Source of the DNA: a bacterium | GTDB lineage: Bacteria; Patescibacteriota; Minisyncoccia; Minisyncoccales; CG1-02-41-26 | Reading direction: 5' to 3' | Assembly: GCA_030616605.1 (NCBI GenBank) | Contig: JAUWWY010000002.1 | Location: forward strand, 118,867 to 182,866 | Length of the DNA: 64,000 nt | Shown here: positions 1 through 64,000 of the stretch, piece after piece | How positions within the stretch are numbered: the first letter of the stretch is position 1 | How the letters are laid out: every line of letters begins with the position of its first letter | The notes under the pieces: generated by a model | Told to the model about the DNA's origin: nothing | The model's database searches: none | Seen by the model: the letters and a program-made list of their open reading frames with translations, nothing else | Position numbers and translations under genes: made by a program

Positions 1-369
1 CTTGAACTCTTCAAACTTTTGCGCAATATTTCAGGAGTGGGACCAAAAGCAGCCTTGGAAATTTCTTCCCTTGGTCCTCCAGTTAAAATAAAAAAAGAAA
101 TAGAAAAAGGAAATGAGAAAATTTTTGAAGGTGTTCCTGGAATTGGCAAGAAAAAAGCAAAAAAAATTATTTTAGAACTTTCTGGAAAACTAAATATCCC
201 TGCTTCCTCTTCCCCAGAAGAAACTCTTCCCGAAGATGATACCATTTTAGCTTTAATTAATCTCGGCTTTAAAAAAGAGGAAGCAAAAAAAGCTTTATTC
301 CAGGTTCCTCAAGAAATTAAAGATACTCAAGAAAGAATTAAAAGGGCTTTAAAAATTTTAGGAAGATGA
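1..369 (+). CDS. ruvA: Holliday junction branch-migration protein RuvA, C-terminal part (5' end lies outside the window)
   Basis: Frame 1 is open from nucleotide 1. The translation LELFKLLRNISGVGPKAALEISS...GVPGIGKKKAKKIILEL reads as RuvA helix-hairpin-helix domain II plus the C-terminal domain. Confidence 0.65.
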   Translation, partial: LELFKLLRNISGVGPKAALEISSLGPPVKIKKEIEKGNEKIFEGVPGIGKKKAKKIILELSGKLNIPASSSPEETLPEDDTILALINLGFKKEEAKKALFQVPQEIKDTQERIKRALKILGR

Positions 370-1664
370 AAGACCTAATCAAAAAATTTACCCCCGCCTT
401 TTTATTAAGTTGGTATCATTTTTTATTGGCTTTTTTGGGCGCTTTTTTTTATCAATTTCCAACAAAAAAATTGAAGGTTATTGGGGTTACCGGCACCAAG
501 GGAAAATCAACAGTGGTTGAATTAGGAGAAAGAATTTTGGAAGAAGCCGGATACAAAGTTGCTTCTATTTCTTCCATTAAATTTAAAATCGGGAAGAAAG
601 AATGGAAAAACGAATTGAAAATGACCATGCCGGGAAGATTTAAACTTCAAAGATTTTTAAGGAAAGCACTAAATAGAGGTTGCCAATATGCTATTTTGGA
701 GGTGACTTCCGAAGGAATCCTGCAGTACCGACACAAGTTTATTGATTTCAATGTTGCGGTTTTTACCAATCTCTCGCCTGAACATATTGAAAGACACGGT
801 TCTTTTGAAAAATACCGGGAAGCCAAAGGAAAACTTTTTAAGCAGTGTCCCAAAACCCACATTATAAATTTAGATGATAGAAATTCAGAGTATTTTTTAC
901 AATTTTCAGCTGAAAGAAAATTAGTTTTTTCAACTTTCCGAAGTCCAACCTCCTCAGGAGGTCGAACTTCGGGTATTAAGGCCGACAATATTCAAGAACT
1001 TGCTACTGGAATAAGTTTTGAGATTCAAGGCGTTAGTTTTAACCTGAATTTAATTAGTAAATTTAATGTTGAAAATGCCTTGGCAGCAATTTGTCTTGCT
1101 TTATCTCAAGATGTTAGTCTTGAAAATTGTAAAAAGACATTAGAGAAAGTCAAGGGAATTCCCGGAAGAATGGAAATTGTTATTAGAAAACCTTTTAAAG
1201 TAATTGTTGATTATGCCCATACCCCTGATTCGCTTCGTAAAGTATATGAAACTTTACTCAGCTCAAAATCAAAAATGATTTGTGTATTGGGTTCTTGTGG
1301 TGGCGGAAGAGATAAATGGAAAAGACCAAAATTGGGAGAAATTGCTGCAAAATATTGCGATGAAATTATTTTAACTAATGAAGACCCATATGATGAGAAT
1401 CCCTTGCAAATTATTAATGAAATAGAGCAAGGGATTCTCAAGCCCAAAGCCCAAAGCTCAAAGCTCAAAACCTTTCATAAGATTTTGGATAGAAGAGAAG
1501 CAATAAACAAGGCATTAAGTTCGGCAAAACCAACTGATACAATAATCATCACTGGTAAGGGTTCTGAACCCTGGATGTGTATTGAGAAAGGTAAAAAAAT
1601 TCCTTGGGATGATCGTCAGATTGTTAAAGAAGAATATGAAAAAATACGAAATTTTAGAACATAA
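366..1664 (+). CDS. murE: UDP-N-acetylmuramoyl-L-alanyl-D-glutamate--2,6-diaminopimelate ligase (Mur ligase, MurE-type)
   Basis: Contains the VIGVTGTKGKST P-loop, the DYAHTPDSL motif and a Mur ligase C-terminal domain. An in-frame heptamer repeat lies at 1443-1470. Confidence 0.8.
   Translation: MKDLIKKFTPAFLLSWYHFLLAFLGAFFYQFPTKKLKVIGVTGTKGKSTVVELGERILEEAGYKVASISSIKFKIGKKEWKNELKMTMPGRFKLQRFLRKALNRGCQYAILEVTSEGILQYRHKFIDFNVAVFTNLSPEHIERHGSFEKYREAKGKLFKQCPKTHIINLDDRNSEYFLQFSAERKLVFSTFRSPTSSGGRTSGIKADNIQELATGISFEIQGVSFNLNLISKFNVENALAAICLALSQDVSLENCKKTLEKVKGIPGRMEIVIRKPFKVIVDYAHTPDSLRKVYETLLSSKSKMICVLGSCGGGRDKWKRPKLGEIAAKYCDEIILTNEDPYDENPLQIINEIEQGILKPKAQSSKLKTFHKILDRREAINKALSSAKPTDTIIITGKGSEPWMCIEKGKKIPWDDRQIVKEEYEKIRNFRT
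1443..1470 (+). repeat. In-frame heptamer tandem repeat (CCCAAAG)2(CTCAAAG)(CTCAAAA) inside murE
   Basis: Direct reading; encodes KPKAQSSKLK. Confidence 0.8.
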
Positions 1665-2037
1665 AGCTGATTTAAAAATTAGAGCTTTTGGTAAAACAAA
1701 AGAGGAGCTTTTTTTAAATATGATGTTAGGAATGCAGGAATCGCTTCAAGCAGAAAAAAGAAAAGAAGAAGCAAAAAGAGAAATAAAAATTGAATCTAAT
1801 GATTTAAATTCTCTTTTGGTTGATTTTCTTTCAGAACTTAATTATTTAAACGAAACAGAAAAAGAAGTTTACAATGATATAAAGTTTAAGGAGTTCAGTG
1901 CTGTTAAAATAAAAGGAGAAGTTTTGGGTCAAAAAGTAGAGAGCTTTGAAGAAGACATTAAAGCTGTCACCTATCATAGTTTAGATATTCATCAAAAAAA
2001 TGGAATCTGGCAAGCCACTGTTCTTTTTGATATCTGA
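1636..2037 (+). CDS. Archease
   Basis: Internal start gives MKKYEILEHKADLKIRAFGKTKEELF, a typical archease N-terminus. It overlaps the murE 3' end by 29 nt, and RtcB is encoded 1.1 kb downstream. Confidence 0.7.
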   Translation: MKKYEILEHKADLKIRAFGKTKEELFLNMMLGMQESLQAEKRKEEAKREIKIESNDLNSLLVDFLSELNYLNETEKEVYNDIKFKEFSAVKIKGEVLGQKVESFEEDIKAVTYHSLDIHQKNGIWQATVLFDI

Positions 2038-2127
2038 ACTTTTCGGGCTTGATTTAAAATTTTTATTGACTAAAATTAGAATACTTAATGTTTTTTAACA
2101 AATTAATAAAGAAAGAAGGGAAAGAAA

Positions 2128-3081
2128 ATGAAACTAGAAGAATTAAAAGAAATCTTCAGCCGTTATGAAGGAAATCCTATTTTAACAGCCGAAGATTGGC
2201 CCTATCAAACAGCAGCTGTATTTAATCCTGGAGCAATAAAGTTTAATAACCAAGTTTTATTGTTGGTCCGGGTTGAAGATATGGAGGGATGTTCGCATTT
2301 AACTCGAGCCACAAGCAGGGATGGGAAAACAAATTGGCAAATAAGTTCAAAACCGACACTGAAGGCAGAAGAAAATAAAGGAGAAGGTAAATTTGGATTA
2401 GAGGACCCGAGAATTGTTTGGCTAGAGGAACGGCAAGAGTATATCATCACTTGTGTTTCTTTCTTTTCTGGCGTAACAAGAGAACCACCCGGTATTTCCA
2501 TGGCAACGACGAAGGACTTTCTTGACTTTGAGCGTTTGGATCGGCCCTTGATTCCCTTAAATAAAGATGCTTCTTTATTTTCTAAAACTTTCAAGGGTCG
2601 TTATGCTCTTATTCACAGACCCATTGTTGAAGGGAGAGCTGATATTTGGGTTTCTTTTTCACCAGACCTGAAATATTGGGGTGAAAATAGGGTATTGATT
2701 TCCGCCAGACACAGGACTTGGGATGAGCAAAGAGTAGGATTAGGACCTTCTCCTATTGAAACTTCGGAGGGTTGGTTGATTATTTACCACGGAGTCCGAG
2801 TAACAGCTTCTGGAAGCCTTTATCGGGTTGGATTAGCTTTATTGGATTTAGATACTTTAGAGATAATCCATCGGAGCAAAGAATGGGTTCTGGGCCCAAA
2901 AGAGGATTACGAAAGGATAGGTAATGTAGATCACATTATTTTTCCTTGCGGTTTTGTTGTAAATGAAGAATCTAAGAATCTTTTGCTTTATTATGGAGCA
3001 GCTGATTCTGTGATTGGAGTAGCTGAAGCGAATTTAATGGATGTAATTGACTATTTAAAAAAATGTCCAGGGCAGGATTAA
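2128..3081 (+). CDS. Glycoside hydrolase family 130-like (DUF377) glycosidase / mannoside phosphorylase-like protein
   Basis: The FNPGAI...RVED...DPRIVWLE...GWLIIYHGV pattern matches the 5-bladed beta-propeller GH130/DUF377 family. Confidence 0.5.
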   Translation: MKLEELKEIFSRYEGNPILTAEDWPYQTAAVFNPGAIKFNNQVLLLVRVEDMEGCSHLTRATSRDGKTNWQISSKPTLKAEENKGEGKFGLEDPRIVWLEERQEYIITCVSFFSGVTREPPGISMATTKDFLDFERLDRPLIPLNKDASLFSKTFKGRYALIHRPIVEGRADIWVSFSPDLKYWGENRVLISARHRTWDEQRVGLGPSPIETSEGWLIIYHGVRVTASGSLYRVGLALLDLDTLEIIHRSKEWVLGPKEDYERIGNVDHIIFPCGFVVNEESKNLLLYYGAADSVIGVAEANLMDVIDYLKKCPGQD

Positions 3082-3090
3082 TTATTTACC

Positions 3091-3130
3091 AGAGAGCTAG
3101 TCTAAGACTAGCTCTCTTTCTTTTATTTTC
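3091..3130 (+). terminator. Rho-independent terminator after the GH130-like gene
   Basis: 12-bp perfect stem AGAGAGCTAGTC/GACTAGCTCTCT with a TAA loop, followed by TTCTTTTATTTT. Confidence 0.55.
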
Positions 3131-3161
3131 GCGAAAATTCAAGTAAAATAAAGATAGAATT

Positions 3162-4607
3162 ATGATTTCAAAAAAAGATTTTATAAAATTAAACGATTGG
3201 CTTTGGGAGATTCCAAAAAGTTTCAGAGCCGATATGAGAGTTCCGGCTCGAGCTTATGTTACCGAAAAAATGCTTGAAGAAAGTTTTGAAGACAGGTCTC
3301 TTAAGCAACTTGTTAATGTTAGTACTTTGCCAGGAGTTATAAATTACAGTCTGGCTATGCCTGATATGCATGAGGGTTATGGTTTCCCAATTGGGGGAGT
3401 GGCAGCTATGAGAATAGCTGACGGAGTAATTTCTCCGGGTGGAGTGGGCTATGATATAAATTGCGGAATGCGGCTTTTAAAATCAGATTATTTAGAAAAA
3501 GACATCAAACCTCATTTGGAAAATTTAGCTGCAGAGATCCAAAAAGAAGTTCCCTCTGGTCTTGGTCGAGGGAGACAAATAAAAATTGATATCCAAAGTA
3601 TAGACCGAGTTTTAGAAGGAGGAGCAAGGAGATTAGTTGAACAGGGTTATGGTGAGAAAGAAGATTTAGAAAATTGTGAGTCAAATGGAAGATTTCCTCA
3701 AGCTGATGTCGATAATGTTTCTGAGCATGCTAAAAATCGAGGCAGAAATCAATTAGGAACTCTTGGAAGCGGAAATCATTTTTTGGAAATCCAAAAAATA
3801 GGGGAAATTTTTGATGAGGAAATAGCAAAAACTTTTGGCTTATTTAGAGACCAGGTCGTGATTATGATTCATACCGGATCGCGAGGTCTTGGTCATCAAA
3901 TCGCTACCGATTACATCAAAATAATGATGCAAGCTATGCAAAAATATGATATAAGATTACCCGACCAAGAGTTAGCAGCTTGTCCAATAAATTCGAGAGA
4001 AGGCAAAAAATATTTTTCAGCCATGGCTTGTGGAGCAAATTATGCTTGGGCAAATCGCCAAATGATAGCTCATTATGTTAGAAAGGCCTGGAAATCGATT
4101 TTAGGAGAAAAAGCTTCGCCACTTTCTGCTCTTTATGATGTTGCCCACAATATTGCAAAAATCGAAAAACACAAAGTTGGAGGTAAAAAAATAGAAGTTT
4201 GTCTTCATAGAAAAGGTGCTACTCGGGCTTTTCCTCCCGAACATTTAGAAATTCCAGAAAAATATAGAAAGGTTGGCCAGCCGGTTTTAATACCTGGCTC
4301 TATGGGAACTGCCTCTTATGTATTAGTTGGGACAAGAGAAGGAGAGGAAGCTTTTTTTAGTACCTGTCATGGGGCTGGCCGGACCATGTCGCGGCATGCA
4401 GCTATTAGAAGATTTCCCGGGAAAGAAGTGATAAGGGATTTGAAGGAAAAAGGAATTATTATCAAGTGTCGGAGTTTCAGAGGAATAGCTGAGGAAGCAC
4501 CATTGGCTTACAAAAATATTGATGATGTTGTTGAAATAGTACATAATGCTGGCTTATCAAAAAAAGTAGCAAAACTCGTTCCTTTAGCAGTTGTTAAAGG
4601 GGAATAA
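3162..4607 (+). CDS. rtcB: RNA-splicing ligase RtcB
   Basis: GYDINCGMRLL, GSGNHFLEIQ and HGAGR motifs; length 481 aa. Confidence 0.85.
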   Translation: MISKKDFIKLNDWLWEIPKSFRADMRVPARAYVTEKMLEESFEDRSLKQLVNVSTLPGVINYSLAMPDMHEGYGFPIGGVAAMRIADGVISPGGVGYDINCGMRLLKSDYLEKDIKPHLENLAAEIQKEVPSGLGRGRQIKIDIQSIDRVLEGGARRLVEQGYGEKEDLENCESNGRFPQADVDNVSEHAKNRGRNQLGTLGSGNHFLEIQKIGEIFDEEIAKTFGLFRDQVVIMIHTGSRGLGHQIATDYIKIMMQAMQKYDIRLPDQELAACPINSREGKKYFSAMACGANYAWANRQMIAHYVRKAWKSILGEKASPLSALYDVAHNIAKIEKHKVGGKKIEVCLHRKGATRAFPPEHLEIPEKYRKVGQPVLIPGSMGTASYVLVGTREGEEAFFSTCHGAGRTMSRHAAIRRFPGKEVIRDLKEKGIIIKCRSFRGIAEEAPLAYKNIDDVVEIVHNAGLSKKVAKLVPLAVVKGE

Positions 4608-4687
4608 AATTTCTTCTTGAAAATTTAAATAGAATAAGCTAAAATACAGGATACTATGTTAAACTCTTTTAGACTCTTTTTTTATTT

Positions 4688-4837
4688 ATGGCAAAAAAAA
4701 GACTTCCAAAAAGTCTTCGCAAGTATATTCGCAAAGAAAAAACTCGGATTCACCGGGAAATTTTGAATTTAAAAGAACAAGAAGAGGAAATTAAAAAACT
4801 TTATCAAAAAATTTTAAAAGAATATGAACATAAATGA
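4688..4837 (+). CDS. Possible small basic protein (49 aa), not in the ORF track
   Basis: ATG at 4688 opens MAKKRLPKSLRKYIRKEKTRIHREILNLKEQEEEIKKLYQKILKEYEHK, which overlaps the next gene's start by 14 nt. It fills an otherwise empty 215-nt gap. Confidence 0.2.
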   Translation: MAKKRLPKSLRKYIRKEKTRIHREILNLKEQEEEIKKLYQKILKEYEHK

Positions 4838-5768
4838 AATCTACAATTTAGCCATTAAAATGGGAACTGAGGCCGATTTTCGAGGAGAAGAAGGTGTTAA
4901 AAAGTTTTTAGAAAGAAAACAACAGAAATATAGAAAACTCAGTGACAAAGAAAAAGAAGAATTTGACAAAGAAAGTTTAGAAAATCCTTATTTAGACTCA
5001 AGAATTTACCATATTGCCGAAGACAAGGAAATTAAAAAAGTTTTGGTTGGAATTGACATTGAGCCAGCAGAAATTTTAATGACAAAAGAAATTGGCGAAA
5101 TAGATTTAGTAATCGCCCATCATCCTTTAGGTAGAGGATTAGCTCATTTAGCAGACGTGATGGATTTGCAATGTGATGTTTTAAATTTTTATGGAGTTCC
5201 AATCAATATTGCCGAGGGTTTAATGAAAGAGAAAATTAATGAAGTAGCCAGAGGGGTCAATAAATTAAATCATCAGAGAACGGTTGATGCCGCTGGACTT
5301 TTAAAGATAAATTTAATGAATTCTCATACCCCTTGCGATAATTTAGCAGCAAGATTTTTAAAAAATTTAATTGAAAAAGAAAAACCGGAAAGAATTAGTG
5401 AGTTAGTGGATTTGTTAAAACAAATTCCCGAAAACAAAGAAGCAGTAAAAATTGGAGCTGGGCCTAAAATTTTTGTTGGCAACCCAGAAAACCGCTGTGG
5501 CAAAATTGCTTTAATTGAAATTACAGGTGGCACTGAGGGCTCGCCAAAACTCTATGAAAAAATGACTCAAGCCGGCATTGGTACAATAGTTGGAATGCAC
5601 GTTTCCGAAGAACATAAAAAAGAAGCAGAGGCTGCTAATTTAAATGTAGTTATTGCCGGCCATATGTCTTCTGATTCTTTGGGAGTAAATTTATTTTTAG
5701 ATGAACTTGAAAAACAGGGAATAGAAATTATCCCTTGTTCTGGTTTAATTAGAGTTTCAAGAAATTAA
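4824..5768 (+). CDS. Nif3-family dinuclear metal centre protein (YqfO-like)
   Basis: DLVIAHHPLGRG motif and overall Nif3 layout. Confidence 0.6.
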   Translation: MNINEIYNLAIKMGTEADFRGEEGVKKFLERKQQKYRKLSDKEKEEFDKESLENPYLDSRIYHIAEDKEIKKVLVGIDIEPAEILMTKEIGEIDLVIAHHPLGRGLAHLADVMDLQCDVLNFYGVPINIAEGLMKEKINEVARGVNKLNHQRTVDAAGLLKINLMNSHTPCDNLAARFLKNLIEKEKPERISELVDLLKQIPENKEAVKIGAGPKIFVGNPENRCGKIALIEITGGTEGSPKLYEKMTQAGIGTIVGMHVSEEHKKEAEAANLNVVIAGHMSSDSLGVNLFLDELEKQGIEIIPCSGLIRVSRN

Positions 5769-5771
5769 AAT

Positions 5772-6920
5772 ATGAAAAAATTTTTATTCACTTCAGAATC
5801 AGTTGCTCCTGGGCATCCAGACAAGATATGTGATACCATTGCTGACGCGGTTTTAGATACTATATTAAAAAAAGATAAATATGGAAGAGTGGCTTGTGAA
5901 GTAATGGTTGGTAATGGTTATGTTATTGTGGGAGGAGAGGTTACTACTAAAACCTGGATCGATGTAAATAATTTAGCTCGTCAAGTTATAAAGGATATTG
6001 GTTATGATAAACCAGAATATGGTTTTGATTATCATGCAGTAGGAGTTTTTAATACTATTCATGAACAATCACCAGATATTGCCCGGGGGGTGAAAAAAAC
6101 CGCTACTAAAGAACAAGGAGCTGGTGATCAAGGGATGATGACGGGTTTTGCCTGTAAAGAGACACCAGAATTAATGCCTCTACCAATAATATTGGCCCAT
6201 AAATTAGTTAAAAGATTGGCTGATGTTCGGAGAAAGAAAAATTTGTCTTATTTAAGGCCTGACGGAAAATCACAAGTAACCATAGAATATCAAAATAATC
6301 TTCCTAAAAGATTGGATTCAGTGGTAATTTGTGCTCAACATGACCCTGATGTTTCTTTGACTCAAATTAGAAAAGATATAATTAAAAAGGTGATAAAACC
6401 AGTTTGTCAAAAATATTTAGACCAAAAAACAAAATTCTATATCAATAATACTGGTCGCTTTGTTATTGGTGGTCCGGTTTCAGATGCTGGAATGACTGGT
6501 AGGAAGATAGTCGTTGATACTTACGGGGGTACAGTACCGCCTGGCGGTGGAGCAATGTCAGGCAAGGATCCAACCAAAGTTGATAGGTCAGGTGCTTATA
6601 TGGCTCGTTATGTTGCTAAAAATATTGTAGCCGCTGGTTTGGCTGAGAAATGTTTCGTCAGAGTGGCTTATGTTATAGGAGGAGCAAAGCCCACTGAAGT
6701 AAGTATAGATACTTTTGGAACAGGGAAGGTTTCTGAAGAAAAACTTGAGAAAATAGTAAATAAAGTTTTTGAGTTATCTCCGGGAGGAATTATTAAACAG
6801 TTAAATTTATTACGTCCAATTTATAGAAAGACCGCCTGCTTTGGTCATTTTGGCAGGAAAGAGCCAGAATTTAGCTGGGAAAAGACTGATAAAGTTAAGG
6901 AATTGCTTAAATTAGTATGA
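5772..6920 (+). CDS. metK: S-adenosylmethionine synthetase
   Basis: [28 protein letters not shown] and DTYGG motifs. Confidence 0.85.
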
Positions 6921-7765
6921 AAAGATATTCTCTTTTCTATTCCTGGCGGATTTTCTTTTTTGAGTTAATTTTATTTTGTTTAGCTCTAGGATTGGGTATT
7001 TTAGGAGGGCTAAAAATGGAAAAAATTTTTAAGGTTTATAAAATTTCCCCAACTAAAATTTCAGTAGGGGAATTTTTAATTTACTTTATTTTAGTAACAG
7101 GCATTTTGTTATTCTTGATTTACTTTTTTAAGCATAAAAAAAGTAAGACAGTGTTTTTGAAGGGGATTTTTCTCTTGACAATTACTTTTGGTAATTTTTA
7201 TTTCTTTAATTTATGGCTGCCCTCGCTTTACACAATTATCCTGGTAGCTTTCATAGTATTTTTGCTTCTCAAAACATCATGGCTATCAGTTCATAATCTG
7301 GCTATGGTTTTTGCTATAGCCGGAGTGGGGGCTGGTTTGGGTCTTAGCTTTCAGCCGGAAATGGTAATTTTACTTCTTCTAATTCTTTCAGTTTATGATT
7401 TTATTGCTGTTTACAAAACAAAACATATGATAAAGATGGCAAAAGAAATGCTCAGTCATCAAGCAATCTTAGGGATTATTGTCCCTCAAAAAATTTCTGA
7501 TTTCCAAACCAATCTAAAAGAAGTTAAGCCCGGGGGCAAGTTTCTAATCTTAGGAGCAGGGGATATAATTTTCCCTTTAATATTAGCTGTTTCTTTAATT
7601 CCTCAGGGGATTTTCCACAGTTTAATTGTTGCTTTATTTTCTTTAATTGGTCTTCTAGCTGGATTTTTAATTTTTATTTCTCAAAAAAAACGCCGAGCAA
7701 TTCCTGCTCTCCCTCCAATCGCCTTTTTCTCAATAATCGGCTATTTGGTAACTAGAATAATTTAA
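6917..7765 (+). CDS. Presenilin / signal-peptide-peptidase-like (A22 family) intramembrane aspartyl protease
   Basis: Polytopic membrane protein with YD (LSVYDFIAV), GxGD ([14 protein letters not shown]) and PAL ([11 protein letters not shown]) motifs in the order and spacing expected for A22 proteases. Confidence 0.5.
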
Positions 7766-9387
7766 ACTAATTTTTTTAGCATATATGTATTTTCTAATCG
7801 GTAGCCTAATTTTCGGTAATAACCACGGACTCCGATTCCGGAAATTACAGCTATTTTCTTAAAGCCGTATTTTTTGGTAATTTTCTCAGCTTGTTTTATT
7901 AATTTTTTACCCAGGCCTTTATGTTGAGGTGAACCTGTCGAGGTTTGACCTCGATAGATTGGGAGCATTTGGCCGTAAGTGTGGACTTCCCTAATTATTG
8001 TCGCTTTTTTCAGAACTGGTAAGATTTCTGATTCGCGAGGTCGAGCTTCGTAAAAGGGAATTTTTAAGCGGAGGAGAGCGTAAATTTTCTCTCTTTTTTT
8101 GTTTTCAAAACTTAAAAATATTTCTTTCCCATCAGAAGCTGGATAATCTTCTTGAAAAAGATAAAGTTTTTCCTTTGGGTCATAGTTTTCTTTCACCTCT
8201 CTGCATCTTATACATTTGCATTTCCTTCCTTGTTTTTTCATTTCTTTTTGGACCAGTTCTCTTAAATTTGAGATTTTAGCTCCTCCTTCAATAATGCTTT
8301 CGGAAGGGATGTCTCTAACTATTCTTTGAATTCGACAATAATAGGGGATTCTTTTTTTAATCTCTATCAAAAGCTTAATTAGTCTCTCTTTTGAATATGG
8401 TTTAAATTTTACTTGTTGAGACCATTTATACAAAGGAGTTTTTTTAACTAAAGCCAAAGGATAAATTTTTAAAAGGTCTGGCTGGAAATCGGGATTTGAA
8501 AAAAGTTCTTCAAACATTTTGACATCTCTTTTAAAATTAGAGCCGGGTAAGTTGGGCATCATTTGATAAGAAACTTTAAAACCAGCATCTTTTAAAAGTT
8601 TTGTTGCTTTTATAGTCGCCAAAATTTTATGTCCTCTTTTGTTTATTTCTAAAACGTCATCATAAATACTTTGAACCCCAAGCTCCACTCTTGTTACTCC
8701 AAGCTTTCTCATTCTTTTTATTTCTTCAATATCTATATAATCTGGTCTGGTTTCAATAGTAATTCCAATTATCCGACATTTTGCTTTTTCATTTGTTTTT
8801 TGCAGTTTAAGAAGGTCAGACTTCCCAGAGGAAGTCGGACCTTCTTTTATAAATTCATTTGCTGCACGAAAACATTCTTTAATAAACCAAGTTTGGTATT
8901 TTTTTGGATAATAACTCCAAGTTCCCCCAATTATTCTTAACTCAATTTTATCAATTGGATGACCGGTTTTTTCTAAAGATTTTAGTCTTATCTGAACTTG
9001 TAAATAAGGGTTAAAATGAGTGAGAATAGCTCTGTCAACCGCCGGCTCTCCCTTTAAATAGCTTTGGGGAATATCTTTTTCTCTCGGGCAGTAAATACAT
9101 TTGCCTGGACAAGGATAGGACTTGGTTAAGACTGAAACATTGACTATCCCCGAAAATGAACGAACAGGTCTGGTCCGAAGTAAATTTTCCAGAATTTTTG
9201 AAGCTTTGACCTTTTTATTTTTGGTCATTTTATGGTAAGTTTTAAGTAGTTTGACATTAGTTGGACAGGAAACTTTGTATTTTTTAGCCATCTTTCTTTT
9301 AAAGGAATCCAAATCAGCCCGGCTTTTAATCTGAGCTTTTGGCATTTCTAAAATAAATTTTTCTAAAATTTTTCTATTTATTGACAT
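7762..9387 (-). CDS. Elp3-like radical SAM plus GNAT acetyltransferase (tRNA wobble-uridine modifying Elp3 homolog)
   Basis: CPGKCIYCP radical-SAM cysteine cluster. C-terminal GNAT region REVHTYGQMLP...QHKGLGKKLIKQAE...GYYRKLGY matches Elp3. Confidence 0.65.
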   Translation of the reverse strand: MSINRKILEKFILEMPKAQIKSRADLDSFKRKMAKKYKVSCPTNVKLLKTYHKMTKNKKVKASKILENLLRTRPVRSFSGIVNVSVLTKSYPCPGKCIYCPREKDIPQSYLKGEPAVDRAILTHFNPYLQVQIRLKSLEKTGHPIDKIELRIIGGTWSYYPKKYQTWFIKECFRAANEFIKEGPTSSGKSDLLKLQKTNEKAKCRIIGITIETRPDYIDIEEIKRMRKLGVTRVELGVQSIYDDVLEINKRGHKILATIKATKLLKDAGFKVSYQMMPNLPGSNFKRDVKMFEELFSNPDFQPDLLKIYPLALVKKTPLYKWSQQVKFKPYSKERLIKLLIEIKKRIPYYCRIQRIVRDIPSESIIEGGAKISNLRELVQKEMKKQGRKCKCIRCREVKENYDPKEKLYLFQEDYPASDGKEIFLSFENKKREKIYALLRLKIPFYEARPRESEILPVLKKATIIREVHTYGQMLPIYRGQTSTGSPQHKGLGKKLIKQAEKITKKYGFKKIAVISGIGVRGYYRKLGYRLENTYMLKKLV

Positions 9388-10105
9388 GAAGAGAAAATAC
9401 GCCGAGTATTTACTAAAAAAGACTGAAGAAGATTATAATAAAATAGCTGACGAGTTTTCAAGAACTAGAGAGAAACCCTGGCCAGAAATTAAATTTTTAA
9501 TTGATGACTATGTTATTGCTGGAGAAAGAATTTTAGATTTGGGCTGCGGGAACGGCCGATTACTTGAATTATTTAAAGATAAAAAAGTGGATTATATTGG
9601 AACCGATTTTTCTGAAAAGTTAATCAAAATAGCCCAAAAAAGATATATTCCTCAATCTCGAACCTTTCTGCCTTTAGCTATAAGATTTTATCTGGCCGAT
9701 GCCTTAAACTTACCCTTTCCGCCTGTTTATTTTGATAAGATTTACAGTATTGCCACTTTACATCAGATTCCTTCTCAAGAATTTAGATTAGAGTTTTTAA
9801 AAGAAGTAAAAAGAGTTTTAAAGCCGGGCGGACTTTTCATTTTAACAGTTTGGAAATTTAAAAGCAAAAAAGAGTTGTTTTTAATTATAAAATACACTAT
9901 TTCGAAGCTCTTTTATAAATCAAAACTGGATTACCGAGATATTTTTGAACCCTGGGGTAAAAAAATAAAAAGATATTACCACTGCTTTTCTAAAAAAGAG
10001 TTAATAGCTTTGCTAAAAAAAGCTGATTTCAAGATTTTAGAAAGCGGAATCGTACGAAATAAAAGAGGTAACCGCAGCAACATTTATTTAGTGGCTAAAA
10101 AGTAA
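9386..10105 (+). CDS. Class I SAM-dependent methyltransferase
   Basis: ILDLGCGNGRLLELF (motif I) and LKPGGLFIL. Confidence 0.55.
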   Translation: MKRKYAEYLLKKTEEDYNKIADEFSRTREKPWPEIKFLIDDYVIAGERILDLGCGNGRLLELFKDKKVDYIGTDFSEKLIKIAQKRYIPQSRTFLPLAIRFYLADALNLPFPPVYFDKIYSIATLHQIPSQEFRLEFLKEVKRVLKPGGLFILTVWKFKSKKELFLIIKYTISKLFYKSKLDYRDIFEPWGKKIKRYYHCFSKKELIALLKKADFKILESGIVRNKRGNRSNIYLVAKK

Positions 10106-10126
10106 TCTAGATGGTAGAATAAAAAC

Positions 10127-10690
10127 ATGGCTTACGAACAAAGAAATAAAATCTGTGTTTCCGGAGCAGCTGAGGTCTCTCATTGCTGCCCTAAAATAAA
10201 AGAATTATCAAGAGAGATTGGCAAATGGATTGCCAAAAAGGATTGTGTTTTATTGACCGGGGCTACAACTGGCGTGCCCTACTTTGCTGCCCAGGGTTAT
10301 AAAGAAGCTGGTGGAAAATTTAGTATTGGTTTTTCTCCGGCAAACTCTCCAAAGGGGCACAAAAAGAGTTATCGTTTACCAACTGACCAATTTGATTTAA
10401 TTATTTATACTGGCTTTGATTATGTTGGCCGCAACCTGATGCTAACTAAAGCAGCTGACGGAGTGATTATTGCCTGTGGTAGAACGGGAACCTTAAATGA
10501 ATTTACTATTGCCTTTGAAACAAGAACTCCAATTGGAGTTTTAGAAGGTACAGGTGGGACAGCTGATTTGATAAACGAAGTTTTAAAAAAGGGCTACAGG
10601 CCCAAAACAAAAATTGTTTATGATAGAAACCCTAAAAATCTAGTCCAGAAATTAATCAGCTTAATTAAAAAGGAACAAAAAAATCAATAA
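10127..10690 (+). CDS. LOG/TIGR00725-like Rossmann-fold nucleotide-binding protein
   Basis: LLTGATTGVPYFAAQG and GRTGTLNEF resemble the LOG-family GGGxG / PGGxGTxxE motifs. Confidence 0.4.
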   Translation: MAYEQRNKICVSGAAEVSHCCPKIKELSREIGKWIAKKDCVLLTGATTGVPYFAAQGYKEAGGKFSIGFSPANSPKGHKKSYRLPTDQFDLIIYTGFDYVGRNLMLTKAADGVIIACGRTGTLNEFTIAFETRTPIGVLEGTGGTADLINEVLKKGYRPKTKIVYDRNPKNLVQKLISLIKKEQKNQ

Positions 10691-10723
10691 TTTAAGTTTT
10701 TAAAATTAGAACAATAAAATAGA

Positions 10724-10750
10724 CCTACCCCTTAAAGGTAGGATTTTTTT
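10724..10750 (+). terminator. Hairpin plus T-run terminator
   Basis: CCTACC-cttaaa-GGTAGG followed by ATTTTTTT. Confidence 0.4.
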
Positions 10751-10751
10751 G

Positions 10752-10826
10752 TGGGCGCGAGAGGACTCGAACCTCTGAACCTCCGCAATGTCAGTGCGAC
10801 GCTCTAACCAACTGAGCTACGCGCCC
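10752..10826 (-). tRNA. tRNA-Val (anticodon GAC)
   Basis: Reverse complement GGGCGCGUAGCUCAGUUGGUUAGAGCGUCGCACUGACAUUGCGG...UUCGAGUCCUCUCGCGCCCA folds as a cloverleaf with anticodon loop CUGACAU. Confidence 0.85.
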
Positions 10827-10842
10827 CCTTCACTTCGTTCAG

Positions 10843-10915
10843 TGGGCACGCCAGGATTTGAACCTGGGACCGCCAAGTTATAAGCTTGGTGCTCTAACCC
10901 CTGAGCTACGTGCCC
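10843..10915 (-). tRNA. tRNA-Ile (anticodon UAU)
   Basis: Reverse complement GGGCACGUAGCUCAGGGGUUAGAGCACCAAGCUUAUAACUUGGCGGUCCCAGGUUCAAAUCCUGGCGUGCCCA. The anticodon stem is CCAAG/CUUGG and the loop CUUAUAA gives anticodon U34 A35 U36. Confidence 0.75.
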
Positions 10916-10918
10916 GAA

Positions 10919-12787
10919 TTATTTTTTAACTCTTTTTCTTTGAGTTTTTTTCTTTTTTATTTTACTTCCTTTTGCCAATTTCTCAAACTCTTCTTTTTCT
11001 ATTGTTTCTTTTTCTATTAAAACATTAGCTATTCTTTCCAGAGTTTTTCTCTTTTTTTGTAAAATTCCCATTGTTTTCTTTTCAGCTTCTTTTATAAACC
11101 TTTCAATTTCTTTGTCAATTTGAGCAGCTATTTTTTCTGAATAATTTCTCTCTTTTCCTCCTTCCCAACCCCAAAAAGACAAACTTTCTCGCTGATCAAA
11201 AGAAATCGGTCCAAGTTTTGACATTCCAAATTTGGTTACTAAGCTTCGGGCTAAAATACTTACTTTTTCCAAATCATTTGCTGCCCCAGTTGAGATTTCT
11301 TTAAATTTTAATCTTTCAGCACAATAACCGCCAAGCAAAACCGAAAGTTCAGCTAAAAATTCTGATTTTGTTTTAATTCTCCTTTCTTTTTTTGGCAAAG
11401 CCAGGGTATATCCTGCTGTCAACCCTCGAGCAACAATTGAGACTTTCCGGACTACTTCAGCTTCTGGGATTGAATGGGCAATTAAAGCATGACCTGCTTC
11501 ATGAAAAGCGGCAATCTCTTTTTCCTTTTTTGACAAAAGATGACTTTTTCTTTCTGGACCCAGTAAAACTTTTTCAATTGATTCTAAAAACTCTTCTTGA
11601 TAGATTTGTTTTTTGTTGCGCCGAGCTGCAAAAATAGCAGCTTCATTTACCAAGTTTGCTAAATCTGCTCCAGAGAAACCAGGAGTTCTCTCAGCAATTT
11701 CTTTTAAATTGACATTTAAAGCTAAAGGTTTTTCCCGACAGTGAATTTTTAAGATACCTTCTCTTCCTTTGACGTCTGGCAAATCTAAGATAATTCTTCT
11801 GTCAAATCTGCCTGGACGTAGAAGAGCAGGATCAAGTTGTTCAGGTCTATTAGTAGCAGCTATAACTATAACTCCTGTATCTTTTTCAAAACCATCCATT
11901 TCAGCTAGAATCTGATTTAAGGTTTGTTCTCTTTCTTCGTGACCTCCACCAATTCCAGGCATTCTTACTTTTCCAATGGCATCTAATTCGTCAATAAAAA
12001 TAATACTTGGTTGACTCTTTTTTGCTGTTTCAAAAAGGCTTCTAACCCGAGCGCTTCCGACTCCGACAAATAATTCTACAAAAGCAGAGCCAACTATAGA
12101 AAAGAATGGTACCTTGCTCTCGTTGGCAACAGCCCTTGCCAACATTGTTTTGCCAGTACCGGGGAGTCCCACCAAGAGAACTCCTCTTGGGATTCGAGCT
12201 CCCATTTTCCAGAATTTTTTAGGATTCTTTAAAAAATCAACCACTTCTTTTACTTCTTCTTTTGCTTCTTTAAGGTCAGCAATATCTTTGAAAAATACTT
12301 TTTCACCCTCTGTTTTACCAGTGCCAAAAAGTTTGGCTGGAGATTTCAAGAAACTGAAAGTCTGGGAAGCCCCGGTTTTGGCTTGCTTGAAAATTATAAA
12401 AAAGAAGCCACCAAGAATTAGAAGGGGAATTAAAATAGTCAGCAGAGGTATTAGCCAGATTAAACTACCTTCTTTTTCTTCTTCAACTTTTACAATGATA
12501 TTTTGAAGATTCTCTTTACCTAATCCGTAATTTTCTAAAGCTTCAAAGAGAGAAACTTCTTTTTCTTTTCTGCTAAAACTTTTCTCTCCTGATTTATAAA
12601 GAATCGAAATTTTTTCCCCCTCGATTTTTATCTCTTTAATTTTTCCTTGGTCAAGGTCTTTAGTAAACTGACTGAAAGGAATTTCCTTATCTTTTTTAAA
12701 TTCTTGAGGTCTAAGTAAAGCAAAAACCCCTGAAATCAAAAGAAATATTAAAATAACTAAAATAAAGTTTTGAAGAAATTTTTTCAT
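10919..12787 (-). CDS. ftsH: ATP-dependent zinc metalloprotease FtsH
   Basis: N-terminal TM segment, AAA Walker [16 protein letters not shown], and the HEAGHAL zinc site. Confidence 0.9.
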
Positions 12788-12792
12788 CGCTA

Positions 12793-13572
12793 TTAAATTT
12801 TTAACGAAAGATAAACTCGATTATCAGTAATTTCGATTATTTTTGCTTTAACTTTTTGTCCAAGTTTTAAAATATCTTCAGATTTTTCTTTTAAAAGTCC
12901 TTCTATTCCTTGTTCAAGGTCGATAAAAGCTCCAAAATTTGTAATACCGCTAACTTTTCCTTCAACTACATCTCCTATTTTATAATCTTTCAAGGTTTCT
13001 TTCTCAACTTCGGTTGCTTTTTCTGATAAAATAAGTTTATTCTTTTTTAAATCCAAATCAATAATTTTTACTTTTAGAGTTTTGCCAATAAATTTTTGCA
13101 AAGCCTTTGCTATTTCAGTAATATCTCCATCTTTAACTTTTGGATAATGTTGGGGAGCTAACTGGGAAACGGGCAAAAAAGCCATAAAGCCCTTTACTCT
13201 AGAGATAAGCCCTCCCTTGTTTGCCTTTTTGATTTTTACTTCAAAAGATTGATTTTTTTCTTCTAATTCTTTTAATTCCTTCCAGGCAATTTCTTTACTG
13301 GCATCAACCACTGATAATTCTCGATAGCCCTCTTTGTCTTCCAAATTTACTACCTTGGCCGACGTCTTATCTCCAATTTTCAAATCTTTTAAAGTATCCC
13401 GAGCTTTATAAAATTCAGCTCCATAGATTATTCCAATTCCTTGAGCTCCCAAATCCAAAAATAAAGAACTCCGGTCAGTAGCTACCACCGTTCCTTTAAC
13501 AATCTCTCCGATTTTAGGAGGAGGAACAATCTCTGATTTAATTTTCCTTAAAGGTTTTAATTTTGGAGACAT
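12793..13572 (-). CDS. S1 RNA-binding domain protein (ribosomal protein S1-like, about three S1 repeats)
   Basis: Repeated S1 OB-fold signatures such as IGEIVKGTVVATDRSSLFLDLG. Confidence 0.55.
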   Translation of the reverse strand: MSPKLKPLRKIKSEIVPPPKIGEIVKGTVVATDRSSLFLDLGAQGIGIIYGAEFYKARDTLKDLKIGDKTSAKVVNLEDKEGYRELSVVDASKEIAWKELKELEEKNQSFEVKIKKANKGGLISRVKGFMAFLPVSQLAPQHYPKVKDGDITEIAKALQKFIGKTLKVKIIDLDLKKNKLILSEKATEVEKETLKDYKIGDVVEGKVSGITNFGAFIDLEQGIEGLLKEKSEDILKLGQKVKAKIIEITDNRVYLSLKI

Positions 13573-13595
13573 AATTCAAGATATATAATTATTCC

Positions 13596-13750
13596 TTAGC
13601 GAATCAAGGTTCTGCTGAGCGTTAGCGAGGCATGGTTCTTATAACATAGTAAGAACCTGCTCGCTTCGCTCACAGAACCTTCTAATTACTGCGTTCGGTC
13701 GAAAACTGAAAATGAATTTTCAGTTTTCTCCCTCACTTGTAATTATAAAT
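13596..13750 (-). promoter_or_regulatory. Copy A of a repeated structured leader/promoter element, oriented toward the S1-domain gene
   Basis: Shares two blocks (32 nt at 13717-13748 and 33 nt at 13673-13705, as reverse complement) with 28711-28742 and 28757-28790. Contains TATAAT and an imperfect ~80-nt palindrome built from AAGGTTCTG...GGTTCTTA units. Confidence 0.5.
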
Positions 13751-13811
13751 ATACCTGAAAATTCTAGTTATTGCAAGGGAAAGGTAGTTTATGCTAATAT
13801 AAATTAAGTCT

Positions 13812-14465
13812 ATGCAAATTACCTGGTATGGACAATCTTTTTTTGAAATAAAGATAAAAAACGAAGAAAAAGACTTCCTCAGCTTAACTATTGACCCTTT
13901 TGATGAAAGTTTGGGCTTAAAAGTTCCCAAAATTAAAAGCCAGATTTTACTTATCACTCATTCTCATCCTGACCACTCAAATATTAAGGCTGTTAAGGGA
14001 GAACCTTTTTTAATTGAGGAACCCGGCGAATACGAGGTAAAAGAAGTTTTTATAAAAGGAATTCTATCTTTTCATGATAATCTTCAGGGCAAAGAAAGAG
14101 GAACCAATGTTATTTATAAAATTAAAGCTGAGGAGATAAATCTTTGTCATTTAGGAGATTTGGGTCAAAAAGAATTAAGCTCAGAGCAGCTTGAAGAGAT
14201 TGGTCAGGTGGATATTTTAATGATTCCGGTCGGTGGGGTTTACACTATTGACGCCAAGACAGCAGCTTCAATTGTTTCCCAAATTGAGCCCAAAATAGTT
14301 ATCCCGATGCATTATAAGATTCCCAGGCTGAAATTAAAACTTGAGAGTTCAGATAAGTTTTTAAAAATAATAGGAGCTGAAAAAGTTCAACCCCAGAAAA
14401 ATCTAAAAATTAAATCAAAAGATTTAACAAAAGAAGAAATCGAAATCATGGTTCTTAGCCCTTAA
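13812..14465 (+). CDS. Metallo-beta-lactamase-fold metal-dependent hydrolase (UPF0173-like)
   Basis: MQITWYGQSFFEI...LLITHSHPDHSN. Confidence 0.6.
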   Translation: MQITWYGQSFFEIKIKNEEKDFLSLTIDPFDESLGLKVPKIKSQILLITHSHPDHSNIKAVKGEPFLIEEPGEYEVKEVFIKGILSFHDNLQGKERGTNVIYKIKAEEINLCHLGDLGQKELSSEQLEEIGQVDILMIPVGGVYTIDAKTAASIVSQIEPKIVIPMHYKIPRLKLKLESSDKFLKIIGAEKVQPQKNLKIKSKDLTKEEIEIMVLSP

Positions 14466-14466
14466 A

Positions 14467-14706
14467 ATGAATGTTTTTTATAAAAAACTTATTCTTTTTG
14501 GAATAATTGTTATTTTAGCCATTCCTTTAAGTCTTTTTATGATAAAAAACTTTCAAGAAAATTTGGAAAAAAGTAAAAATAAAAAATTTTTCAAAGAATT
14601 CAAATCAGAAGAAATAAAAGAGAAGAAAAATGAATTCCAAACTGAATTGGAAAAAATAGGAGAGATGATTAAACAATCAGCAACTTCAAGCACAACTACT
14701 GACTAA
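14467..14706 (+). CDS. Small membrane protein, hypothetical
   Basis: N-terminal TM helix; translationally coupled to neighbouring genes. Confidence 0.3.
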
Positions 14707-14708
14707 TT

Positions 14709-17180
14709 ATGCCAAACGATTCTCAAAAACAGAATAAGGAGATAGGTTATATAAAGCCCCGGGAAATTACTGAGGAAATGAGAGACAGTTATTTGGATTA
14801 TGCGATGTCAGTTATTATCTCTCGAGCTTTACCGGATATCCGCGACGGTTTGAAGCCGGTCCACCGCCGAATTTTGTATGCAATGAATGAAATGGGCTTA
14901 AAGCATAATGTGAAATCCAGAAAATCAGCTACTGTTGTCGGAGAAGTTCTTGGAAAATTTCATCCGCATGGCGATACGGCTGTTTATGATTCTTTAGTGA
15001 GAATGGCTCAAGATTTTTCTTTAAGATATCCATTAATTGAAGGTCAGGGAAATTTTGGTTCAATTGATGGGGATTCTGCGGCTGCCCAAAGATATACCGA
15101 GTGCCGACTTTCAGCCCTGGGGGAAGAAATACTTCGCGATATTGAAAAAGATACAGTTGATTTTAGAGAAAATTATGATGGAACAAGAAAAGAACCTGTT
15201 GTCCTCCCTTCACCTGTTCCTCAACTATTACTTAATGGTTCATTAGGAATTGCCGTGGGAATGGCAACCAAGATTCCTCCTCATAACATTTCTGAAGTAA
15301 TGAAAGCTTGTATCTATTTAATTGACCATCCTGACTCTACCACGGAAAAGATTTTTCAATTTATTGAAGGACCTGATTTTCCAACAGGCGGTATAATTTA
15401 TGGTAAAAAAGATATAATCTCTGCTTATTCTCAAGGAAGGGGTCCGATTTTAATAAGAGGTAAAGCAGAAATTAGAGAGCAGGAAAGAAGCAATTTCCAA
15501 ATTATAATCACTGAAATTCCTTTTCAGGTTCAAAAATCAGATTTGGTTAGGGATTTTGCTAAATTAGTTGAGGATAAAAAGATAGAGGGGATAAAGAATA
15601 TCAGAGATGAATCAGACCGAGAGGGAATGAGAATTGTAATTGAACTTAAGAGAGAAGCTTTTCCGAAAAAAGTTTTAAATGCCCTCTATAAATACACGGC
15701 CTTGCAGAAAACCTTTTATTTAAATATGTTGGCTTTGGTTGACGGCATCCAGCCGAAAATCCTTTCTTTAAGCGACATTTTAACTTTATATTTAAAACAT
15801 AAAAAAGAGGTTGTTATCCGGAGAACAAAGTTTGATTTAAGAAAAGCAAAAGAAAAAGCTCATATTCTTGAAGGACTAATGGTAGCTTTGAAAAATATTG
15901 ATGAGGTGATTAAGACTATTAAGAAATCATCTTCTCGGCAAGAAGCTCAAAAGAACTTAATGAAGAAGTTCAAACTAACTCAAATACAGGCAACAGCTAT
16001 TTTAGAGATGAAACTTCAGAGTTTAGCAAAACTGGAGCGAGAAAAAATTGAAAAAGAACTTAAAGAGATAAAAGCGAGAATAAAAGAATTAACTTTAATT
16101 TTAAAAAGTCCTAAAAAAATAAAAGAGGTGATAAAAAAAGAACTTAAAGAAATGGCTGAGAAATACAAAGACGAAAGAAAAACAAAAGTTATAACTTCTT
16201 CACCTGGAGAAATTGGCGAGGAAGAATTAATTCCCAAAGCTGAAACGATTATAACCTTAACTCAAGGAGGATTCATTAAAAGGGTTAAACCTTCATTGTA
16301 TAAAATTCAAAAGAGAGGAGGGAAAGGAATTATGGGTCTTGAGGTTTCCAAAGAGGATATGGTTGAACACTTTTTAATGGCGAACACCCTGGACAAACTT
16401 TTATTTTTTACTGACTCAGGAAAGGTTTTTCAATCTCTGGTTTGGGAAATTCCTGAAATGAGCAGAATTTCTAAAGGCAGAGGACTTTTAAATTTTTTGG
16501 AAATATCCCAAAGCGAAAAAGTTTTAGGTCTTATTTCCTATGGTAAAGAAGATGAGCAGAAGAAGAAGTATTTAGTAATGGTAACCAAAAATGGTATAAT
16601 TAAAAAAACAGATGTTCAAGCTTTTCAAAATGTCCGTAGGAATGGATTAATAGCTATTAAACTCGGAAAAGAAGACTTTTTGAAAGAAGCTAAAATTATT
16701 GATGAAAGAGATGAAATACTTTTAGTAACTAAGAAAGGGAAATCTATTAGATTTAAGGAAAAAGATTTAAGAGCAATTGGTAGGGCAGCAGCCGGAGTTA
16801 GGGGAATGAGATTAAGTAAAAGAGATGAGATAATTAGAATGGACATAATAAAAGTTCAAAGTGCAAAACTCAAAGCGCAAAACTATCTGTTAATAATTAC
16901 TGAAAATGGCTATGGCAAAAGAACTAAGATTGGAGAGTACAGAATCCAGAAAAGAGGAGGTTCAGGGATAAAAACAGCAAGAATTACTGAAAAAACCGGA
17001 GAAATCGTTTTCTCTCGAGTAGTCGGTAAAGAGGAAAAAGATTTAATTGTTATTTCTAAAAAAGGTCAGGTAATAAGAGTTCCTCTTAGTTCAATTTCAA
17101 TTATTGGCCGAGCCGCATCCGGAGTAAGAGTAATGAAATTAAGCAAAGGAGATAAAGTAGCTTCAGCTATTTGTCTCTAA
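14709..17180 (+). CDS. gyrA: DNA gyrase subunit A
   Basis: [29 protein letters not shown] and C-terminal beta-pinwheel repeats. An in-frame CAAAG-family repeat lies at 16863-16886. Confidence 0.9.
16863..16886 (+). repeat. CAAAG-family patch GCAAAACTCAAAGCGCAAAACTAT inside gyrA
   Basis: Encodes SAKLKAQNY. Shares CTCAAAGCGCAAAACTAT with the argS copy. Confidence 0.8.
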
Positions 17181-17184
17181 AAAC

Positions 17185-17706
17185 ATGCCAGAATTTGTTA
17201 ATCCAATTGAAATTTTAAATCAACTAGAACTCCAAAGCTCTATGATTGCGGCTGATTTTGGCTGTGGGACTGGGGGTTGGACAATTCCTTTAGCTCAGCG
17301 TTTAGAACAGGGAAAAGTTTTTGCCATAGATATTTTAGAGGAACCTCTTTCGGCTTTGAAAGCAAAAACAAGCCTCCAAGGCATTTCTAATATTAATAGA
17401 ATTTTAGCTGATGTTGAAAGGGGGGTTCCAGAAATCCAGGATTCTTCCTGTGATTTGGTTTTAATGACTGACCTTTTATTCCAGATTGACGAAAGAGAAG
17501 TTGTTTTTAAAGAAGCAAATAGGGTTTTGAAAACCGGCAGTAAAATTTTAGTAGTTAGCTGGAATGTAGATTCTTCTTTTGGTCCCAGACAAGGAAAGGT
17601 TTCTCCAGACGAGGTCAAAGAAATTGCCAAAAATTCTGGATTTAAGCTTGAGAAACAATTCAAGGCTGGCGACTACCATTACGGATTGGTATTTACTAAA
17701 GTTTAA
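17185..17706 (+). CDS. Class I SAM-dependent methyltransferase
   Basis: ADFGCGTGGWTIPLAQ motif I. Confidence 0.5.
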   Translation: MPEFVNPIEILNQLELQSSMIAADFGCGTGGWTIPLAQRLEQGKVFAIDILEEPLSALKAKTSLQGISNINRILADVERGVPEIQDSSCDLVLMTDLLFQIDEREVVFKEANRVLKTGSKILVVSWNVDSSFGPRQGKVSPDEVKEIAKNSGFKLEKQFKAGDYHYGLVFTKV

Positions 17707-17720
17707 TTTATAATGGAATA

Positions 17721-18116
17721 ATGAGAAAATTTATTGTAATTTTAATTCTTTCAATAATTTTATTGACACAGGCGAGTTTTATTTTGGCTGCAGCTGCTCC
17801 TGATTGTGATACTTATTGCCAAAATACAAGTACTTGGGACCCACCTGAAGGAGAATTTTGTTTTTGTTCCCCTATTTCTGCTACTTCTGTTGAAGCTATT
17901 GTAGGGCGCATAACCAATTGGGTTTTCTATATTGGTATAATTCTTGCTCCCTTAATGATTATTATCGGCGCTTTTATGTTCTTGACCTCAGCTGGCGAAC
18001 CTGATAAAGTTAGAAGAGCAAAAAAGCTAATTATCTGGACAATTATCGGTTTAGCAGTTATACTGTTTAGTAAAGGACTAATAAGTTTAATAAAATATAT
18101 CTTATTAGGAACATAA
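17721..18116 (+). CDS. VirB2/TrbC-like type IV secretion pilin paralog 1 (Cys-rich)
   Basis: Sec signal peptide, then a Cys-rich stretch, then ITNWVFYIGIILAPLMIIIGAFMFLTSAGEPDKVRRAKKLIIWTIIGLAVIL. This is the two-helix core seen in VirB2 (xxGWLFYVALAI...AKARAKQMLVYAVIGL). Confidence 0.5.
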   Translation: MRKFIVILILSIILLTQASFILAAAAPDCDTYCQNTSTWDPPEGEFCFCSPISATSVEAIVGRITNWVFYIGIILAPLMIIIGAFMFLTSAGEPDKVRRAKKLIIWTIIGLAVILFSKGLISLIKYILLGT

Positions 18117-18138
18117 TAAAAAGGTCGAAAAACCTTAA

Positions 18139-18576
18139 TTGATGTTAAATAAAAAGAAAATGAAAAAAATATTAGCAGGTCTAATTTTGGGAGGATTATT
18201 GGTTAGTTTGTTTTTACCTCTGGCTGTTTCTCAGGCTCAAGAAGTACTTCCTCCTGATAGCTGTAAAATGGCGCATACTATTGCGAACTGTCCAGCTAGC
18301 GGAAATGATTGTGATTTTGACAGCACCACCTATGATTGTGGAATATGTTGTATGCTTAACACTATCTATACTGTTACTAATTGGATTTTTTATATTTTAA
18401 TTCTAGTGGCAGTAATTATGATTATTCTTGGTGGTTTTGTTTTTATGACTGCTGCTGGAAGTCCGGAGAAAACGGCAAAGGGAAGAAATATTGTTGTTTA
18501 TGCTGTTATTGGTATAGCCATTGCTATTATAGCAAAATTGGTTCCTGTATTAGTTAGAACTATTATTGGATTCTAA
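18139..18576 (+). CDS. VirB2/TrbC-like type IV secretion pilin paralog 2 (Cys-rich)
   Basis: Signal peptide, then 7 Cys in about 40 aa, then VTNWIFYILILVAVIMIILGGFVFMTAAGSPEKTAKGRNIVVYAVIGIAIAI. Confidence 0.5.
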   Translation: MMLNKKKMKKILAGLILGGLLVSLFLPLAVSQAQEVLPPDSCKMAHTIANCPASGNDCDFDSTTYDCGICCMLNTIYTVTNWIFYILILVAVIMIILGGFVFMTAAGSPEKTAKGRNIVVYAVIGIAIAIIAKLVPVLVRTIIGF

Positions 18577-18603
18577 AAATAATTCTCTTTTAAATTTTTT
18601 AAA

Positions 18604-18643
18604 ATCAACTCCCTCTTCTCTGAGATGGGAGTTGATTTTAATT
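18604..18643 (+). terminator. Rho-independent terminator after the pilin pair
   Basis: ATCAACTCCC...GGGAGTTGAT stem followed by TTTTAATT. Confidence 0.55.
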
Positions 18644-18656
18644 AGAATAAAAGAAA

Positions 18657-18685
18657 TTGACATAGAAAGATATTTATGCTATACT
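18657..18685 (+). promoter_or_regulatory. Sigma-70-type promoter P1 (TTGACA-17-TATACT)
   Basis: Exact -35 hexamer, 17-nt spacer, 5/6 match at -10. Confidence 0.5.
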
Positions 18686-18728
18686 AAAATAGTTAATAAA
18701 AATTAAATATTAAAATTTCATAAAAGGG

Positions 18729-18757
18729 TTGACAAAGCAAGATAAATTTGCTATAAT
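18729..18757 (+). promoter_or_regulatory. Sigma-70 consensus promoter P2 (TTGACA-17-TATAAT)
   Basis: Perfect consensus hexamers with a 17-nt spacer. AAAGGAGGT RBS at 18790, 5 nt before the ATG at 18803. Confidence 0.6.
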
Positions 18758-18802
18758 GTAAACGTTCATTGAAAATTAAATATTACAAAAAGGAGGTTTG
18801 AA

Positions 18803-19219
18803 ATGAAACCTACAGTACTAATAACAGCGTTGGTTTTGGGTTTTGGTCTTCTCTTCTCGGGTTGTGCTTCTCGGATGCTCATAATCCCTAAAGATTATGA
18901 GGGGAGCAAAAAGCTGATTGAGAGATGGGGTTCTAACGTTACTCTTGCCGTTGTAAAAGAAGATGGTAGTCTGGAAGTTTATAATAACCGCTACCCTCCC
19001 TTCCCTCCCCTCGGCAAGTTTGAACTCACAATAGACTCCACAGGTGCTGTTTCTCATAAAGGCACTCTCCCTGGCTATGGATACTCAAGCTATGGTTACT
19101 CTGGCTACGGTTACCCCGGCTATGGCTCGGCTGTTCCAGGAGTTCATCGTAAACCACCCAGTAGTCCTGAGTATTACCGTAAACTACCCAATCGTCATGA
19201 AAGTTACCGTAGATATTGA
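18803..19219 (+). CDS. Lipoprotein with Gly/Tyr-rich C-terminal low-complexity tail
   Basis: Lipobox LFSGC, and a YGYSSYGYSGYGYPGYG tail. Confidence 0.5.
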   Translation: MKPTVLITALVLGFGLLFSGCASRMLIIPKDYEGSKKLIERWGSNVTLAVVKEDGSLEVYNNRYPPFPPLGKFELTIDSTGAVSHKGTLPGYGYSSYGYSGYGYPGYGSAVPGVHRKPPSSPEYYRKLPNRHESYRRY

Positions 19220-19328
19220 TAGCCATTAATCTCTAAACCCAAAAGCGTCAGTTCATAAAAGACTGGCGCTTTTTCTTTGACTTGATTTTTATTATTTTAG
19301 AGATAGAATAATAAATAAAGTTTATTTT

Positions 19329-19411
19329 GTCCCCGTGGCGGAACTGGCAGACGCGTATGGTTTAGGACCATATCCTATTATGGGGTGCAGGTTCAAATCC
19401 TGCCGGGGACA
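19329..19411 (+). tRNA. tRNA-Leu (anticodon UAG)
   Basis: Class II tRNA: long D-loop GCGGAACUGGCAGACGC, anticodon loop UUUAGGA, long variable arm, T-arm CAGGUUCAAAUCCUG. Confidence 0.8.
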
Positions 19412-19434
19412 CATCACTTCGTTCAGTGTAAACT

Positions 19435-19466
19435 AAAAAAACCGCGGTTAAACCGCGGTTTTTTTA
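19435..19466. terminator. Bidirectional rho-independent terminator (shared by the tRNA-Leu unit and the convergent hsp20 gene)
   Basis: AAAAAAACCGCGGTT-AAA-CCGCGGTTTTTTT is a perfect 13-bp stem with A-run and T-run flanks. Confidence 0.65.
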
Positions 19467-19985
19467 TTAATCATTAGACGTAATACTAACTTTCTTTTTC
19501 TTGGTCTTTTTTGCCCTTGGAATTTTAATGGTTAAAATTCCTTTTTCAAGAGAAGATTTAACTCTTTGAGTATCAATGTTTTCCGGTAAAATTATTTGTC
19601 TTGAGAAAGGTCCCCAATAACATTCTTGATAAAAATAATCCTTCTCTTTATTTGCTTCCGGCTTTTTTCTTTCTCCCTTTATCAGCAACATCTCATTTTC
19701 AATTGTGATTTCTATATCTTCGGGAGTTACTCCAGCAATCGGTGCTTGAACACAAAACTCAGAATCAGTATTGTAAACATCAACCGTTAATTCTCCTTCA
19801 GATTTTGACCAACTCTGGGTTGTTTTCTTTGTTGCTAAGACATCCTCTTTTTCTTTTTTCATTTGTTTTTTTTCAACCCTCCCCCTTTTTTTAGGTTTTT
19901 CTCCTTCTATTTTTATTGGTTTTGTCACCTTTTCTGAATTTTTTTCAACCCCGATATCCTTTTTTAGTTTGTTTAAAAAAGACAT
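19467..19985 (-). CDS. Hsp20/alpha-crystallin family small heat-shock protein
   Basis: ACD core GELTVDVYNTDSEFCVQAPIAGVTPEDIEITIENEMLLIKGERK...ILTIKIPRAKK. Confidence 0.7.
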   Translation of the reverse strand: MSFLNKLKKDIGVEKNSEKVTKPIKIEGEKPKKRGRVEKKQMKKEKEDVLATKKTTQSWSKSEGELTVDVYNTDSEFCVQAPIAGVTPEDIEITIENEMLLIKGERKKPEANKEKDYFYQECYWGPFSRQIILPENIDTQRVKSSLEKGILTIKIPRAKKTKKKKVSITSND

Positions 19986-19989
19986 AGAT

Positions 19990-20694
19990 TTATATTTTAC
20001 AGATACTTTTCAACCTTTTTAGTTTTTTAATGCTTAAAGAAATAAAGCAAGCTAAAACTATTAAAATTATAAGAGGTAAAATAAATTTTGCCAAACCTTC
20101 TATTTTCATTATAGAAAAATTATAGAGTCCATGTAAAGTGGTAGCTATTCCCAGACCAGCTAAAACTAACCATTTTCTTTTTTTAAAATGGAAAAAAGAT
20201 AAAGCCAAAAAATAGCCAATTGAAGCTGAACAAAGAGCGTGCAAGAAAGTCGCTGAAACAAACCGCCAGGCCATAGTTTCCAAAGCTTTACCAATAGTTA
20301 AAAAAGGATGGAAGCTGCTTAAAACCAAAATATTTTCTAAACTTGCAAAACCAAGCGCAGAAATAATCATGTAAAGTAAAATATCAACAGGTTCATCTAA
20401 TTCAGAGTTTTTATAAACTCCGATTCTGACAGCTAGATATTTTGAATATTCTTCAATTAAAGCTCCTCCCAAAAAGATAGCTAAAATAGAACTTAAAGTT
20501 TTTTGATTTTTTAAAAAAGAAATTAAAAAGTGAAAGCCCTTTTCTAAAAAAATAGCCAGAAAAGCAGCTATTATTCCGAAAAAGAAAATTTTCAAAACCA
20601 TCCTGTTTGGTTCAGGATGAACATCTTTTCTGAGATAAAAAATCAGCCAGATAATACCCGGGAGAAAGCCGAGAAGATAAGGAAGATAACTCAT
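19990..20694 (-). CDS. PrsW-family intramembrane metalloprotease
   Basis: EEYSKYLAV, GFASLEN and HGLYNF motifs on a polytopic membrane protein. Confidence 0.6.
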   Translation of the reverse strand: MSYLPYLLGFLPGIIWLIFYLRKDVHPEPNRMVLKIFFFGIIAAFLAIFLEKGFHFLISFLKNQKTLSSILAIFLGGALIEEYSKYLAVRIGVYKNSELDEPVDILLYMIISALGFASLENILVLSSFHPFLTIGKALETMAWRFVSATFLHALCSASIGYFLALSFFHFKKRKWLVLAGLGIATTLHGLYNFSIMKIEGLAKFILPLIILIVLACFISLSIKKLKRLKSICKI

Positions 20695-23213
20695 AGTTTT
20701 GGCCAGGTTTCTACCATTAAGAACCTTTTTTTCCTTTTCAAGGGTAATCTCTGATAAATTTCTTCAGTAATAAATGGCATAAAAGGATGGAGAAGTTTTA
20801 AAGAAGTTAGTAAAACATACAATAAAATCTTTTTGGTATTCTCTTTTTCTTTTTGTGATTTGCTTTTTTCAATATAAATATCACAAAAGTCGTGCCAGAA
20901 AAAGTGGTATAAATTTTGAGCTGCTTGTCCAAATCTAAAATTTTCTAAATCTTTTTCAACTGATTTAATTGTTTCTTCAAGACTCTTTAATATTTTTTTA
21001 TCTGCTTTGGTTAAGTTTTGAACTTTGAACTGTAGCTTTGAGCTTTGAGCTTTGAGCTTTGAATTTGCAGTTTGTTGTAGAACAAACCGCGTAGCATTCC
21101 AAATTTTATTACAAAACTTCTTTCCCATCACAATGTTATTTTCCTCAAATCTAATATCTTGGACTCCTGTTGTCTGCCAAGTTAAACCAAAGCGAGTAGC
21201 ATCGCTCCCATATTTTTCAATCAACTCTAAGGGGTCAATACCTGTGCCAAGCGACTTTGACATTCTCTGTCCAGTTTTTGTCAAAATAGTAGCATGGATG
21301 TAGGCTGTTTTAAAAGGAGCTGTTTTCATAAATTCCAAACCAGAGAAAATCATTCGGGCTATCCAAAGATTTACAATACTGCGATCCGACGAAATAAAGT
21401 GGTTGGGGTAAAATTCTTTAAGACCCCTTGTTTTTTTAGGCCAACCAAGAATTACAAAGGGCCAAAGGGCAGACGAGAACCAGGTATCCAAAACATCTGT
21501 TTCTTGTCTTAATTTTCCTTTATTGCAACTAGGACATTTTTTTAATGCATATTTATCGTCTACAATGGGAAGACATTCACTTTCAAATCTATAAGTATAA
21601 ATCCAAACCAAAGTATCAGTATTCACTTCTTTTTCCGGATGGTGTCGTTTAAAAGCAGTGATTAATTCTTCTAATTTTTTGTATGTTTTCCAGTGTTTTT
21701 TATCTTTAAGGTCAATTTTACCAACAGTTGTTTTTTGGATTTCTGTTATTATTGCTGTTCCGAAAATTTCACCTGTAATACTATTTTCAAAAGCAACTTT
21801 TTCTCCAACCTTTAAGCCATGATTACGCAGTCGGTAAGTCTGAGTTTTATTATCAAAAACTTGCGGTACTACATCTCCAGCAAAACCCATTTTAGAAGTG
21901 GTATTTTTGATTTTTTGTTCTGAATTTTCACAATACCAAATTGGAATCTGATGACCCCACCAAATTTGTCTTGAGATACACCAATCTTTGATGTTTTTTA
22001 ACCAATCAAAATAAATTTTTTCAAAATTTTTTGGATAAATTTTTACCTTTTTCTCTTTAACGGCATTTTTAGCTTTTTCCGCTAATTTTTCCATTTTTAA
22101 AAACCATTGCTTTGAAGGAATAATTTCAACTATTGTATTACAGCGATAACATTTAGGAATAGCCAAATTATGGTTTTTTTCTTTTTCTAAAAGATTAAGT
22201 TTTTTAAGTTTTTTAATTATTTCCTCTCGAGCCTTAAGAGTTTTTAATCCCCTAAAAGAAAGGGGAGCAGCTTTGGAAATTTTTCCTTTTTCATCAATTA
22301 CCTGAACCAAGGGGAGTTTATGATTAATACTGATTTCGTAATCCTTTAAATCATGGGCTGGGGTTACTTTTACAGCCCCTGTCCCAAATTTAGGGTCGAC
22401 CAATTTATCAACAACAATCGGGATTTCTCTATTAACTATTGGTAAGATTATTTTTTGGCCAATCAGATTTTTATATCTTTTATCTTTCGGATTGACTGCT
22501 ACTGCTGTATCACCAAGCATTGTCTCGGGTCTAGTTGTTGCTACCACAAGATAATCAGCTTTGCGCTTTGCGCTTTGCGCTTTGAGTTTATATTTAATGT
22601 ACCAAAGTTTTCCCTTTTTTTCTTCATATTCAAGTTCCAAATCTGATAAGCTGGTTTGACATCTTGAACACCAATTAATCGGTCTTTTTCCCTGATAAAT
22701 CCAACCTTTTTTATAATAGTGCAAAAAAGCTTGCTCCACCGCCTTGACATAATTTCTATCCATAGTAAACCGAGTTCTTGACCAATCACAGCTACATCCA
22801 AGTTTTTTTAATTGGTCTAAGATAATATTGCCGTATTTTTCTTTCCACTGCCAAATTTTTTTGATAAATTTTTCTCTACCTAAATCAAAGCGGGTTTTAT
22901 TTTGTTGTTTAAGTTCTTTCTCAACGACATTTTGAGTAGCAATCCCGGCATGGTCTGTTCCTGGCAGCCAAAGAACTTTTTCACCTTTCATTCTTTTTTT
23001 TCTTACCAAAATATCAACTAAAGTATTTTCCAAAGCATGACCCATATGCAAGCTGCCCGTTATATTAGGTGGGGCAATGGCTACAACAAACTTCTTAATT
23101 TTTTTCTTTTTGGCTGTTGGTAGTTTATCTGGATTGAAAAAACCTGATTTTTCCCAGACACGGTAGATTTTATCTTCCACTTTTTTTGGATTGTAAGTTT
23201 TTGATAATTTCAT
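20691..23213 (-). CDS. valS: Valyl-tRNA synthetase
   Basis: HIGH region PPNITGSLHMGHAL and KMSKSLGT. Two in-frame CAAAG-family repeat patches (21016-21070 and 22572-22605). Confidence 0.9.
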   Translation of the reverse strand: MKLSKTYNPKKVEDKIYRVWEKSGFFNPDKLPTAKKKKIKKFVVAIAPPNITGSLHMGHALENTLVDILVRKKRMKGEKVLWLPGTDHAGIATQNVVEKELKQQNKTRFDLGREKFIKKIWQWKEKYGNIILDQLKKLGCSCDWSRTRFTMDRNYVKAVEQAFLHYYKKGWIYQGKRPINWCSRCQTSLSDLELEYEEKKGKLWYIKYKLKAQSAKRKADYLVVATTRPETMLGDTAVAVNPKDKRYKNLIGQKIILPIVNREIPIVVDKLVDPKFGTGAVKVTPAHDLKDYEISINHKLPLVQVIDEKGKISKAAPLSFRGLKTLKAREEIIKKLKKLNLLEKEKNHNLAIPKCYRCNTIVEIIPSKQWFLKMEKLAEKAKNAVKEKKVKIYPKNFEKIYFDWLKNIKDWCISRQIWWGHQIPIWYCENSEQKIKNTTSKMGFAGDVVPQVFDNKTQTYRLRNHGLKVGEKVAFENSITGEIFGTAIITEIQKTTVGKIDLKDKKHWKTYKKLEELITAFKRHHPEKEVNTDTLVWIYTYRFESECLPIVDDKYALKKCPSCNKGKLRQETDVLDTWFSSALWPFVILGWPKKTRGLKEFYPNHFISSDRSIVNLWIARMIFSGLEFMKTAPFKTAYIHATILTKTGQRMSKSLGTGIDPLELIEKYGSDATRFGLTWQTTGVQDIRFEENNIVMGKKFCNKIWNATRFVLQQTANSKLKAQSSKLQFKVQNLTKADKKILKSLEETIKSVEKDLENFRFGQAAQNLYHFFWHDFCDIYIEKSKSQKEKENTKKILLYVLLTSLKLLHPFMPFITEEIYQRLPLKRKKRFLMVETWPKL
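21016..21070 (-). repeat. CAAAG-family patch (coding strand CAAAGCTCAAAGCTCAAAGCTACAG) inside valS
   Basis: Plus strand reads TTTGAACTTTGAACTGTAGCTTTGAGCTTTGAGCTTTGAGCTTTGAATTTGCAG; encodes KLKAQSSKLQFKVQNL. Confidence 0.8.
22572..22605 (-). repeat. CAAAG-family patch (coding strand CTCAAAGCGCAAAGCGCAAAGCGCAAAGCT) inside valS
   Basis: Encodes KLKAQSAKRKA. Confidence 0.8.
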
Positions 23214-23214
23214 T

Positions 23215-24294
23215 TTAAATTCGTAAATTAGCTTCGGCTTTGATTTGTTTCCAAGATTTCTTTTTCTTTCTGTTAAAATAAGCGGCTACTCCAACCATTG
23301 CTGCATTGTCAGTACAGAAATTAGTAAATGGCAAATGGCAAATGGCAAATGGTAATTGTTTTTTTACAGCTTCTTTCATTTGCTTTCGCAATTCATTGTT
23401 TGCAGTAACTCCTCCTCCCAATAGGATGCTTTTTGCTTTGTATTCTTTCGCCGCCTTGATTGTTTTTTTAATTAAAACATCAATAATTGCCTGTTGAATT
23501 TCTTTTGCCATTTCTTTAACATATCCTTTTGAGGTTCTGATTTTCTTACTTCTTTTTTTAAAGTCATACAAAACAGCAGTTTTTAATCCAGAAAAACTAA
23601 AGTCATAATCTTTACTGTTTATCATCGGTCTCGGCAGCTTTAGTTTAAATCTTGAATCTTGAATCTTGAACTTTTTAGCTAAAGCGGCAATAGCTGGGCC
23701 GCCGGGATAGGAAAGGCCTAAAATTCTGGCTGTTTTATCAAAACATTCTCCAGCAGCATCATCTCTTGTTTCACCGATTATCTTGTATTTGCCAATCTTT
23801 TTCATTAAAATCAATTGGCTATGTCCTCCGGAGATAACTAAACAAATTGCTGGAAACTTAATTAGATTGTTCGGTTTTGTAATAAGCCAATTGGCGAGAA
23901 TATGAGCTTCTATGTGATTTGCTGGAATAAGGGGTAATTTCCATTCTTGAGCCAGGGCTTTGGCGAAGTTTATTCCCGTCCACAAACATGGGTCTAATCC
24001 TGGTCCTATTGTGATTGCAATGGCATCAACTTTTTTAAGGAGATTAGCTTCTTTTAATGCTTTTTTTAAAACTGGTTCAAGATTTTTCCGATGTTCTCTT
24101 TTAGCCAGAGACGGATAAACTCCGCCATATTTTTGATGTAATTTTACTTGTGAAGATACAACATTGCTTAGAATTTTAAATTTCTCTTTTTTTACTTCTA
24201 ATATAGCAATACAAGTATCGTCGCAGGAAGTATCAATAGCCAGAATAATCATGGTTTTATACTTTATGATACCTGAAACATTGATTTTTTTCAA
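23215..24294 (-). CDS. tsaD: tRNA N6-adenosine threonylcarbamoyltransferase TsaD (Kae1/YgjD family)
   Basis: ILAIDTSCDDTCIAIL, DFSFSGLKTAV and CTDNAAMVG. Two in-frame heptamer patches (23326-23357 and 23647-23671). Confidence 0.8.
   Translation of the reverse strand: MKKINVSGIIKYKTMIILAIDTSCDDTCIAILEVKKEKFKILSNVVSSQVKLHQKYGGVYPSLAKREHRKNLEPVLKKALKEANLLKKVDAIAITIGPGLDPCLWTGINFAKALAQEWKLPLIPANHIEAHILANWLITKPNNLIKFPAICLVISGGHSQLILMKKIGKYKIIGETRDDAAGECFDKTARILGLSYPGGPAIAALAKKFKIQDSRFKLKLPRPMINSKDYDFSFSGLKTAVLYDFKKRSKKIRTSKGYVKEMAKEIQQAIIDVLIKKTIKAAKEYKAKSILLGGGVTANNELRKQMKEAVKKQLPFAICHLPFTNFCTDNAAMVGVAAYFNRKKKKSWKQIKAEANLRI
23326..23357 (-). repeat. In-frame heptamer patch (plus strand AAATGGC x3) inside tsaD
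   Basis: Direct reading; encodes LPFAICHLPF next to the conserved CTDNAAM motif. Confidence 0.75.
23647..23671 (-). repeat. In-frame heptamer patch (plus strand AATCTTG x3) inside tsaD
   Basis: Direct reading. Confidence 0.75.
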
Positions 24295-24319
24295 TTTTTA
24301 AGATAGGATTTACTAATCA

Positions 24320-24394
24320 GGCCCCGTCGTCTAGCCCGGTTTAGGACGCAGGGTTTTCATCCCTGTAACAGGGGTTCAAATCCCCTCGGGGCCG
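24320..24394 (+). tRNA. tRNA-Glu (anticodon UUC)
   Basis: GGCCCCGUCGUCUAGCCCGGUUUAGGACGCAGGGUUUUCAUCCCUG...GGGGUUCAAAUCCCCUCGGGGCCG. CCA is encoded at 24395-24397. Confidence 0.85.
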
Positions 24395-24461
24395 CCATAA
24401 GAAGATAAAAATACCCAGCTCGGACTGGGTATTTTTATAATAGATTTTAATTTTATCGATT

Positions 24462-25176
24462 TCAGGGTTGGATTCCATCAGAATCACTTTCTTCGGTTGA
24501 AGTAGCTTCTTCTAAGGATTCAAGTTCAACGTATTGGCTTAAAATTTCTTCCAGTTCTTTCTTAGCTTTAAAGCTGTAATAAACTTCATCATTAATAATT
24601 ATAATTGGCAGGTTTTTTTCTAAAAAGTAAATTGATTTTAAGGCTTGGATAGCTGAGAGATCCAAATCAAAATCAAAGGAATAAACTCTTAAAAAAGGAT
24701 ATTTTCCTCTAAGATTAGTTAAAATATAACCCTGGTTTTCGCAATCAGGACAGGTTTTCTTGTCTGAATAAAAGTAAATTATTGAAACAATATCTAAATC
24801 ACACTCTTTTACTGCTTTTTTTAAAAGGAGCCAGTGTTTTATTTCCAAAATTGAATAGTATTTTTTTAACCTTAAAAAATAAGAATTATTTCTGCCTAAA
24901 GTACTGCTGATTGAAGCTAATCTTCTGGAGATTTCATAAAGCTCTTGGGTTAAAGTTGACTCGTTTAAATTTTCACAGGGAGCTTGAGCTAAAATGGAAA
25001 ACTGAGTTTCCAGAGAAAGAATATCAATCCTTAAATCCTCTTGAACAGCTGTTATTTGGAGCATCCTTTTTTCTGCCAAGAAGTTACTTAAAAAAAAGCC
25101 ACTACTGAAAATTATCAAGGTAATTAAAAATATTAAAAAGTGTCTTTTCCAATTAAATTTCTTTTTCTCAGACATA
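24462..25176 (-). CDS. Membrane-anchored hypothetical protein with CPDC (CxxC) motif, possibly thioredoxin-like
   Basis: I took the start at the internal ATG (MSEKKKFNWKRHF...) because the longer ORF overlaps the upstream gene. One TM helix, then a soluble domain with CPDCENQGY. Confidence 0.3.
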
Positions 25177-26415
25177 TTATTGCCAAGAGATATCTTTTCT
25201 GACGAGAATAAAAAAGAAAGCAGAAATCCACCAAATTGCATTCAAAAAGACATATAACAAAAGATAAAAGACAGTATTTTTTGTTATAGATTTCTTATCA
25301 AAAGTAAGTTTTTTACTAAGAAATATGTAAGTTAAAATAGCAACTAAAGAAAGGAATCCTAAAATAAGAGTTGGTCTTATTAGTCCTAGATTAAATAAAA
25401 TCCAATCAGGCTGAAAAGAAAAAAGATTAAAGTAATCAAGTCCGACCAGTAAAAAATTATTAATTTTTTCTAAAAAGAAAAAACCGATTTTCCAGAAAAT
25501 GTAGCCGACTAAAACTATGGAGATGAAACTAGCGATAACGCTATAATAAAGCAAAAAGGAAAGATTGCCATGTTTTTTAATGTTTAGGAGCTCGAGATAA
25601 TCTTTAAGATTTAAAAGAAGACCTCTTCGCCATCTTAATCTTTGGTGGAAAAGAGACTTGAAAGTTGGGCAAGCTTTGGTGTAAACCAAGGAATCAATAG
25701 CATGGGCAATTTTGAAATTTGCTTTTTGAAGGCGAAAAGCAAATTCCAAATCTTCAGTCTGATGAGCTTTTCGATAAGGACCCAAAATTTTATAGACTTC
25801 CCGCCGGAAAACAGAAAGAGGACCAGGAGTGACATTAAGACTATCCAATATTGAAAAGACTTTTCTCAAGAAAGCAGCTATTAAAAATTCAATATATTGA
25901 ATTCCTTCTATAATGTTTTTTACTTCAGAAATTTTAATTGTTGAAATAACAGCCATTATTTTTTTATCTTCAAAATACTTCATTACTTTTTTCAAAGCTT
26001 TAGAATCTAAATAGGAGTCGCCATCAAGGGAACCAATAAATTGAGCTTTGGTTTTCAATAATCCGTAATTCAAAGCAGTATATTTGCCGCCGTTTTCCTT
26101 TCGGAAAACTCTAACTTGTTTAGTTCTTTTTTCAAAAGCTTTAGCTTTTAAAAAAGTGTCGTCTTTACTTCCGTCATCAACAACAATAATTTCTAATTTT
26201 TCCCTGGGATAGTCTAAATTTAATAAAGAATCAAGAGTTCTTTTTATATTTTTCCCTTCGTTGTAGCAGGGAACAATCAGACAAACCGAAGGAAAATTTT
26301 CTTTTTTTAAGCCCTTGTAAATCTCTTTTCGATTTTCAAAAAAGGTACTCAGGACAAAAATAGAAAAATAAAGTCCAAGAAATATTGCAATATATAAAGT
26401 TTCTATTAATATCAT
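25177..26415 (-). CDS. Family 2 glycosyltransferase with C-terminal membrane domain
   Basis: VPCYNEGKNIKRTLDSL, VVDDGSKDDT, DGDSYL and QRLRWRRG (the QxxRW motif of processive GT2 enzymes). Confidence 0.7.
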   Translation of the reverse strand: MILIETLYIAIFLGLYFSIFVLSTFFENRKEIYKGLKKENFPSVCLIVPCYNEGKNIKRTLDSLLNLDYPREKLEIIVVDDGSKDDTFLKAKAFEKRTKQVRVFRKENGGKYTALNYGLLKTKAQFIGSLDGDSYLDSKALKKVMKYFEDKKIMAVISTIKISEVKNIIEGIQYIEFLIAAFLRKVFSILDSLNVTPGPLSVFRREVYKILGPYRKAHQTEDLEFAFRLQKANFKIAHAIDSLVYTKACPTFKSLFHQRLRWRRGLLLNLKDYLELLNIKKHGNLSFLLYYSVIASFISIVLVGYIFWKIGFFFLEKINNFLLVGLDYFNLFSFQPDWILFNLGLIRPTLILGFLSLVAILTYIFLSKKLTFDKKSITKNTVFYLLLYVFLNAIWWISAFFFILVRKDISWQ

Positions 26416-26441
26416 TGTTTTAGTATAAACAATAAAAAAGA

Positions 26442-28622
26442 TTATTCCAAGTGGATTTTCTTTTTAAACCTTTTCAATCTTTCTTTCAAAATAGGATAAT
26501 TTTTTAATCCCGGATTTTCAATTAAAATCTCTTTTGCTGATTCTCTTGTTTTTTCCACAAGCTGAAGGTTTTTTAAATTTTCCATTGCTAAATCCGGAAT
26601 GCCCCATTGTCTCGCTCCAAAAAAGTTTCCCGGGCCTCGAATTTCCAAATCTTTTTGAGCTAATTCAAATCCATCTTTTGCCTTGAGCATTGCTGTCAAT
26701 CTCTGACGAGTTTTTTTAGCTTTTGACTCGGTAAATAAAAAACAGTAAGATTGCAAATCAGATCTTCCGACTCTGCCCCGAAATTGATGTAGTTGAGCCA
26801 GGCCAAATCTTTCGGCACCTTCAATCATCATTACGGTTGCTTGAGGGATATCAATCCCCACCTCAACTACAGAAGTTGAAACTAAAATATCAATTTTTTT
26901 ATTTCGAAAATCTTTCATTATCTTTTCTTTTTCTTTTGTTTTTATTTTACTATGGAGCATTTCAATGGTTAGATTAGGAAAAATTTCTTTTGAAAGTTTT
27001 TTATATTCCTCTTTAACTGCTTTAACATCTGTCCAACTTGATATATTTTTTTTGTCACTTGTCCCTTGCTGCTTGTCTCCCGGTTCTATTCTGGGACAAA
27101 TAACAAAAACCTGCTCACCAGCCTTAACTCTTTTTCTGATAAAATTATAAGCTTCATTTTTTTCTTTTAATGAAACAACTTTAGTAATAACCTTTTTTCT
27201 TCCTTTTGGCATTTCGTCTAAGATTGACAAATCCAAATCACCATAGACTGTCAAAGCTAAACTCCGAGGAATAGGGGTAGCAGTCATTGAAAGAAGATGA
27301 GGGATTTTTAGATTTTTACTGTTGATTCTTGGCTGTTGGATAAGTTTTGTACGCTGTTCTACACCAAAGCGGTGTTGTTCATCAATTATACATAAAGCCA
27401 AATTGCCAAATTTAACTTTATCCTGAATTAAAGAATGAGTGCCAATTAAAATATCAATTTCTCCTTTTCTAATTTTATCTAAAAGTTTATTTCGGGAAAT
27501 TTCTAAAATTTCAGGATTTAACCCTGAGCTTGTCGAATAGGCTAATTTTTGAGAAACAATTTTATCTTCTTTCCCAGTCAAAAGAGCAATTCTTACTTTA
27601 AATGGTTTCAGTAATTTTGGAACTTGTTGAAAATGTTGTTTGGCTAAGATTTCAGTTGGAACCATAAAAGCCACCTGGTAACCAGAAAGAACAGTATTCA
27701 GGCTGGCAATTAAAGCAACTATTGTTTTTCCGGAACCAACATCTCCTTGAAATAATCTTGACATTGGTCTTGGTTTTTCCAAATCTTTTAGAATTTGCCA
27801 ACTGCATTTTTTTTGGGCATCAGTTAATTTAAAGGGCAAAGAATCAACAAACTCTTTTATTAAATCAAGATTTAAAGGAATAGAAGGAGCTTTTTCTTGA
27901 TTTAATTTCAATCTTTCTTTTAAAACCGCTAACTCTATTAAAAACAGCTCCTCAAAGGAAAATCTTTCTTTTGCTTTTTCAGCCAATTTTATTGAATTTG
28001 GAAAATGAATCTGCCAGATTGCCTCTTGAATTGGTAAAAGATTGTATTTTTTGATTACTTTTTCCGGCAAAGATTCTTCAATTTGATTTTTAAATTTTTC
28101 CAAAATTAGTTTTAAAATCCATCTTAACCATTTTGAAGAAAGTCCTTCGGTTTCTGGATAGATAGGAATTATTCTTCCGGTATGGATAAGGTCGGATGTT
28201 GAATAATTAGATGCTAGAGATAGCTTTTCATAACTTGGACTTGATAGATAAATTCCCTCTTTGTCTAAGCTTGCTTTTCCAGCTAAACAAACATTATCTC
28301 CTTTTTTTAAAACCCTTATCAAATAGGGCTGGTTAAACCAAATAACTTTTATTGCTCCATTTTTATCTTCAACTACAGCCTCAGTTATAATTATCTTCTT
28401 TTTCCAGGTTCTTGAATTTTTAATTTCTAAAATTTTTCCTGCAATGCAGTTTGTTTGATTAATTTTTACTTTAGAAATAGGATGAATATTTGAAAAATCC
28501 TCATAGCGGTGAGGATAATGAAAGAGAACGTCTTCTATTGTTTTTATCCCTATCTTTTCTAACTTTTTCTGGAAAACTGGTCCAATCCGTGATATTTTTT
28601 TAACAGAAGTATCAAGCTTCAT
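26442..28622 (-). CDS. recG: ATP-dependent DNA helicase RecG
   Basis: GDVGSGKT, DEQHRFGV and MTATPIPRSL, with an N-terminal wedge domain. An in-frame heptamer patch lies near 27048-27079. Confidence 0.85.
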   Translation of the reverse strand: MKLDTSVKKISRIGPVFQKKLEKIGIKTIEDVLFHYPHRYEDFSNIHPISKVKINQTNCIAGKILEIKNSRTWKKKIIITEAVVEDKNGAIKVIWFNQPYLIRVLKKGDNVCLAGKASLDKEGIYLSSPSYEKLSLASNYSTSDLIHTGRIIPIYPETEGLSSKWLRWILKLILEKFKNQIEESLPEKVIKKYNLLPIQEAIWQIHFPNSIKLAEKAKERFSFEELFLIELAVLKERLKLNQEKAPSIPLNLDLIKEFVDSLPFKLTDAQKKCSWQILKDLEKPRPMSRLFQGDVGSGKTIVALIASLNTVLSGYQVAFMVPTEILAKQHFQQVPKLLKPFKVRIALLTGKEDKIVSQKLAYSTSSGLNPEILEISRNKLLDKIRKGEIDILIGTHSLIQDKVKFGNLALCIIDEQHRFGVEQRTKLIQQPRINSKNLKIPHLLSMTATPIPRSLALTVYGDLDLSILDEMPKGRKKVITKVVSLKEKNEAYNFIRKRVKAGEQVFVICPRIEPGDKQQGTSDKKNISSWTDVKAVKEEYKKLSKEIFPNLTIEMLHSKIKTKEKEKIMKDFRNKKIDILVSTSVVEVGIDIPQATVMMIEGAERFGLAQLHQFRGRVGRSDLQSYCFLFTESKAKKTRQRLTAMLKAKDGFELAQKDLEIRGPGNFFGARQWGIPDLAMENLKNLQLVEKTRESAKEILIENPGLKNYPILKERLKRFKKKIHLE
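27048..27079 (-). repeat. In-frame heptamer patch (coding strand GACAAGC AGCAAGG GACAAGT GACAAAA) inside recG
   Basis: Direct reading; encodes GDKQQGTSDKK. Confidence 0.6.
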
Positions 28623-28708
28623 AAAGATTGCTAAAATTTGACTTTTACCTTAAAATTATTATAGGTGAGACTTAGGTTAAAATCAACATTTTCTTTTTTT
28701 AAATCTTT

Positions 28709-28900
28709 TGTTATAATTACAAGTGAGGGAGAAAACTGAAAAGTTTTACTTTTCGATTTTTCGACCGAACGCAGTAATTAGAAGGTTCTGCCGAAGGCAG
28801 GTTCTTACTTCCGAACAAAGTGAGACAAATTAAATGAGTTTATTCATTTAATTTGCGAACGAGTGAGGAGGCAAGGTTCTGCCGGAGGCAGGTTCTTATA
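28709..28900 (+). promoter_or_regulatory. Copy B of the repeated structured leader/promoter element, oriented toward the 28943 gene
   Basis: TTATAATTACAAGTGAGGGAGAAAACTGAAAA (28711-28742) and TTTTCGACCGAACGCAGTAATTAGAAGGTTCTG (28757-28790) are identical to copy A. Two AAGGTTCTGCCGRAGGCAGGTTCTTA hairpin units lie at 28783-28808 and 28873-28898. Confidence 0.5.
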
Positions 28901-28942
28901 CTAAAAGAAAGGAATTTAAAGGTCAATCTAAATAAATTAAAT

Positions 28943-29209
28943 ATGTCAAATAATAATCAAGAAGGAAAACTTATTGGTAAAGTTAGTCATTATTTTGACA
29001 AGATTGAGGTAGCAGTAATTGATTTGGATAACTCTCTAACAGCTGGAGATACTATTAGAATTGTTGGGGGAGAGGAGACAGACTTTACTCAAGAGGTGGA
29101 ATCAATGGAGGTTGATCACGAGAAGATTAAAAAAGCAAAAAAAGGAGATTCGGTCGGTCTGAAAGTTAAAGAAAAGGTGAGAGAGGGTTACAAAGTATAC
29201 AAACTGTAA
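28943..29209 (+). CDS. Small beta-barrel protein resembling EF-Tu domain II (hypothetical)
   Basis: GDTIRIVGGEETDFTQEVESMEVDHEKIKKAKKGDSVGLKV pattern. I used the internal ATG because the longer ORF would run through the leader element. Confidence 0.3.
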   Translation: MSNNNQEGKLIGKVSHYFDKIEVAVIDLDNSLTAGDTIRIVGGEETDFTQEVESMEVDHEKIKKAKKGDSVGLKVKEKVREGYKVYKL

Positions 29210-29250
29210 ATCGTAATTTGCGATTGACTATTTACTGTTAGCAATTTTAT

Positions 29251-29718
29251 ATGGTTTTTGATATTTCTCAATTAGAGCCTTTTTTACAGCTTTTATTGGC
29301 TACTTTTTTAGGTAGCTTAATTGGTTTAGAGAGAGAGTACAAAAGGAAGGAAGCTGGTTTAAAAACTTTTTCTCTGGTTTGTTTAGGAGCTTGTTTTTTT
29401 ACTGTTGTCGCCATTTATCTTAGTTCTTCCCAATCCCCGTTGTCTGCTTTTGTTCAAGTTGACCCGATTCGAGTAATCCAGGCCGTAGCTATCGGAATTA
29501 GTTTTATTGGTTCTGGGGTCATTATTTATCATAAGTTTCAGATTGAAGGATTAACTACTGCCGCTGCTCTCTGGTCAACTGCTGCTGTTGGAATAGGAAT
29601 AGGAATAGGATTGTATTTTTTGGCAATTTTGGCTAGCTTACTTACTATCTTAGTTTTAGCAGGATTCAGGCTAATAGAAGAGAAACTAATTCATACGGAT
29701 AAGGAGTATGAGGGATAA
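29251..29718 (+). CDS. MgtC/SapB family membrane protein
   Basis: LLLATFLGSLIGLEREYKRKEAGLKTFSLVCLG. Confidence 0.65.
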   Translation: MVFDISQLEPFLQLLLATFLGSLIGLEREYKRKEAGLKTFSLVCLGACFFTVVAIYLSSSQSPLSAFVQVDPIRVIQAVAIGISFIGSGVIIYHKFQIEGLTTAAALWSTAAVGIGIGIGLYFLAILASLLTILVLAGFRLIEEKLIHTDKEYEG

Positions 29719-30835
29719 AAGTACTCTTTTGGCTACCGGGACCTTAATCGGAACCATAATAGGGGCCGGTATTTTTGGAATTCCCTATATTGTAGCAAAA
29801 AGTGGCCTTTTAGTTTCTCTTTTTTATTTTTTAATTATATTTCTTGTTTGTCTTGCTTTGAATTTGTTTTTTGGAGAAATTATTCTGCGGACTAAAGAAA
29901 ACCATCGTTTAGTGGGTTATGCTGAGAAATATTTAGGTAAAAAAACTAAAGTTTTAGTAGCTCTTTCAATAACTTTTGGAGTAATTGGCGCTCTCTTAAT
30001 TTATATTATATTAGCCGGCCGATTCTTAAGCATTATTTTTCCCGCTTGTTTGTCATCTTTTCAGTTTAGTTTGATTAGTTGGGTCATCCTCTCTTTTTTT
30101 GTTTTTTTAGGAATAAGATCTATTGCTTCTGTTGAGCTTTTAATGAATGTCGGACTTTTTGCTGCTTTTATTCTAATTTTTGTTTTCAGTTTTCCTAAAA
30201 TTGAAGCTTCTAATTTCATTTTAGCCGATAAAGCTTATCTTTTTTTACCTTTTGGAGTTTTTCTTTTTAGTTTAATTGGCTGGAATGCTGTGCCTGAAAT
30301 TGAGAAAATTTTAACCAAAAAGAAAAATTTAAAAAAAGTAATTTTTTCAGGGTTAACAATTACAGCCGTTTTTTATTTTATATTTGGTTTGATATTAAGC
30401 GGGGTTTCAGGAGAAAATACTACCAAAGAAGTTTTTGAGGGACTTTTACCTTTTTTGGGAAGTAAAATTATAGTCGTTGGTGGGATTTTTGGATTGTTTG
30501 CTGTTTCAACCTCTTTTTTAGTTTTGGCAAACTATCTTAAAAACACTTTAATTTTTGATTATCGTTTTCCTTATTTGTCCGCTTTCTTTTTAATTGCTTT
30601 CTTGCCCTTAGTTTTGTTTTTAGCCGGGCTAAGAGAATTTATCACTGTTATTGCTTTTGTTGGTACTTTTGTTGGTTTAATTGAGGGAATAGTGATTACC
30701 TTGATTTACAAAAGAGCAAAAAAACTCGGCCAAAGAACCCCAGAATATAGTTTAAAAATTCCAAGATTCCTTATTTATTTTATAATCTCGGTTTTGGTTT
30801 TGGGAACAATTAGCCAAATCATTTATTATTTCTAA
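29708..30835 (+). CDS. Amino-acid permease-like transporter (APC/HAAAP-type, about 11 TM helices)
   Basis: LATGTLIGTIIGAGIFGIPY N-terminal motif and polytopic topology. Confidence 0.4.
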   Translation: MRDKSTLLATGTLIGTIIGAGIFGIPYIVAKSGLLVSLFYFLIIFLVCLALNLFFGEIILRTKENHRLVGYAEKYLGKKTKVLVALSITFGVIGALLIYIILAGRFLSIIFPACLSSFQFSLISWVILSFFVFLGIRSIASVELLMNVGLFAAFILIFVFSFPKIEASNFILADKAYLFLPFGVFLFSLIGWNAVPEIEKILTKKKNLKKVIFSGLTITAVFYFIFGLILSGVSGENTTKEVFEGLLPFLGSKIIVVGGIFGLFAVSTSFLVLANYLKNTLIFDYRFPYLSAFFLIAFLPLVLFLAGLREFITVIAFVGTFVGLIEGIVITLIYKRAKKLGQRTPEYSLKIPRFLIYFIISVLVLGTISQIIYYF

Positions 30836-30851
30836 TTTATTTCGTAACCAC

Positions 30852-32099
30852 ATGAAATTTATAGCTGATTTTCACATTCATTCTAAATACTCAAGAGCCA
30901 CCTCTCCCCGGATGGATTTGGAGCATTTGGATAATGCTGCAAAAATCAAAGGAATTAAAGTTTTAGGCACTGGTGATTTTACTCATCCAGAATGGTTTCA
31001 AAATTTAAAAGAAAAATTAGAACTAGCAGAGCCCGGACTTTTCAAATTCAAAAACACTGACAAGAAAACTCGCTTTATTTTAACTTCAGAGATAAGCTGC
31101 ATTTATTCAAAAAATAATCGAGTTCGAAAAATTCACATTGTAGTTTTTGTACCTGATTTTGAGACAGTGGAAAAAATCAATACTCAATTGGCTTGGATAG
31201 GTAACTTAAAAGCAGACGGCCGACCAATTTTAGGATTAGATGCCAAAGAATTAGCCAAGATTGTTTTAAATATTAACTCTGATTGTTTAATTGTTCCGGC
31301 GCATATCTGGACTCCTTGGTTTTCTTTATTTGGTTCAAAATCCGGTTTTGACTCAATTGAGGAATGCTTTGAAGAATATTCAAAGTATATCTACGCCGGT
31401 GAAACAGGTTTGTCGTCAGACCCAAAAATGAATTGGCGATTGTCAGTCTTAGATAAAATTACCCTAATAAGTAATTCTGATGCTCACAGCCCGGCTAAAA
31501 TAGGCCGGGAAGCTAATGTTTTTGATACGGAATTGAGTTATCAAGCAATAATTGAGGCCATAAAACAAAAAGACCCTCAGAAATTTTTATATACAATTGA
31601 GTTTTTCCCTGAGGAAGGAAAATATCATTACGATGGTCATAGAAATTGTGAAATCAGTTTATCTCCTGAGGAAACAAAAAAATATAATGGAATTTGTCCT
31701 CGTTGCGGCAGACCCCTGACAATTGGAGTTTTGAGTAGGGTTGAGCAATTAGCTGACAGGCCCGAGGGATTTAAACCCCAAAATGTTATTCCTTATAAAA
31801 GTTTGATTCCTTTAGAGGAAATAATTGGCGAAGTTTTAGGAATAGGTGTTGGAACAAAAGAAGTGGAGCGGGAGTACAAAAATTTAATTGAGAAATTTAA
31901 TTCAGAATTTAATGTTTTACTTAATAGTTCCATTTCTGATTTAAAATCAGCAACTTTGCCGGAAATCGCTGAAGCTATTTCAAGGGTTAGAGAAGGAAAA
32001 GTGAAGGTAGAGCCCGGCTACGATGGTGTTTTTGGGAAAATAAGAATGTTTTCTGAAGAAGAAAAAAGAAGGGTTTCGGGACAAAAAAGCTTGTTTTGA
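30852..32099 (+). CDS. PHP-domain protein resembling endonuclease Q (TIGR00375 family)
   Basis: ADFHIHSKYSRATS PHP metal motif, TGDFTHPEW, and a C-terminal CxxC...CPRCG zinc knuckle. Confidence 0.45.
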   Translation: MKFIADFHIHSKYSRATSPRMDLEHLDNAAKIKGIKVLGTGDFTHPEWFQNLKEKLELAEPGLFKFKNTDKKTRFILTSEISCIYSKNNRVRKIHIVVFVPDFETVEKINTQLAWIGNLKADGRPILGLDAKELAKIVLNINSDCLIVPAHIWTPWFSLFGSKSGFDSIEECFEEYSKYIYAGETGLSSDPKMNWRLSVLDKITLISNSDAHSPAKIGREANVFDTELSYQAIIEAIKQKDPQKFLYTIEFFPEEGKYHYDGHRNCEISLSPEETKKYNGICPRCGRPLTIGVLSRVEQLADRPEGFKPQNVIPYKSLIPLEEIIGEVLGIGVGTKEVEREYKNLIEKFNSEFNVLLNSSISDLKSATLPEIAEAISRVREGKVKVEPGYDGVFGKIRMFSEEEKRRVSGQKSLF

Positions 32100-32143
32100 A
32101 AACTCAGAAAGATAAAATAAAAGTATAATTTAGTTTTAGAGAT

Positions 32144-32557
32144 ATGATTGAAGAATACCATTTTGGGTCAATAATAATTGATGGAAAAACCTATAACCAT
32201 GACCTAGAGGTTCGTTGGACAGGAGAAATTTTAGATTGGTGGAGGAAAGAATCTCATTTGATTGATGTTGGAGATATAAAAAGAGCTTTGGAGCAAAATC
32301 CAGAAGTAATTGTAATTGGAACCGGCGAATCAGGAATGGCCAGGGTTACGGAAGCTCTCCAAGAAGAAATAGAAAAGAGAGGAATTAAATTAATAATTGA
32401 TATAACCAGAGAAGCAGTCAGAACTTTCAATATCATCAACGAAGAATCCGAAGACTACAACCCGCCCACCACATCCTCCCACTCGCCTAAAGGCGAGCGG
32501 GCCCCTGAGGAAGGAAAGGAAACCAAAGTAATCGGCCTTTTCCACCTAACTTGCTAA
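32144..32557 (+). CDS. Mth938-domain protein with GC-rich low-complexity C-terminal extension
   Basis: HFGSIIIDGKTYNHDLEV...PEVIVIGTGESG...FNIINEE matches the Mth938/DUF498 fold. The last ~30 codons are unusually GC-rich. Confidence 0.5.
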   Translation: MIEEYHFGSIIIDGKTYNHDLEVRWTGEILDWWRKESHLIDVGDIKRALEQNPEVIVIGTGESGMARVTEALQEEIEKRGIKLIIDITREAVRTFNIINEESEDYNPPTTSSHSPKGERAPEEGKETKVIGLFHLTC

Positions 32558-32680
32558 TATGGAGAATAATTGATAGGATTGTCCTGTCAGCGAGGTGTTT
32601 ATCCAAGTAAGTTTTTGATTTCTTTGTTAAAAGTGTTGACAAACTCTTTTTAAAGATTAAGATTAAAAAGGATTAGGAGT

Positions 32681-33148
32681 ATGGCGGAAGACAAAAAAAT
32701 CTATTTAACTAAAAAAGGAGAGAAAAAGATAAAAGAAGAATTGACGAAATTACTGAAAACAAGGAAACTTAAGTCAAAAAAGGACGTTCCCTCTGTTTTG
32801 CATTCGGAAGAATTAAACACTGAGTTTCTTACTTTTCGGGAAGATCTTGAATTTTTAGAATTGAAAATTAAGGAATTGGAATATATTTTAAAAAATTATG
32901 AAATCATTAAGATTCCTCCCAAAAAAGAAAGAGACAAAGTTCATCTAGGAGCTCAAGTTAAGGTAGAGGTTGACGGTCAAGAAGATGAATTTATGATTAT
33001 TGGAACACTCGAGGCAAATCCTACAGCCGGCAAAATTTCAAATGAGTCGCCGGTTGGCAAAGCTTTTATAAACCATAAAGTCGGAGATGAAGTAATTATT
33101 TCTTCTCCGGTAAAAGTAGTTTACAAGATTAAAGCTATAAAATATTAA
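32681..33148 (+). CDS. greA: GreA/GreB-family transcription elongation factor (divergent N-terminus)
   Basis: C-terminal FKBP-like domain SNESPVGKAFINHKVGDEVII...YKIKAIKY with an N-terminal coiled coil. TTGACA at 32636 lies upstream. Confidence 0.55.
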   Translation: MAEDKKIYLTKKGEKKIKEELTKLLKTRKLKSKKDVPSVLHSEELNTEFLTFREDLEFLELKIKELEYILKNYEIIKIPPKKERDKVHLGAQVKVEVDGQEDEFMIIGTLEANPTAGKISNESPVGKAFINHKVGDEVIISSPVKVVYKIKAIKY

Positions 33149-33192
33149 ATCTAATTAAAAGGGGCTGTTCAAACAGTTCTCTTTTTTTACTT

Positions 33193-34542
33193 ATGGGCAA
33201 CCTGTTTGTTTTTTTTAGAAATATCCAAGAATTAAAAGAAAAAAAGAGAAGAGGCTGGCTGCTTCATCAAATAAAAGATTCAGAGAACACTTCCAGTCAT
33301 ATTTTTAGAATGACAATTTTGGCTTGGCTGCTGGGTAGAAAGAAAGGACTGAATATCGAAAAAGTTATCAAGATGGCTTTAATCCATGATGTAGGCGAAG
33401 CCCTTACTTTTGATGAAACTCCTTATGACCCCCTTTTACCAAAGGGGATTGATTCAGCCCAAAGCAAGTCTCAAGTAAATGATATTCTTCAAAAATGGCC
33501 TAAATTTACCTTAGAGCAAAAAAAAGAAAAAGTTTCAAAAAAAGAACAAAGAGAATACCAGGCCTTAAAAAAAATCCTTTCAGACCTACCTTTATCTTTA
33601 AGAGAAGAAATGGAGAACCTTTGGCTTGATTTTGAGAAAGGACTTTCTAAGGAAGCAAGGTTTGTCAAACAAATTGATAAAGCCGAGAATTTTTTACAAG
33701 GTCTTGAATATTGGGAGAAATACGGCAGAATCCAGATTCATCTTTGGATAAGATGGATAAAGGAGATTTTTGATGACCCTTTACTAATAAGTTTTGAAGA
33801 AGCCATAGAGAGAAGATTTATTAAAAAGTCTAAAGGCAGAAAAAAAGACATAGATAAACTATTAGATTTTTTAATTGAGATTGGTGAGTTAAAAAACAAA
33901 GAAAGACCAAAATGGATTTTTAGAAAAGTTCCTAACCCGGAAAGAATAGCTGACCATAGTTTTGCTACTGCTATTATGGCTTGGGTTTTTTCAAAAGATA
34001 AAAATCTAAACCAAAGGAGACTTCTAAAAATGGCTTTAATTCATGAATTAAGTAAAGTTTATGCTGAAAGCACAAGGATTGAATACACACTTTCCCCAAA
34101 TCTTAGAGAGGAAATCAGAAAAATGATTAATGAACCTTCAAAATTTTCTCCCCTTAAAAGGGGAGAAATTTTAAAAGAACTTCAAAAAAAATACAAGAAG
34201 TGGCCTGAACTTTCTAAGAAAAAGAAAGAGAAGATTTTTGAAGAAAGATACAAAAAAGAAAAAAAATCAATTGAAAAATTAACTTTCTTTTTACCAAAGG
34301 AACTTAGAGAAGAAATAAGGGATTTATGGAATCAATATCGGAGAGGTTTAACTAGAGAAGGAAGATTTCTTCAGCAGATAGACATAACAGAGAATTTTTT
34401 TCAAGCTCTTAAATATTATCAAGCAGATAAAAATTTTCCAATTGAACCTTGGTGGAATGAAATAGGAGAAAAAATAGAAGAGCCTTTCCTTTTAAATTTT
34501 ATAGAATCTCTAAATAAAAAAGTCCCATTTGGAACAAGATAA
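33193..34542 (+). CDS. Tandem HD-domain protein (two YfbR-like 5'-deoxynucleotidase-type HD modules)
   Basis: Two repeats of HxFRMxxxAW...ALIHDxxE, at about aa 30-90 and aa 250-300. Confidence 0.55.
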   Translation: MGNLFVFFRNIQELKEKKRRGWLLHQIKDSENTSSHIFRMTILAWLLGRKKGLNIEKVIKMALIHDVGEALTFDETPYDPLLPKGIDSAQSKSQVNDILQKWPKFTLEQKKEKVSKKEQREYQALKKILSDLPLSLREEMENLWLDFEKGLSKEARFVKQIDKAENFLQGLEYWEKYGRIQIHLWIRWIKEIFDDPLLISFEEAIERRFIKKSKGRKKDIDKLLDFLIEIGELKNKERPKWIFRKVPNPERIADHSFATAIMAWVFSKDKNLNQRRLLKMALIHELSKVYAESTRIEYTLSPNLREEIRKMINEPSKFSPLKRGEILKELQKKYKKWPELSKKKKEKIFEERYKKEKKSIEKLTFFLPKELREEIRDLWNQYRRGLTREGRFLQQIDITENFFQALKYYQADKNFPIEPWWNEIGEKIEEPFLLNFIESLNKKVPFGTR

Positions 34543-34628
34543 AAGAAGTAAGAATACCCTAAATTAGAAAAGAAATTAGGGTTTTTTTGTGCTACAATTA
34601 TCTAAGCGAAGCGAAAGCATAATTACAA

Positions 34629-35294
34629 GTGAATATGAAGATTAATTTAGTTCCCAATAAAGTTATAAAATATCTTGTTCTAAGTGATTTAGCTTTCTGG
34701 AGTGGTTGGGGATTGATTGCTCCTATTTTCGCCATTTTTATTGTTGAAAGAATTGAAGGAGGAAGTATTGTTGTTGTTGGAATAGCTTCAGCAGTTTACT
34801 GGTTCTCCAGGTCTTTATTTAGAATTCCTATTGGAATGTTCTTGGACACTCTGCCTTCAGAAAAAGATGATTATTTTATCTTGGTAGCCGGTCTTTTAAT
34901 AGCTGCTTTGGTTCCTTTTGGTTTTATTTTCGCCAAAATTCCTTTACATATTTATATCTTGCAATTTTTCTATGCTTTAGGTATAGCAATGTCTTTTTCT
35001 GGTTGGACTGCTATTTTTACTCGCCACATTGATAAAGGTAAAGAATCGACTGAATGGGGTTTAGATTCAACCTCAATTGGCTTAGGTGCCGGAGTTGGAG
35101 GAGCTGTTGGTGGTTGGGCAGTTAGCCAATTTGGTTTTACTTCTGTTTTTATAGCAGTTGGAATTTTAGGTCTAATCGGCGTGATTTTGCTTTTTGCCTT
35201 GAGAAAAGAAATAAAAGGGGTTTTTGAGCAAAAGACTTTAGATAACGGATTCTCTTCCTATTTCAGAAATATTTTCTATAAAGAAGGAAAATGA
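34629..35294 (+). CDS. Membrane protein, about 6 TM helices (half-MFS-like), hypothetical
   Basis: Hydrophobicity pattern only. Confidence 0.3.
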   Translation: MNMKINLVPNKVIKYLVLSDLAFWSGWGLIAPIFAIFIVERIEGGSIVVVGIASAVYWFSRSLFRIPIGMFLDTLPSEKDDYFILVAGLLIAALVPFGFIFAKIPLHIYILQFFYALGIAMSFSGWTAIFTRHIDKGKESTEWGLDSTSIGLGAGVGGAVGGWAVSQFGFTSVFIAVGILGLIGVILLFALRKEIKGVFEQKTLDNGFSSYFRNIFYKEGK

Positions 35295-35298
35295 TTTC

Positions 35299-37059
35299 AT
35301 GAAGAATCAGGAAATTGCTAAAATTTTTTACGAAATCGCTTATTTTCTAGAAATGGAGGAAGTGGCTTTTAAACCCTTTGCTTACCAAAAGGCAGCTTTA
35401 ACCTTAGAAACTTTTGAAGAAGATATTGAGGAAATTTACAAAAAAGGAGGAGAAACTGCTGTTGAGAAGATTCCAGGTGTTGGTAAAAGTATTGCTGCCA
35501 AAATTATTGAATATTTAAAAACAGGAAAGATAAAATACTACCAAGATTATAAGAAAAAGTATCCAGTAGAGATGGGGGAGTTAATAGCGGTTGAGGGACT
35601 GGGTTCAAAAATGGTCAGGGATTTGTATAAATATTTAAAGATCCGCAATTTAAAAGATTTAGAAAAAGCTGCCCGAGCTGGCAAAATCAGAAATTTGCCG
35701 AATTTTGGTCAAACGACCGAAAAAAATATTTTGGAAGGTATTAAATTTTTAAAGCGGAGTAAAGGAAGATTTCTTTTAGGTGAGATTTTGCCTCAAACCA
35801 GAGAGATTCAAGAGAACTTAAAGAGTTTAAAAGAAGTAGAAGAAATTAGTGTTTGCGGCTCAGTCAGAAGAATGAAAGAAACAATCGGTGATATTGATTT
35901 TTTAGTGGTGACAAAAGAAAATGAAAGGGTAATGGACTTTTTTTGTTCTTTGCCGGACGTAGAAAGAATCTGGGCTAAGGGTCCAACAAAATCTTCAATA
36001 AGACTGAAACAGGGATTTGATGTTGACCTGCGAGTGGTTCCAGCAAAATCCTACGGTTCAGCTCTACAATATTTTACCGGCTCTAAAGAACATAATATCC
36101 AATTGAGAAAAATTGCTATTAATAAAGGATACAAACTTAATGAATATGGACTTTTTAAAGGTTCCAGAAGAATAGCTGGCAAGAGCGAAGAAGAAATTTA
36201 TAAAAAATTAGGAATGAAATGCCCAGCCCCAGAAATTAGAGAGAACAGGGGAGAAATTGAAGCAGCCCTTCGTCAGGCTCAGGGCAAATCCAAGGGATTA
36301 CCGAAATTAGTTAAGCTAAAAGATATTAAAGGCGACCTTCATTGTCACTCAAATTGGAACGGCGGAGTCAATTCCATTGAAGAGATGGTTCAGAGTGCCC
36401 TGAGTCGGGGTTATCAATATCTTGGCATTTCCGACCACACTAAATTTTTAAAGATAGAACACGGTTTAGATGAAAGACAGTTAGCTCAACAGCGTAAAGA
36501 AATAGATAAACTTAATAAAAAGTTTCAAGATTCAAAGCTCCCGCCTGCCGGACGGGCAGGCAAGTTTCAGATTCTCCAGGGAGCTGAAACAAATATTCTT
36601 AAAGATGGCTCAATAGATATAAAAGACGAGGCTTTGAAAAAACTGGATTATGCTATAGCCGGAGTTCATTCAAATTTTAAAATGACTAAAGCTCAGATGA
36701 CAGAAAGGATTATTAAAGCAATGAAAAATCCTTATATCAAAGTTATTGCTCATCCAACCGGCAGGATTTTGAAAAGAAGAGATGAATATCAAATTGATAT
36801 TGATAAAATTTTGAGAATGGCCAAAGAAACAAAAACAATTTTGGAAATAAATTCTTTTCCCCAAAGATTAGATTTAAATGATATTAATATCAAAAGAGCA
36901 ATTGAGATGGGAGTAAAATTAGTAATAAACACAGATTCTCATCACAAAGACCAATTGAGATTTATGGAATACGGGATTTTCCAGGCCCGCCGAGGCTGGG
37001 CAGAAAAAAAAGACATCATTAACACCTACTCCCTAGAAAAACTAATTAAATTTTTTTGA
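35299..37059 (+). CDS. DNA polymerase X family protein with C-terminal PHP phosphoesterase domain
   Basis: HhH motifs, Pol beta nucleotidyltransferase GSVRRMKETIGDIDFLV, and PHP motifs DLHCHSNWNGG and HPTGR. Confidence 0.8.
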   Translation: MKNQEIAKIFYEIAYFLEMEEVAFKPFAYQKAALTLETFEEDIEEIYKKGGETAVEKIPGVGKSIAAKIIEYLKTGKIKYYQDYKKKYPVEMGELIAVEGLGSKMVRDLYKYLKIRNLKDLEKAARAGKIRNLPNFGQTTEKNILEGIKFLKRSKGRFLLGEILPQTREIQENLKSLKEVEEISVCGSVRRMKETIGDIDFLVVTKENERVMDFFCSLPDVERIWAKGPTKSSIRLKQGFDVDLRVVPAKSYGSALQYFTGSKEHNIQLRKIAINKGYKLNEYGLFKGSRRIAGKSEEEIYKKLGMKCPAPEIRENRGEIEAALRQAQGKSKGLPKLVKLKDIKGDLHCHSNWNGGVNSIEEMVQSALSRGYQYLGISDHTKFLKIEHGLDERQLAQQRKEIDKLNKKFQDSKLPPAGRAGKFQILQGAETNILKDGSIDIKDEALKKLDYAIAGVHSNFKMTKAQMTERIIKAMKNPYIKVIAHPTGRILKRRDEYQIDIDKILRMAKETKTILEINSFPQRLDLNDINIKRAIEMGVKLVINTDSHHKDQLRFMEYGIFQARRGWAEKKDIINTYSLEKLIKFF

Positions 37060-37096
37060 ATATTGATTTAAAGAATTAGTTTGTTAAAGTAAAATT

Positions 37097-37180
37097 ATGA
37101 AAAAAGATATTATCTGGGTTATTTTGGGAATAGCGGCTATTGTAATTATTTGGTTGCTCTCTAATTTACTCTACCGTTAA
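37097..37180 (+). CDS. Possible 27-aa hydrophobic micropeptide
   Basis: MKKDIIWVILGIAAIVIIWLLSNLLYR forms a single TM helix. Too short to appear in the ORF track. Confidence 0.15.
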   Translation: MKKDIIWVILGIAAIVIIWLLSNLLYR

Positions 37181-37193
37181 CAATTTTTAAGAC

Positions 37194-37631
37194 ATGCCTT
37201 TTGAAAAATCAGCCGGAGCAATAGTATTTTGGAGAAAAAAAGGTGAAATTTATTACCTTCTTTTACATTATGAGATGGGGCATTGGGAATTTGCCAAAGG
37301 AAATATTGAAAAAGGAGAAACTTTAGAAGATACGGTTAAAAGAGAAGTTAAAGAGGAAAGTGGAATAGAAAATATTAAGTTTGTTGATGGGTTTAAAGAA
37401 CATATAAAATATTTTTACAAACTCAAAGGGAAAAATATTTTTAAAATTGTCACTTTCTTTTTAACTGAAGCAAAAAGCCCAAAAGTGAAACTTTCTTGGG
37501 AACACAAAGGTTTTAAATGGCTTCCTTATCAAAAAGCAATTGAACAGCTAACTTTTAAAAACTCAAAAGAAATTCTAAAAAAAGCAAATGAGTTTCTCAT
37601 AAAACATGAAAATATTAAAAAAACAAGATAA
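37194..37631 (+). CDS. NUDIX hydrolase
   Basis: Nudix box GHWEFAKGNIEKGETLEDTVKREVKEESGI. Confidence 0.7.
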   Translation: MPFEKSAGAIVFWRKKGEIYYLLLHYEMGHWEFAKGNIEKGETLEDTVKREVKEESGIENIKFVDGFKEHIKYFYKLKGKNIFKIVTFFLTEAKSPKVKLSWEHKGFKWLPYQKAIEQLTFKNSKEILKKANEFLIKHENIKKTR

Positions 37632-37634
37632 AAC

Positions 37635-39128
37635 ATGGCAAAATTACATCAAGATTTAATAAACAAAGAGTTTCAATACAAAGATATTACTCTTTTACCT
37701 AATCGTCTTCCTGATTTTGAACGAGATGAGGTAGATTTAACAACTCATTTTTCTAAGAATATAGAACTTAAAGTTCCCTTAGTTTCCTCTCCAATGGATA
37801 CGGTTACTGGAGCTGAAATGGCAATCTTAATGGCTTTAGAGGGAGGAATTGGAGTAATTCACTACAATTTTCAGACCATAGATGAACAAATTGAAAAAGT
37901 TGAAAAAGTCAAGAGATTTAAAGCAGGGTTTATTCATAATCCTCTGGTTTTGTCTCCTCAAAATACAATCAAGGATATTTATGAGATTAACGATAAATAT
38001 GGATTTTTTAGTCTGCCAATTACAGAAGATGGAACCTTGAACTCAAAATTAAAAGGGATTGTCACTCACCGCGATATCAGGTATCGGGAAGATATGGAAA
38101 CTAAATTAGAGAAAGTAATGACCCCGAGAGAAAAATTACGAATTGCCTTTAAAAAAGACACAGTAGATAAAAATGATTTAGATTTTGTTCATAAAATTAT
38201 AAAAGAATATAATCTTGACACTTTGCCGATTATTGATAAAGATGATAAGATTGTTGCTTTGGTTACTGACAGTGATTTAAGAAAGGATAAAAAATATCCC
38301 TTAGCAACAAAAAATAAAAATAAACAATTGAGAATATTTACTGCCGTTGAATCAAGATTAAAATTAGCCAAAGAGAGAATTGGCAAGGGTTATGAAGCTG
38401 GAATTGATGGAATTATTATAGATGCCGGCATTGTCTTTAAGGAACAAATTGAAATTGCCAAATATTGTAAAGAAAATTTCCCCAGATTAGAAGTAATTTT
38501 AGGTAATGTTGGTTCAGGAAAGATGGTAGAGGAAATAATAAAAGGAGCTTCAAATTATTGTGATGGTTTAAGAGTGGGAATTGGCCCGGGGACAGCCTGT
38601 ATTACTCAACAAGAACTTGGTACTGGAAGAAGTCAGGCTTCAGCAGTTTGGGAATGTGTTCAGACAGCAAAGAATCTGGAGGCAAAATATGGTTTTATGC
38701 CAATTATTGCTGACGGAGGCATAAAAATCCCTGATTTAGGAAGTGGAGACATTCAAAAGCCCGGGGATATAACCAAGGCCTTAGCTTTGGGGGCTCAAAC
38801 AGTAATGATGGGGGGATTATTAGCTGGATTAGACCAGTCACCAGGTGAAAAGGAATTTGATTATAAAGAAGATAGAATGATAAAGAAATACCGGGGCATG
38901 GGTTCCCCAGAAGCTATGGAAAGAAGATCAGGAGTAAGATATGGAATGGATAAAGTAAAAATAAAAGTTCCTGAAGGAAAACTAATAAAAGTACCTTATC
39001 GTGGTTCTGGTTATGACTTTATTCCAAAACTGATAGCAGGAATAAAGCAAAGCTTGCAAAAACAAGGATTTAAAAACATTAAGGAACTCCAGAAATTTGC
39101 TGATATCCGTTTTTTACCCTCAGAATAA
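37635..39128 (+). CDS. guaB: IMP dehydrogenase / GuaB-family protein with CBS pair
   Basis: PLVSSPMDTVTG, the CBS pair, and GIGPGTACITQ containing the catalytic Cys. Confidence 0.75.
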   Translation: MAKLHQDLINKEFQYKDITLLPNRLPDFERDEVDLTTHFSKNIELKVPLVSSPMDTVTGAEMAILMALEGGIGVIHYNFQTIDEQIEKVEKVKRFKAGFIHNPLVLSPQNTIKDIYEINDKYGFFSLPITEDGTLNSKLKGIVTHRDIRYREDMETKLEKVMTPREKLRIAFKKDTVDKNDLDFVHKIIKEYNLDTLPIIDKDDKIVALVTDSDLRKDKKYPLATKNKNKQLRIFTAVESRLKLAKERIGKGYEAGIDGIIIDAGIVFKEQIEIAKYCKENFPRLEVILGNVGSGKMVEEIIKGASNYCDGLRVGIGPGTACITQQELGTGRSQASAVWECVQTAKNLEAKYGFMPIIADGGIKIPDLGSGDIQKPGDITKALALGAQTVMMGGLLAGLDQSPGEKEFDYKEDRMIKKYRGMGSPEAMERRSGVRYGMDKVKIKVPEGKLIKVPYRGSGYDFIPKLIAGIKQSLQKQGFKNIKELQKFADIRFLPSE

Positions 39129-39231
39129 AAATTTTAATAGAAAAACAGCTCTTTAAAAAACAACCGCGCCCGACATCGCCTTTGGCTCAGTCAAAGGCGG
39201 GTGGGCAAATCAAAAATAGGAGAAGATTAGA

Positions 39232-40593
39232 ATGGCTGGACTTTTTGCTTTAAGTATTGATCCGAAAGCATATAAGAATAACTTCTCAGAAGACTTTCTC
39301 TGGGGAACATTTTATCAACAGCATTTAGGAGAGGAGTCCTCAGGTTTAGCGATTTCCCAAAATGGAATAATCTATAGTGAAGCCCTTCCGGGACACTTCA
39401 AACCCAACTTTCAGGACAAATTAGACCGTCTTGAAAGGAATTGCGAAGCAATAGCCATAGGTTACTGTGGCCCAAGTCAAGAACCCTTTGAGCAACAGAC
39501 GAATTTAGGTCCAATTACTGCCTGTTTTTCCGGTAATATCCTCAATCGTTCTTCTTTAATAAAGGAGTTTATGACTTTTGGTCATACCTTTGTCAGAGGA
39601 GATGATATAGAGGTTATTATTAAGCTTGTGGCTCAAGGTAAGGATATAATTGAGGGACTTACCAGATTGAGTGAAGAGATTCAAGGTTCCTATGCCTTGT
39701 TGTTGCTTAACGAAGAAGGACTTTACGCCACAAGTTTTCCAGGACATTGGCCTTTGGTAGTTGGAGAAAAGCAAGGAGCGATAGCTCTGGCTACTGATCC
39801 CTCAGGATTCAGCAACCGAGGATTTAAGATTCAACGGGACCTGGAACCGGGAGAAATCGTTTTAATTAAAAATGGAAAGATTGAAACGAAAAATATAATC
39901 TCCTGCGCTAGCACTCAGGGTCGGGTTTGTAGCTTTAAGTTTGTCTATACTGATTTCCCAGTAGGAGTATTTAGAGGAATTCCATATTCTCTCGTCAGAA
40001 AGAAGTTGGGAGCTACTTTAGCTCGCCGAGATATTGAAAAGAACTTTTTCCCCGACATTGTTGCTTCGGTTCCTGATTCCGGTCGCTCTCACGCTATTGG
40101 CTATCATCAGGAATTCTGCCGGCAAATGAATGAAGGAAGGATAAAGAAGGTTCCTCTTTTTGATGAGCTTTTGCTTAAATACCCTTACTCTGGTAGAAGC
40201 TTTACCCTCCAGACTCAAGAAGCAAGAGATGAAAAAACTCACATTAAACTTCTGAGAAATAGCGAGAGCTATCAGGGGATGGTAGTGGTTATTGTTGATG
40301 ATTCCATTGTCAGGGGAACCCAGACCCAGACAAACTTGGTACCCAAACTCCGGGCTTTAGGACTGGCTGAAATTCACTTTAGAATTTCTAATCCAGAATT
40401 ACTTTCCTATTGTCCCTGGGGCAAGACAACCAAGGAAGGAGAGCTCTTCGCTAACCAGTTTTCCTCAAAAAAAGAGAGGATTAAATTCTTGGGCATTAAA
40501 AGCCTGGAATATAATACAATCGAGGATTTGGTTGAAGCGATTGGGCTTTCTCCAGAAGTTCTTTGTCTGGATTGCAGTTTATCACAATCTTAA
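39232..40593 (+). CDS. Amidophosphoribosyltransferase (PurF)-like protein lacking the N-terminal nucleophile Cys
   Basis: C-terminal PRTase motif VVVIVDDSIVRGTQTQ and RISNPELLSYCPWG. The N-terminus reads MAGLFAL where PurF has MCGIVG. Confidence 0.55.
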   Translation: MAGLFALSIDPKAYKNNFSEDFLWGTFYQQHLGEESSGLAISQNGIIYSEALPGHFKPNFQDKLDRLERNCEAIAIGYCGPSQEPFEQQTNLGPITACFSGNILNRSSLIKEFMTFGHTFVRGDDIEVIIKLVAQGKDIIEGLTRLSEEIQGSYALLLLNEEGLYATSFPGHWPLVVGEKQGAIALATDPSGFSNRGFKIQRDLEPGEIVLIKNGKIETKNIISCASTQGRVCSFKFVYTDFPVGVFRGIPYSLVRKKLGATLARRDIEKNFFPDIVASVPDSGRSHAIGYHQEFCRQMNEGRIKKVPLFDELLLKYPYSGRSFTLQTQEARDEKTHIKLLRNSESYQGMVVVIVDDSIVRGTQTQTNLVPKLRALGLAEIHFRISNPELLSYCPWGKTTKEGELFANQFSSKKERIKFLGIKSLEYNTIEDLVEAIGLSPEVLCLDCSLSQS

Positions 40594-40649
40594 CACCCAA
40601 AGAGCCGTCACAATAGACGGCTCTTTTCTTCGAAATGTATTTTAGCAAG

Positions 40650-40997
40650 CTATTTTTTTACTTTCTCAACAATTTTTTTGAAAATCTCTGGTTCTTTTTT
40701 TGCCAGGGTAGATAAAATTTTTCTATCCAGAATAATATTTTTTTCTTTTAATAAATGAATAAATTTACTATATGATAAACCTAAATTTCGGCAAGCGGCA
40801 TTTATTTGAATTTGCCAAAGCTTTCGAAATTCTCTTTTTTTAACTTTTCTGTCTCGATAGGCATAAGTCCGGGCTTTCATTAAGGCCTCTTTTGCCAATC
40901 TATATTTCGATTTCCTTCCCCAGCGAAAACCCTTTGTTTCTTTCAATAAACGTTTTCTTTTTTTGTGAGCAATTTTTCCTCGTTTTACTCGAACCAT
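40650..40997 (-). CDS. rplT: 50S ribosomal protein L20
   Basis: MVRVKRGKIAHKKRKRLLK...AYRDRK. Confidence 0.9.
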   Translation of the reverse strand: MVRVKRGKIAHKKRKRLLKETKGFRWGRKSKYRLAKEALMKARTYAYRDRKVKKREFRKLWQIQINAACRNLGLSYSKFIHLLKEKNIILDRKILSTLAKKEPEIFKKIVEKVKK

Positions 40998-41005
40998 AAT
41001 CTCTA

Positions 41006-41191
41006 TTAGTGATTTAACAATTTTTTTATTTTTTTTGCTAAGGGTTTAGAAAGGGGAACCAATTTTCTGAGTTCTCTTATTTTCTTTCCTGATTTTTTGG
41101 CCCGAAAATGGTCCTGTCCACTAGGACGTCTTAAAACCTTGCCGCTTTTTGTAATCTTGAATCTTTTTTTGAGAGATTTCCTGGTTTTCAT
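41006..41191 (-). CDS. rpmI: 50S ribosomal protein L35
   Basis: MKTRKSLKKRFKITKSGKVLRRPSGQDHF. Confidence 0.85.
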   Translation of the reverse strand: MKTRKSLKKRFKITKSGKVLRRPSGQDHFRAKKSGKKIRELRKLVPLSKPLAKKIKKLLNH

Positions 41192-41193
41192 AT

Positions 41194-41697
41194 TTATGCT
41201 TTTGAAATAATTATTATTAATCCTGAGGGTTGTTTTTTTAATTCTCGTTCAATATTAAAGGGAGTTGATTCTTTTAAAATTTCCAAAAACTTATTTATTT
41301 TTTCTTTGGCAAAATCAGTTAATGCTTTTTCTCTTCCTCTCAATCTCATGTCAATTTTAACCTTATAACCCTTGTTTAAAAATTTCTCAGCCGTTTTGAG
41401 CCGGGTTTCTAAATCGTGTTCGGAGATATTAAAACTTAATCTTAAATTCTTTAAGCCTCCAGCTTTTTTTACTTTTTGTTTTTTCTTTTCTTCCTGATAA
41501 AGATATTTTTTATAATCTCCTATTTTGCAAACTGGAGGCTCTGTTTTTTCGACAATCTGCATTAAATCCAGCTTTTTCTGATAAGCTTGTTTAAGAGCTT
41601 CTCTTAACTCAAAAATTCCAATGTATTTTCCATCTTCTCCTATTAATCTTACTTTTCTTGCTCTTATTTGATTGTTGATAAGTATTTTTTTTGCCAA
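41194..41697 (-). CDS. infC: Translation initiation factor IF-3
   Basis: INNQIRARKVRLIGEDGKYIGIF; the infC-rpmI-rplT operon order is conserved. Confidence 0.85.
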   Translation of the reverse strand: MAKKILINNQIRARKVRLIGEDGKYIGIFELREALKQAYQKKLDLMQIVEKTEPPVCKIGDYKKYLYQEEKKKQKVKKAGGLKNLRLSFNISEHDLETRLKTAEKFLNKGYKVKIDMRLRGREKALTDFAKEKINKFLEILKESTPFNIERELKKQPSGLIIIISKA

Positions 41698-41739
41698 ATT
41701 TTTATACCGTCCCTATCTCGGAAAAGAATAATGAACGAA

Positions 41740-42085
41740 TGGTGGAGGTGGCGAGTTGCGAGCTCGCGTCCAGAAATTTTTCTGGAACAATTCTACAAGT
41801 TTAGCTTACTTTGAATCTCAGGTCATAAATTAAAAGCAAGCCAAAAATTTAAGACCATAACCTCTAAATTTTCAGCAGTTTTCTGAGGTAAAAAAACTAC
41901 CTATCTCGAAAATATAACACCTCTTTCTACTTACCGAGAATCAGTAGGAGAGATGGCATTACGCTATTGCGTAAGCAGGTTTGTTGAATAAGTTTGCACT
42001 TATTTTGTTTTTTGAAATTTTAACGAGATTTCAGAACTCGACTTGCTTATTCCAGTTCCAATTTCTGTCAAATCCTATCACCCCC
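41740..42085 (-). ncRNA. ssrA: tmRNA (ssrA), predicted tag peptide ANLFNKPAYAIA
   Basis: The minus strand reads 5' GGGGGUGAUAGGAUUUGACAG... and ends ...GCGAGCUCGCAACUCGCCACCUCCACCA 3'. The acceptor stem GGGGGUG/CACCUCC pairs (one GU) and CCA is encoded. An internal ORF GCA AAC UUA UUC AAC AAA CCU GCU UAC GCA AUA GCG UAA is present. Length is 346 nt and the gene sits in a 480-nt gap next to smpB. Confidence 0.7.
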
Positions 42086-42176
42086 ATTCTATGACAACAC
42101 TTCTTTTATAATTTGCCACAAGACAATAATAAATACTATTAAAACGAGAATTATTGCTATGATTATATTTGACATG

Positions 42177-42626
42177 TTAAGATTTTTCCTTCAATTTTCT
42201 TCTTATCTCTTTTTCAACTTCTCTCTTTTTAATCTTTTCTCTTTTATCAAATTTCTTTTTTCCTTTAGCTATTCCGAATTCCAGCTTTATTTTTCCTTTT
42301 AAAGTATACATCTTTAAGGGTACCATCGTCAAGCCTTTTTGCTTTGATTTACCAATTAATTGCTTAATTTCTATTTTTTTCAAAAGGAGTTTTCGGCTTC
42401 TTTGAGGATTGTAATCTTTTGCTACATTTTTAGGTTGATAAGGAGGAACATTTGCTCCAATCAAAAAAACCTCTTCTCCCTTTAAGACAACAAAAGAACC
42501 CCGAAGATTTATTCTTCCAGCTTTAATTGATTTTACTTCCTGTCCTGTTAGGACAATTCCAGCTTTGAATTTATCCAGAATTTGATAATGAAAGAAAGCT
42601 TTTTTATTTTCAATTATCGTTTTCAT
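42177..42626 (-). CDS. smpB: SsrA-binding protein SmpB
   Basis: MKTIIENKKAFFHYQILDKFKAGIVLTGQEVKSIKAG... I chose the internal ATG at 42626 as the start. Confidence 0.85.
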   Translation of the reverse strand: MKTIIENKKAFFHYQILDKFKAGIVLTGQEVKSIKAGRINLRGSFVVLKGEEVFLIGANVPPYQPKNVAKDYNPQRSRKLLLKKIEIKQLIGKSKQKGLTMVPLKMYTLKGKIKLEFGIAKGKKKFDKREKIKKREVEKEIRRKLKEKS

Positions 42627-42678
42627 ATTTTGGCTCTGATACTTTAATTTTAGCAGAAATTGAGCTAAACTGAAACTA

Positions 42679-44265
42679 ATGATTAGAGACGAGATTAAAA
42701 AATTAGTCAAAAAAGCAGTTGAAGAAAATTTTAATATTAAGTTAAAAGAAATTGAAATAGAAAAACCAAAACAAGAAAAATTTGGCGATTATGCCACAAA
42801 TATTGCTTTAATAATTGCCCAAAAAATAGGAAAAAATTCAAAAGAAATAGCAGAAACAATTACTCAATCTTTTGATAACTTAGTCACTCAATCACTTTTC
42901 GATAGAATTGAGACAGCTGACCACGGTTTTATCAATTTTTTTCTTTCTAAAAAATATCTACAAAACGAGATAAAAGAAATTTTGAAAAAGAAGGAGAAAT
43001 TCGGCAAATTAAAAATCGGCAAAGGAAAAAAAATACAGGTTGAATTTATTTCTGCTAATCCAACAGGCCCATTGACTGTGGGTAATGCCCGAGGTGGTCC
43101 TTTAGGTGATGTTTTAGCTAATGTTTTAGAAAAAGCCGGTTTCAAAACAGAAAAAGCTTATTATATTAATGATTATGGGATGCAGATTTTAGCTCTGGGA
43201 CATTCTGTTTTAAAAAGCAAAGAGGCAAAATATCAAGGAGATTATATTGATTATTTAAATAAAAAAATTAGAGAAAAAGATTCTTACAAAGCTGGCCAAG
43301 AAGCAGCTAAAATAATTATTGAGGAAATGATAAAAAAAACTACTGATAGAATGGGCATAAGATATGATGAATGGATTTCAGAAAACTCTTTTTATCAAAA
43401 AGGAGAAGTTGATAAAGTTTTGAAATTTTTAAAGAAAAAAGATTTGCTTTATGAAAAAGAAGGGGCAGTTTGGTTTAGGTCAATAAAGTTTGGAGATAAG
43501 AGAGATAGGGTACTGGTTAAATCTGACAGCTGGAAGACCTATCTGGCCGGCGACTTTGCTTTGCATAAATATAAGTTTGAAAAGAAAAAATTTGATAAAG
43601 TTATAAACATTTGGGGGGCTGACCATTACGGAGATATTCCCGGACTTCAGGCAGGCGTTGAGGCGATAGGTCATAAAGGCAAGCTGGATATTATTCTTTG
43701 CCAGTTTATCACTCTTTTGGAAAAAGGAGACAAGAAGAAAATGTCAAAAAGAAAAGGCCTTTATGTGACCATGGACGAATTATTGGACAAAGTTGGTCCT
43801 GACGTTACCAGATTCTTTTTTCTTCAGAAATCAGCCAGCACTCATTTAAATTTTGACTTGGATTTAGCTAAAGAACAGTCAGAGAAAAACCCGGTTTATT
43901 ATGTTCAGTATGCCTACGCTCGGATTTGTAGTATCCTAAGAGAGCTCAAAACGCAAAGCTCAAAGCGCAAAACTATAGCTCAAAATTTAAAGCTATTAAA
44001 TCATCCGAAAGAATTAAATCTTATTAAACAGCTTATTAGATTCCCAGAAATTATTGAAGATACAGCCTATGATTATCAGGTTCAAAGATTGCCACAATAT
44101 GCTCAGGAATTAGCAGCTTTATTTCATCAGTTTTATGGAGATTGTAGAGTTATCTCAACTGACAAAGAATTAACTCAAGTTCGTTTAGCTCTAATTTCAG
44201 CTGTAAAAATTGTTTTTAAAAATATTTTGGATTTAATGGGTATTTCTGCTCCCAAAAAGATGTAG
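42679..44265 (+). CDS. argS: Arginyl-tRNA synthetase
   Basis: FISANPTGPLTVGNARGG and KMSKRKG. An in-frame CAAAG-family repeat lies at 43944-43984. Confidence 0.9.
   Translation: MIRDEIKKLVKKAVEENFNIKLKEIEIEKPKQEKFGDYATNIALIIAQKIGKNSKEIAETITQSFDNLVTQSLFDRIETADHGFINFFLSKKYLQNEIKEILKKKEKFGKLKIGKGKKIQVEFISANPTGPLTVGNARGGPLGDVLANVLEKAGFKTEKAYYINDYGMQILALGHSVLKSKEAKYQGDYIDYLNKKIREKDSYKAGQEAAKIIIEEMIKKTTDRMGIRYDEWISENSFYQKGEVDKVLKFLKKKDLLYEKEGAVWFRSIKFGDKRDRVLVKSDSWKTYLAGDFALHKYKFEKKKFDKVINIWGADHYGDIPGLQAGVEAIGHKGKLDIILCQFITLLEKGDKKKMSKRKGLYVTMDELLDKVGPDVTRFFFLQKSASTHLNFDLDLAKEQSEKNPVYYVQYAYARICSILRELKTQSSKRKTIAQNLKLLNHPKELNLIKQLIRFPEIIEDTAYDYQVQRLPQYAQELAALFHQFYGDCRVISTDKELTQVRLALISAVKIVFKNILDLMGISAPKKM
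43944..43984 (+). repeat. CAAAG-family patch GCTCAAAACGCAAAGCTCAAAGCGCAAAACTATAGCTCAAAA inside argS
   Basis: Encodes ELKTQSSKRKTIAQN. Confidence 0.8.
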
Positions 44266-44266
44266 T

Positions 44267-44836
44267 ATGAATAACACTTATTTTATTTTAAGACATGGGG
44301 AAACGACTCATCAAACAAAAAAAGAAAGGATTGTTTATCCTTGGCCAGAATCATCTCCAATATTATTAAATGAGAAGGGAAAAAAACAGATAAAGGATGC
44401 AGCTGAAAAACTAAAGGCGGAGAAAATTGACTTAATTTTTTCCTCAGATTTTCCCAGAACTCGCCAGACAGCCGAGATTGTAGCTGAAAAACTTAGAAAG
44501 AATGTAATTTTTGATAGACGGCTGCGGGAATTTAATGTTGGTGTTTTCCGGGGCAAAGAAGCAAAACAATATTACAATTATTTCTCTTCTCCAAAACAAA
44601 GATTCTGGAAAACTCCCCCAAAAGGCGAGAATTTTAGAAATTGTCAGAAGAGAATGTTTGATTTTTTAAAAGAAGTTGATAAAAAACACAAAAACAAAAA
44701 GATTTTAATTGTTAGTCACGGCGACCCCTTATGGTTATTGGAAGGGAAAGTTAAGCAATGGAAAGAAGATGAGTTATTAAAACAAAAATTCCAAAACAAA
44801 AGTATCAAAATGGGTGAAATAAGAAAGTTAGTGTAA
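44267..44836 (+). CDS. Histidine phosphatase family protein (phosphoglycerate mutase-like)
   Basis: ILRHGETTHQ...SSDFPRTRQTAE...LIVSHGDPL. Confidence 0.6.
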   Translation: MNNTYFILRHGETTHQTKKERIVYPWPESSPILLNEKGKKQIKDAAEKLKAEKIDLIFSSDFPRTRQTAEIVAEKLRKNVIFDRRLREFNVGVFRGKEAKQYYNYFSSPKQRFWKTPPKGENFRNCQKRMFDFLKEVDKKHKNKKILIVSHGDPLWLLEGKVKQWKEDELLKQKFQNKSIKMGEIRKLV

Positions 44837-44840
44837 AATT

Positions 44841-47726
44841 ATGGATTTTCCCAAAATTGAAAAAAAGATATTGAACTTTTGGAAAGAAAACAAGTTTTTT
44901 GAAAAGCTCCAGAAAAAAAACCGTGGTAAAAAACACTGGTCATTTTTAGATGGTCCGATAACAGCCAATAATCCAATGGGTGTTCATCATGCCTGGGGAA
45001 GGACATACAAAGATTTATTCCAGAGATATAAAGCAATGCAAGGTTTTGCTCAACGTTTCCAAAATGGTTTTGACTGTCAGGGTTTGTGGGTTGAAGTTGA
45101 AGTTGAAAAGGAACTGGGATTTGAAAATAAAAAAGACATTGAAAAATACGGCATAGAGAATTTTGTTCAGAAATGTAAAGAAAGGGTTTCAAAATATTCA
45201 AAAATTCAAACCGAGCAGTCAATCCGACTGGGCCAGTGGATGGATTGGGAAAATTCTTATTACACAATGTCTGACGAGAACAATTATGCTATCTGGCACT
45301 TTTTAAAAAAATGTCATCAAAAAGGACTTTTATACAAAGGCAGGGATGTAGTGCCCTGGTGTTCCAGGTGCGGGACGGCTATTTCCCAGCATGAAATTTT
45401 AGCTGAAGAGTATAAAGAAATAACTCATAAAGCTATTTTTGTAAAACTGCCCATTATTGGTGAGAAAAATACTTATTTTCTTGTTTGGACAACAACTCCC
45501 TGGACTTTACCAGCCAATGTTGCTTTAGCTGTTCAGCCGGAACTCAATTATGCCAAAATTAAAGATAAAAATGGGAATATATTTATTTTATTAAAAGATA
45601 AATCAAATCTCATTTCTGATGGAGAAATTAGAGAAACTTTTTTGGGTAAAAAATTAGAGGGTCTTAAATATCAGGGATTGTTTGATGAACTACCGGTTGT
45701 CAAAGAGAGTTTAGGAGATTACAAACACTCGGTCATTTTGTGGAAAGAAGTGACTGAAGAGGAAGGAACGGGAATTGTCCATATTGCTCCGGGTTGCGGA
45801 GAAGAAGATTTTCAGTTAAGCAAAGAATTTGATTTGCCGGTTATTAACCCTACTGATAATGAGAGTAGATATAAAGAGGGATTTGGAAAATTGAGTTCTA
45901 AATTTGTTCTTGTTGATGAAACAAGAGATATGATATTTGAAGACCTTTCAAAGAAAAATTTAGTTTTTAAAATTGAAGATTATACTCACCGTTATCCAAC
46001 TTGCTGGCGATGTAAAACAGAGCTAATTTTTCGTTTGGTTGACGAATGGTATATTGCCATGGATTCTTTGAGGAAGCCCTTAATGAAAAGTACTCACAAT
46101 GTTAAATGGATTCCTCTTTTTGGACTTGAAAGAGAATTGGATTGGCTGAAAAATATGAAAGATTGGTTAATTTCTAAAAAGAGATACTGGGGTTTGTCTC
46201 TGCCGATTTTTGAGTGTCAAAAGTGCGGCAATTTTGAAGTTATTGGTTCAAAAGAAGAACTAAAAGAAAAAACTGTTGAAGGTTGGGAAAAATTTGAAGG
46301 TCATTCTCCACACCGGCCCTGGGTAGATAAGATAAAAATTAAATGTTCAAAATGCGGCCAAATGATTTCCCGTATTCCAGATGTTGGTAATCCCTGGCTG
46401 GATGCTGGGATTGTTCCTTTTTCAACAATAAAATATTTTTCTGATAAGAATTTTTGGGGAAAGTGGTTTCCAGCTGATTTTATTTGTGAATCATTTCCTG
46501 GTCAGTTTAAAAACTGGTTTTATTCCCTTTTGGTAATGAGCCAGGTTTTGGAAAATACAAATCCATTTAGAACAATTTTTGGCTATGCCAGCGTGGTTGA
46601 TGAAAAAGGAGAAGAGATGCATAAATCTAAAGGCAATGTTATTTGGTTTGATGAAGCGGTTGAAAAAATAGGAGCTGATGTAATGAGATGGATGTATGTC
46701 AGGCAAAATCCTTTTTCTAATTTAAGGTTTGGTTATAACGTGGCAGCTGAGATAAAAAGAAAGCTTTTGACATTGTCGAACAGCTACAGCTTTTTTGAGA
46801 CCTATGGAGAGAAGTCAAAAGTCCGGCTTTCATCAAGGATTGAGCGGGCAAGCAAAAATCTTTTAGATAAATGGGTTGTTTCCCGATTAAACAGTTTAAT
46901 TGAAAAAGCTACTAAATCTTTAGATGTTTATAATTCTTCTCGGGCCGCTTTAGCAATAGAGAATTTTTTCATTAATGACTTATCTCTCTGGTATATCAGA
47001 AGAACAAGGAAAAGATTTCAAACCCCGAAAAGTAAAAAGGAAAAAAGAGAAGCAGAGAGAACTTTATATTATATACTTCTGACTTTAATAAAATTGATTG
47101 CTCCGACGATGCCCTTTTTTGCTGAAGAAGTTTACCAAAAATTAAGAAATGAAAAAATGCCAGAATCAGTGCATTTGTGCGATTGGCCAGATGGAGATAA
47201 AAAACTAATTGAGGAAAAATTAGAAAAAGAAATGGAAGAGGTTCGGGGAATTGTAACCAAGGTTTTAGCCAAAAGAACCGAATTGGGTATAAAAGTAAGA
47301 CAACCGCTTAAAAAATTAAAAATCAAAAATCAAAAATTAAAAATGAGTAAAGGATTATTAAATTTAATTAAAGAAGAAGTTAATGTTAAAGATATAATTT
47401 TTGACAACAAGATTAAAGAGGAGATAGAACTGGATATAGAAATTAGCCCGAAGTTAAAAGAGGAAGGAGAGGTTAGGGAAATTATTCGTCAGATTCAGGA
47501 TTTGCGTAAAAAAGTAGGTTTAACCCCAAAAGACAGAATTATCGTTTACTATTTAAGCAGTCCAAAACTAGCTAAAATTTTAATTAAAAACAAAAATCTA
47601 ATTCTTAAGACTACCAAATCAGAAAAACTTAAAGAGAGTTTAAATAAGGAAGGAGATTTTGAAGCTCAGAAAGAAATTGAAATTAATAAAGAAAAACTCT
47701 TTCTGGCAATTAAAAAGGTCAAATAA
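44841..47726 (+). CDS. ileS: Isoleucyl-tRNA synthetase
   Basis: WTTTPWTLPAN, WLISKKRYWG, KMSKSKGN, and a CWRC zinc knuckle. An AAAAATC heptamer patch lies at 47311-47345. Confidence 0.8.
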   Translation: MDFPKIEKKILNFWKENKFFEKLQKKNRGKKHWSFLDGPITANNPMGVHHAWGRTYKDLFQRYKAMQGFAQRFQNGFDCQGLWVEVEVEKELGFENKKDIEKYGIENFVQKCKERVSKYSKIQTEQSIRLGQWMDWENSYYTMSDENNYAIWHFLKKCHQKGLLYKGRDVVPWCSRCGTAISQHEILAEEYKEITHKAIFVKLPIIGEKNTYFLVWTTTPWTLPANVALAVQPELNYAKIKDKNGNIFILLKDKSNLISDGEIRETFLGKKLEGLKYQGLFDELPVVKESLGDYKHSVILWKEVTEEEGTGIVHIAPGCGEEDFQLSKEFDLPVINPTDNESRYKEGFGKLSSKFVLVDETRDMIFEDLSKKNLVFKIEDYTHRYPTCWRCKTELIFRLVDEWYIAMDSLRKPLMKSTHNVKWIPLFGLERELDWLKNMKDWLISKKRYWGLSLPIFECQKCGNFEVIGSKEELKEKTVEGWEKFEGHSPHRPWVDKIKIKCSKCGQMISRIPDVGNPWLDAGIVPFSTIKYFSDKNFWGKWFPADFICESFPGQFKNWFYSLLVMSQVLENTNPFRTIFGYASVVDEKGEEMHKSKGNVIWFDEAVEKIGADVMRWMYVRQNPFSNLRFGYNVAAEIKRKLLTLSNSYSFFETYGEKSKVRLSSRIERASKNLLDKWVVSRLNSLIEKATKSLDVYNSSRAALAIENFFINDLSLWYIRRTRKRFQTPKSKKEKREAERTLYYILLTLIKLIAPTMPFFAEEVYQKLRNEKMPESVHLCDWPDGDKKLIEEKLEKEMEEVRGIVTKVLAKRTELGIKVRQPLKKLKIKNQKLKMSKGLLNLIKEEVNVKDIIFDNKIKEEIELDIEISPKLKEEGEVREIIRQIQDLRKKVGLTPKDRIIVYYLSSPKLAKILIKNKNLILKTTKSEKLKESLNKEGDFEAQKEIEINKEKLFLAIKKVK
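47311..47345 (+). repeat. In-frame heptamer patch (AAAAATC/AAAAATT x4-5) inside ileS
   Basis: Direct reading; encodes KKLKIKNQKLKM. Confidence 0.75.
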
Positions 47727-47729
47727 TAT

Positions 47730-48059
47730 ATGTCAAAAAATCCAAAAGAAACATCAAAAGAACCAGCCAAAGAAGATTTTTTTGGCAAAAAGGGCTATCT
47801 TTCTAGAATACAACTAAGAGAAAGGTTAAGAAAAGCTTCCCCCAAAATTCCCGGTTCAACAAAATGGTATACTCAACAGCAAAGAATAAATCTGGAAAAA
47901 GAAGTTTTTGCTAAAGGATATGGCGATTATATTACTCGCCAAGAATATCAACGTCGACTTCGAGAACTAAGCAGAGAAAAATTTAAAGTAAAAACAAGCC
48001 AAGAAAAGATAGATATTAATAGAAAAATAAGATACTTGAAAAAATTAGGAGGTTTTTAG
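47730..48059 (+). CDS. Small basic hypothetical protein
   Basis: K/R-rich, 109 aa; I recognised no motif. Confidence 0.3.
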   Translation: MSKNPKETSKEPAKEDFFGKKGYLSRIQLRERLRKASPKIPGSTKWYTQQQRINLEKEVFAKGYGDYITRQEYQRRLRELSREKFKVKTSQEKIDINRKIRYLKKLGGF

Positions 48060-48067
48060 GTTTAACA

Positions 48068-48889
48068 ATGGCATTTACTCATTATAGAACTGGAGGGATT
48101 TTTTTAAAGAAAGATGATCGGGGAGAGGCCGATCAGCTTTTTACAATTTTTACCAAAGAGTTTGGAAAACTCAAAGTTTTAGGAAGAGCTATTCGAAAAA
48201 TTAAATCAAAATTGAGGGTTGGAGCCGATATTTTTTATTTGTCAGAAATTGAATTTATTCAAGGAAAAACCTACAAAACTTTAACTGATGCTATTTTAAT
48301 AGATAAATTTAAAAATTTGAGAAAAGATGCTGAAAAAATAGATTTTAGTTACAAAATAACTGATGTTTTAGATTCTTTAACCGGCGAAGAGGAAAAAGAC
48401 CCCAAAATCTGGCAATTATTAATCCAAACATTTAAATCACTTAATAACCCGATGACTCAATCACTCAATGACTCAATCACTTATTACTTTCTCTGGAATT
48501 TCTTTTCTCTTTTAGGATTCAAACCCGAACTTTACTCTTGTCCAATTTGCGAAAAAAAACTTCTGCCTGAAACTTTTTTATTTGTGCCAAAGGAAGGAGG
48601 GGTGGTTTGTTGGAAATGCTTTGAGAAGCTTAAAGAAGAACCTGCCTTTTTATCCGCCGAAGCTCCATCAGAAGCGAAGGCGGGCGCTGAAGCTACGACA
48701 GGCAGGGAAAAGAAATTGGCAAAGGAAATAAGCGTGGATACGGTTAAAATTTTAAGGCTTTTTCTTTCAGAAAATGGGAATATATTGTCAAGGATTAAGA
48801 TAAGAGAAGAGAATAAGAAAAATTTAGAAGAGATATCAGAAAATTACCTCAATTTTTTAAAAGAGGAGTTTTCAAGAATGGAAAAATAA
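48068..48889 (+). CDS. recO: DNA repair protein RecO
   Basis: N-terminal OB-fold pattern and a C-terminal CPICEKK...CWKC zinc finger. An 8-nt periodic in-frame patch lies at 48451-48484. Confidence 0.5.
   Translation: MAFTHYRTGGIFLKKDDRGEADQLFTIFTKEFGKLKVLGRAIRKIKSKLRVGADIFYLSEIEFIQGKTYKTLTDAILIDKFKNLRKDAEKIDFSYKITDVLDSLTGEEEKDPKIWQLLIQTFKSLNNPMTQSLNDSITYYFLWNFFSLLGFKPELYSCPICEKKLLPETFLFVPKEGGVVCWKCFEKLKEEPAFLSAEAPSEAKAGAEATTGREKKLAKEISVDTVKILRLFLSENGNILSRIKIREENKKNLEEISENYLNFLKEEFSRMEK
48451..48484 (+). repeat. In-frame 8-nt periodic patch (ATGACTCA/ATCACTCA x4) inside recO
   Basis: Direct reading; encodes MTQSLNDSIT. Confidence 0.7.
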
Positions 48890-48906
48890 GTTAAGATAAT
48901 AATATC

Positions 48907-50595
48907 ATGCGTAAAGTTTTAATTATTTTTCTTTTAGTCATTTTTATTGGAGTAGGAATAGTTGGATTTTGGTATTGGCAAAAAAATATTTATTCCAAAG
49001 ACACTTTGAAACTTGAAATTTTAGGACCTGAATTAGTTCAAGCCGGCCAGGAAATTGAGTATTTAGTAAAAATGAAAAATAATGGCAAAGTTAGATTGGA
49101 AAATCCTGAGTTAATCTTTCAGGCTCCGGAGCAATCTATTTTAAAAGATTATTCTAATTTAAGAGTTACTCAAAAAATAGAAGACATTTATCCCGGTGAA
49201 CAAAGAACATATTCTTTTAAAGCTCAGCTTTTCGGAGAAAAAGACATTACTTTGGAAGCCAAAGCTTGGTTAAGTTATCAACCAAAGAATTTAAAAGCTC
49301 GCTTTGAATCAAAAACAACCTTGACGATAAGAATTGAATTTATTCCCTTAACTTTTGAGTTTGATTTACCTCTAAAGGTTGAAAAAGGGGAGGATATAAA
49401 ATTTTCTTTAAATTATTTTTCAAACATTGATTATCTTTTAGAGAATTTAAGAGTAAAAATTGAATATCCATCAGATTTTACTTTTGAAAGTTCTCTTCCC
49501 GAAGCTTTAGATGAAAATGAGTGGTCCTTGCCTCCTTTAGTTCAGGCTTCAGGAGGAAGAATAGAGATAAATGGACTAATTGAAGGAAAAGAGGGTCAGA
49601 AAAAGGTTTTCCGAGCCCAGCTGGGCATGCTTAAAGACGGAGATTTTTGGCTCTTAAAAGAAACTGCTCAATCAATAGAAATAATTGAGTCTTCTTTGTA
49701 CATTTCTAATTTAATTAATAATTCCCCAAATTATACAGCAAATCCCGGTGATTTTCTTCATTATGAGATTTACTTTAAAAATATTGGCAAAAGACCAGTT
49801 CAGAAGAAATATATTTTTGCTCGACTTGAGGGAGAATTTTTTGACTTAACAACTCTAAAATCAAACAAGGGAGAATTTGGCCAAGGGGATAACACTATTC
49901 TCTGGGACTGGAAAAATGTTCCCGACCTCAGATTTTTAGATGTTGGTCAAGAAGGAAAGGTTGAATTTTGGATAAGAGTCAAGGAAAGTGTTGATTATCA
50001 AGTTAAAAACGCAAAATTAAGAGCAGAAATAGCTTTAGGGGAAATTGAGAAAGTTTTTGAGACGAAAATAAATTCCCAATTAACTCTTTTCCAAAAAGCC
50101 TACTTTACTCAAGAATTTTTTGAAAATCTAGGTTCTTTGCCGCCCAAGATAGGTCAAGCCATTGATTATGTTATTGTCTGGCAAGTGGAAAATACTTGTA
50201 ATGAGTTAAAAAATGTTAAAGTAAAAAGTGCTTTATCAGAAAATGTTCAGCCGACTGGCAAAATTTTTCCCGAAGATGCTAAATTCACTTATGATTCAGA
50301 ATCAAAAACTGTAATGTGGAATATCGGAGAAGTCAACGCTTGGCAGAGTTTTGAAAATATTCCTCTGATTTTAGCCTTCCAGGTCAGATTGACTCCTGAT
50401 TTTTCTCAAAAAGGAAAAACTCCTCTTTTGATTAAGGAAAGTAATATTTTGGCTGAAGACAATTGGACTTCAGAAATTTTAGAAGAAAAAGCTTCAGCAG
50501 TGAATACCACTTTACCCGATGATGAAACCGTCAGTCCAGAACAAGGAATAGTGGAAGAACAAGGAATAGTGGAAGAACAAGGAATAGTGGAGTGA
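48907..50595 (+). CDS. Membrane-anchored exported protein with beta-sandwich (DUF11/CARDB-like) repeats, hypothetical
   Basis: N-terminal TM/signal segment and repeated beta-rich modules. The C-terminus ends in three EQGIVE copies (an 18-nt DNA repeat at 50539-50592). Confidence 0.35.
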   Translation: MRKVLIIFLLVIFIGVGIVGFWYWQKNIYSKDTLKLEILGPELVQAGQEIEYLVKMKNNGKVRLENPELIFQAPEQSILKDYSNLRVTQKIEDIYPGEQRTYSFKAQLFGEKDITLEAKAWLSYQPKNLKARFESKTTLTIRIEFIPLTFEFDLPLKVEKGEDIKFSLNYFSNIDYLLENLRVKIEYPSDFTFESSLPEALDENEWSLPPLVQASGGRIEINGLIEGKEGQKKVFRAQLGMLKDGDFWLLKETAQSIEIIESSLYISNLINNSPNYTANPGDFLHYEIYFKNIGKRPVQKKYIFARLEGEFFDLTTLKSNKGEFGQGDNTILWDWKNVPDLRFLDVGQEGKVEFWIRVKESVDYQVKNAKLRAEIALGEIEKVFETKINSQLTLFQKAYFTQEFFENLGSLPPKIGQAIDYVIVWQVENTCNELKNVKVKSALSENVQPTGKIFPEDAKFTYDSESKTVMWNIGEVNAWQSFENIPLILAFQVRLTPDFSQKGKTPLLIKESNILAEDNWTSEILEEKASAVNTTLPDDETVSPEQGIVEEQGIVEEQGIVE

Positions 50596-50609
50596 TTGTT
50601 TAATTATTT

Positions 50610-51953
50610 ATGGATTTAACTCAAAAAATTATATCTTTATCTAAAAGAAGGGGATTTATTTTTCCTTCTTCTGAAATTTATGGAGGAATAGGTGGAGTTT
50701 ATGACTTCGGTCCTCTTGGAAATGAGTTAAAAAGAAACATTAAGAAAGTTTGGTGGCAAAGTATGATGAAAGAGGAAAATATGGTCGGTTTAGATTCTGG
50801 GATTTTATTGAATCCTCGAGTTTGGCAGGCCTCTGGTCATTTAACTGCTGGTTTTGCTGATGAATTGGTAGAGTGTAAATCTTGCCACAAGAGATTTAAG
50901 AAAAATGAGATAGCCGGCAACAAATGCCCGGAATGCAGTGGTAAACTGACAAAACCAAGAAAATTTAATTTAATGATGAAAACCTTTGTTGGGCCGGTTG
51001 AAGATAATAGTTCTATTACTTATTTAAGACCTGAAACCTGTCAGGGGATTTTTGTTAATTTTTTGAACATTTTGAATTCAATGCGCTTAAAAATTCCCTT
51101 CGGTGTTATTCAAATAGGTAAATCTTTTCGAAACGAAATTACTACTAAAAACTTTATTTTCCGGACTCGAGAATTTGAACAAATGGAAATGGAGCTGTTC
51201 TGTCATCCCAAAGAGGCAGATAAACTTTTTGATTACTGGAAAGAACAGAGATTAAAGTGGTATCAAGATTTAGGAATAAAAAAAGAGAATTTAAGGGTTG
51301 TAGAAGTCTCAAAAGAAGACCGGGCTCACTATGCCAAAAGGCAAACAGATATTGAATATCATTTTCCCTTTGGTTGGGAAGAAATTGAAGGAATTCACAA
51401 TAGGGGAGATTTTGACCTTTCAAATCACTCAAAACATTCTGGAGAAGATTTGAAATATTTCGATGAGAAATCAGACCAGAAATATTTTCCTTATATTATT
51501 GAAACTTCGGTTGGGGTAGAAAGACCTTTATTTGCTTTTTTAACTGAAGCTTATCAAGAAATAAAAGGAGGAAGAAAAAAAATCAAAAATCAAAAATCAA
51601 AAATCAAAATTAAACACGAAGCAGAAATTTTATTAAAGTTAGATAAAAGACTAGCCCCAATAAAAGTTGCAGTTCTGCCCTTAGTCAGAAATAAACCAGA
51701 GATTGTCAAGAAGGCAAAGGAAATTTATAATCTTTTAAGACCTCATTTTAGCTCTCAATATGATGAAGTTGGTTCAATCGGCCGTCGCTATCGCCGCCAA
51801 GACGAAGTAGGAACAATTTTTTCAATCACTGTTGATTTTCAGACCCTGGAAGACGATACAATAACTTGTCGGGACCGCGATACAATGGCCCAAGAAAGAG
51901 TAAAAATAAAGGATTTAGTTAAAAGTTTAAAAGAAAAATTAGAGAATTGTTAG
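50610..51953 (+). CDS. glyQS: Glycyl-tRNA synthetase (dimeric class II, archaeal/eukaryote type)
   Basis: GFIFPSSEIYGGIGGVYDFGPLG N-terminus and class II motifs. An AAAAATC heptamer patch lies at 51575-51613. Confidence 0.85.
   Translation: MDLTQKIISLSKRRGFIFPSSEIYGGIGGVYDFGPLGNELKRNIKKVWWQSMMKEENMVGLDSGILLNPRVWQASGHLTAGFADELVECKSCHKRFKKNEIAGNKCPECSGKLTKPRKFNLMMKTFVGPVEDNSSITYLRPETCQGIFVNFLNILNSMRLKIPFGVIQIGKSFRNEITTKNFIFRTREFEQMEMELFCHPKEADKLFDYWKEQRLKWYQDLGIKKENLRVVEVSKEDRAHYAKRQTDIEYHFPFGWEEIEGIHNRGDFDLSNHSKHSGEDLKYFDEKSDQKYFPYIIETSVGVERPLFAFLTEAYQEIKGGRKKIKNQKSKIKIKHEAEILLKLDKRLAPIKVAVLPLVRNKPEIVKKAKEIYNLLRPHFSSQYDEVGSIGRRYRRQDEVGTIFSITVDFQTLEDDTITCRDRDTMAQERVKIKDLVKSLKEKLENC
51575..51613 (+). 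repeat. In-frame heptamer patch (AAAAATC x4) inside glyQS
   Basis: Direct reading; encodes KKIKNQKSKIKIK. Confidence 0.75.
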
Positions 51954-51982
51954 ATTACAAATATAAGAGCAAAATCAAACAA

Positions 51983-52012
51983 AACCCCCTTAAAGGGGGT
52001 CATTTTAGTTTT
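51983..52012 (+). terminator. Rho-independent terminator after glyQS
   Basis: CCCCCTT-AA-AGGGGG stem followed by TCATTTTAGTTTT. Confidence 0.55.
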
Positions 52013-52276
52013 CCACACCCTTTCCTTGACAAGCTATTTTCGTATGAGAGAATATAATAATCCCCAATATCCCAGCGTATATCCGATAGGGTATATCCGA
52101 TTAAGGATAATAAGGGATATTCTATAAAAAAAAGAAGGCCCGCGAAAAATCGGCTTCTCAACTGTGGAAGTATTTGAAGGGATTTTTGTTTACCCCAGCT
52201 TTTTAGTGCAAGGGTACGGACCTTCTAATCTTGATTATAATCTTTCAAAAGCATCTGTCAATCCCTCTGAGATAAT

Positions 52277-55200
52277 ATGAACCACCATAACAACAAAAAA
52301 TCAGAATATATTTCTTTGCAAGAAGCTACTAAATATTGCTCTTATTCGCGAGATTATTTGAAATTGCGTGCTCATCAAGGAAAATTGAAAGCAATTAAGA
52401 TTGCTAGAAACTGGCTGACCAAAAAAGAATGGATAGATGAATATTTGGAAAAGACCAACAACTATAAAAATCAGATAACTGAGCAGAGAAAGGAAAAAGA
52501 GAAAGAGAAAGAGTTAGAAAAAATAGAGGAGACAAGAAGGGAAGAAACAACTAAGCCAACGCCCGTCTTTGCTCCAAAACCCTCTTTTCAATTAGCGCCC
52601 AGAGTCCAGCTGATTGTTTTTATTGTGGCACTGGTTTTTGTTTTGACTTTTATTGGAACTATTTTTGCTTATCCATATTTTGAACCGGTTGTCAGCCCCA
52701 TTGTAAAAGAAATCACTTTTGATATTAAAAAAAATACAGCCTCTATTAAAGACCAAGTCAGCCAATATGTTGCTCAAAATGTAAAAGAAATTAAGAAACA
52801 AATACAAATACTAGTTCAGAAGATAAAACAGGTTCCTCAAAAAATTGTGAGCGTTTTCAAAGGAGAAGAGAAAGTTTTTTTAAGGGAAGATCTTGTTTTA
52901 AAACAAGAGATAGAAAAATTAATTGCTGAGAAATTTGTTACTAAAGAACAATTCAGAGAACTCCAGGAAAGATTTGAAAAACTAAAACAAGAAGGACTGT
53001 CTCAAAAAGAAATAATAAAAGAAGTAGAGGTTATTGTTAAAGAGATAGAAACAATTGATGATAAATCCCTGGTCCTGCTCAAATCCCAAATTTCCGAAAT
53101 CCAGGAATGGGAAAAAGATATTCTGACTCTCCAGATTCTAACTGCTAAACTCCAAACCCATCCTCCCTCTACCCAGGTTTCAACCGCTCCAGTATATATC
53201 GGCTCCCAGGGAATTCAAATAGGAGGAGCTGCGACCTTAGCTTCTTTAGGAGTTTCCGGTATGGCTGGAATTACTAACTTAGGAGTTGGTGGCTCTGCCA
53301 CCCTGGGTTCTGATTCTTTAGACAAACTGAGAGTTTATGCCACTGCTAATTTTATCTCCCCTGTTACTTTAACCAACACCTTCAGAGTTGGCGGGACAAC
53401 TGATTATTTAACTGTTAATTCAAACGGCAATCTTAGTACCACTGGAACTTTAACTGCTGCCACCTCTACTCTTTCCAGTCTTTTCACTACTGGAAATTTG
53501 GCAATAGGCGGTAATCTTGCTGTCTCAGGTACTCAGGTTGTCCAAGCCACCTCCACTTTAGCCACCACCACTATTACCAGATTAGGCATCGCCACAACAA
53601 CTCCATCTTATCCTTTAACCGTGGCTGGCGATATCTGGGGTTCAGGAAATATTGTCTTGGCAGGAACAATTGATACTGGCCAGGGAGCAACTGAAGTTTA
53701 TCTAATGAACCAAAACCTGAGAACATCTGATTCTCCAACTTTTAATAATCTTACTGTTACAAGCACAGCTACCACCACTAACTTAATAGTAACCAGTGAT
53801 TTGACTCTTACAGGACTAACCAATGGTTCAATTCTCTTCTCTACCTCATCAGGACTAATCTCCCAAGACAATGCTAATCTCTTCTGGGATGATACTAATA
53901 ATAGATTGGGCATTGGGACAAGCAGTCCAGCTACTATCTTTCAAGTAATTGGTACAAGCACTTTGCAAACTATTCTTCCTCAAACAACAAACACTTACAC
54001 CTTAGGTTCTCCAACCTACAAATGGGCAAACCTCTATGCTGCCACTACCACCATAGGGGATACAATCATCATTGGTACAAATAGCATTGCAGCTACCTCA
54101 ACTTTAACAATTTCTTCAGCTAATTCCTCAGATATTATCTTAAGCCCAGCACGTTATGTCGGCATCGGGACAACGAGTCCTGCCTCACTTCTCGATGTCT
54201 ATGGTTCTGCCAGATTTGGAACTTCATCTACTTCGACTTTATTTGTTGATTCAGGAAATGGAAGAGTCGGCATCGGGACGACGAATCCGCTAAAATTGTT
54301 GCATGTCGTTGGTGGAGAAGCACGTATGGACGGTGTCCTGACAGCGAACAGCACGGCAAATCTCTATGGTACAGTCAATATTGGGGATGGTGCGGGCGAT
54401 ACGGTCAGTATCTCAGCTGGTAATCTCTCCTTCAACAACAATACGACAGTGACGATGACGGATGGCGGCGGACGAACTCTCGACTTTGGACCAGGGGTTC
54501 TATCCATTAGTAAGGCTACCGGCAAAGTCGGCATCGGGACGGGGAGTCCTTCAGGAACATTAGATGTAAACAAAGGAGGAGTAATAGTAACAAATCTTCA
54601 AGCTCATACCGCTAATTTCTATGGAACTAATTATTCGGGAGGAACAATTGCTATATATGATAGTGCTTCTATTGCAGCTGGTGTTGGCGGAGGAATTAAT
54701 TTAGGAGGAATGTATGTTGGAGATGATGTTATAGAGTTTGCTCAGGTAAGAGCATCTAAGGAAACAGCTACAGTTGGTCAGTATGGGGGTTCGTTGATAT
54801 TTGCTACACGTGTTCATGGAGGGAATATGACTGATTATATGATAATAAATAGTTCAGGCAACGTCGGCATCGGGACGACAACAATAGGTTCGAGATTAAC
54901 CATTCAAAGCTCTGGAAATGCTTCTACAACTTCTGCTTTAAATATCCAAGATTCTGATGGAACAAGTATGTTATATGTAAGAGATGATGGAAACATCGGC
55001 ATCGGGACGGATAGTCCTGCTTATGAATTAGATGTAAATGGATTTATAAAATCAAAGGGTCAGATATATAATTATTGGCAAACTGATTCGTCAGGTTCGG
55101 CTGGTAATGATAAATGGTATCAGATAGCAGAGGCAAATATCATAAGTCAGTATGCTCAATATAGTGCTGTGTTTCATGTGTATCGCCATCGTTTATTTTC

Positions 55201-57712
55201 TTCTTCTGCGTATTCCCAGCAGTTTATGGTTGATTTCAGACAGGATGCCGCTATGACAAACGACCCAATTACTTTTATATGGCCTATACAAGCATCAGGT
55301 GCTTCAGCAATACAAGTTAAGGCTATATTAACCACAAACACTGCAGACTTGAAAACATTAAAGGTTTATGTATATCAAACAGGTACATATTCTATTATTA
55401 GGATAGCACAAGTTCAGGGTAATTTTGACCCCTTTGAATCAGCGTCAGGTATAGAAACAGGTTCTTTGCCTGCAGGGACACAGTATGATTTAGACCACGA
55501 TGCTTTTTATTTGAAAAATGACGGCAACGTCGGCATCGGGACGGCGAGCCCTACACATAACTTAGAAATTGAAGGGACTACGGCACAGATTCAGACGATA
55601 ATGACAGGTACCACAAGTTATAGTGGTCTGGTGGCTGATTCGGATACGGCAACGCATTATCTTGTGGTTGCTACCTACGGCAGTGAGGATACAGGAACAA
55701 TTTTTGGCATAACTCGGGCTGATGTTTCTATGTTATTTGCAATAAATCAGCCATTATTTATTGGAACATTCAGTGCTGAGGATTTGATTATTGGAACTAA
55801 TGATACAGAACGTATGCGTATTTTATCAGATGGCAAAGTCGGCATTGGGACGAGTAGTCCAAATGAAAAACTTTCTGTTTCTGGTAATTTAAGTATAGGA
55901 AATGCGGCTGCTGGGACAGATGCGACCAGGACATTAGTACTAGGGCTTGGGACAATTCCTTCTTCTTCTCCTGCTGATCTAGTCCAGCTTTATGCTGAAA
56001 ATGTGGATAGAGACTTGTGTACAGGAGGAACGGCTAGCGCAAATAGTGAGTATGATGCTGGTAGTAGTGCAGATAAGGTATTCGACGATATTATTACCAC
56101 CTCCTGGATGACCGAGCAGGGAGTTGTAACTGGCTGGGTAAAATATGATTTTGGTAGCGGGAACAATAAGATAATAGACAAATACCGAGTTTATATGGGT
56201 GGTAGCTCTTCGAGGTCTCCTAAAGACTGGACTTTTCAGGGTTCAAATAATGATAGTGATTGGGACACATTAGACACCCAGACTAGTCAGACCTGGAGTG
56301 GTGCCGAATGGAAAGATTACACCTTTAGCAATAGCACTCCTTATCGTTATTATATGATTAATATTACTGCTAATAATGGGGATGCCAACTTTTTGATGAT
56401 GAATGAGATGGAGATGATATTCATGAATCTAGCCGGATTAAAAGTAAGAGATGAGGCAGGGATTATAACGCTACTTTCACCCCACGATGTTGGGACAGGA
56501 GAGTGGATATTTTATTCAGAGAATGCCAATACAGGCAAAGTCCTTAGGGTAGAAATGGAGAGATTAACAAAGAGACTAAATAGAATATTAGGAGGAGGAT
56601 TTGTGACAGAAAACAACAAAACAGAATTGGCAGATCATGCTTTCAATATTGTCGATTCATCAGGGAATAGCTTGTTATTTGTCGGAGATAACGGCAATGT
56701 CGGCATCGGGACAACAAGTTCTTCTAACATTTTAACGGTCAAGAAGGACTCAACTACTGATCCTATTGCTGATGCTTGGACTCAATATTCAACTCCAGAT
56801 AGTAAAATAGTTTTGGGTTCTGCTAATGACCAGGCAGAAGAATATCTGGAGAAATTCAAAGAGTTAATGGTCTATAAATGGAAAAGAAATGAAAATGAAC
56901 AGGAACGTCTGGGTGTTTTGGCTGTCACCTCTACTCCTTCGGAAATCTTAGCTTATGATGCTGGAGGTAATATCCAGGGAATAGACCTTGGCGGCTACAT
57001 TGGCTTTCTCCATGAGGCAATGAAAGCCCAGCAAACCCAAATAGAAGAACTAAGAAAAGAGGTTTTTGCTACAACAACCCTTTCAGTAGAAGAGAACACT
57101 GAAGGTCAAATTGTTAACCTTTCTCTGGAAGAGCTTCGTCGGTCGCTTGCTTTACTCGGCCTTTTAGTGACAGAGACCGGGTCTCTGGAAGTTCAGGAAT
57201 TAAAAGCTCAAGAATTAGAGGTTGGTTCCCAATCAAAGCCAGCTGGTATTACTATTTATGACGAAGAGACCAGTCAGCCCTTTTGTATTAAAGTTAAGGG
57301 CGCTGAGATGATAAATGTGCCTGGTAAATGTGATACTGTACAAACTAATAATAATATCACCGACCCGACCAGTGACACTATTCCAACGCCCGAACCCGAG
57401 CCTGAACCAACGCCAGAGCCTGAACCACAGCCTGAGCCAGAGCCAGAATCAACCATCACCGTCCCGACCGGTGACACTGTTCCAACTCCTGAACCTGAAC
57501 TAGAACCAGAACCAGAACCAGAGCCAACTCCTGAACCTGAACCTGAACCAACTCCAGAGCCCGAGCCAGAACCAACTCCAGAACCTGAACCAACTCCTGA
57601 ACCCGAACCCGAGCCACAGCCCGAACCAACTCCACAGCCCGAACCACAGCCCGAACCAACTCCCGAACCAACTCCCGAACCCGAACCAGCACCGGCGCCA
57701 GTTGAAGAATAA
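52277..57712 (+). CDS. Giant (1811 aa) membrane-anchored surface protein with an N-terminal HTH-like domain, tail-fibre-like repeats, a discoidin-like domain and a PEPT-rich C-terminal tail
   Basis: N-terminus [41 protein letters not shown] resembles an HTH_17/excisionase fold. TM helix [23 protein letters not shown]. Nine (N/K/R)VGIGT(T/S)SP...L.V.G repeats. [10 protein letters not shown]...GWVKYDFG...YRVYMG...[12 protein letters not shown] is F5/8-type-C-like. The last ~110 aa are (PEPEPT)n. Confidence 0.7.
57360..57705 (+). repeat. Hexa/nonanucleotide-periodic coding repeat (CCNGAACCNGAACCNACT) encoding (PEPEPT)n
   Basis: Direct reading of the sequence. The antisense strand gives the spurious G/S-rich ORF 57274-57747. 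Confidence 0.8.
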
Positions 57713-57745
57713 GCCCCAGCTGTTAGAAATGTAATAAAAAAAGAC

Positions 57746-57774
57746 AAGGGACGTTTTTGTCCCTCTTTTGTTTT
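57746..57774 (+). terminator. Rho-independent terminator after the giant gene
   Basis: AAGGGAC-GTTTTT-GTCCCT followed by CTTTTGTTTT. Confidence 0.6.
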
Positions 57775-57803
57775 AGGAGAATTTAGTCTATAATCGTATT
57801 GTA

Positions 57804-59069
57804 ATGTATCAAAAAACCTTTCTAAAAAATGGTTTAAGAATTATTACTGTCCCCCAAAAAAAGACCCAAGCAGTAACGGTTTTGGTTTTGGTTGGAGCAG
57901 GTTCTAAATATGAGACAAAACAATTAAATGGCATTTCCCATTTTTTGGAACATATGTTTTTCAAGGGGACCAAGAAAAGACCCAATACTTTAAAAATTGC
58001 TGAAACTTTAGATAAAATCGGTGGAGTTTATAATGCCTTTACCTCCAAAGAATTCACTGGTTATTGGGCTAAAGTTCAATCAAAACATTTGGATTTAGCT
58101 TTAGATTGGGTCTCTGATATTTTCTTAAATTCAAAAATTGAAGCCAAAGAACTCAAAAAAGAAAAAGGAGTAATAATTGAGGAATTAAACATGTATTTAG
58201 ATACACCAATCAAGTACATCGGTGACTTATGGGAAAAATTACTTTATGGAAATCAGCCGGCCGGTTGGAAAACTATAGGAGAAAAAGAGAATATTATTAG
58301 ATTTCAAAGGAAACATTTTTTGGATTATTTAAAAAATCACTATTCAGCTTTAAACACTATTGTTTGTGTAGCTGGCAATTTTAGCCAGCAAGATATTTTG
58401 TCAAAAATTAAAAAATATTTTAAAAAAATCAAAACCAAAACCCCAAACCAAAAGATAAAAGTTATAGAGAAACAAAGAAGCCCCAGACTACTTTCTCATT
58501 TTAAAAAAACTGACCAGACCCATCTTTGTCTGGGAGTGAGAGGTTATGATTTATTTCATCCCCAAAGATATGCCCAAGAAATTTTAGCAATAATTCTTGG
58601 TGGCAATATGAGTTCTCGACTTTTTATTAAAGTCCGGGAAAAAAAAGGATTGGCTTATTATATTCATTCTTCTTTAGAGCTCTATACTGACAGTGGTTAT
58701 TTGGTGACCAGTGCCGGTGTTTCTCACAAAGATGTTATCAAAGTTATAAATTTAATCATTAAAGAATATAAAAATATCAAAGATAAAAAAATTTCAAAAG
58801 AGGAATTACAAAAAGCAAAAGATTATTTAAAAGGTGTTTTGACTTTAAGTTTAGAGTCCTCAGATGCTCAAGCATCTTTTTATACTTTTCAGGAATTATT
58901 AAAGGGAAAAATTTTGACATCCAAGGAAAAATTTAGAATGATAGATAAGGTAACAAGAGAAGATGTTTATAAGACGGCTGGCGATATTTTTCAACCCCAG
59001 AAACTTAATTTAGCTTTGATTGGACCTCACCGAGATAATAAAAAATTTAAAGCCAGTTTGAAAATTTAA
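57804..59069 (+). CDS. M16-family (insulinase/pitrilysin-like) zinc peptidase
   Basis: HFLEHMFFKGT inverted zinc motif HxxEH. Confidence 0.75.
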   Translation: MYQKTFLKNGLRIITVPQKKTQAVTVLVLVGAGSKYETKQLNGISHFLEHMFFKGTKKRPNTLKIAETLDKIGGVYNAFTSKEFTGYWAKVQSKHLDLALDWVSDIFLNSKIEAKELKKEKGVIIEELNMYLDTPIKYIGDLWEKLLYGNQPAGWKTIGEKENIIRFQRKHFLDYLKNHYSALNTIVCVAGNFSQQDILSKIKKYFKKIKTKTPNQKIKVIEKQRSPRLLSHFKKTDQTHLCLGVRGYDLFHPQRYAQEILAIILGGNMSSRLFIKVREKKGLAYYIHSSLELYTDSGYLVTSAGVSHKDVIKVINLIIKEYKNIKDKKISKEELQKAKDYLKGVLTLSLESSDAQASFYTFQELLKGKILTSKEKFRMIDKVTREDVYKTAGDIFQPQKLNLALIGPHRDNKKFKASLKI

Positions 59070-59070
59070 C

Positions 59071-60102
59071 ATGGCAGAAGAAAAAACTTTAAATATAAAT
59101 TGGGATTTTGTTCTGAAAATTTCAGTCTTGGTAATTTTTCTTTATTTCCTTTTTCTCATCCAGAATTTGGTTATTTGGTTTATTTTTGCTTTAATCTTAT
59201 CAATTTTGTTTAACTTTTTGATAGATTTTTTAGAAAAGAAAAAAATTCCCCGGATAATAGCGACGTTTTTTGTCTATTTTGGTTTATTAGCTATTATAAG
59301 TTTTTTCTTTTACAAAACCGTTCCAGTTTTTCTTTCTGATATAAAAAGTTTTAGCTCCAATCTCCCTCTCTATTTTCAAAAAGTTTCTCCTTTTTTGGAA
59401 AAGATTGGTATTAAAATTTTTCAGGGAGCTGATTCTTTGGTTATCTTTTTAGAAAACAACCTGGGTAAAGCTGGAGAAAACGTTTTAAATGCCTTAGTCA
59501 CAATTTTTGGAGGAGTAACAGCTACCCTTTTTATAATCTTTTTATCTTTCTTTTTCTCACTTGAAAAAAATCTCTTAGGAGGGATTCTCTCTAATTTTGC
59601 TCCAGCCAGATATCAAAAATATGTTTTCAATCTTTTACCGAGAATTCGAAGGAAGGTGAGCGGCTGGTTTATTTCTCGAGTAGTCGGAGCCCTATTTGTT
59701 GGCCTTCTCGCTTATTTGGTTTTAACAATTTTAGATGTTAAATATGCTTTTGTTTTTAGTTTGATTGTTGGTATTTTGGATTTTATCCCGATTATCGGAC
59801 CGATAATCGGCGCTGTTATAATTACCCCAATTGTTATGATGGATTCTTTTAGTCAGGGTTTGTTTGTTTTGATTGCTTTTGTCATTATCCAGCAGTTAGA
59901 AAACAACCTTTTATTTCCTGTTTTATTTAAAAAATTTATTGGTATTCCTCCAGCTTTAGTTTTAATATCTTTAGCTATTGGTGCCCAACTTTGGGGATTA
60001 TTGGGAGCAATTTTAGCTATTCCCTTAGCCGGAATAATTTTTGAGCTTGTTAAAGATTATTTAAGAATCAGGAAACAAGAGAACAAAGCAGAAATTTTGT
60101 AA
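59071..60102 (+). CDS. AI-2E family transporter (UPF0118 / PerM-like)
   Basis: Eight-TM topology with the conserved DFIPIIGPIIG region. Confidence 0.65.
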   Translation: MAEEKTLNINWDFVLKISVLVIFLYFLFLIQNLVIWFIFALILSILFNFLIDFLEKKKIPRIIATFFVYFGLLAIISFFFYKTVPVFLSDIKSFSSNLPLYFQKVSPFLEKIGIKIFQGADSLVIFLENNLGKAGENVLNALVTIFGGVTATLFIIFLSFFFSLEKNLLGGILSNFAPARYQKYVFNLLPRIRRKVSGWFISRVVGALFVGLLAYLVLTILDVKYAFVFSLIVGILDFIPIIGPIIGAVIITPIVMMDSFSQGLFVLIAFVIIQQLENNLLFPVLFKKFIGIPPALVLISLAIGAQLWGLLGAILAIPLAGIIFELVKDYLRIRKQENKAEIL

Positions 60103-60104
60103 AT

Positions 60105-60791
60105 ATGTCTTTTTTTTATATTGTTGCCACCCCAATTGGAAACCTTAAAGACCTGAGTTTGAGAGCAATTGAAATTTTAAATAGTGTTGATTTGATTTTA
60201 GCTGAAGATACAAGAGTTACTAAAAAATTGTTAAACCGGTTTAAAATCAAAAAACCGGTTTTATCTTACCATCAACACTCAAAACTGAAAAAAATAAATT
60301 ATATTATAAAACTTCTCAAAAAAGGAAAGAATTTAGCTTTGGTTTCAGATGCCGGCACCCCGGGAATTTCTGATCCAGGAAACAAATTAGTTGAAGAAGT
60401 GATTAAATCATTGAGTGATCAAGTAAAAATTATCCCTATTCCGGGTGCCTCGGCAGTCACAGTTGCAGCCAGTATTTCCGGTTTTCCAATGGATAAATTT
60501 TTGTTTTTAGGTTTTCCTCCAGCAAAAAGAAAAAGGAAGAAATTTTTTCAAGAAGTTTTAGATTCAAAATATCCAGTGATTTTTTATGAATCACCCCATA
60601 GAATTTTAAAAACACTCAACGAATTAAACCTTGAACTACAAACCACCAACTACAAACTACAGACTATTGTCTGTCGCGAGTTAACAAAAATTTATGAAAC
60701 AGTTTACAGGGGAACAATTGAGGAGGTAATTGAAAAAATTAAAAAAGATAAAATTAAAGGCGAGTTCGTTGTTATAGTAAAAAGAAAATAG
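60105..60791 (+). CDS. rsmI: 16S rRNA (cytidine1402-2'-O)-methyltransferase RsmI
   Basis: LYIVATPIGNLKDLSLRAIEIL...LAEDTR. Confidence 0.8.
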   Translation: MSFFYIVATPIGNLKDLSLRAIEILNSVDLILAEDTRVTKKLLNRFKIKKPVLSYHQHSKLKKINYIIKLLKKGKNLALVSDAGTPGISDPGNKLVEEVIKSLSDQVKIIPIPGASAVTVAASISGFPMDKFLFLGFPPAKRKRKKFFQEVLDSKYPVIFYESPHRILKTLNELNLELQTTNYKLQTIVCRELTKIYETVYRGTIEEVIEKIKKDKIKGEFVVIVKRK

Positions 60792-61215
60792 CTAAAGAGA
60801 TAATTATAATTTGAGAAAAGATCCCCCAAAGAGGGAATATTTTTTTATCTTCGGGAAAATGAAATTTTTGATGAAAAACCCGCCCTATTTCTAATAATTT
60901 ATTGGAGAAAATTAAATTGAGGAAAACAAAAGCGTCTGGTAAGACAGCAATTAATCCTCCGATAAGGGCCAAAAAGAATTTTTCTGAAAAAAGAAAAACA
61001 AGAAAGACACCTAATGATAAATCAAGAGCAATTTTTAAAAAATCCTTAAAGGAATTTTTCCATTTTTTTTGTTTTATATTTTCAATAGAATATTCCCAGT
61101 GAGGCAGAGTGTCCAAAAGATAATGACTTAAAAAAGCCAAAATCAGAGCTAAGGGTAAAAATTTAATTTTTAAAACTATAGCCGCACCAATTAAAAAATG
61201 AATAGCTAAAATCAT
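60772..61215 (-). CDS. Small polytopic membrane protein, hypothetical
   Basis: Four predicted TM segments; no recognisable motif. Confidence 0.3.
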   Translation of the reverse strand: MILAIHFLIGAAIVLKIKFLPLALILAFLSHYLLDTLPHWEYSIENIKQKKWKNSFKDFLKIALDLSLGVFLVFLFSEKFFLALIGGLIAVLPDAFVFLNLIFSNKLLEIGRVFHQKFHFPEDKKIFPLWGIFSQIIIISLAIFFLL

Positions 61216-61256
61216 GAAAATTTAATAAAAATATGATAAAATTATTGTAGCATATT

Positions 61257-62705
61257 ATGAAGAGAATTAATAAAAAATTTTTTATTTCTACAGCTATAGA
61301 TTATCCTTCGGAGAAACCGCATCTAGGGCATTGTTTAGAGAAAATCCAGGCAGATGTGTTAGCTCGATATAAGAGACTTCAAGGTTTTGATGTTCATTTC
61401 AGCACGGGTCTAGATGAGCACGGTCTTAAAATACAAAGACGAGCTCAGAAAGCAGGAAAGAATCCCCAGGAGTTTGTAGATGAAATGAGTAGATATTTTA
61501 AGAATTTATGGAAAATACTAAATATTTCAAATGATGATTTTATTCGAACAACTGAAAAAAAGCATATAAAAGTTGTTCAGAAGGTTTTTCAAAAAATCTA
61601 TGAAAAAGGAGATATTTATAAAGGGAAATATAAGGGTTTATACTGTGTGGACTGCGAGAGTTTTTATTTACCGAAAGATTTAGTAGATGGTAAATGTCCT
61701 ATACATCATAAATCCCCCGAATCAATACAAGAGGAGAGTTATTTCTTTAGAATGAATAAACACCAAGAAGCTCTTACTAGATACATCAAAGAGAATGAAA
61801 ATTTTATTATTCCAGGAAGTAGAAGGAATGAGATTTTGAAAAGACTGTCTGAATCTCTTCAGGATTTAAGTATTTCACGAAAAACAGTTAAATGGGGAAT
61901 TCCATTACCCACCGATAAAAAATTCAGTTTGTTCGTTTGGATAGATGCTTTAATAAATTATTTCACAACTATAGATTATCCGAATAAAAAATTTAAAAAA
62001 TTTTGGCCAGTTGATGTCCATATTATTGGCAAGGATATTATTTGGCACCACAGCGTGATTTGGGGTAGTTTACTTTTATCTTTGGGATTGCCATTACCAA
62101 AAACAATATTAGTTCATGGTTTTATTACTTCTGGTGGTCAGAAAATGTCAAAAAGTTTGGGTAATGTTATTGACCCATTTGAGTTGATTGAGAAATACGG
62201 AACTGATCCAGTACGCTATTTTCTTTTGCGGGAAATTTCTCCGACTGAAGATGGTGATTTCACCTATGAGAAATTTGAAAAGAGATATAATGCAGATCTT
62301 GCTTCAGGTTTGGGGAACTTGGTAGCGAGAGTTTTGACAATGGCAGAAAAGATAAACTCAAAGCGCAAAACTCAAAGCGCAAAACTACAGCTCAAAGCTC
62401 AAAACTTAGTAAAAAAAGAAATTGATAAAACTTGGGAAAATTATAAAAATACTTTTGAGCGCTTTAAATTTAATGAAACCTTAGGCACAATTTGGAAATT
62501 GATTGGTTTTTGCGATAGATATATTGAACAGGAAAGGCCCTGGGATAAATCTGAAAGGCAGTTATCAGTTATTAACGATTTATTGTTTTGTTTAAATGAA
62601 ATTGCTAAACTACTTCAACCATTTTTACCGGAAACAGCAGAGAAAATTTTTAAGCAATTAAAGTCTAAAAAAGGAAAACCACTTTTTCCCAGGCTAGGGG
62701 ATTGA
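61257..62705 (+). CDS. metG: Methionyl-tRNA synthetase (short form)
   Basis: PHLGHCLEKIQADVLARY (HIGH region) and KMSKSLGN. A CAAAG-family repeat lies at 62355-62408. Confidence 0.85.
   Translation: MKRINKKFFISTAIDYPSEKPHLGHCLEKIQADVLARYKRLQGFDVHFSTGLDEHGLKIQRRAQKAGKNPQEFVDEMSRYFKNLWKILNISNDDFIRTTEKKHIKVVQKVFQKIYEKGDIYKGKYKGLYCVDCESFYLPKDLVDGKCPIHHKSPESIQEESYFFRMNKHQEALTRYIKENENFIIPGSRRNEILKRLSESLQDLSISRKTVKWGIPLPTDKKFSLFVWIDALINYFTTIDYPNKKFKKFWPVDVHIIGKDIIWHHSVIWGSLLLSLGLPLPKTILVHGFITSGGQKMSKSLGNVIDPFELIEKYGTDPVRYFLLREISPTEDGDFTYEKFEKRYNADLASGLGNLVARVLTMAEKINSKRKTQSAKLQLKAQNLVKKEIDKTWENYKNTFERFKFNETLGTIWKLIGFCDRYIEQERPWDKSERQLSVINDLLFCLNEIAKLLQPFLPETAEKIFKQLKSKKGKPLFPRLGD
62355..62408 (+). 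repeat. CAAAG-family patch AACTCAAAGCGCAAAACTCAAAGCGCAAAACTACAGCTCAAAGCTCAAAACTTA inside metG
   Basis: Encodes NSKRKTQSAKLQLKAQNL. Confidence 0.8.
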
Positions 62706-62819
62706 CAAACATTTTTAATTTTTGCTATCTTAAATTATATTACTCTCAGCTTTGAATCAAACTGAGGGCTTTTAAAACTCATAGTTTGAACCTTAAAAAC
62801 AAAAAGGAAAGAAGAAACA

Positions 62820-63041
62820 ATGGACGTACATGTATCCTCAAGTGAAGATGGTTCTTTACAACGGTTTTCGCACTATTGTGAAGAAAGAGAGGCTATTAAG
62901 AGGAAATTGAATAATTCGAATGTGCCGGCAGGTAAAAGAGAAAGATTGGGTTACCGCCTCAATCTTCTGGAAAGACAACTAATTCCTAATACAATCTTAG
63001 CTGTTCAGAGTCTCCATCAAGAAAGACCCCAGGGGTTTTAG
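62820..63041 (+). CDS. Small hypothetical protein (73 aa) in a locally GC-richer segment; possibly non-coding
   Basis: ORF only. It is flanked by a hairpin at 62745-62768 and a terminator at 63055-63092. Confidence 0.2.
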   Translation: MDVHVSSSEDGSLQRFSHYCEEREAIKRKLNNSNVPAGKRERLGYRLNLLERQLIPNTILAVQSLHQERPQGF

Positions 63042-63054
63042 AGGCGGTATCATA

Positions 63055-63092
63055 GGGCGGTTCAATTAAAATCAGAACCGCCCTTTTTGTTT
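63055..63092 (+). terminator. Rho-independent terminator
   Basis: GGGCGGTTC-aattaaaatca-GAACCGCCC stem followed by TTTTTGTTT. Confidence 0.55.
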
Positions 63093-63109
63093 GAGCTTTA
63101 AATTTTAAT

Positions 63110-63913
63110 TTGCTAAACTTAAAAATGTTTATGCTGATTGATACCCATAGTCATTTAAATTTTACTGATTTTGATAAAGATAGAGACGAAGTTATTCGTC
63201 GCTCTTTAGTTGAAAATACCTGGATGATAAATGCCAGTACCAATTATTTAACCTCTAAGAAAGCAGTTGAAATTGCTGAAAAATATGAGGAGGGAATTTA
63301 TGCTGCTGTTGGGTTACATCCTGGAGATGTTTTAGAGGAGGATTTTAGTTACGAGAAATACAGAGAATTAGCCCATTCGACAGGCTCAGGGCAAGCTAAA
63401 TCAAAGGTAGTGGCAATTGGGGAGGTCGGTTTAGATTATTGGTATAAACCAAAAACTAAAAGAAAGTTTGAATTATTTAAACAAAAACAAAAAGAGATTT
63501 TTTTGAAACAGTTGAATCTGGCAAAGGAATTAAATCTACCAATAATCATTCACTGCCGAGTTGCTCATGAAGATTTATTAAAAATTCTTAAGGGACAGGA
63601 GTTTCAAGGTGTCATTCATTCTTTTACCGGCACCTGGGAACAAGCTGAAAAATATTTAGAAATGGGATTTTATCTCGGCTTTAATGGAATAATTTTTAAA
63701 TTAAATCTTAATGAAATTATTAAAAAAGTTCCTTTAAATAGAATTTTAATTGAAACCGATTCACCCTTTTTAGTACCACCGCCATTGAAAATCAAGAGAT
63801 GTGAGCCGATTTTTGTTAAATATATAGCCCAAGAAATTGCTAAAATTAGAAATGAAAATTTTGAGAAAATAGCTCAAATTACAACAGAAAATGCAAAATC
63901 TCTTTTCTTGTGA
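63110..63913 (+). CDS. tatD: TatD-family metal-dependent hydrolase/DNase
   Basis: LIDTHSHLNF, AIGEVGLDYW and ETDSPFL. Confidence 0.8.
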   Translation: MLNLKMFMLIDTHSHLNFTDFDKDRDEVIRRSLVENTWMINASTNYLTSKKAVEIAEKYEEGIYAAVGLHPGDVLEEDFSYEKYRELAHSTGSGQAKSKVVAIGEVGLDYWYKPKTKRKFELFKQKQKEIFLKQLNLAKELNLPIIIHCRVAHEDLLKILKGQEFQGVIHSFTGTWEQAEKYLEMGFYLGFNGIIFKLNLNEIIKKVPLNRILIETDSPFLVPPPLKIKRCEPIFVKYIAQEIAKIRNENFEKIAQITTENAKSLFL

Positions 63914-63946
63914 AAAAGAGAATAAAATGATAAAATAGAGAGCAAA

Positions 63947-64000
63947 ATGGACTACAATCCAAATAAAATTGAAAAGAGATGGCAGAAATTTTGGGAAAGA
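63947..64000 (+). CDS. leuS: Leucyl-tRNA synthetase, N-terminal fragment (continues beyond the window)
   Basis: MDYNPNKIEKRWQKFWER matches the LeuS N-terminus. Confidence 0.6.
   Translation, partial: MDYNPNKIEKRWQKFWER

Follow-up and report, generated by a model that had tools for sequence, protein, structure and literature searches.

Heptamer repeat patches in housekeeping genes

We analysed a 64-kb window of DNA from a genome of Patescibacteria (Parcubacteria/Paceibacteria). Six patches of repeated heptamers lie in five housekeeping genes, identified using Pfam: a MurE-like ligase gene, gyrA, valS (two patches), argS and metG (Table 1). TRF and exact-run scans showed that 7-nt units at the patches are arranged head to tail. 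The complete element consists of four heptamers of the form NNCAAAR, a 6-nt spacer and two further heptamers (4+6+2; 48–53 nt). The spacer consensus is CTAYAG, with variants CTACAG, CTATAG and CCACAA. A short form is the four-heptamer block, lacking the spacer and second block. Complete copies occur in metG, argS and at valS site 2. The gyrA, valS site 1 and MurE-like patches are four-heptamer blocks, that of gyrA matching the left two thirds of the element. Element density is ~1 per 11 kb.

An initial annotation had placed patches at positions 1443–1470, 16863–16886, 21016–21070, 22572–22605, 43944–43984 and 62355–62408. Sequences and coordinates were right for these six sites, except that the array at 22572–22605 in valS itself spans 22557–22592. 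The 18-mer CTCAAAGCGCAAAACTAT, claimed to be shared by gyrA and argS, is indeed identical in both, with a C variant in metG. Conversely, a weaker copy listed in an HD-domain gene (33456–33476) is noise; the family profile was silent even at E ≤ 20 and just one true heptamer is present. Hence, the tally is six sites in five genes rather than "at least six genes". The patch inventory also missed five period-7 arrays with other units (two in tsaD, and one each in ileS, a class II aaRS gene and an rsmI-like gene). In the window, matches to (C[TCG]CAAA[GA]){2,} were confined to the six patch sites, and were on the sense strand every time.

Table 1. Period-7 repeat features in the window. Codon phase is given for patches of the element family; scores are from nhmmer.
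Feature	Position (strand)	Gene, codons	Units	Peptide	Phase	Detection
metG, full-length copy	62354..62407 (+)	61257-62705, ~367-384	CTCAAAG CGCAAAA CTCAAAG CGCAAAA CTACAG CTCAAAG CTCAAAA	NSKRKTQSAKLQLKAQNL	2	54.5 bits, model positions 2-55
argS, full-length copy	43942..43994 (+)	42679-44265, ~422-438	CTCAAAA CGCAAAG CTCAAAG CGCAAAA CTATAG CTCAAAA TTTAAAG	LKTQSSKRKTIAQNLKL	0	48.8 bits, model positions 2-54
valS site 2, full-length copy	21013..21065 (-)	20691-23213 (minus), ~717-733	TTCAAAG CTCAAAG x3 CTACAG TTCAAAG TTCAAAA	NSKLKAQSSKLQFKVQNL	2	38.6 bits, model positions 3-55
gyrA, four-heptamer block	16852..16885 (+)	14709-17180, ~716-726	TTCAAAG TGCAAAA CTCAAAG CGCAAAA CTAT		1	33.5 bits, model positions 2-35
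valS site 1, four-heptamer block	22557..22589 (-)	20691-23213 (minus), ~209-219	CTCAAAG CGCAAAG x3	KLKAQSAKRKA	0	21.8 bits, model positions 2-34; TRF period 7, 3.9 copies, 100% matches
MurE-like Mur ligase, four-heptamer block	1440..1471 (+)	366-1664, ~359-369	CCCAAAG CCCAAAG CTCAAAG CTCAAAA		0	18.4 bits (E 1.3e-4, search of window alone); TRF period 7, 4.3 copies
tsaD array, T-rich on sense strand	23316..23361 (-)		GCCATTT x4 (sense)			exact 27-nt run
tsaD array	23641..23677 (-)		CAAGATT x3.3 (sense)			TRF and exact-run scan
ileS array	47307..47350 (+)	44841-47726	AAAAATC/T			TRF
class II aaRS gene array	51571..51617 (+)	50610-51953	AAAAATC x4.6			TRF and exact-run scan
rsmI-like methylase gene array	60634..60666 (+)	60105-60791	AACTACA x4.7			TRF

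A dispersed family with genic and intergenic copies

Seventeen seed copies aligned without gaps, and 58 full-length profile matches had common ends. Scanning metagenomes with the 18-mer returned ~40 low-GC contigs in which the 4+6+2 architecture and ends were unchanged. Across the window, relatives and metagenomes, the profile census counted 97 copies: 34 sense and one antisense in ORFs, and 62 intergenic. The sense-only orientation described initially is thus upheld for genes (34 vs 1), and equal antisense frequency was not found there; intergenic copies occur in both orientations. The sole antisense ORF match is a chance partial match. Hosts outside the window are unrelated, and include UvrC, triose-phosphate isomerase, glycosyltransferases, ribosomal protein L17 and membrane proteins.

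Inverted pairs contain 17 of the 62 intergenic copies. Here, an 18-nt loop separates the arms, and the resulting 105–125-nt hairpin (folding energies of -29 to -61 kcal/mol) fills the gap between genes. Six hairpins from different contigs could be aligned end to end, including the loop, in both orientations. Intergenic copies adjoin genes, with 17 of 45 no more than 10 nt from a start codon. Single arms showed neither the terminal inverted repeats nor the target-site duplications of classical MITE or REP elements. Pfam domains in the ORFs of the 64-kb window included no transposase, reverse transcriptase or RAYT genes.

Genic copies occupy variable loops and are shared with relatives

The initial annotation had raised the idea of insertion in surface loops. 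Orthologue alignments placed every patch in a hypervariable, indel-prone loop. The metG patch is in a hypervariable linker (120 orthologues); in the AF2 model of MetRS, pLDDT is <50 at residues 371–381, between two confident helices. The argS patch falls within the DALR domain, in a variable linker (compared with PDB 3fnr and 120 orthologues), and valS site 2 is in a hypervariable loop ahead of the anticodon-binding domain. At valS site 1, some relatives have no insert and others as many as 45 extra residues. The loop of the MurE-like protein varies by 0–25 extra residues (83 homologues, also compared with PDB 8w9z). In GyrA, the patch is a loop 7 amino acids longer than in the M. tuberculosis GyrA CTD (3uc1), between β-pinwheel blades. 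Relative to the shortest orthologues, the patches add a net 24–39 nt, below the 48–53 nt of the element, so that the term "inserted" is only partly justified.

Copies at valS site 2, argS, metG and gyrA are orthologous in relatives with 60–77% identical host proteins; for the closest relative in the collections, MetRS is 77% identical. The 4+6+2 architecture is present at the metG site in L173–L175. Orthologous copies occur at valS site 2 in L017, L068, L021, L011 and L019, at argS, with genome-specific units, in L169–L172, and at gyrA in L002, L078, L109 and L158. The in-gene copies are old, with orthologues in other species. We infer spread into genes, as initially proposed, but these copies are not recent arrivals. 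The gyrA patch is identical at 31 of 36 positions to that of L002 and of L158, compared with 70% overall, and ~50% at third codon positions, in the flanks. This extra conservation could reflect selection on the nucleotide sequence, i.e. function.

Units at one site vary by genome, and may be C[TG]CAAAR, TGCAAAA, TTAAAAA or AAATTCC. Within a genome, units are more alike than orthologous units between genomes at both valS site 2 (0.83 vs 0.77 identical) and argS (0.75 vs 0.65; permutation p < 0.0002 in each case), and the total length of the orthologous arrays is fixed at 48 nt. This is concerted evolution without length change, though genome-specific base composition could be partly responsible for the similarity within genomes. 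The three full window copies are 0.79–0.85 identical among themselves, compared with means of 0.63–0.74 to orthologues from other genomes; some pairs from different genomes and different genes match this own-copy similarity, and the window metG copy is 0.90 identical to valS site 2 of L068.

Orientation and codon usage of genic copies

In ORFs, 34 copies have the A-rich orientation and one the T-rich. In 14 of 15 in-gene copies, no frame of the T-rich orientation is free of stops. Hence, stop codons account for the sense-only bias, as the initial annotation had suggested. In the A-rich orientation, genic copies have 2.3 open frames compared with 1.3 for intergenic copies. Similarly, TAAAR makes up 17% of genic units but 34% of intergenic units.

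Codon choice in the in-gene copies favours triplets that are rare in the genome. CTC encodes 6 of 10 leucines, and CGC all 3 arginines, compared with 5% genome-wide for each. Depending on the host, the spacer is translated as LQ, NY or TT/TI. Together with intergenic copies of identical architecture, these observations support the original view that DNA, rather than peptide, is the conserved entity. That view had been argued from reading of the motif in different frames. The argument is informative for the tail and spacer but weak within the array, since successive 7-nt units fall in each of the three frames in any case.

Other period-7 arrays

Six exact period-7 arrays occur in the window and none was expected. 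In relatives (1.21 Mb, 80 relatives) there are 103 period-7 tandem arrays and no more than 4 of any other period; periods 4, 5, 6 and 8 give 2–4 arrays each, and shuffled sequence gives 1. Open frames of at least 100 codons contain 89 of 109 period-7 arrays (82%). Such ORFs make up 91% of the DNA, and the arrays are twofold enriched in the remaining 9%. The GCCATTT array of tsaD aligns with a region of conserved length in 49 orthologues. Hence, this array overwrote sequence without lengthening the gene.

Origin of the repeats

On balance, the patches probably belong to a family of small, dispersed DNA repeats whose internal period is 7 nt and whose copies are filtered by selection. The family is characteristic of this Paceibacteria lineage of Patescibacteria (candidate phyla radiation). 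Briefly, the basic 4+6+2 arm lies between genes in either orientation, often paired with an inverted copy as a hairpin. Within genes, only the A-rich orientation, with up to three open frames, survives; the T-rich orientation contains a TGA, TAG or TAA in each frame. Survival is restricted to permissive surface loops, where the copies are translated to disordered peptides rich in K, Q, S, A and N. Genic copies are old and vertically inherited. In each genome, heptamers are nevertheless kept alike, presumably by homogenisation at the DNA level, in 7-nt register and with total length unchanged. Slipped-strand mispairing or gene conversion are the candidate mechanisms, acting within an array and probably also between arrays. 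Insertion or ectopic conversion is the presumed origin. Some sites may have formed in situ, because the length gain is 24–39 nt and the tsaD array is length-neutral. We regard the in-gene copies as presumptive tolerated passengers, not functional parts.

An alternative of modest likelihood is that the arrays are plain microsatellites. They would have arisen locally by polymerase slippage, in 7-nt steps, from A-rich loop codons; neither a dispersed element nor copying from locus to locus would be involved. In most prokaryotic genomes, heptanucleotide repeats reportedly outnumber all other long simple-sequence repeats, and a 7-nt polymerase footprint has been proposed for them (PMC4679880, summarising earlier work; PMC4692102). 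The clade has many unit types, many of its other heptamer arrays consist simply of four units and lack the composite form, and the tsaD array left length unchanged. Native gyrA codons CAA AAC TAT (QNY) could have seeded the array in that gene. However, the 4+6+2 architecture recurs with fixed ends in three window genes and at dozens of genic and intergenic sites on unrelated contigs, and whole 120-nt hairpins, loop included, are alignable across contigs. Lengths of exact period-7 runs are bimodal, at 18–20 and 30–32 nt, and do not decay steadily. Slippage by one unit would also be a frameshift in an essential gene, whereas orthologous arrays stay at 48 nt.

It is improbable that the element is a functional nucleotide signal, forming a second code of translational control or of RNA or DNA binding sites (for an OB-fold, cold-shock or S1-type protein, with 7 nt per monomer). 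Conservation of the gyrA patch above its flanks, retention of rare codons and of the architecture over long evolutionary times at three sites, and the copies beside start codons are all consistent with such a role. Yet unit sequence at a single site varies between genomes, and in-gene positions follow protein loops rather than mRNA landmarks. The initial annotation had also considered an RNA-level motif. This variation argues against it, as does the lack of RNA structure in in-gene copies, which are single A-rich arms (z = -0.2, -0.8 and +0.6). For the hairpins, 0 of 33 pairs showed compensatory covariation, and no Rfam family matched.

Selection on peptides is largely refuted, and very improbable. 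According to this explanation, lysine-rich loops were selected as an aid to nucleic-acid-binding enzymes (tRNA synthetases, gyrase), and the resemblance between the DNA sequences is incidental. The peptides are indeed basic, and tRNA or DNA is bound by four of the five window hosts, but the element also occurs in non-coding DNA, and in hosts such as triose-phosphate isomerase, glycosyltransferases and membrane proteins. Moreover, its codons are atypical for the genome, the spacer yields different residues in three frames, and the loop is predicted to be disordered. Chance or base composition, even with 34% G+C and A-rich coding strands, is refuted by shuffling as an explanation of the patches. 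The two-unit pattern with at most one mismatch has 22 matches in the window compared with an expectation of 2.24 ± 1.5, and all 100 dinucleotide shuffles stayed below 22; enrichment is at period 7 but not at neighbouring periods.

Comparison with known repeats

Contrary to the initial statement that no named element matches, the dispersed repeat family has precedents in Rickettsia palindromic elements (RPEs; PMC10969869) and in the STRR and TAACTGA repeats (PMC4679880, PMC4692102). RPEs are MITE-like elements of ~150 bp found in frame in protein genes, where the whole palindrome is translated (PMC10969869). Like the family here, they are small multi-copy repeats that occur between genes and, in frame, within unrelated housekeeping genes; they are translated and compatible with the protein fold, inhabit small reduced genomes and have a palindromic complete form (PMC10969869). 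The present family is likewise dispersed, with a consensus and a defined length, 62 intergenic and 34 genic copies, and sites compatible with the fold. This is a likeness by description, with no sequence relationship expected. In contrast to RPEs, genes here carry one 32–53-nt arm only, as stops close the other, and the translated unit is not the palindrome. The element is also built of 7-nt units that evolve in concert. By analogy, the family is similar to the "selfish DNA inside genes" of Rickettsia, although its architecture is new.

Heptanucleotide families comprise cyanobacterial STRR, TAACTGA in Beggiatoaceae, cyanobacteria and Bacteroidetes, and GGGAATC of Xanthomonas (PMC4679880, PMC4692102). 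They share with our family tandem 7-nt units (typically 2–6 copies, with four preferred), over-representation in the genome and copies adjoining start codons (PMC4679880, PMC4692102). One orientation is again closed by stops in all frames, and ORF copies, in the other orientation, encode variable surface regions (PMC4679880, PMC4692102). However, those families are overwhelmingly intergenic, whereas 82% of arrays here are in ORFs (91% of the DNA), including essential genes. The fixed 4+6+2 form, long inverted pairs and concerted evolution at constant length at orthologous genic sites also set our family apart.

Low-complexity insertions occur in the housekeeping proteins of Plasmodium-type AT-rich genomes. 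Tandem repeats in Borg elements reportedly create disordered regions. As here, both give hydrophilic, disordered, lineage-specific loop segments of conserved proteins, with an origin at the DNA level. Their units are multiples of three or homopolymeric codon runs, whereas ours are 7 nt, so that reading passes through all three frames along the array, and our element is also found outside genes. Two further candidates were rejected. Phase-variation (contingency) repeats lie in non-essential or surface genes, where gain or loss of a unit switches the frame; here, the repeats lie in essential housekeeping genes and do not differ in array length from species to species. DNA uptake sequences are 9–12-nt motifs, found at ~1 per kb and in both orientations inside genes; the element is 32–53 nt, occurs at ~1 per 11 kb and has a single orientation within genes.

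Finally, an active dedicated process or reader, such as a factor binding one heptamer per subunit, or templated repair, might underlie both the homogenisation and the extra conservation, although we consider this rather unlikely. If so, a second signal, at the nucleotide level, would be embedded in the coding sequence of essential genes in these ultra-small bacteria. That signal would be common to the genic copies and the hairpin elements directly before start codons.

Heptamer patches lie on the coding strand of five genes

The window has a G+C content of 34%. The closest relatives of its MetRS and ValS are found in MAGs labelled Parcubacteria, Paceibacterota, Nealsonbacteria, Gribaldobacteria and Minisyncoccales. 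Hence, the window is from a Patescibacteria (candidate phyla radiation) genome. The initial annotation described sense-strand heptamer patches in at least six genes. Its patch sequences and positions are correct, and Pfam agrees with its gene names. The pattern (C[TCG]CAAA[GA]){2,} matches only the MurE-like gene, gyrA, valS (twice), argS and metG, always on the coding strand. When up to one mismatch is allowed, the two-unit pattern matches the window 22 times compared with 2.24 ± 1.5 expected; none of 100 dinucleotide shuffles reached 22. All three codon phases occur among the patches. The weak copy reported in the HD-domain gene was rejected: it holds one true heptamer, and the family profile has no match there even at E ≤ 20. 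Because that copy is not a family member, the patches occupy five genes and six sites.

Features of the window, with gene calls and scores against the element profile
Feature	Position	Strand	Gene call	Description	Profile score (bits)
MurE-like Mur ligase	366-1664		Pfam	patch: left four-heptamer block only	18.4
Archease	1582-2037			paired with RtcB
RtcB RNA ligase	3162-4607			paired with archease
tRNA-Ile	10842-10915	-		anticodon TAT; adjoins tRNA-Val(GAC)
gyrA	14709-17180		Pfam	patch: left four-heptamer block only	33.5
Two adjacent small proteins	17721-18576			type IV secretion pilin domains
valS	20691-23213	-	Pfam
valS site 2	21013-21065	-		full-length element copy	38.6
Inverted repeat GGTTTGTTCTACAACAAACT	21071-21096	-		coding; just upstream of valS site 2; unrelated to heptamers
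valS site 1	22557-22589	-		left four-heptamer block only	21.8
tsaD GCCATTT array	23316-23361	-		x4; T-rich on sense strand
tsaD CAAGATT array
HD-domain protein	33193-34542		Pfam
Family X DNA polymerase	35299-37059	+		HHH_8, pol beta palm and thumb, PHP domain
argS	42679-44265		Pfam	full-length element copy	48.8
18-nt x3 tandem repeat	50538-50591	+		perfect; C-terminal end of DUF7619 protein
1811-residue protein	52277-57712
Proline/glutamate-rich long repeats	57356-57681	+		periods 6, 12, 18, up to 99 nt; near end of 1811-residue protein
metG	61257-62705		Pfam	full-length element copy	54.5
ileS and class II aaRS gene				AAAAATC arrays
rsmI				AACTACA array

Two further features were noted. The TAT anticodon is unusual for reading AUA. 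The family X polymerase also occurs in three relatives (L170-L172), and the gene order PolX, NUDIX, ..., IF3, tmRNA, SmpB, ArgS, His_Phos, IleS, RecO is conserved between them and the window. Gap-filling polymerases are slippage-prone.

A composite element is found within and between genes

The patches in metG, argS and valS site 2 share a higher-order layout in which four heptamers are followed by a 6-nt spacer (CTACAG or CTATAG) and then a further two heptamers. A metagenome scan with CTCAAAGCGCAAAACTAY returned 88 stretches. About half were chance matches in high-GC contigs and were set aside. The same 4+6+2 layout, with the same ends, is present in ~40 low-GC contigs. We made an element profile from 17 copies and used it for a census of the window, its relatives and the metagenome contigs. 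This identified 97 copies. Within long open frames, 34 copies are in the A-rich orientation and one is in the opposite, T-rich orientation. The latter is a partial match and was taken to be chance. The remaining 62 copies, in intergenic DNA or short frames, occur in both orientations.

Intergenic copies frequently abut genes: a start codon is no more than 10 nt away for 17/45, and a stop codon for 17/40. An inverted partner lies within 120 nt of 17 intergenic copies, and such pairs are predicted to fold into hairpins of 105-125 nt (-29 to -61 kcal/mol). Six hairpins from six contigs, seen in both orientations, can be aligned end to end, including the 18-nt loop. Compensatory changes were found in 0 of 33 pairs in the intergenic hairpins. 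Alignable hairpins lacking compensation are what common descent would predict, and give no sign of selection on an RNA fold. One hairpin is in L016, a relative whose ValS is 66% identical to that of the window, and element copies are also present in Gribaldobacteria and Nealsonbacteria MAGs. Hence, the family belongs to this clade. Rfam matches in the window were restricted to tmRNA and four tRNAs, with no known RNA family at the patches, and z-scores for RNA structure of the in-gene patches were near zero. The single significant fold, at valS site 2 (z = -3.4), was rejected as patch structure, since it stems from the unrelated flanking inverted repeat.

Patches occupy variable loops of their host proteins

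Alignment of 120 orthologues places the MetRS patch in a linker of variable length that joins the catalytic part to the anticodon-binding part. In an AlphaFold2 model (mean pLDDT 80.9, pTM 0.81), two long confident helices flank residues 371-381, for which pLDDT is below 50. The two valS sites are loops, in which relatives have anything from no insert to 45 additional residues. The gyrA patch forms a loop between beta-pinwheel blades, seven residues longer than in PDB 3uc1, that varies among 16 orthologues. The argS patch lies within the DALR domain, in a linker that varies, and that of the MurE-like protein is in a loop with 0-25 extra residues. Relative to the shortest orthologues, the net length gain is just 24-39 nt. 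The tsaD GCCATTT array sits next to the CTDNA motif, in an aligned region of conserved length, and so replaced sequence and added none. Hence, arrays can replace sequence as well as lengthen it. The GCCATTT array translates to the hydrophobic peptide LPFAICHLPF.

Hosts elsewhere include UvrC (twice), triose-phosphate isomerase, glycosyltransferases, a Mur-ligase-like protein, membrane proteins and the end of ribosomal protein L17. Such variety speaks against a role that depends on nucleic-acid binding.

The same two ValS loops carry other in-frame inserts in ten relatives (L015, L063, L007, L009, L035, L008, L025, L061, L023 and L042). These are of DNA-level origin. They include perfect palindromes such as GGAGGTGCGACCTCCTCGAGGAGGTCGCACCTCC, a direct-repeat type translated as PPQINTDFDSLRSPHRLTQIKN and a VIASGAKQSRRKNGIAASPSAPRNDR type. 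Hence, several small repeat families use these loops. Separately, the window ValS (840 aa) has a ~120-residue insertion after residue 425 (residues about 426-545). This is common to L001 and L002 (Gribaldobacteria) and absent from most Paceibacteria orthologues (~690-730 aa).

Stop codons set the orientation within genes

As the initial annotation suspected, stop codons underlie the sense-only bias. Every frame of the T-rich orientation is closed in 14 of 15 distinct in-gene copies and in 23 of 36 intergenic ones. For the A-rich orientation, open frames average 2.3 in genic copies versus 1.3 in copies between genes. Units of the form TAAAR, which place a stop in one frame, make up 17% of units in genes versus 34% between genes. 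The sense-only rule therefore arises because stop codons close the T-rich orientation. The same logic is known for TAACTGA repeats (PMC4679880). The spacer is translated as LQ, NY(N) or TT/TI, depending on the host. The patch peptides are rich in lysine.

Units are alike within genomes and differ between them

Patch codons are atypical for the genome. CTC accounts for 6/10 leucine codons in patches versus 5% genome-wide, CGC for 3/3 arginine codons (5%), AGC for 5/10 serine codons (10%) and AAC for 4/6 asparagine codons (22%). Relatives carry the 48-nt layout at the corresponding site: in argS for L169-L172, in metG for L173-L175 and in valS for L017, L068, L021, L011 and L019; the gyrA block is common to L002, L078, L109 and L158. 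Host proteins of relatives with orthologous copies are 60-77% identical to those of the window. On these comparisons, the in-gene copies are old. The gyrA patch is identical to that of L002 at 31/36 positions, with flanks 70% identical overall and ~50% at third codon positions.

Within each orthologous array the units are alike, and they differ by genome. Units are C[TG]CAAAR in the window, TGCAAAA in L169, TTAAAAA in L170 and L174, and CTCAAAA with spacer CCACAR in L171 and L017. In L176 they are AAATTCC with spacer AACAAA, and the 4+6+2 layout is kept. At valS site 2, unit identity is 0.83 within genomes, 0.77 for orthologous units of different genomes and 0.76 for non-orthologous units of different genomes. 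The equivalent values for argS are 0.75, 0.65 and 0.64. Thus, orthologous units are no more alike than non-orthologous units. In both cases the observed identity within genomes exceeded that in all 5,000 permutations. The pattern at both sites is concerted evolution at constant length. The three full window copies are 0.79-0.85 identical to each other, with mean identities of 0.63-0.74 to orthologues in other genomes.

Period 7 dominates tandem repeats of the lineage

For comparison we used 80 loci around valS from species-representative genomes (1.21 Mb, almost all Patescibacteria). Arrays were called at four or more copies and 85% identity. There were 103 arrays of period 7, compared with 3, 4, 2 and 4 of periods 4, 5, 6 and 8, respectively, and essentially none of periods 9-15. 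Shuffled sequence gave one array. Among tandem repeats, period 7 thus prevails across the lineage. Besides the CAAAG patches, the window has period-7 arrays of other units in tsaD, ileS, the class II aaRS gene and rsmI. With the window included, 89 of 109 period-7 arrays are inside open frames of at least 100 codons. Such frames comprise 91% of the DNA, so arrays within them are modestly depleted (p = 0.002). The sense strand is A-rich in 76 of these 89. Units vary by genome (AAATTCC, AAATCCG, AAAACTC, AAAAATC, AAAGCTC and others). Array pairs are within one mismatch in 30% of cases for the same genome versus 16% for different genomes; none of 2,000 permutations gave a figure as high as that observed.

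Exact period-7 runs in the window and L001-L080 (1.27 Mb) have bimodal lengths, with a dip at 21-29 nt that separates modes at 18-20 and 30-32 nt. Blocks of two and four units fit this distribution; a smooth slippage equilibrium does not. In a general test of relatives for a phase-shifted second block after four-unit arrays, 33/43 arrays gave no call. Hence, we do not claim the composite form for all heptamer arrays. Viral contigs gave one match in a generic pattern scan, in non-coding DNA of an IMG/VR contig (L177, 9103-9133, 62% G+C). Phage carriage of the element was rejected, since this match is a plain (CAAAACT)x4 array and not composite. It is another instance of exactly four heptamers, in an unrelated high-GC viral contig.

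Proposed explanation: a dispersed repeat family filtered by selection

We favour, as the probable explanation, a dispersed heptamer-periodic repeat family that is filtered by selection in genes and homogenised. The family would inhabit intergenic DNA as single arms and hairpin pairs. Arms may have entered permissive gene loops, or been copied over them. Selection would then retain only the stop-free orientation, in frame, where the fold tolerates it. A homogenising process in 7-nt register would keep units alike and length unchanged. This could be slipped-strand mispairing with repair, or gene conversion, acting within arrays and probably between them. We infer the first and last of these steps, namely the origin of the copies and the homogenising mechanism. 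No target-site duplications or terminal repeats were seen at the copies, and no transposase genes within the 64-kb window.

The main rival, purely local slippage, accounts for the general heptamer excess and agrees with the polymerase-footprint idea in the literature (PMC4679880). We consider it unlikely; it leaves the shared composite architecture, the alignable hairpins and the bimodal run lengths unexplained. A functional signal at the nucleotide level is more doubtful still. Extra conservation of the gyrA patch and placement of intergenic copies beside start codons speak for such a signal, but unit sequences are genome-specific and there is neither structure nor covariation. Peptide-level selection is effectively excluded by the unrelated hosts elsewhere and the atypical codons, as is chance by the excess of matches over shuffled sequence.

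Relation to known repeats and implications

Like Rickettsia palindromic elements (RPEs), which occur in intergenic DNA and, where compatible with the fold, in frame within unrelated housekeeping genes (PMC10969869), the element is found in both settings and tolerated by the fold. However, RPEs are ~150 bp and translated as whole palindromes. Heptanucleotide families of cyanobacteria, Beggiatoaceae and Xanthomonas have 7-nt units, typically in 2-6 copies with four preferred, and abut start codons. One orientation is closed by stops, and only the other is found inside ORFs, in variable regions (PMC4679880, PMC4692102). The element shares their unit length, four-copy preference, start-codon abutment and stop-set orientation. 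In contrast, those families lie overwhelmingly between genes and lack a fixed composite architecture. Hence, the element works like both systems but is a member of neither. Our literature searches found no paper tying heptamer repeats or RPEs to Patescibacteria or Parcubacteria.

The phenomenon is real, spans the lineage and is striking in quantitative terms. If our reading is correct, pieces of a non-coding repeat family are routinely translated as part of the tRNA synthetases, gyrase and cell-wall ligases of a major uncultured lineage. This would bear on gene calling, alignment trimming, phylogenomics and protein-family models for the candidate phyla radiation, and may account for part of the many unexplained loop insertions in its proteins. 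Fixed-length orthologous arrays with genome-specific units would make conversion rates measurable, and provide a natural system for addressing the long-standing question of why units of 7 nt prevail among the long simple repeats of prokaryotes. The concept of selfish DNA within protein-coding genes, so far best documented in Rickettsia, would extend to a very different reduced-genome lineage, with stop-codon content alone setting the orientation rule.

Follow-up and report, generated by a model that had tools for sequence, protein, structure and literature searches.

Two copies of a structured element lie in opposite orientation in the window (the whole 64-kb stretch of DNA that was analysed; G+C 34%), one ahead of an S1-domain, rpsA-like gene and the other ahead of a small gene for an 88-aa beta-barrel protein. 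The question raised by this locus is whether the copies form a regulatory leader common to the two genes or a mobile element that landed in their promoters, both of which had been proposed in the initial annotation. The copies are probably small, non-coding, hairpin-rich and promoter-bearing mobile elements of the MITE-like kind, carried by a narrow group of Patescibacteria, and we read the element as new for the Patescibacteria but of a known kind.

Anatomy of the element and its copies in the window

The exact reverse-complement blocks reported at the two positions were recovered, with 32 nt (13717-13748 and 28711-28742) that are 100% complementary in opposite orientation and two 40-nt arms (13673-13712 and 28751-28790) that are 93% complementary and include an exact 33-nt block. 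The shared length had been put at 150-190 nt; the truly common part is ~95 nt, with 86 of 99 columns identical in a global alignment of 13650-13744(-) against 28715-28807(+), and a basic element of 95-105 nt is built into composites of ~172 nt (copy A) and ~200 nt (copy B). In total, the window holds three modules and one fragment, all of them intergenic and without a plausible ORF (Table 1). The gene context was as first described, with the S1-domain gene and the small barrel gene beside the copies and gyrA, valS, tsaD and recG between them (valS with an NCBIfam equivalog match of 979 bits, the cut-off being 704), and the presence of housekeeping genes only in these 15 kb upholds the view that the pair is not a composite transposon.

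Table 1. Coordinates of the element copies, their parts and the adjoining genes in the window
Feature	Position	Strand	Description
S1-domain, rpsA-like gene	12793-13572	-	downstream of copy A
Insertion A, right junction	13573-13598	-	TAAGGAATAATTATATATCTTGAATT, reaching the S1 start codon
Unit A-2	13599-13641	+	second GGTTCT hairpin unit, inverted, with GCGAATCAAG tail
Copy A, right-end inverted repeat	13640-13649	-	right end CTTACTATGTTAT, reverse complement ATAACATAGTAAG
Copy A, basic element	13650-13744	-	left end AATTACAAG, P1 (13684-13744), block CGAACGCAGTAATTAGAAGGTTCTG, unit A-1 (13650-13683), then GGTTCTTA; covariance model R1, 112.9 bits, E = 4e-25
Copy A, TATAAT -10 box	13742-13747	-	native TAT joined to AAT from the element
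Copy A, GGTTCT pairs (two of six in the window)	13608-13639 (+); 13652-13679 (-)		
Copy B, TATAAT -10 box	28712-28717	+	TG two bases upstream, TGTTATAAT, extended -10
Copy B, module 1	28715-28807	+	P1 (28715-28779) and unit hairpin B-1 (28780-28809)
Copy B, module 2, diverged	28808-28898	+	P1' (28812-28869) and unit hairpin B-2 (28870-28900)
Copy B, GGTTCT pairs (two of six in the window)	28784-28805; 28875-28896	+	
Locus B, right-hand direct repeat	28896-28914	+	TTATACTAAAAGAAAGGAA, decayed copy of left-hand TTATAATTACAAGTGAGGGA
88-aa beta-barrel gene	28943-29209	+	downstream of copy B
Third fragment, decayed	34605-34634	+	AGCGAAGCGA (interior of unit A-1) and CATAATTACAAGTGA (left end)

The basic unit consists of a left end, the hairpin P1, a 25-nt block, a GC-rich hairpin and a right end. 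The left end is preceded by YAT at all five sites, which creates (T/C)ATAAT, a -10 promoter box, at the junction, and each of the five copies has this box at the same distance from P1; the TATAAT box, described earlier as internal, marks the extreme left end of both window copies. P1 spans 60-65 nt and its base (AAUUAC..GUGAG / CGAAC..GUAAUU) is invariant with tandem G-A mismatches, while the check for covariation proposed for the element copies revealed compensatory changes towards the variable tip, with six pairs changed on both sides, a number reached in none of 500 shuffles. The most conserved part is the internal 25-nt block (identical in four copies, one mismatch in L007), not the termini, as could also be expected if an RNA or protein-binding function were under selection.

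The GC-rich unit hairpin is closed by AAGGUUCUG and CAGGUUCUU, and its two GGTTCT copies, 10 to 20 nt apart, pair through G-U wobbles. The motif GGTTCT-N(5-30)-GGTTCT occurs six times in the window where 0.24 would be expected by chance, and the hairpin units themselves number only four in the 64 kb. The unit hairpin also occurs alone, or beside the basic element in direct or inverted orientation, and these arrangements give rise to the two-unit architecture of copy B and the palindrome of copy A. For each of the 13 hairpins, the top strand gives a better fold than the complementary strand, and the U-tracts behind the hairpins are weak. A search of Rfam returned no family at the gathering threshold and nothing better than E = 0.28, and the plasmid and phage collections held no match to the element.

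Insertion sites, empty sites and copies in other genomes

Alignment with L001, L002 and L003, whose S1 proteins are 97%, 89% and 69% identical to that of the window, resolves copy A as a single clean 172-nt insertion after GGTATATTTAT, starting in a shared TTAT microhomology. The orthologous S1 leaders of these three relatives are empty; their S1 start codon follows a TATTTAT motif (TATATTTAT, then 4-6 nt, ATG), and the spacer between the MBL-fold hydrolase gene and S1 is ~70 nt, compared with 239 nt in the window. The TATAAT box of copy A lies 4 nt downstream of a native TTGCAA-17-TATATT promoter, and the right end of copy A agrees with its left end (ATTACA-AGTGAG) in 11 of 13 positions when one gap is allowed. 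Unit A-2 is probably a separate insertion, and its inverted position next to the basic element produces the ~80-nt palindrome noted previously, which was recovered by folding (centre near 13645-13650, -67.9 kcal/mol, z = -9.3). The right junction carries an AT-rich TATATA/TATATC stretch near the ATG that is a candidate for either a duplicated target or a part of the element; its likeness to the left flank was not significant (67 of 500 shuffles scored as high).

At copy B (z = -5.9), module 1 scored 89 bits against R1 (E = 3e-19) and the diverged module 2, with a shorter GUGAG/CGAAC hairpin, 36.5 bits (E = 2e-6), and the unit hairpins of both are terminator-like. The right-hand repeat includes a -10-like TATACT that adjoins the native 5' UTR of the 88-aa gene, the product of which has sub-threshold Pfam matches to GTP_EFTU_D2 and Peptidase_U32_C. 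The number of modules at this locus falls from two in the window to one in L007, where the 88-aa protein is 99% identical and module 2 is missing, and to zero in L006 (a ~90% relative), L011/L012 (~74%), L010 and L013. The direct repeats flanking the L007 copy match at 19 of 23 positions, with the final 10 exact. The empty site of L006 already carries TATAATTACAAGTGGGGAAT, of which L011 has a diverged version, so the 'left end' at locus B may be a native promoter or the remnant of an older copy.

The search for additional copies that had been suggested yielded a remnant within the window and copies in L004 and L005. The remnant, beyond the range first annotated, is directly 5' of the ATG (34635) of an MFS-type gene, and the exact 13-mer ATAATTACAAGTG is found only there and at copies A and B. 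L004 (RecG 63% identical) and L005 carry near-identical copies at non-orthologous loci and share stretches of 16 nt and 25-33 nt with the window at 100% identity. The L005 copy sits at the holA locus, antisense to holA, and is directed towards a convergent gene, at its 3' end and terminator; two separate insertions lie there on either side of a native spacer as palindrome-forming arms, and L014/L015 (an 88% relative) represent the empty site. The lone unit in L005 is a separate 46-nt insertion of the unit A-2 type with an 8-bp direct repeat (TTATTTTC) on each side. The neighbouring genes are unrelated (S1, the 88-aa barrel, a low-complexity protein, holA in antisense and, for the remnant, the MFS gene), and collectively there were at least five independent insertions across three lineages. 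The L007 copy is a mosaic, with a P1 resembling copy A and a unit resembling copy B. Scans of genomes and of metagenomes, which required exact matches, gave one further locus each, and no element was present in ~58 kb of relatives' loci lacking copies.

At its right end the element reads CTTRTAAT(T), which repeats the left end imperfectly in inverted orientation. These terminal repeats are short and AT-rich and match at 8 of 8 positions in L004 (ATTACAAG/CTTGTAAT) and 8 of 9 in L005 (AATTACAAG/CTTATAATT), with only 5 of 6 in copy B, where the right end is degenerate, and in L007. Flanking direct repeats are inconsistent, being 8 bp around the lone L005 unit, 10 bp and exact in L007, not significant at copy A and not seen at the P1-type insertion in L005. 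A scan of 36 of the 55 ORFs in the window identified no transposase, including Y1 domains, TnpA or RAYT.

Nature of the element and competing explanations

The comparison with relatives shows, from sequence, that both window copies are insertions just downstream of the predicted promoters of two unrelated genes, a few bases past existing putative -10 boxes and before the start codons of genes with very short leaders; that they are insertions follows from the empty orthologous sites in close relatives. Presence/absence polymorphism at the copy A, locus B and L005 holA sites points to mobility, and the empty sites together with copies at non-orthologous loci support the suggestion that a MITE-like element landed in promoters. 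Transcription of the element would start at the junction -10 box or at the native promoter, and it is plausible that transcripts begin at the conserved blocks. Such an RNA would open with P1 as a 5'-terminal stem-loop, followed by one or two hairpins resembling weak intrinsic terminators, and the element would thus supply a structured leader or a short RNA ahead of the adjoining gene, which may retain promoter-like sequence at the right junction.

A conserved cis-regulatory leader common to the S1 and 88-aa genes, be it a riboswitch, an attenuator or a protein-binding leader, is the reading that the strong folds of both copies (z = -9.3 and -5.9), the compensatory changes in P1, the invariant 25-nt block with the conserved tandem G-A motifs, the terminator-like unit hairpins of copy B, the preference of the folds for the transcribed strand and the orientation of both window copies towards a downstream gene would favour. 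It is nonetheless unlikely and has been largely refuted by the empty orthologous sites, as the element is missing before the S1 orthologues of L001-L003 and the 88-aa orthologues of L006, L010, L011 and L013 and varies from zero to two modules among near-identical strains; the downstream genes are unrelated, no Rfam family matches, and the L005 element, facing the 3' end of a convergent gene and its terminator in antisense to holA, cannot be a leader there. A duplicated, stand-alone gene for a small RNA of ~90 nt, equipped with a promoter of its own and a hairpin terminator, would suit the L005 copy, where the transcript would enter no gene, and would explain the fixed distance of the -10 box from P1 in five copies, the terminator-like hairpin that closes module 1 and the strand specificity of the G-U wobbles and G-A pairs. 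Relatives at ~90% would be expected to have an RNA that is needed, however, and the patchy, polymorphic distribution, the weak U-tracts after the hairpins and the outermost P1 pairs (AAUUAC/GUAAUU), which overlap the -10 box and so could not form in RNA from that promoter, make this explanation very improbable. That a dimeric DNA-binding regulator uses the GGTTCT-N(10-20)-GGTTCT repeats as operator half-sites, as had also been suggested, is scarcely credible despite the over-representation of the motif (six against 0.24 expected) in promoter regions, given that the GGTTCT copies form the opposite strands of a single hairpin stem with G-U wobbles, that their spacing varies from 10 to 20 nt, that the 3' copy is GGTCCT in L004 and L005, where a G-U pair becomes G-C and pairing improves while the half-site is not kept, and that the same promoters in relatives are without these sites.

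A small chance is left for the promoter and leader DNA of locus B having spread by ectopic recombination or gene conversion, without dedicated transposition machinery. The empty L006 and L011 sites hold TATAATTACAAGTG-like sequence, so the -10/start region looks native there, and this same region travels with copy A, the L005 copy and the 34.6-kb fragment; insertion A begins in the TTAT microhomology, copies are mosaic, as in L007, and the whole falls within the operational definition of mobile promoters (PMC3488235). Against this stand the at least five independent insertions in three lineages, including the 46-nt unit with its 8-bp repeat, the inverted repeats at the element ends and the near-identity of copies in genomes with a RecG identity of only 63%, all of which are better accommodated by an element with defined ends than by sporadic recombination. 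Within the mobile-element reading, a slight probability attaches to a more specific role, beyond that of selfish DNA, as a promoter-seeking RNA module that would preferentially enter the few bases separating a -10 box from the ATG in genes with very short leaders, install a protein-binding RNA and so place unrelated genes, S1 included, under joint control. In that case, insertion might occur into melted promoter DNA, the binding structure might combine the 25-nt block with the invariant tandem G-A helix of GUGAG/CGAAC, and the outcome might be one common post-transcriptional control in the reduced genomes of Patescibacteria.

Relation to known repeat families

Patescibacteria genomes are very small and tightly packed, and no published description of MITE-like or REP-like repeats in Patescibacteria was found in the literature searched. 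If the copies are mobile, this group has MITE-like elements that change position within the time over which strains diverge and that can separate the promoter of an essential gene from its start codon; in relatives, a few bases lie between the S1 gene and its promoter, whereas here the gene gains a structured 172-nt insert. There is also a caution for RNA discovery, in that a strongly structured, covarying and promoter-linked repeat common to two genes may be a mobile insertion and not the signal of a regulon, two cases that empty sites in relatives serve to separate.

Prokaryotic MITEs are <500 bp in size, end in inverted repeats of 4-30 bp, are flanked by direct repeats when young, target AT-rich intergenic DNA, form stable stem-loops as transcripts and carry sigma-70-like promoters (PMC10969869), and the element shares their size (<500 bp), non-coding nature, AT-rich intergenic setting and presence/absence polymorphism. 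The closest parallels include the CREE of Neisseria, which are likewise small and non-coding (roughly 100-200 bp), with inverted-repeat ends and sigma-70-type promoter boxes at those ends, insert beside genes, and are co-transcribed as stem-loops that alter adjacent expression (PMC2649163, PMC10969869). CREE differ in their long conserved terminal inverted repeats, TA target duplication and hundreds of copies and have no sequence similarity to the element, which has imperfect inverted repeats of 8-13 nt, flanking repeats of 0, 8 or 10 bp, few copies and a Patescibacteria host. BOX elements are modular, and the variable number of sub-modules described here recalls them. As a group, the pneumococcal BOX, RUP and SPRITE repeats (the last resembling a rho-independent terminator) are small, interspersed and structured, vary in insertion between strains and likely affect co-transcribed genes (PMC3049150, PMC10969869), but the element has another sequence and host, a -10 box at one end, insertions near promoters and an apparently far lower copy number.

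The GGTTCT unit, an imperfect palindrome of 25-40 nt, is found singly, in tandem or in inverted pairs with long hairpins similar to those of REP doublets (PMC3116915), and the better folding of the top strand would suit recognition in single-stranded form. A REPIN acting as one replicative unit was considered and rejected; in L005 the arms inserted separately, with native DNA between them, so that the inverted pair is not one replicative unit there. REPINs with their RAYTs reach hundreds per genome (bioRxiv 10.1101/119743), unlike the tiny count here. A RAYT gene was absent from the scanned part of the window (36 of 55 ORFs). IS200/IS605-derived elements lack terminal inverted repeats and target duplication, have subterminal hairpins and insert 3' of a fixed 4-5-nt target, and HUH-type transposition would not be expected to leave a flanking duplication of 8 bp; the YAT flank at five of five sites and the hairpins are in keeping with this type, yet inverted repeats and 8-10-bp direct repeats occur. 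Putative mobile promoters, which occur within and between genomes (PMC3488235; Matus-Garcia et al. 2012), are promoter-bearing sequences of 50-100 nt with >=80% identity upstream of non-homologous genes, an operational category that names no mechanism (PMC3488235). With 86 of 99 columns identical and a TATAAT box upstream of the S1 and 88-aa genes, the element belongs to this category by definition, but it differs in that the box takes up no more than a few bases at the start of a longer, structured element with its own ends.

Repeats in the window and anatomy of the element

Copy A (minus strand) is flanked by genes for a beta-lactamase-fold hydrolase and a three-domain S1 (rpsA-like) protein, and copy B (plus strand) by recG and a gene for an 88-aa beta-barrel protein, beyond which lie mgtC and a permease gene. 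The matching blocks and the gene context described in the initial annotation are both borne out: the copies are linked by two inverted-repeat pairs (Table) and share a core of ~95 nt, with 86 of 99 columns identical in an end-to-end alignment, while the 15-kb interval between them holds gyrA, valS, tsaD, recG, pilin-like genes, Hsp20 and other non-transposase genes. Both regions fold much better than shuffled sequence (z = -9.3 for the copy A region; z = -5.9 for the copy B region), and the pattern GGTTCT-N(5-30)-GGTTCT occurs six times in the window against 0.24 expected, with four of the six inside copies A and B. A third, decayed fragment is present near 34.6 kb. Protein matches place the window in the Patescibacteria, and it has a G+C content of 34% and very short intergenic gaps. 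No Rfam family was found for copy A or B, either at the gathering threshold across the whole window or at E-values up to 10 at both loci; the scan yielded only tRNAs, a tmRNA and chance-level matches.

Several other features were noticed in the window (Table). Runs of CAAAGCT/CAAAGCG/CAAAACT, 40-65 nt long, form a second repeat family that is unrelated to the element. They lie in frame inside ORFs, twice in valS and also in gyrA and three further genes, and encode K/A/Q/S-rich peptides (e.g., KLKAQSSKLK and SKRKTQSAKLQLKAQN). These look like in-frame short-repeat insertions into housekeeping proteins.

Coordinates of the element copies and other features, in the window unless a locus is named
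Feature	Position	Details
Inverted-repeat pair 1	13717-13748 / 28711-28742	32 nt, 100% complementary
Inverted-repeat pair 2	13673-13712 / 28751-28790	40 nt, 93% complementary; contains the exact 33-nt block of the initial annotation
Perfect 12-bp P1 tip	13701-13728 (copy A); L007 337-364	identical apart from 4-nt loop (TTCA vs TGAA)
Third, decayed fragment	34605-34634	immediately before ATG of MFS-type gene
L005 insertion 1		lone 46-nt GGTTCT unit; 8-bp flanking repeat TTATTTTC
L005 insertion 2		109-nt P1-plus-unit element
Left-end-like stretch	28655-28671	ATTATTATAGGTGAGAC, resembling left end ATTACAAGTGAG; ~55 nt upstream of copy B, recG promoter region
Extra insert at that site in L007	L007 240-275	~14 nt, GATTATAAGAACTT; contains TAAGAAC, complement of unit end
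S1 and holA starts	L001 174-248; L002 1765-1838; L003 2572-2643; L014 9924-10001	2-9 nt past -10-like box
7-nt-period repeat runs	1440-1492; 16855-16904; 21011-21074; 22557-22595; 43943-43994; 62343-62406	
ORF of 1811 aa	52277-57712	eight dispersed copies of conserved ~25-nt motif GGCAACGTCGGCATCGGGACG
12-nt-period repeat runs	57336-57728	3' end of 1811-aa ORF and just past
Two neighbouring paralogous T4SS_pilin-domain genes	17721-18576	downstream of gyrA and methyltransferase gene
tmRNA gene adjoining smpB	41740-42085 and 42177-42710	148.8 bits, tag ANLFNKPAYAIA; IF3 and L20 genes directly downstream

The basic element has termini of the pattern AATTACAAG...CTTGTAATT and contains a hairpin (P1), a 25-nt block and a GC-rich unit hairpin, with P1 plus unit forming a module. 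In all cases the left end AATTACAAG is preceded by YAT, so that the junction reads (T/C)ATAAT. The base of P1 does not vary: AAUUAC/GUAAUU comes first and is followed by GUGAG/CGAAC, which holds tandem G-A mismatches. The sequence of the P1 tip varies among copies with pairing kept; compensatory changes are present, with both sides changed at six pairs, a number reached by 0 of 500 shuffles. Copy A and L007, a very close relative at locus B, have the same perfect tip but with the loop inverted between them; a flip of this kind would be expected from template switching or recombination inside a palindrome at the DNA level. The window copies share the internal block CGAACGCAGTAATTAGAAGGTTCTG unchanged with L004 and L005, two loci elsewhere that carry the element, and L007 departs from it by one mismatch. 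The GGTTCT "direct repeats" pair with each other as opposite strands of a single unit stem (AAGGUUCUG/CAGGUUCUU, with G-U wobbles), and in L004 and L005 the 3' strand reads GGTCCT, changing one wobble to G-C. Tandem G-A pairs occur again in the inner stems of the units, together with GAA-type loops; the mini-hairpin d(GCGAAGC), which is very stable, is present in the copy A unit A-1 and in the 34.6-kb fragment. The right end is an inverted repeat of the left end in L004 (CTTGTAAT, 8/8), L005 (CTTATAATT, 8/9) and copy A (CTTACTATGTTAT, 11/13), and this repeat has decayed in copy B. All 13 of the hairpins examined fold better on the element strand than on its complement, which argues that the structure matters when single-stranded, as RNA or as single-stranded DNA. 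A putative binding partner is suggested by the invariant block together with the conserved G-A helix.

Occupied and empty sites among relatives

The S1 locus was compared in three relatives (L001-L003) whose S1 proteins are 97%, 89% and 69% identical to that of the window. The hydrolase-S1 intergenic region is ~70 nt in all three versus 239 nt in the window, and in the alignment the flanks of copy A are identical, with a single window-only block extending from just after GGTATATTTAT to the S1 start codon. Relative to these genomes, copy A is an insertion. Since the S1 ATG of the relatives lies 4-6 nt past a TATTTAT that overlaps a promoter match (TTGCAA-17-TATATT), their S1 leader is very short or absent, whereas in the window a structured 172-nt block separates the native promoter from the S1 ATG. 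The distances between -10-like boxes and S1 or holA starts (Table) suggest that in this group both genes give rise to mRNAs that are leaderless or nearly so. A target-site duplication at copy A was dropped because the similarity between right junction and left flank was matched by 67 of 500 shuffles.

The recG/88-aa intergenic region possesses two modules in the window, one in L007 (99% identity in the 88-aa protein and no difference over the first 43 RecG residues) and none in L006 (permease and MgtC ~90% identical to the window; same sample as L002), L011/L012 (permease 74% identical), L010 or L013. The L006 site reads TATAATTACAAGTG directly followed by GGGAATTTAAAGG, and on either side of the L007 insert stands the 10-nt direct repeat AAGTGAGGAA, exact over that length and with an imperfect extension (19/23 nt) that includes the -10 box. 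Two histories would account for this pattern: an insertion accompanied by duplication, or a deletion between the direct repeats. The sequence in L006 that resembles the left end (a diverged version occurs in L011) may belong to a native promoter or be left over from an older copy. The left-end-like stretch upstream of copy B may be a decayed remnant of an earlier copy.

Scanning one genome per species for exact matches recovered one further locus, L004, in a Patescibacteria assembly labelled Saccharibacteria (RecG 63% identical to that of the window), where the element again adjoins the recG 5' end and the gene after it differs. A metagenome scan recovered L005, in which the element abuts the holA start codon in antisense; with a convergent gene and that gene's terminator ahead of it, it cannot act as a leader at this site. 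The holA site is empty in an 88% relative (L014/L015), and the comparison reveals two separate insertions flanking the native spacer, so the L005 "palindrome" is two adjacent elements; by analogy, the copy A palindrome is probably the same. A covariance model (R1), built from five copies and searched against all fetched loci and, with filters off, against the window, detected only the known copies and none in the element-free loci of relatives. A viral-contig scan with two patterns returned only chance matches inside coding regions (L008, L009), and BLASTN against plasmid and phage sequences returned no match to the element. Collectively, this is a short non-coding element with recognisable ends, inserted into a number of unrelated sites across three or more lineages and always near a promoter.

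Predicted transcription and proposed mobilisation

Transcription would begin either at the junction -10 box (which reads TGTTATAAT in copy B) or, for copy A, at the native promoter that lies 4 nt upstream, and P1 would then form at the extreme 5' end of the RNA. Stem-loops in this position protect bacterial mRNA from decay. The unit hairpins followed by UUCUUA resemble weak intrinsic terminators, and a terminator scan flagged both copy B units (two found versus 0.2 expected); a short RNA or attenuator would start ~7 nt after TATAAT and end after GGUUCUUA. The gene-proximal right junctions keep a -10-like sequence (TATACT at locus B, TATATA/TATATC at copy A), so the genes may still use a gene-proximal promoter, and the effect of the element on the S1 and 88-aa genes may be small. 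In an RNA started at the -10 box, the outermost conserved pairs of P1 could not form, since they overlap that box; this counts against a purely RNA-level structure.

The initial annotation had weighed a shared regulatory leader against a MITE-like element. The leader reading is not supported, as the element is absent from the S1 locus in L001-L003 and from the recG/88-aa region in L006 and L010-L013 and is not leader-oriented in L005; empty sites in relatives and copies at unrelated loci support the MITE-like one. A composite transposon over 13.7-28.9 kb, already discounted in that annotation, is rejected because the interval genes are non-transposase and the copies are independent insertions. 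Among the 36 of 55 window ORFs scanned, neither a transposase nor a RAYT gene was found. Flanking repeats are 0, 8 or 10 bp across the insertions, and no single clean mechanism fitted. Links to IS200/IS605 or IS91 targets (TTAC, GTTC) and to IS6-family ends, which begin GGTTCTG, do not fit these flanking repeats. A speculative further parallel is that between the geminivirus nonanucleotide TAATATTAC and TATAATTAC. The insertion before rpsA is a clear example, within a reduced genome, of a mobile hairpin element that bears a promoter; a function as a mobile regulatory RNA module is the less likely reading. The element is a caution for motif-based RNA discovery.

Comparison with known elements

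No relevant report of such repeats in Patescibacteria was found in the literature searched. Prokaryotic MITEs have been described as elements of <500 bp that end in short terminal inverted repeats, target AT-rich intergenic DNA, are flanked by direct repeats when young, give stable stem-loop transcripts and have sigma-70-like promoters (PMC10969869). The element resembles this general description, most plainly in its length and its AT-rich intergenic setting; its terminal inverted repeats and flanking direct repeats differ from copy to copy. Its variable number of sub-modules and terminator-like hairpins recall pneumococcal BOX/SPRITE (PMC3049150). The occurrence of unit hairpins alone, in tandem and inverted resembles REP/REPIN sequences (PMC3116915), but the doublet of L005 does not form a single replicative unit and copies are few. 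The element also qualifies as a putative mobile promoter as that category is operationally defined (PMC3488235). In function it comes nearest to the neisserial Correia element, which likewise creates promoters at its ends (PMC2649163).

What the first reader, a model, noticed from the sequence alone, without database searches (positions are those of the whole stretch)
17721..18576. Tandem pair of VirB2/TrbC-like pilins with Cys-rich N-terminal regions in a housekeeping neighbourhood
Both proteins have a Sec signal peptide, a short Cys-rich mature N-terminus (5 and 7 Cys; CDTYCQNTSTW...CFCSP and CKMAHTIANCPASGNDCDFDSTTYDCGICC), and the hallmark two-helix VirB2 core TNW[VI]FYI...(A/G)GxP(D/E)K...A(K)...[IV]Y(A/T)[VI]IG. 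No VirB4, VirB6 or coupling protein lies within about 15 kb on either side. The two genes sit between gyrA and valS. In host-attached reduced bacteria such pilins may form contact or DNA-uptake filaments. The disulfide-rich extension is not a feature of classical VirB2.
Basis: partly seen in the sequence, partly recalled or inferred. Interest (0 to 1): 0.55.

Follow-up and report, generated by a model that had tools for sequence, protein, structure and literature searches.

The report
Tandem VirB2-like pilins of Patescibacteria

Summary
The two ORFs exist as described: p1 at 17721-18116 and p2 at 18139-18576, with the real p2 start probably 18160. Both pass Pfam PF18895 (T4SS_pilin) above its gathering score. 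Each has a Sec signal peptide, a short Cys-containing ectodomain, and a two-helix hairpin with a basic G-x-P-x-K loop.

Corrections: the Cys counts are 4 and 6, not 5 and 7. The downstream synthetase is LeuS, not ValS.

No T4SS gene lies anywhere in the 64-kb window. The order GyrA-methyltransferase-[pilins]-Hsp20(-)-PrsW(-) recurs in most of the 37 loci from species-representative genomes that encode p1 relatives, and none shows a T4SS marker within 10 kb. The pair is therefore a fixed, vertically inherited operon detached from the T4SS.

The family is very large (93,180 clusters at 50% identity). VirB2-like pilins and tandem arrays of 2-11 genes in Patescibacteria were published in 2023 and 2025.

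The hairpin core is conserved, while the ectodomain is hypervariable and was swapped between close relatives. Its Cys count is even in 78 of 82 Cys-bearing cases, which fits disulfides.

I could not test for VirB4 in this genome. Published tables report it in most Nealsonbacteria assemblies.

Verdict: new member of a known kind, low to moderate interest.

The parts
17721..18116 (+). p1, VirB2-like pilin of family PF18895 (131 aa). Signal peptide about residues 1-25. Ectodomain about 26-63 with C29, C33, C47, C49. Helix 1 about 64-89. Cytoplasmic loop S90-R99 (SAGEPDKVRR). Helix 2 about 100-128.
   Evidence: ORF. PF18895 at 49 bits, E 6.3e-13. AF2 helices H2-24, H57-89, H94-128, mean pLDDT 76.6. 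21 homologues, all PF18895. Invariant A76, P77, L78, M79, I80, F85, P94, G110.
18160..18576 (+). p2, second VirB2-like pilin (138 aa from ATG 18160; the mechanical ORF starts at TTG 18139). Signal peptide residues 1-26 (..AVSQA|QE). Ectodomain 27-74 with six Cys in the pattern C-x8-CPASGxDC-x8-C-x2-CC. Helix 1 W75-M96. Loop T97-N110 (TAAGSPEKTAKGRN). Helix 2 I111-I136.
   Evidence: ORF. PF18895 at 45.7 bits. P0023 is the 138-aa form on the same 224,477-bp contig. The 6-Cys pattern is conserved in orthologues. AF2 H60-96 and H102-137 plus a small hairpin E34-36/E50-52, pLDDT above 90 in the core.
17686..17714 (+). Promoter-like site TTGGTA-17-TATAAT inside the end of the methyltransferase gene. 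It ends 6 nt before the p1 ATG, so the transcript may be leaderless. Alternatively the pair is co-transcribed with gyrA and the methyltransferase gene.
   Evidence: Consensus scan, 10 of 12 matches. This is a pattern match only.
18599..18640 (+). Intrinsic-terminator-like hairpin followed by a U-run, closing the p1-p2 unit.
   Evidence: RNA fold of 18577-18660: -29 kcal/mol, z = -6.2, and 0 of 200 shuffles fold as well.
17185..17706 (+). Class I SAM-dependent methyltransferase (173 aa), the conserved upstream neighbour. It starts 4 nt after gyrA and ends 14 nt before p1.
   Evidence: Pfam Methyltransf_11/25/31. It sits directly upstream of the pilins in most of the mapped loci.
14709..17180 (+). 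gyrA, the conserved syntenic anchor upstream.
   Evidence: ORF and translation. Orthologues carry DNA_topoisoIV/DNA_gyraseA_C. 56-80% identity to the loci.
19467..19985 (-). Hsp20, convergent with the pilin genes. It is the conserved downstream neighbour of pilin arrays, including arrays in Saccharibacteria-type T4SS clusters.
   Evidence: Pfam HSP20. Synteny.
19990..20694 (-). PrsW-family intramembrane metalloprotease, a conserved neighbour beyond Hsp20.
   Evidence: Pfam PrsW-protease. Synteny.

Best explanation
p1 and p2 are two diverged paralogous subunits of the VirB2-like pilin family that is specific to and abundant in Patescibacteria (Pfam PF18895). They are encoded as a small operon at a fixed chromosomal site, away from the T4SS ATPase genes.

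Proposed mechanism:
1. Each precursor is exported by Sec and its signal peptide is removed.
2. The mature protein sits in the cytoplasmic membrane as a helical hairpin. Both ends face outside, and the short basic loop (AG-D/E/S-P-x-K...K/R) faces the cytoplasm.
3. A VirB4-type T4SS encoded elsewhere in the genome extracts the subunits and stacks them into a pilus or conduit, as VirB2, TrbC and TraA pilins are assembled.
4. In the assembled structure the loop lines the lumen. The N-terminal Cys-containing ectodomain, probably held by 2 (p1) or 3 (p2) disulfides, sits on the outer surface and contacts the host cell.
5. The conserved core provides assembly, and the fast-changing ectodomain provides host or strain specificity.

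Shown here: the genes, family membership, predicted hairpin topology, conservation, synteny, ectodomain variability and even Cys counts.

Inferred: signal-peptide cleavage, disulfides, polymerisation, dependence on a T4SS, and a role in host contact.
For: Family membership:
- Both proteins pass PF18895, and all 69 homologues found carry it except two.
- 26 of 49 aligned relatives also match TrbC/VirB2 PF04956. P0050 and P0062 pass its gathering score.
- P0062 lies in an array of five pilin genes next to a P-loop_TraG/AAA_10 VirB4-like ATPase, a TraC-like protein and a PrgI-like protein.
- NCBI annotates relatives as 'pilin' and 'TrbC/VirB2 family protein'.

Topology:
- AF2 gives a signal helix plus a two-helix hairpin with pLDDT 85-92 in the core.
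- The loop is the most conserved part (P94, G92; G100) and is basic.
- The only pilin-like structural neighbour is the Aeropyrum pernix conjugation pilin 8dfu (TM 0.70 on the target, rmsd 3.0 A). The match is not significant.

The locus is a real unit:
- There is a terminator hairpin after p2.
- GC content is the same as the rest of the window.
- GyrA-MTase-[2-4 pilins]-Hsp20-PrsW is conserved in most of the 37 species-level loci, at GyrA identities of 56-80%.

The ectodomain is surface-exposed and variable:
- Its length ranges from 0 to about 140 residues, with 0-14 Cys. The Cys count is even in 78 of 82 Cys-bearing cases.
- p1 and P0005 share a nearly identical core (about 93% by inspection of the alignment) but have unrelated ectodomains.
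- CPR genomes are enriched in MdbA-like oxidoreductase plus VKOR, which could form extracytoplasmic disulfides (10.1101/335083).

Functional precedent:
- The pilin array in the T4SS cluster of Southlakia epibionticum is essential for epibiotic growth (PMC10633639).
- VirB2-like pilins were found in 1,948 VirB4-containing Patescibacteria assemblies and were near virB4 in only 1,135 of them. 441 arrays of 2-11 pilin genes were reported (PMC12102498).
- VirB4 is reported present in two genomes that carry this same locus, Nealsonbacteria RBG_13_36_15 (L041) and RBG_13_42_11 (L040), and in 8 of 9 Nealsonbacteria rows read.
Against: - No T4SS gene is in the 64-kb window or within 10 kb of the orthologous locus in any relative.
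- I could not test for VirB4 in this genome. Its contig is not in the look-up index or among the species representatives.
- Two draft assemblies that carry the same locus are listed as lacking VirB4: Parcubacteria DG_74_3 and Wildermuthbacteria RIFCSPHIGHO2_12_FULL_40_12.
- p1 and p2 do not match the classical TrbC model at E<=1. A profile comparison with Agrobacterium VirB2 gave nothing.
- Fold searches are not significant, because a helical hairpin is too simple a fold.
- The papers and reviews I searched report no pilus made of these proteins in any Patescibacterium.
- Some family members carry ectodomains of up to about 800 residues, or are fusions of 2-17 hairpins, which are hard to fit into a VirB2-type helical filament.
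Confidence: 0.6

Rival explanations
1. T4SS-independent surface display. The PF18895 hairpin is simply a stable two-helix membrane anchor. It presents small disulfide-rich, and sometimes very large, ectodomains on the cell surface as adhesins or host-recognition modules, with no polymerisation into a pilus.
For: - The locus is never next to T4SS genes in this lineage.
- Two assemblies with the locus are listed without VirB4.
- The same core is fused to a Kazal-domain protein of at least 882 aa (L013), to 361-531-aa proteins, and to a Kre9/KNH Ig-like domain (P0016).
- Ectodomains are swapped like cassettes on a constant core.
- Protein O-mannosyltransferase genes are inserted beside the array in L025 and L042.
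Against: - The most conserved part is the cytoplasmic loop and the helix packing residues. That suggests a conserved interaction partner or assembly interface rather than a passive anchor.
- Relatives sit inside T4SS clusters and pass the TrbC/VirB2 model.
- The pilin array is essential together with the T4SS in S. epibionticum (PMC10633639).
- The 'No VirB4' assemblies are incomplete drafts of about 0.5 Mb.
Confidence: 0.27
2. The proteins belong to another envelope machine, such as the type IV pilus or competence apparatus, rather than a T4SS.
For: - In one Nealsonbacteria locus (L028), PilB-like and PilT-like T2SSE ATPases are inserted between gyrA and the methyltransferase, just upstream of four pilins.
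- A PilM-like gene lies about 10 kb away in L004.
Against: - p1 and p2 have ordinary Sec signal peptides and no class III (G|FxxxE) prepilin leader (sequence).
- They have two C-terminal helices, not one N-terminal helix.
- The PilB/PilT insertion is seen in only one of the mapped loci.
- There is no match to any T4P pilin family.
Confidence: 0.05
3. The ORFs are chance or decayed remnants of a lost mobile element and have no function.
For: They are detached from any T4SS genes.
Against: - Both are intact.
- They are conserved in sequence and position across genomes whose GyrA is only 56-80% identical.
- Composition equals that of the host genome.
- Core residues are invariant.
- A terminator follows the pair.
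Confidence: 0.01

Closest known systems
Patescibacteria VirB2-like pilin arrays (Pfam PF18895 T4SS_pilin), for example the essential pilin array in the T4SS cluster SEML1_0006-0019 of Southlakia epibionticum (PMC10633639) and the 441 arrays catalogued by Quinonero-Coronel et al. 2025 (PMC12102498)
   Same: - Same Pfam family.
- Same architecture: Sec signal peptide, short ectodomain, two-helix hairpin.
- Tandem, strongly diverged paralogues. Here the two are 44% identical over the core; the published within-array mean is 25% with a maximum of 54%.
- Monoderm host.
- A convergent Hsp20 gene follows the array in the two T4SS-linked, Saccharibacteria-like loci examined (L009, L010) as it does here.
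   Different: - Here the array is not in the T4SS cluster. It sits at a fixed housekeeping site (gyrA-methyltransferase / Hsp20-PrsW) throughout a Paceibacteria lineage.
- The array has only two copies.
- The ectodomains are more Cys-rich (4 and 6 Cys) than in the Saccharibacteria-type pilins seen (mostly 0-4).
Classical VirB2/TrbC pilins of diderm T4SSs (Pfam PF04956; Agrobacterium VirB2, RP4 TrbC)
   Same: - Small size, a cleaved leader, and a two-helix hairpin with a short basic loop.
- Relatives of p2 pass the PF04956 model.
- Established knowledge for VirB2-type pili: the loop lines the lumen and the termini face outwards.
   Different: - p1 and p2 do not match PF04956 at E<=1, and there was no signal against Agrobacterium VirB2 in hhalign.
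- They have an ordinary short signal peptide, not the long VirB2/TrbC leader.
- They carry a Cys-containing N-terminal ectodomain.
- There is no adjacent virB3/virB4, whereas virB2 in pTiC58 is flanked by virB1 and virB3-virB4.
- The host is a monoderm.
Mbov_0395 / ICE_MMCAP2_0565 pilin-like conjugal transfer protein of Mycoplasma ICEs (NCBIfam NF045849)
   Same: It is a small two-helix pilin-like protein of a monoderm (Mollicutes) conjugative system. Full-length matches to the 80-position model: p1 E 3.7e-7, p2 E 1.1e-5.
   Different: - Scores (29.7 and 25.0 bits) are below the curated cut-off of 40, so p1 and p2 are not members of that equivalog.
- Those proteins are ICE-borne. These are chromosomal, in a housekeeping context.
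Dispersed or amplified virB2 genes of Rickettsiales and Bartonella T4SSs (as cited in PMC12102498)
   Same: Multiple diverged virB2 paralogues in tandem, T4SS genes scattered over the chromosome, and variation attributed to interaction with different host surfaces.
   Different: Those are diderm alphaproteobacteria with PF04956-type pilins. I made no sequence-level comparison here.

Membership tests
Pfam PF18895 T4SS_pilin (Patescibacteria VirB2-like pilins) | Match to the family HMM above the gathering score (26.6 bits) | tested here: met
   p1 scores 49.0 bits (E 6.3e-13) and p2 scores 45.7 bits (E 7e-12), each covering nearly the whole 71-position model.
Pfam PF18895 T4SS_pilin (Patescibacteria VirB2-like pilins) | Signal peptide followed by a two-helix hydrophobic hairpin with a short polar/basic loop | tested here: met
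   Hydropathy segments. AF2 helices H57-89/H94-128 for p1 and H60-96/H102-137 for p2, with core pLDDT 85-92.
Pfam PF18895 T4SS_pilin (Patescibacteria VirB2-like pilins) | Occurrence in Patescibacteria, often as tandem diverged paralogues | tested here: met
   Named homologues are Patescibacteria, Nealsonbacteria and Paceibacterota. Arrays of 2-5 genes occur at the same locus in relatives.
Classical TrbC/VirB2 pilin (Pfam PF04956) | Match to the TrbC/VirB2 HMM | tested here: not met
   No PF04956 hit for p1 or p2 at E<=1. The link is only transitive: 26 of 49 relatives hit at E<=0.01, and P0050 and P0062 pass the cut-off. Agrobacterium VirB2 hits PF04956 only.
Classical TrbC/VirB2 pilin (Pfam PF04956) | Gene lies in a T4SS operon next to virB3/virB4 (or trbD/trbE) | tested here: not met
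   No T4SS component in the 64-kb window, nor within 10 kb in the mapped orthologous loci.
T4SS pilus subunit (functional class) | A VirB4-family ATPase and membrane translocon encoded in the same genome | not testable with these tools
   The window's contig (224,477 bp, NCBI) is not in the contig look-up or among GTDB species representatives. Indirect evidence from Table S1 of PMC12102498: VirB4 'Yes' for two genomes with this locus (L040, L041), 'No' for two (L021, L043), and 8 of 9 Nealsonbacteria rows 'Yes'.
T4SS pilus subunit (functional class) | Polymerises into an extracellular filament | not testable with these tools
   Needs microscopy or biochemistry. The papers I searched report no such filament for any Patescibacterium.
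NCBIfam NF045849 Mbov_0395 pilin-like conjugal transfer protein | Score at or above the curated cut-off (40 bits) | tested here: not met
   29.7 and 25.0 bits.
Type IV pilin (T4P/T2SS pseudopilin) | Class III signal peptide with G|F-x-x-x-E and a single N-terminal hydrophobic helix | tested here: not met
   The N-termini are MRKFIVILIL... and MKKILAGLIL..., with A-x-A-type cleavage sites and no G|FxxxE. There are two C-terminal helices and no T4P family hit.
Kazal-type or other known disulfide-rich domain (for the ectodomains) | Match of the Cys-rich segment to a known domain model | tested here: not met
   The isolated ectodomains of p1 and p2 gave no meaningful Pfam hit at E<=10. Kazal domains do occur on another family member, L013.

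The most novel reading that the evidence does not exclude
In this Paceibacteria lineage the pilin genes have become a self-standing host-specificity locus, separate from the T4SS cluster. A constant hairpin core serves as a universal assembly or anchor module. Unrelated disulfide-rich ectodomains, from 10 to more than 800 residues, are exchanged onto it like cassettes. The array keeps an ancient linkage to Hsp20 that is shared with the two T4SS-linked, Saccharibacteria-like loci examined, which hints at a dedicated small-heat-shock chaperone or a common ancestral cluster that later split. If the pilins work even in genomes without VirB4, this would be a T4SS-independent use of a VirB2 fold.
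Probability: 0.2. Interest if true: 0.5.

Novelty: new member of a known kind. Interest (0 to 1): 0.25.

Why it matters
Patescibacteria are thought to live attached to host cells, and their T4SS with its unusual pilins is essential in the one species tested genetically. Nobody has yet shown what the pilins build.

This locus adds little that is new in kind. It does show that in one large lineage the pilin genes are kept at a fixed housekeeping site away from the T4SS. It also shows that the conserved part is the membrane hairpin and its loop, while the outward-facing Cys-rich segment changes quickly and is even replaced outright between close relatives. That pattern marks the ectodomain as a candidate determinant of host range, and these pairs as convenient markers for strain-level host specificity in metagenomes.

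Tried and rejected
- **Contig look-up.** Looking up p1 and p2 to read more of the 224-kb contig returned nothing on record. The exact p2 ORF from the TTG is not in the protein collection.
- **Species representatives.** The window's own genome is not among GTDB representatives, so a same-genome search for VirB4 was impossible.
- **PDB by sequence profile.** Only chance transmembrane matches.
- **Foldseek against PDB for both models.** Nothing significant. The archaeal conjugation pilin 8dfu appears at rank 15 and rank 25 only.
- **hhalign of the family alignment against a single Agrobacterium VirB2.** No signal. I did not build a broader VirB2 alignment, because tblastn of plasmids returned only close alphaproteobacterial VirB2s.
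- **R388 accession BR000038.** Not in the plasmid collection.
- **Kazal-like reading of the p2 motif C-x6-C-x2-DSTTYDC.** Considered and rejected, because there is no HMM support.
- **T4SS markers near the orthologous loci.** phmmer with TrsD-like, PrgI-like and Agrobacterium VirB4/VirD4 queries found none. The Walker-A proteins inserted in L028 are PilB/PilT-type, not VirB4.
- **GC skew or composition signal for an island or an origin.** None.
- **Hsp20 or disulfides in the Southlakia paper text.** Not mentioned.
Full report
**1. The observation**

The window (34% GC) holds two adjacent + strand ORFs at exactly the stated coordinates: p1 at 17721-18116 (131 aa) and p2 at 18139-18576 (145 aa from a TTG). 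The public database copy of p2 (P0023, on the same 224,477-bp NCBI contig as p1) and its orthologues begin MKKIL. The real start is therefore most likely ATG 18160, giving 138 aa.

The two proteins are paralogues, 44% identical over the 43-residue core. No third copy exists in the window.

Each has four parts:
- a hydrophobic N-terminal signal-like segment ending in an A-x-A-type site;
- a 35-45-residue polar segment containing Cys;
- two long hydrophobic helices;
- a short basic loop joining the helices, SAGEPDKVRR in p1 and TAAGSPEKTAKGRN in p2.

Two details in the finding are wrong. The Cys counts are 4 and 6, not 5 and 7. The class I synthetase at 20691-23213 is LeuS, because it carries the PF13603 editing domain, not ValS.

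**2. Family**

Both proteins pass Pfam PF18895 (T4SS_pilin) well above its gathering score, at 49.0 and 45.7 bits against 26.6. They do not hit the classical TrbC/VirB2 model PF04956 at E<=1. A profile comparison with Agrobacterium VirB2 gave nothing.

The link to VirB2 is transitive but solid:
- 26 of 49 aligned relatives match PF04956 at E<=0.01.
- P0050 and P0062, found from p2 by phmmer, pass the PF04956 cut-off.
- P0062 lies in an array of five annotated PF18895 pilin genes beside a P-loop_TraG/AAA_10 VirB4-like ATPase, a TraC/TrsD-like protein and a PrgI-like protein.

NCBIfam gives sub-threshold but full-length matches to the Mycoplasma ICE 'Mbov_0395 pilin-like conjugal transfer protein'.

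An exhaustive profile search finds 93,180 clusters at 50% identity with E<=1e-3, and 35,655 with E<=1e-10. This is one of the large protein families of uncultured bacteria, not a rarity.

**3. Structure**

AlphaFold2 with family alignments gives, for both proteins, a signal helix, a low-to-moderate-confidence ectodomain (pLDDT 60-75; a small beta-hairpin in p2), and a confident helical hairpin (pLDDT 85-92).

The fold is compatible with a VirB2-type pilin but cannot prove it.

**4. Surroundings**

Pfam scans of essentially all ORFs of 100 aa or more in the window show only housekeeping and envelope genes: RuvA, a Mur ligase, RtcB, MetK, FtsH, S1, GyrA, LeuS, TsaD, RecG, GreA, IMPDH, IF3, L20, SmpB, ArgS, IleS, RecO, MetS, TatD and others. 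There is no VirB4, VirB6, VirB11, coupling protein, TrsD or PrgI.

The local gene spacing is tight:
- gyrA stops 4 nt before a 173-aa SAM methyltransferase gene.
- That gene stops 14 nt before p1.
- p2 follows p1 after 43 nt.

A strong hairpin with a U-tail follows p2 (-29 kcal/mol, z -6.2). The next ORF (18803-19219) has its own near-consensus promoter-like sites and terminator. The pair is therefore a bicistronic unit, possibly co-transcribed with gyrA and the methyltransferase gene.

**5. Relatives**

Contexts of homologues from NCBI, JGI and ENA assemblies, together with 37 loci from species-representative genomes, were mapped with local HMM and phmmer searches.

- Most loci show FtsH-S1-Lactamase_B_3-GyrA-methyltransferase-[pilins]-Hsp20(-)-PrsW(-)-LeuS/TsaD. 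Complete arrays hold 2 to 4 pilins. One relative with a different upstream flank holds 5.
- These loci carry labels such as Nealsonbacteria, Gribaldobacteria, Wildermuthbacteria and Parcubacteria.
- Their GyrA is 56-80% identical to the window's. The nearest is the contig carrying P0011, which NCBI labels Nealsonbacteria, at 80%.
- No T4SS marker was found within 10 kb in any of them.

The detachment from the T4SS is thus an old, fixed feature of this lineage, not an assembly accident or a decaying island. Composition is also uniform across the window.

**6. The N-terminal segment**

Across 152 non-identical family members collected here, the segment between the signal peptide and helix 1 varies from 0 to about 140 residues and holds 0-14 Cys. 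Of the 82 members with Cys there, 78 have an even number. This is what disulfide pairing predicts.

The segmentation behind these numbers is a crude hydropathy heuristic, so they are approximate.

- p2-type pilins keep one of two patterns. One has six Cys (C...CPASGxC.FDSTTYDC..CC, as in p2). The other has four Cys (ECC...C...WG..C).
- p1-type pilins usually have a short Cys-free segment but sporadically carry 4-14 Cys.
- p1 and P0005 share a nearly identical hairpin (about 93% by inspection of the alignment) but have unrelated ectodomains. The P0005 ectodomain matches that of the more distant P0007. This indicates replacement of the ectodomain on a constant core.

Other members fuse the same core to a Kre9/KNH Ig-like domain (P0016) or to a Kazal-domain protein of at least 882 residues (L013). 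The isolated ectodomains of p1 and p2 match no known domain.

The Cys-rich extension is therefore real and absent from classical VirB2, but it is a common, variable feature of this family.

**7. What is already known**

- Wang et al. [quoted passage not shown] They showed the pilins are essential for epibiotic growth, and noted that Gram-positive T4SSs normally lack a pilus.
- Quinonero-Coronel et al. 2025 (PMC12102498) searched 3,035 Patescibacteria genomes with PF18895 and PF04956. They found VirB2-like pilins in 1,948 VirB4-containing assemblies, near virB4 in only 1,135 of them, and 441 arrays of 2-11 diverged pilin genes.
- A 2025 review (PMC12857230) repeats this and stresses that a pilus remains hypothetical.
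- An earlier study found CPR genomes enriched in MdbA-like thiol-disulfide oxidoreductase and VKOR (10.1101/335083). That supplies a route to extracytoplasmic disulfides.

**8. T4SS in the genome**

I could not read beyond the window. Its proteins are not in the contig index, and the genome is not a species representative.

Indirect evidence comes from Table S1 of PMC12102498:
- VirB4 is present in Nealsonbacteria RBG_13_36_15 and RBG_13_42_11, both of which carry this same locus (L041, L040).
- VirB4 is absent in the drafts Parcubacteria DG_74_3 (L021) and Wildermuthbacteria RIFCSPHIGHO2_12_FULL_40_12 (L043).
- Of nine Nealsonbacteria rows read, eight say 'Yes'.

This favours a distal T4SS but does not exclude T4SS-independent use.

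**9. Mechanism and verdict**

The best-supported reading (about 0.6) is that p1 and p2 are Sec-exported hairpin pilins assembled by a distally encoded, monoderm-type T4SS. The conserved basic loop would face the cytoplasm and then the lumen. The disulfide-stabilised, fast-evolving ectodomain would sit on the outside and mediate host contact.

The main rival (about 0.27) is that the hairpin is only a membrane anchor for surface display.

The identification as a PF18895 VirB2-like pilin pair is secure (above 0.95). Everything about assembly and function is inference.

This is a correct but ordinary finding: a new member of a known kind. It has two modest points of added value, namely the lineage-wide fixed housekeeping location and the evidence for ectodomain replacement and even Cys counts.

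Noticed in passing
window 19467-19985 (-); L009 10643-11125; L010 10957-11448; the mapped loci: A convergent Hsp20 gene follows the pilin array wherever the downstream sequence is available. This holds both in the GyrA-linked Paceibacteria loci and in the two T4SS-linked, Saccharibacteria-like loci. In three loci other genes are inserted between the array and Hsp20. The linkage spans classes and may be ancestral or functional.
   Followed up: partly
P0071-P0219; P0089, P0077, P0136, P0164: The best-scoring hits of the exhaustive family search are single polypeptides containing 2-17 pilin hairpins fused head to tail behind one signal peptide. Lengths reach 1,775 aa.
   Followed up: partly
L013 24-2672: A protein of at least 882 aa, cut by the contig end, has Kazal-type Cys-rich domains and a C-terminal p1-type pilin hairpin. 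L047 (531 aa) and L023 (361 aa) are further long proteins with a PF18895 domain.
   Followed up: partly
L025 10763-12247; L042 8832-11926: Protein O-mannosyltransferase (PMT) genes are inserted between the pilin array and Hsp20 in two relatives. This hints that pilin ectodomains may be glycosylated.
   Followed up: no
L028 4486-9104: PilT-like (355 aa) and PilB-like (592 aa, with an MshEN domain) T2SSE ATPases are inserted between gyrA and the methyltransferase gene, directly upstream of a four-pilin array, in one Nealsonbacteria genome.
   Followed up: partly
window 18803-19219 (+), with 18657-18757 and 19241-19273: A 138-aa ORF has a lipoprotein-type signal (LFSGC) and a Tyr/Gly-rich tail. 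It has two near-consensus promoter-like sites (one 12 of 12), an AAAGGAGG ribosome-binding site and a 13-bp-stem terminator. It has no Pfam match. No gene is called at this position in the related loci whose gene calls were listed (L001, L002/L003, L004).
   Followed up: no
window 17686-17714: A promoter-like site (TTGGTA-17-TATAAT) ends 6 nt before the p1 start codon, so p1 may be translated from a leaderless transcript.
   Followed up: no
window 52277-57712 and 48907-50595: Two large likely surface proteins: 1,811 aa with an F5/8 type C (discoidin) domain and an acidic repeat tail, and 562 aa with DUF7619. The 52-56 kb stretch has a higher GC content (0.40 against 0.33).
   Followed up: no
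L042 2387-6496; L024 564-4631: gyrA is much longer (about 1,370 aa) in some relatives, which suggests an intein or another insertion.
   Followed up: no
window 17721-18116 and 18160-18576: p1 and p2 give significant but sub-threshold matches to the Mycoplasma ICE pilin-like protein family NF045849. A VirB2-like protein may therefore already exist in monoderm MPF_FATA-type systems, which bears on where the Patescibacteria pilins came from.
   Followed up: no
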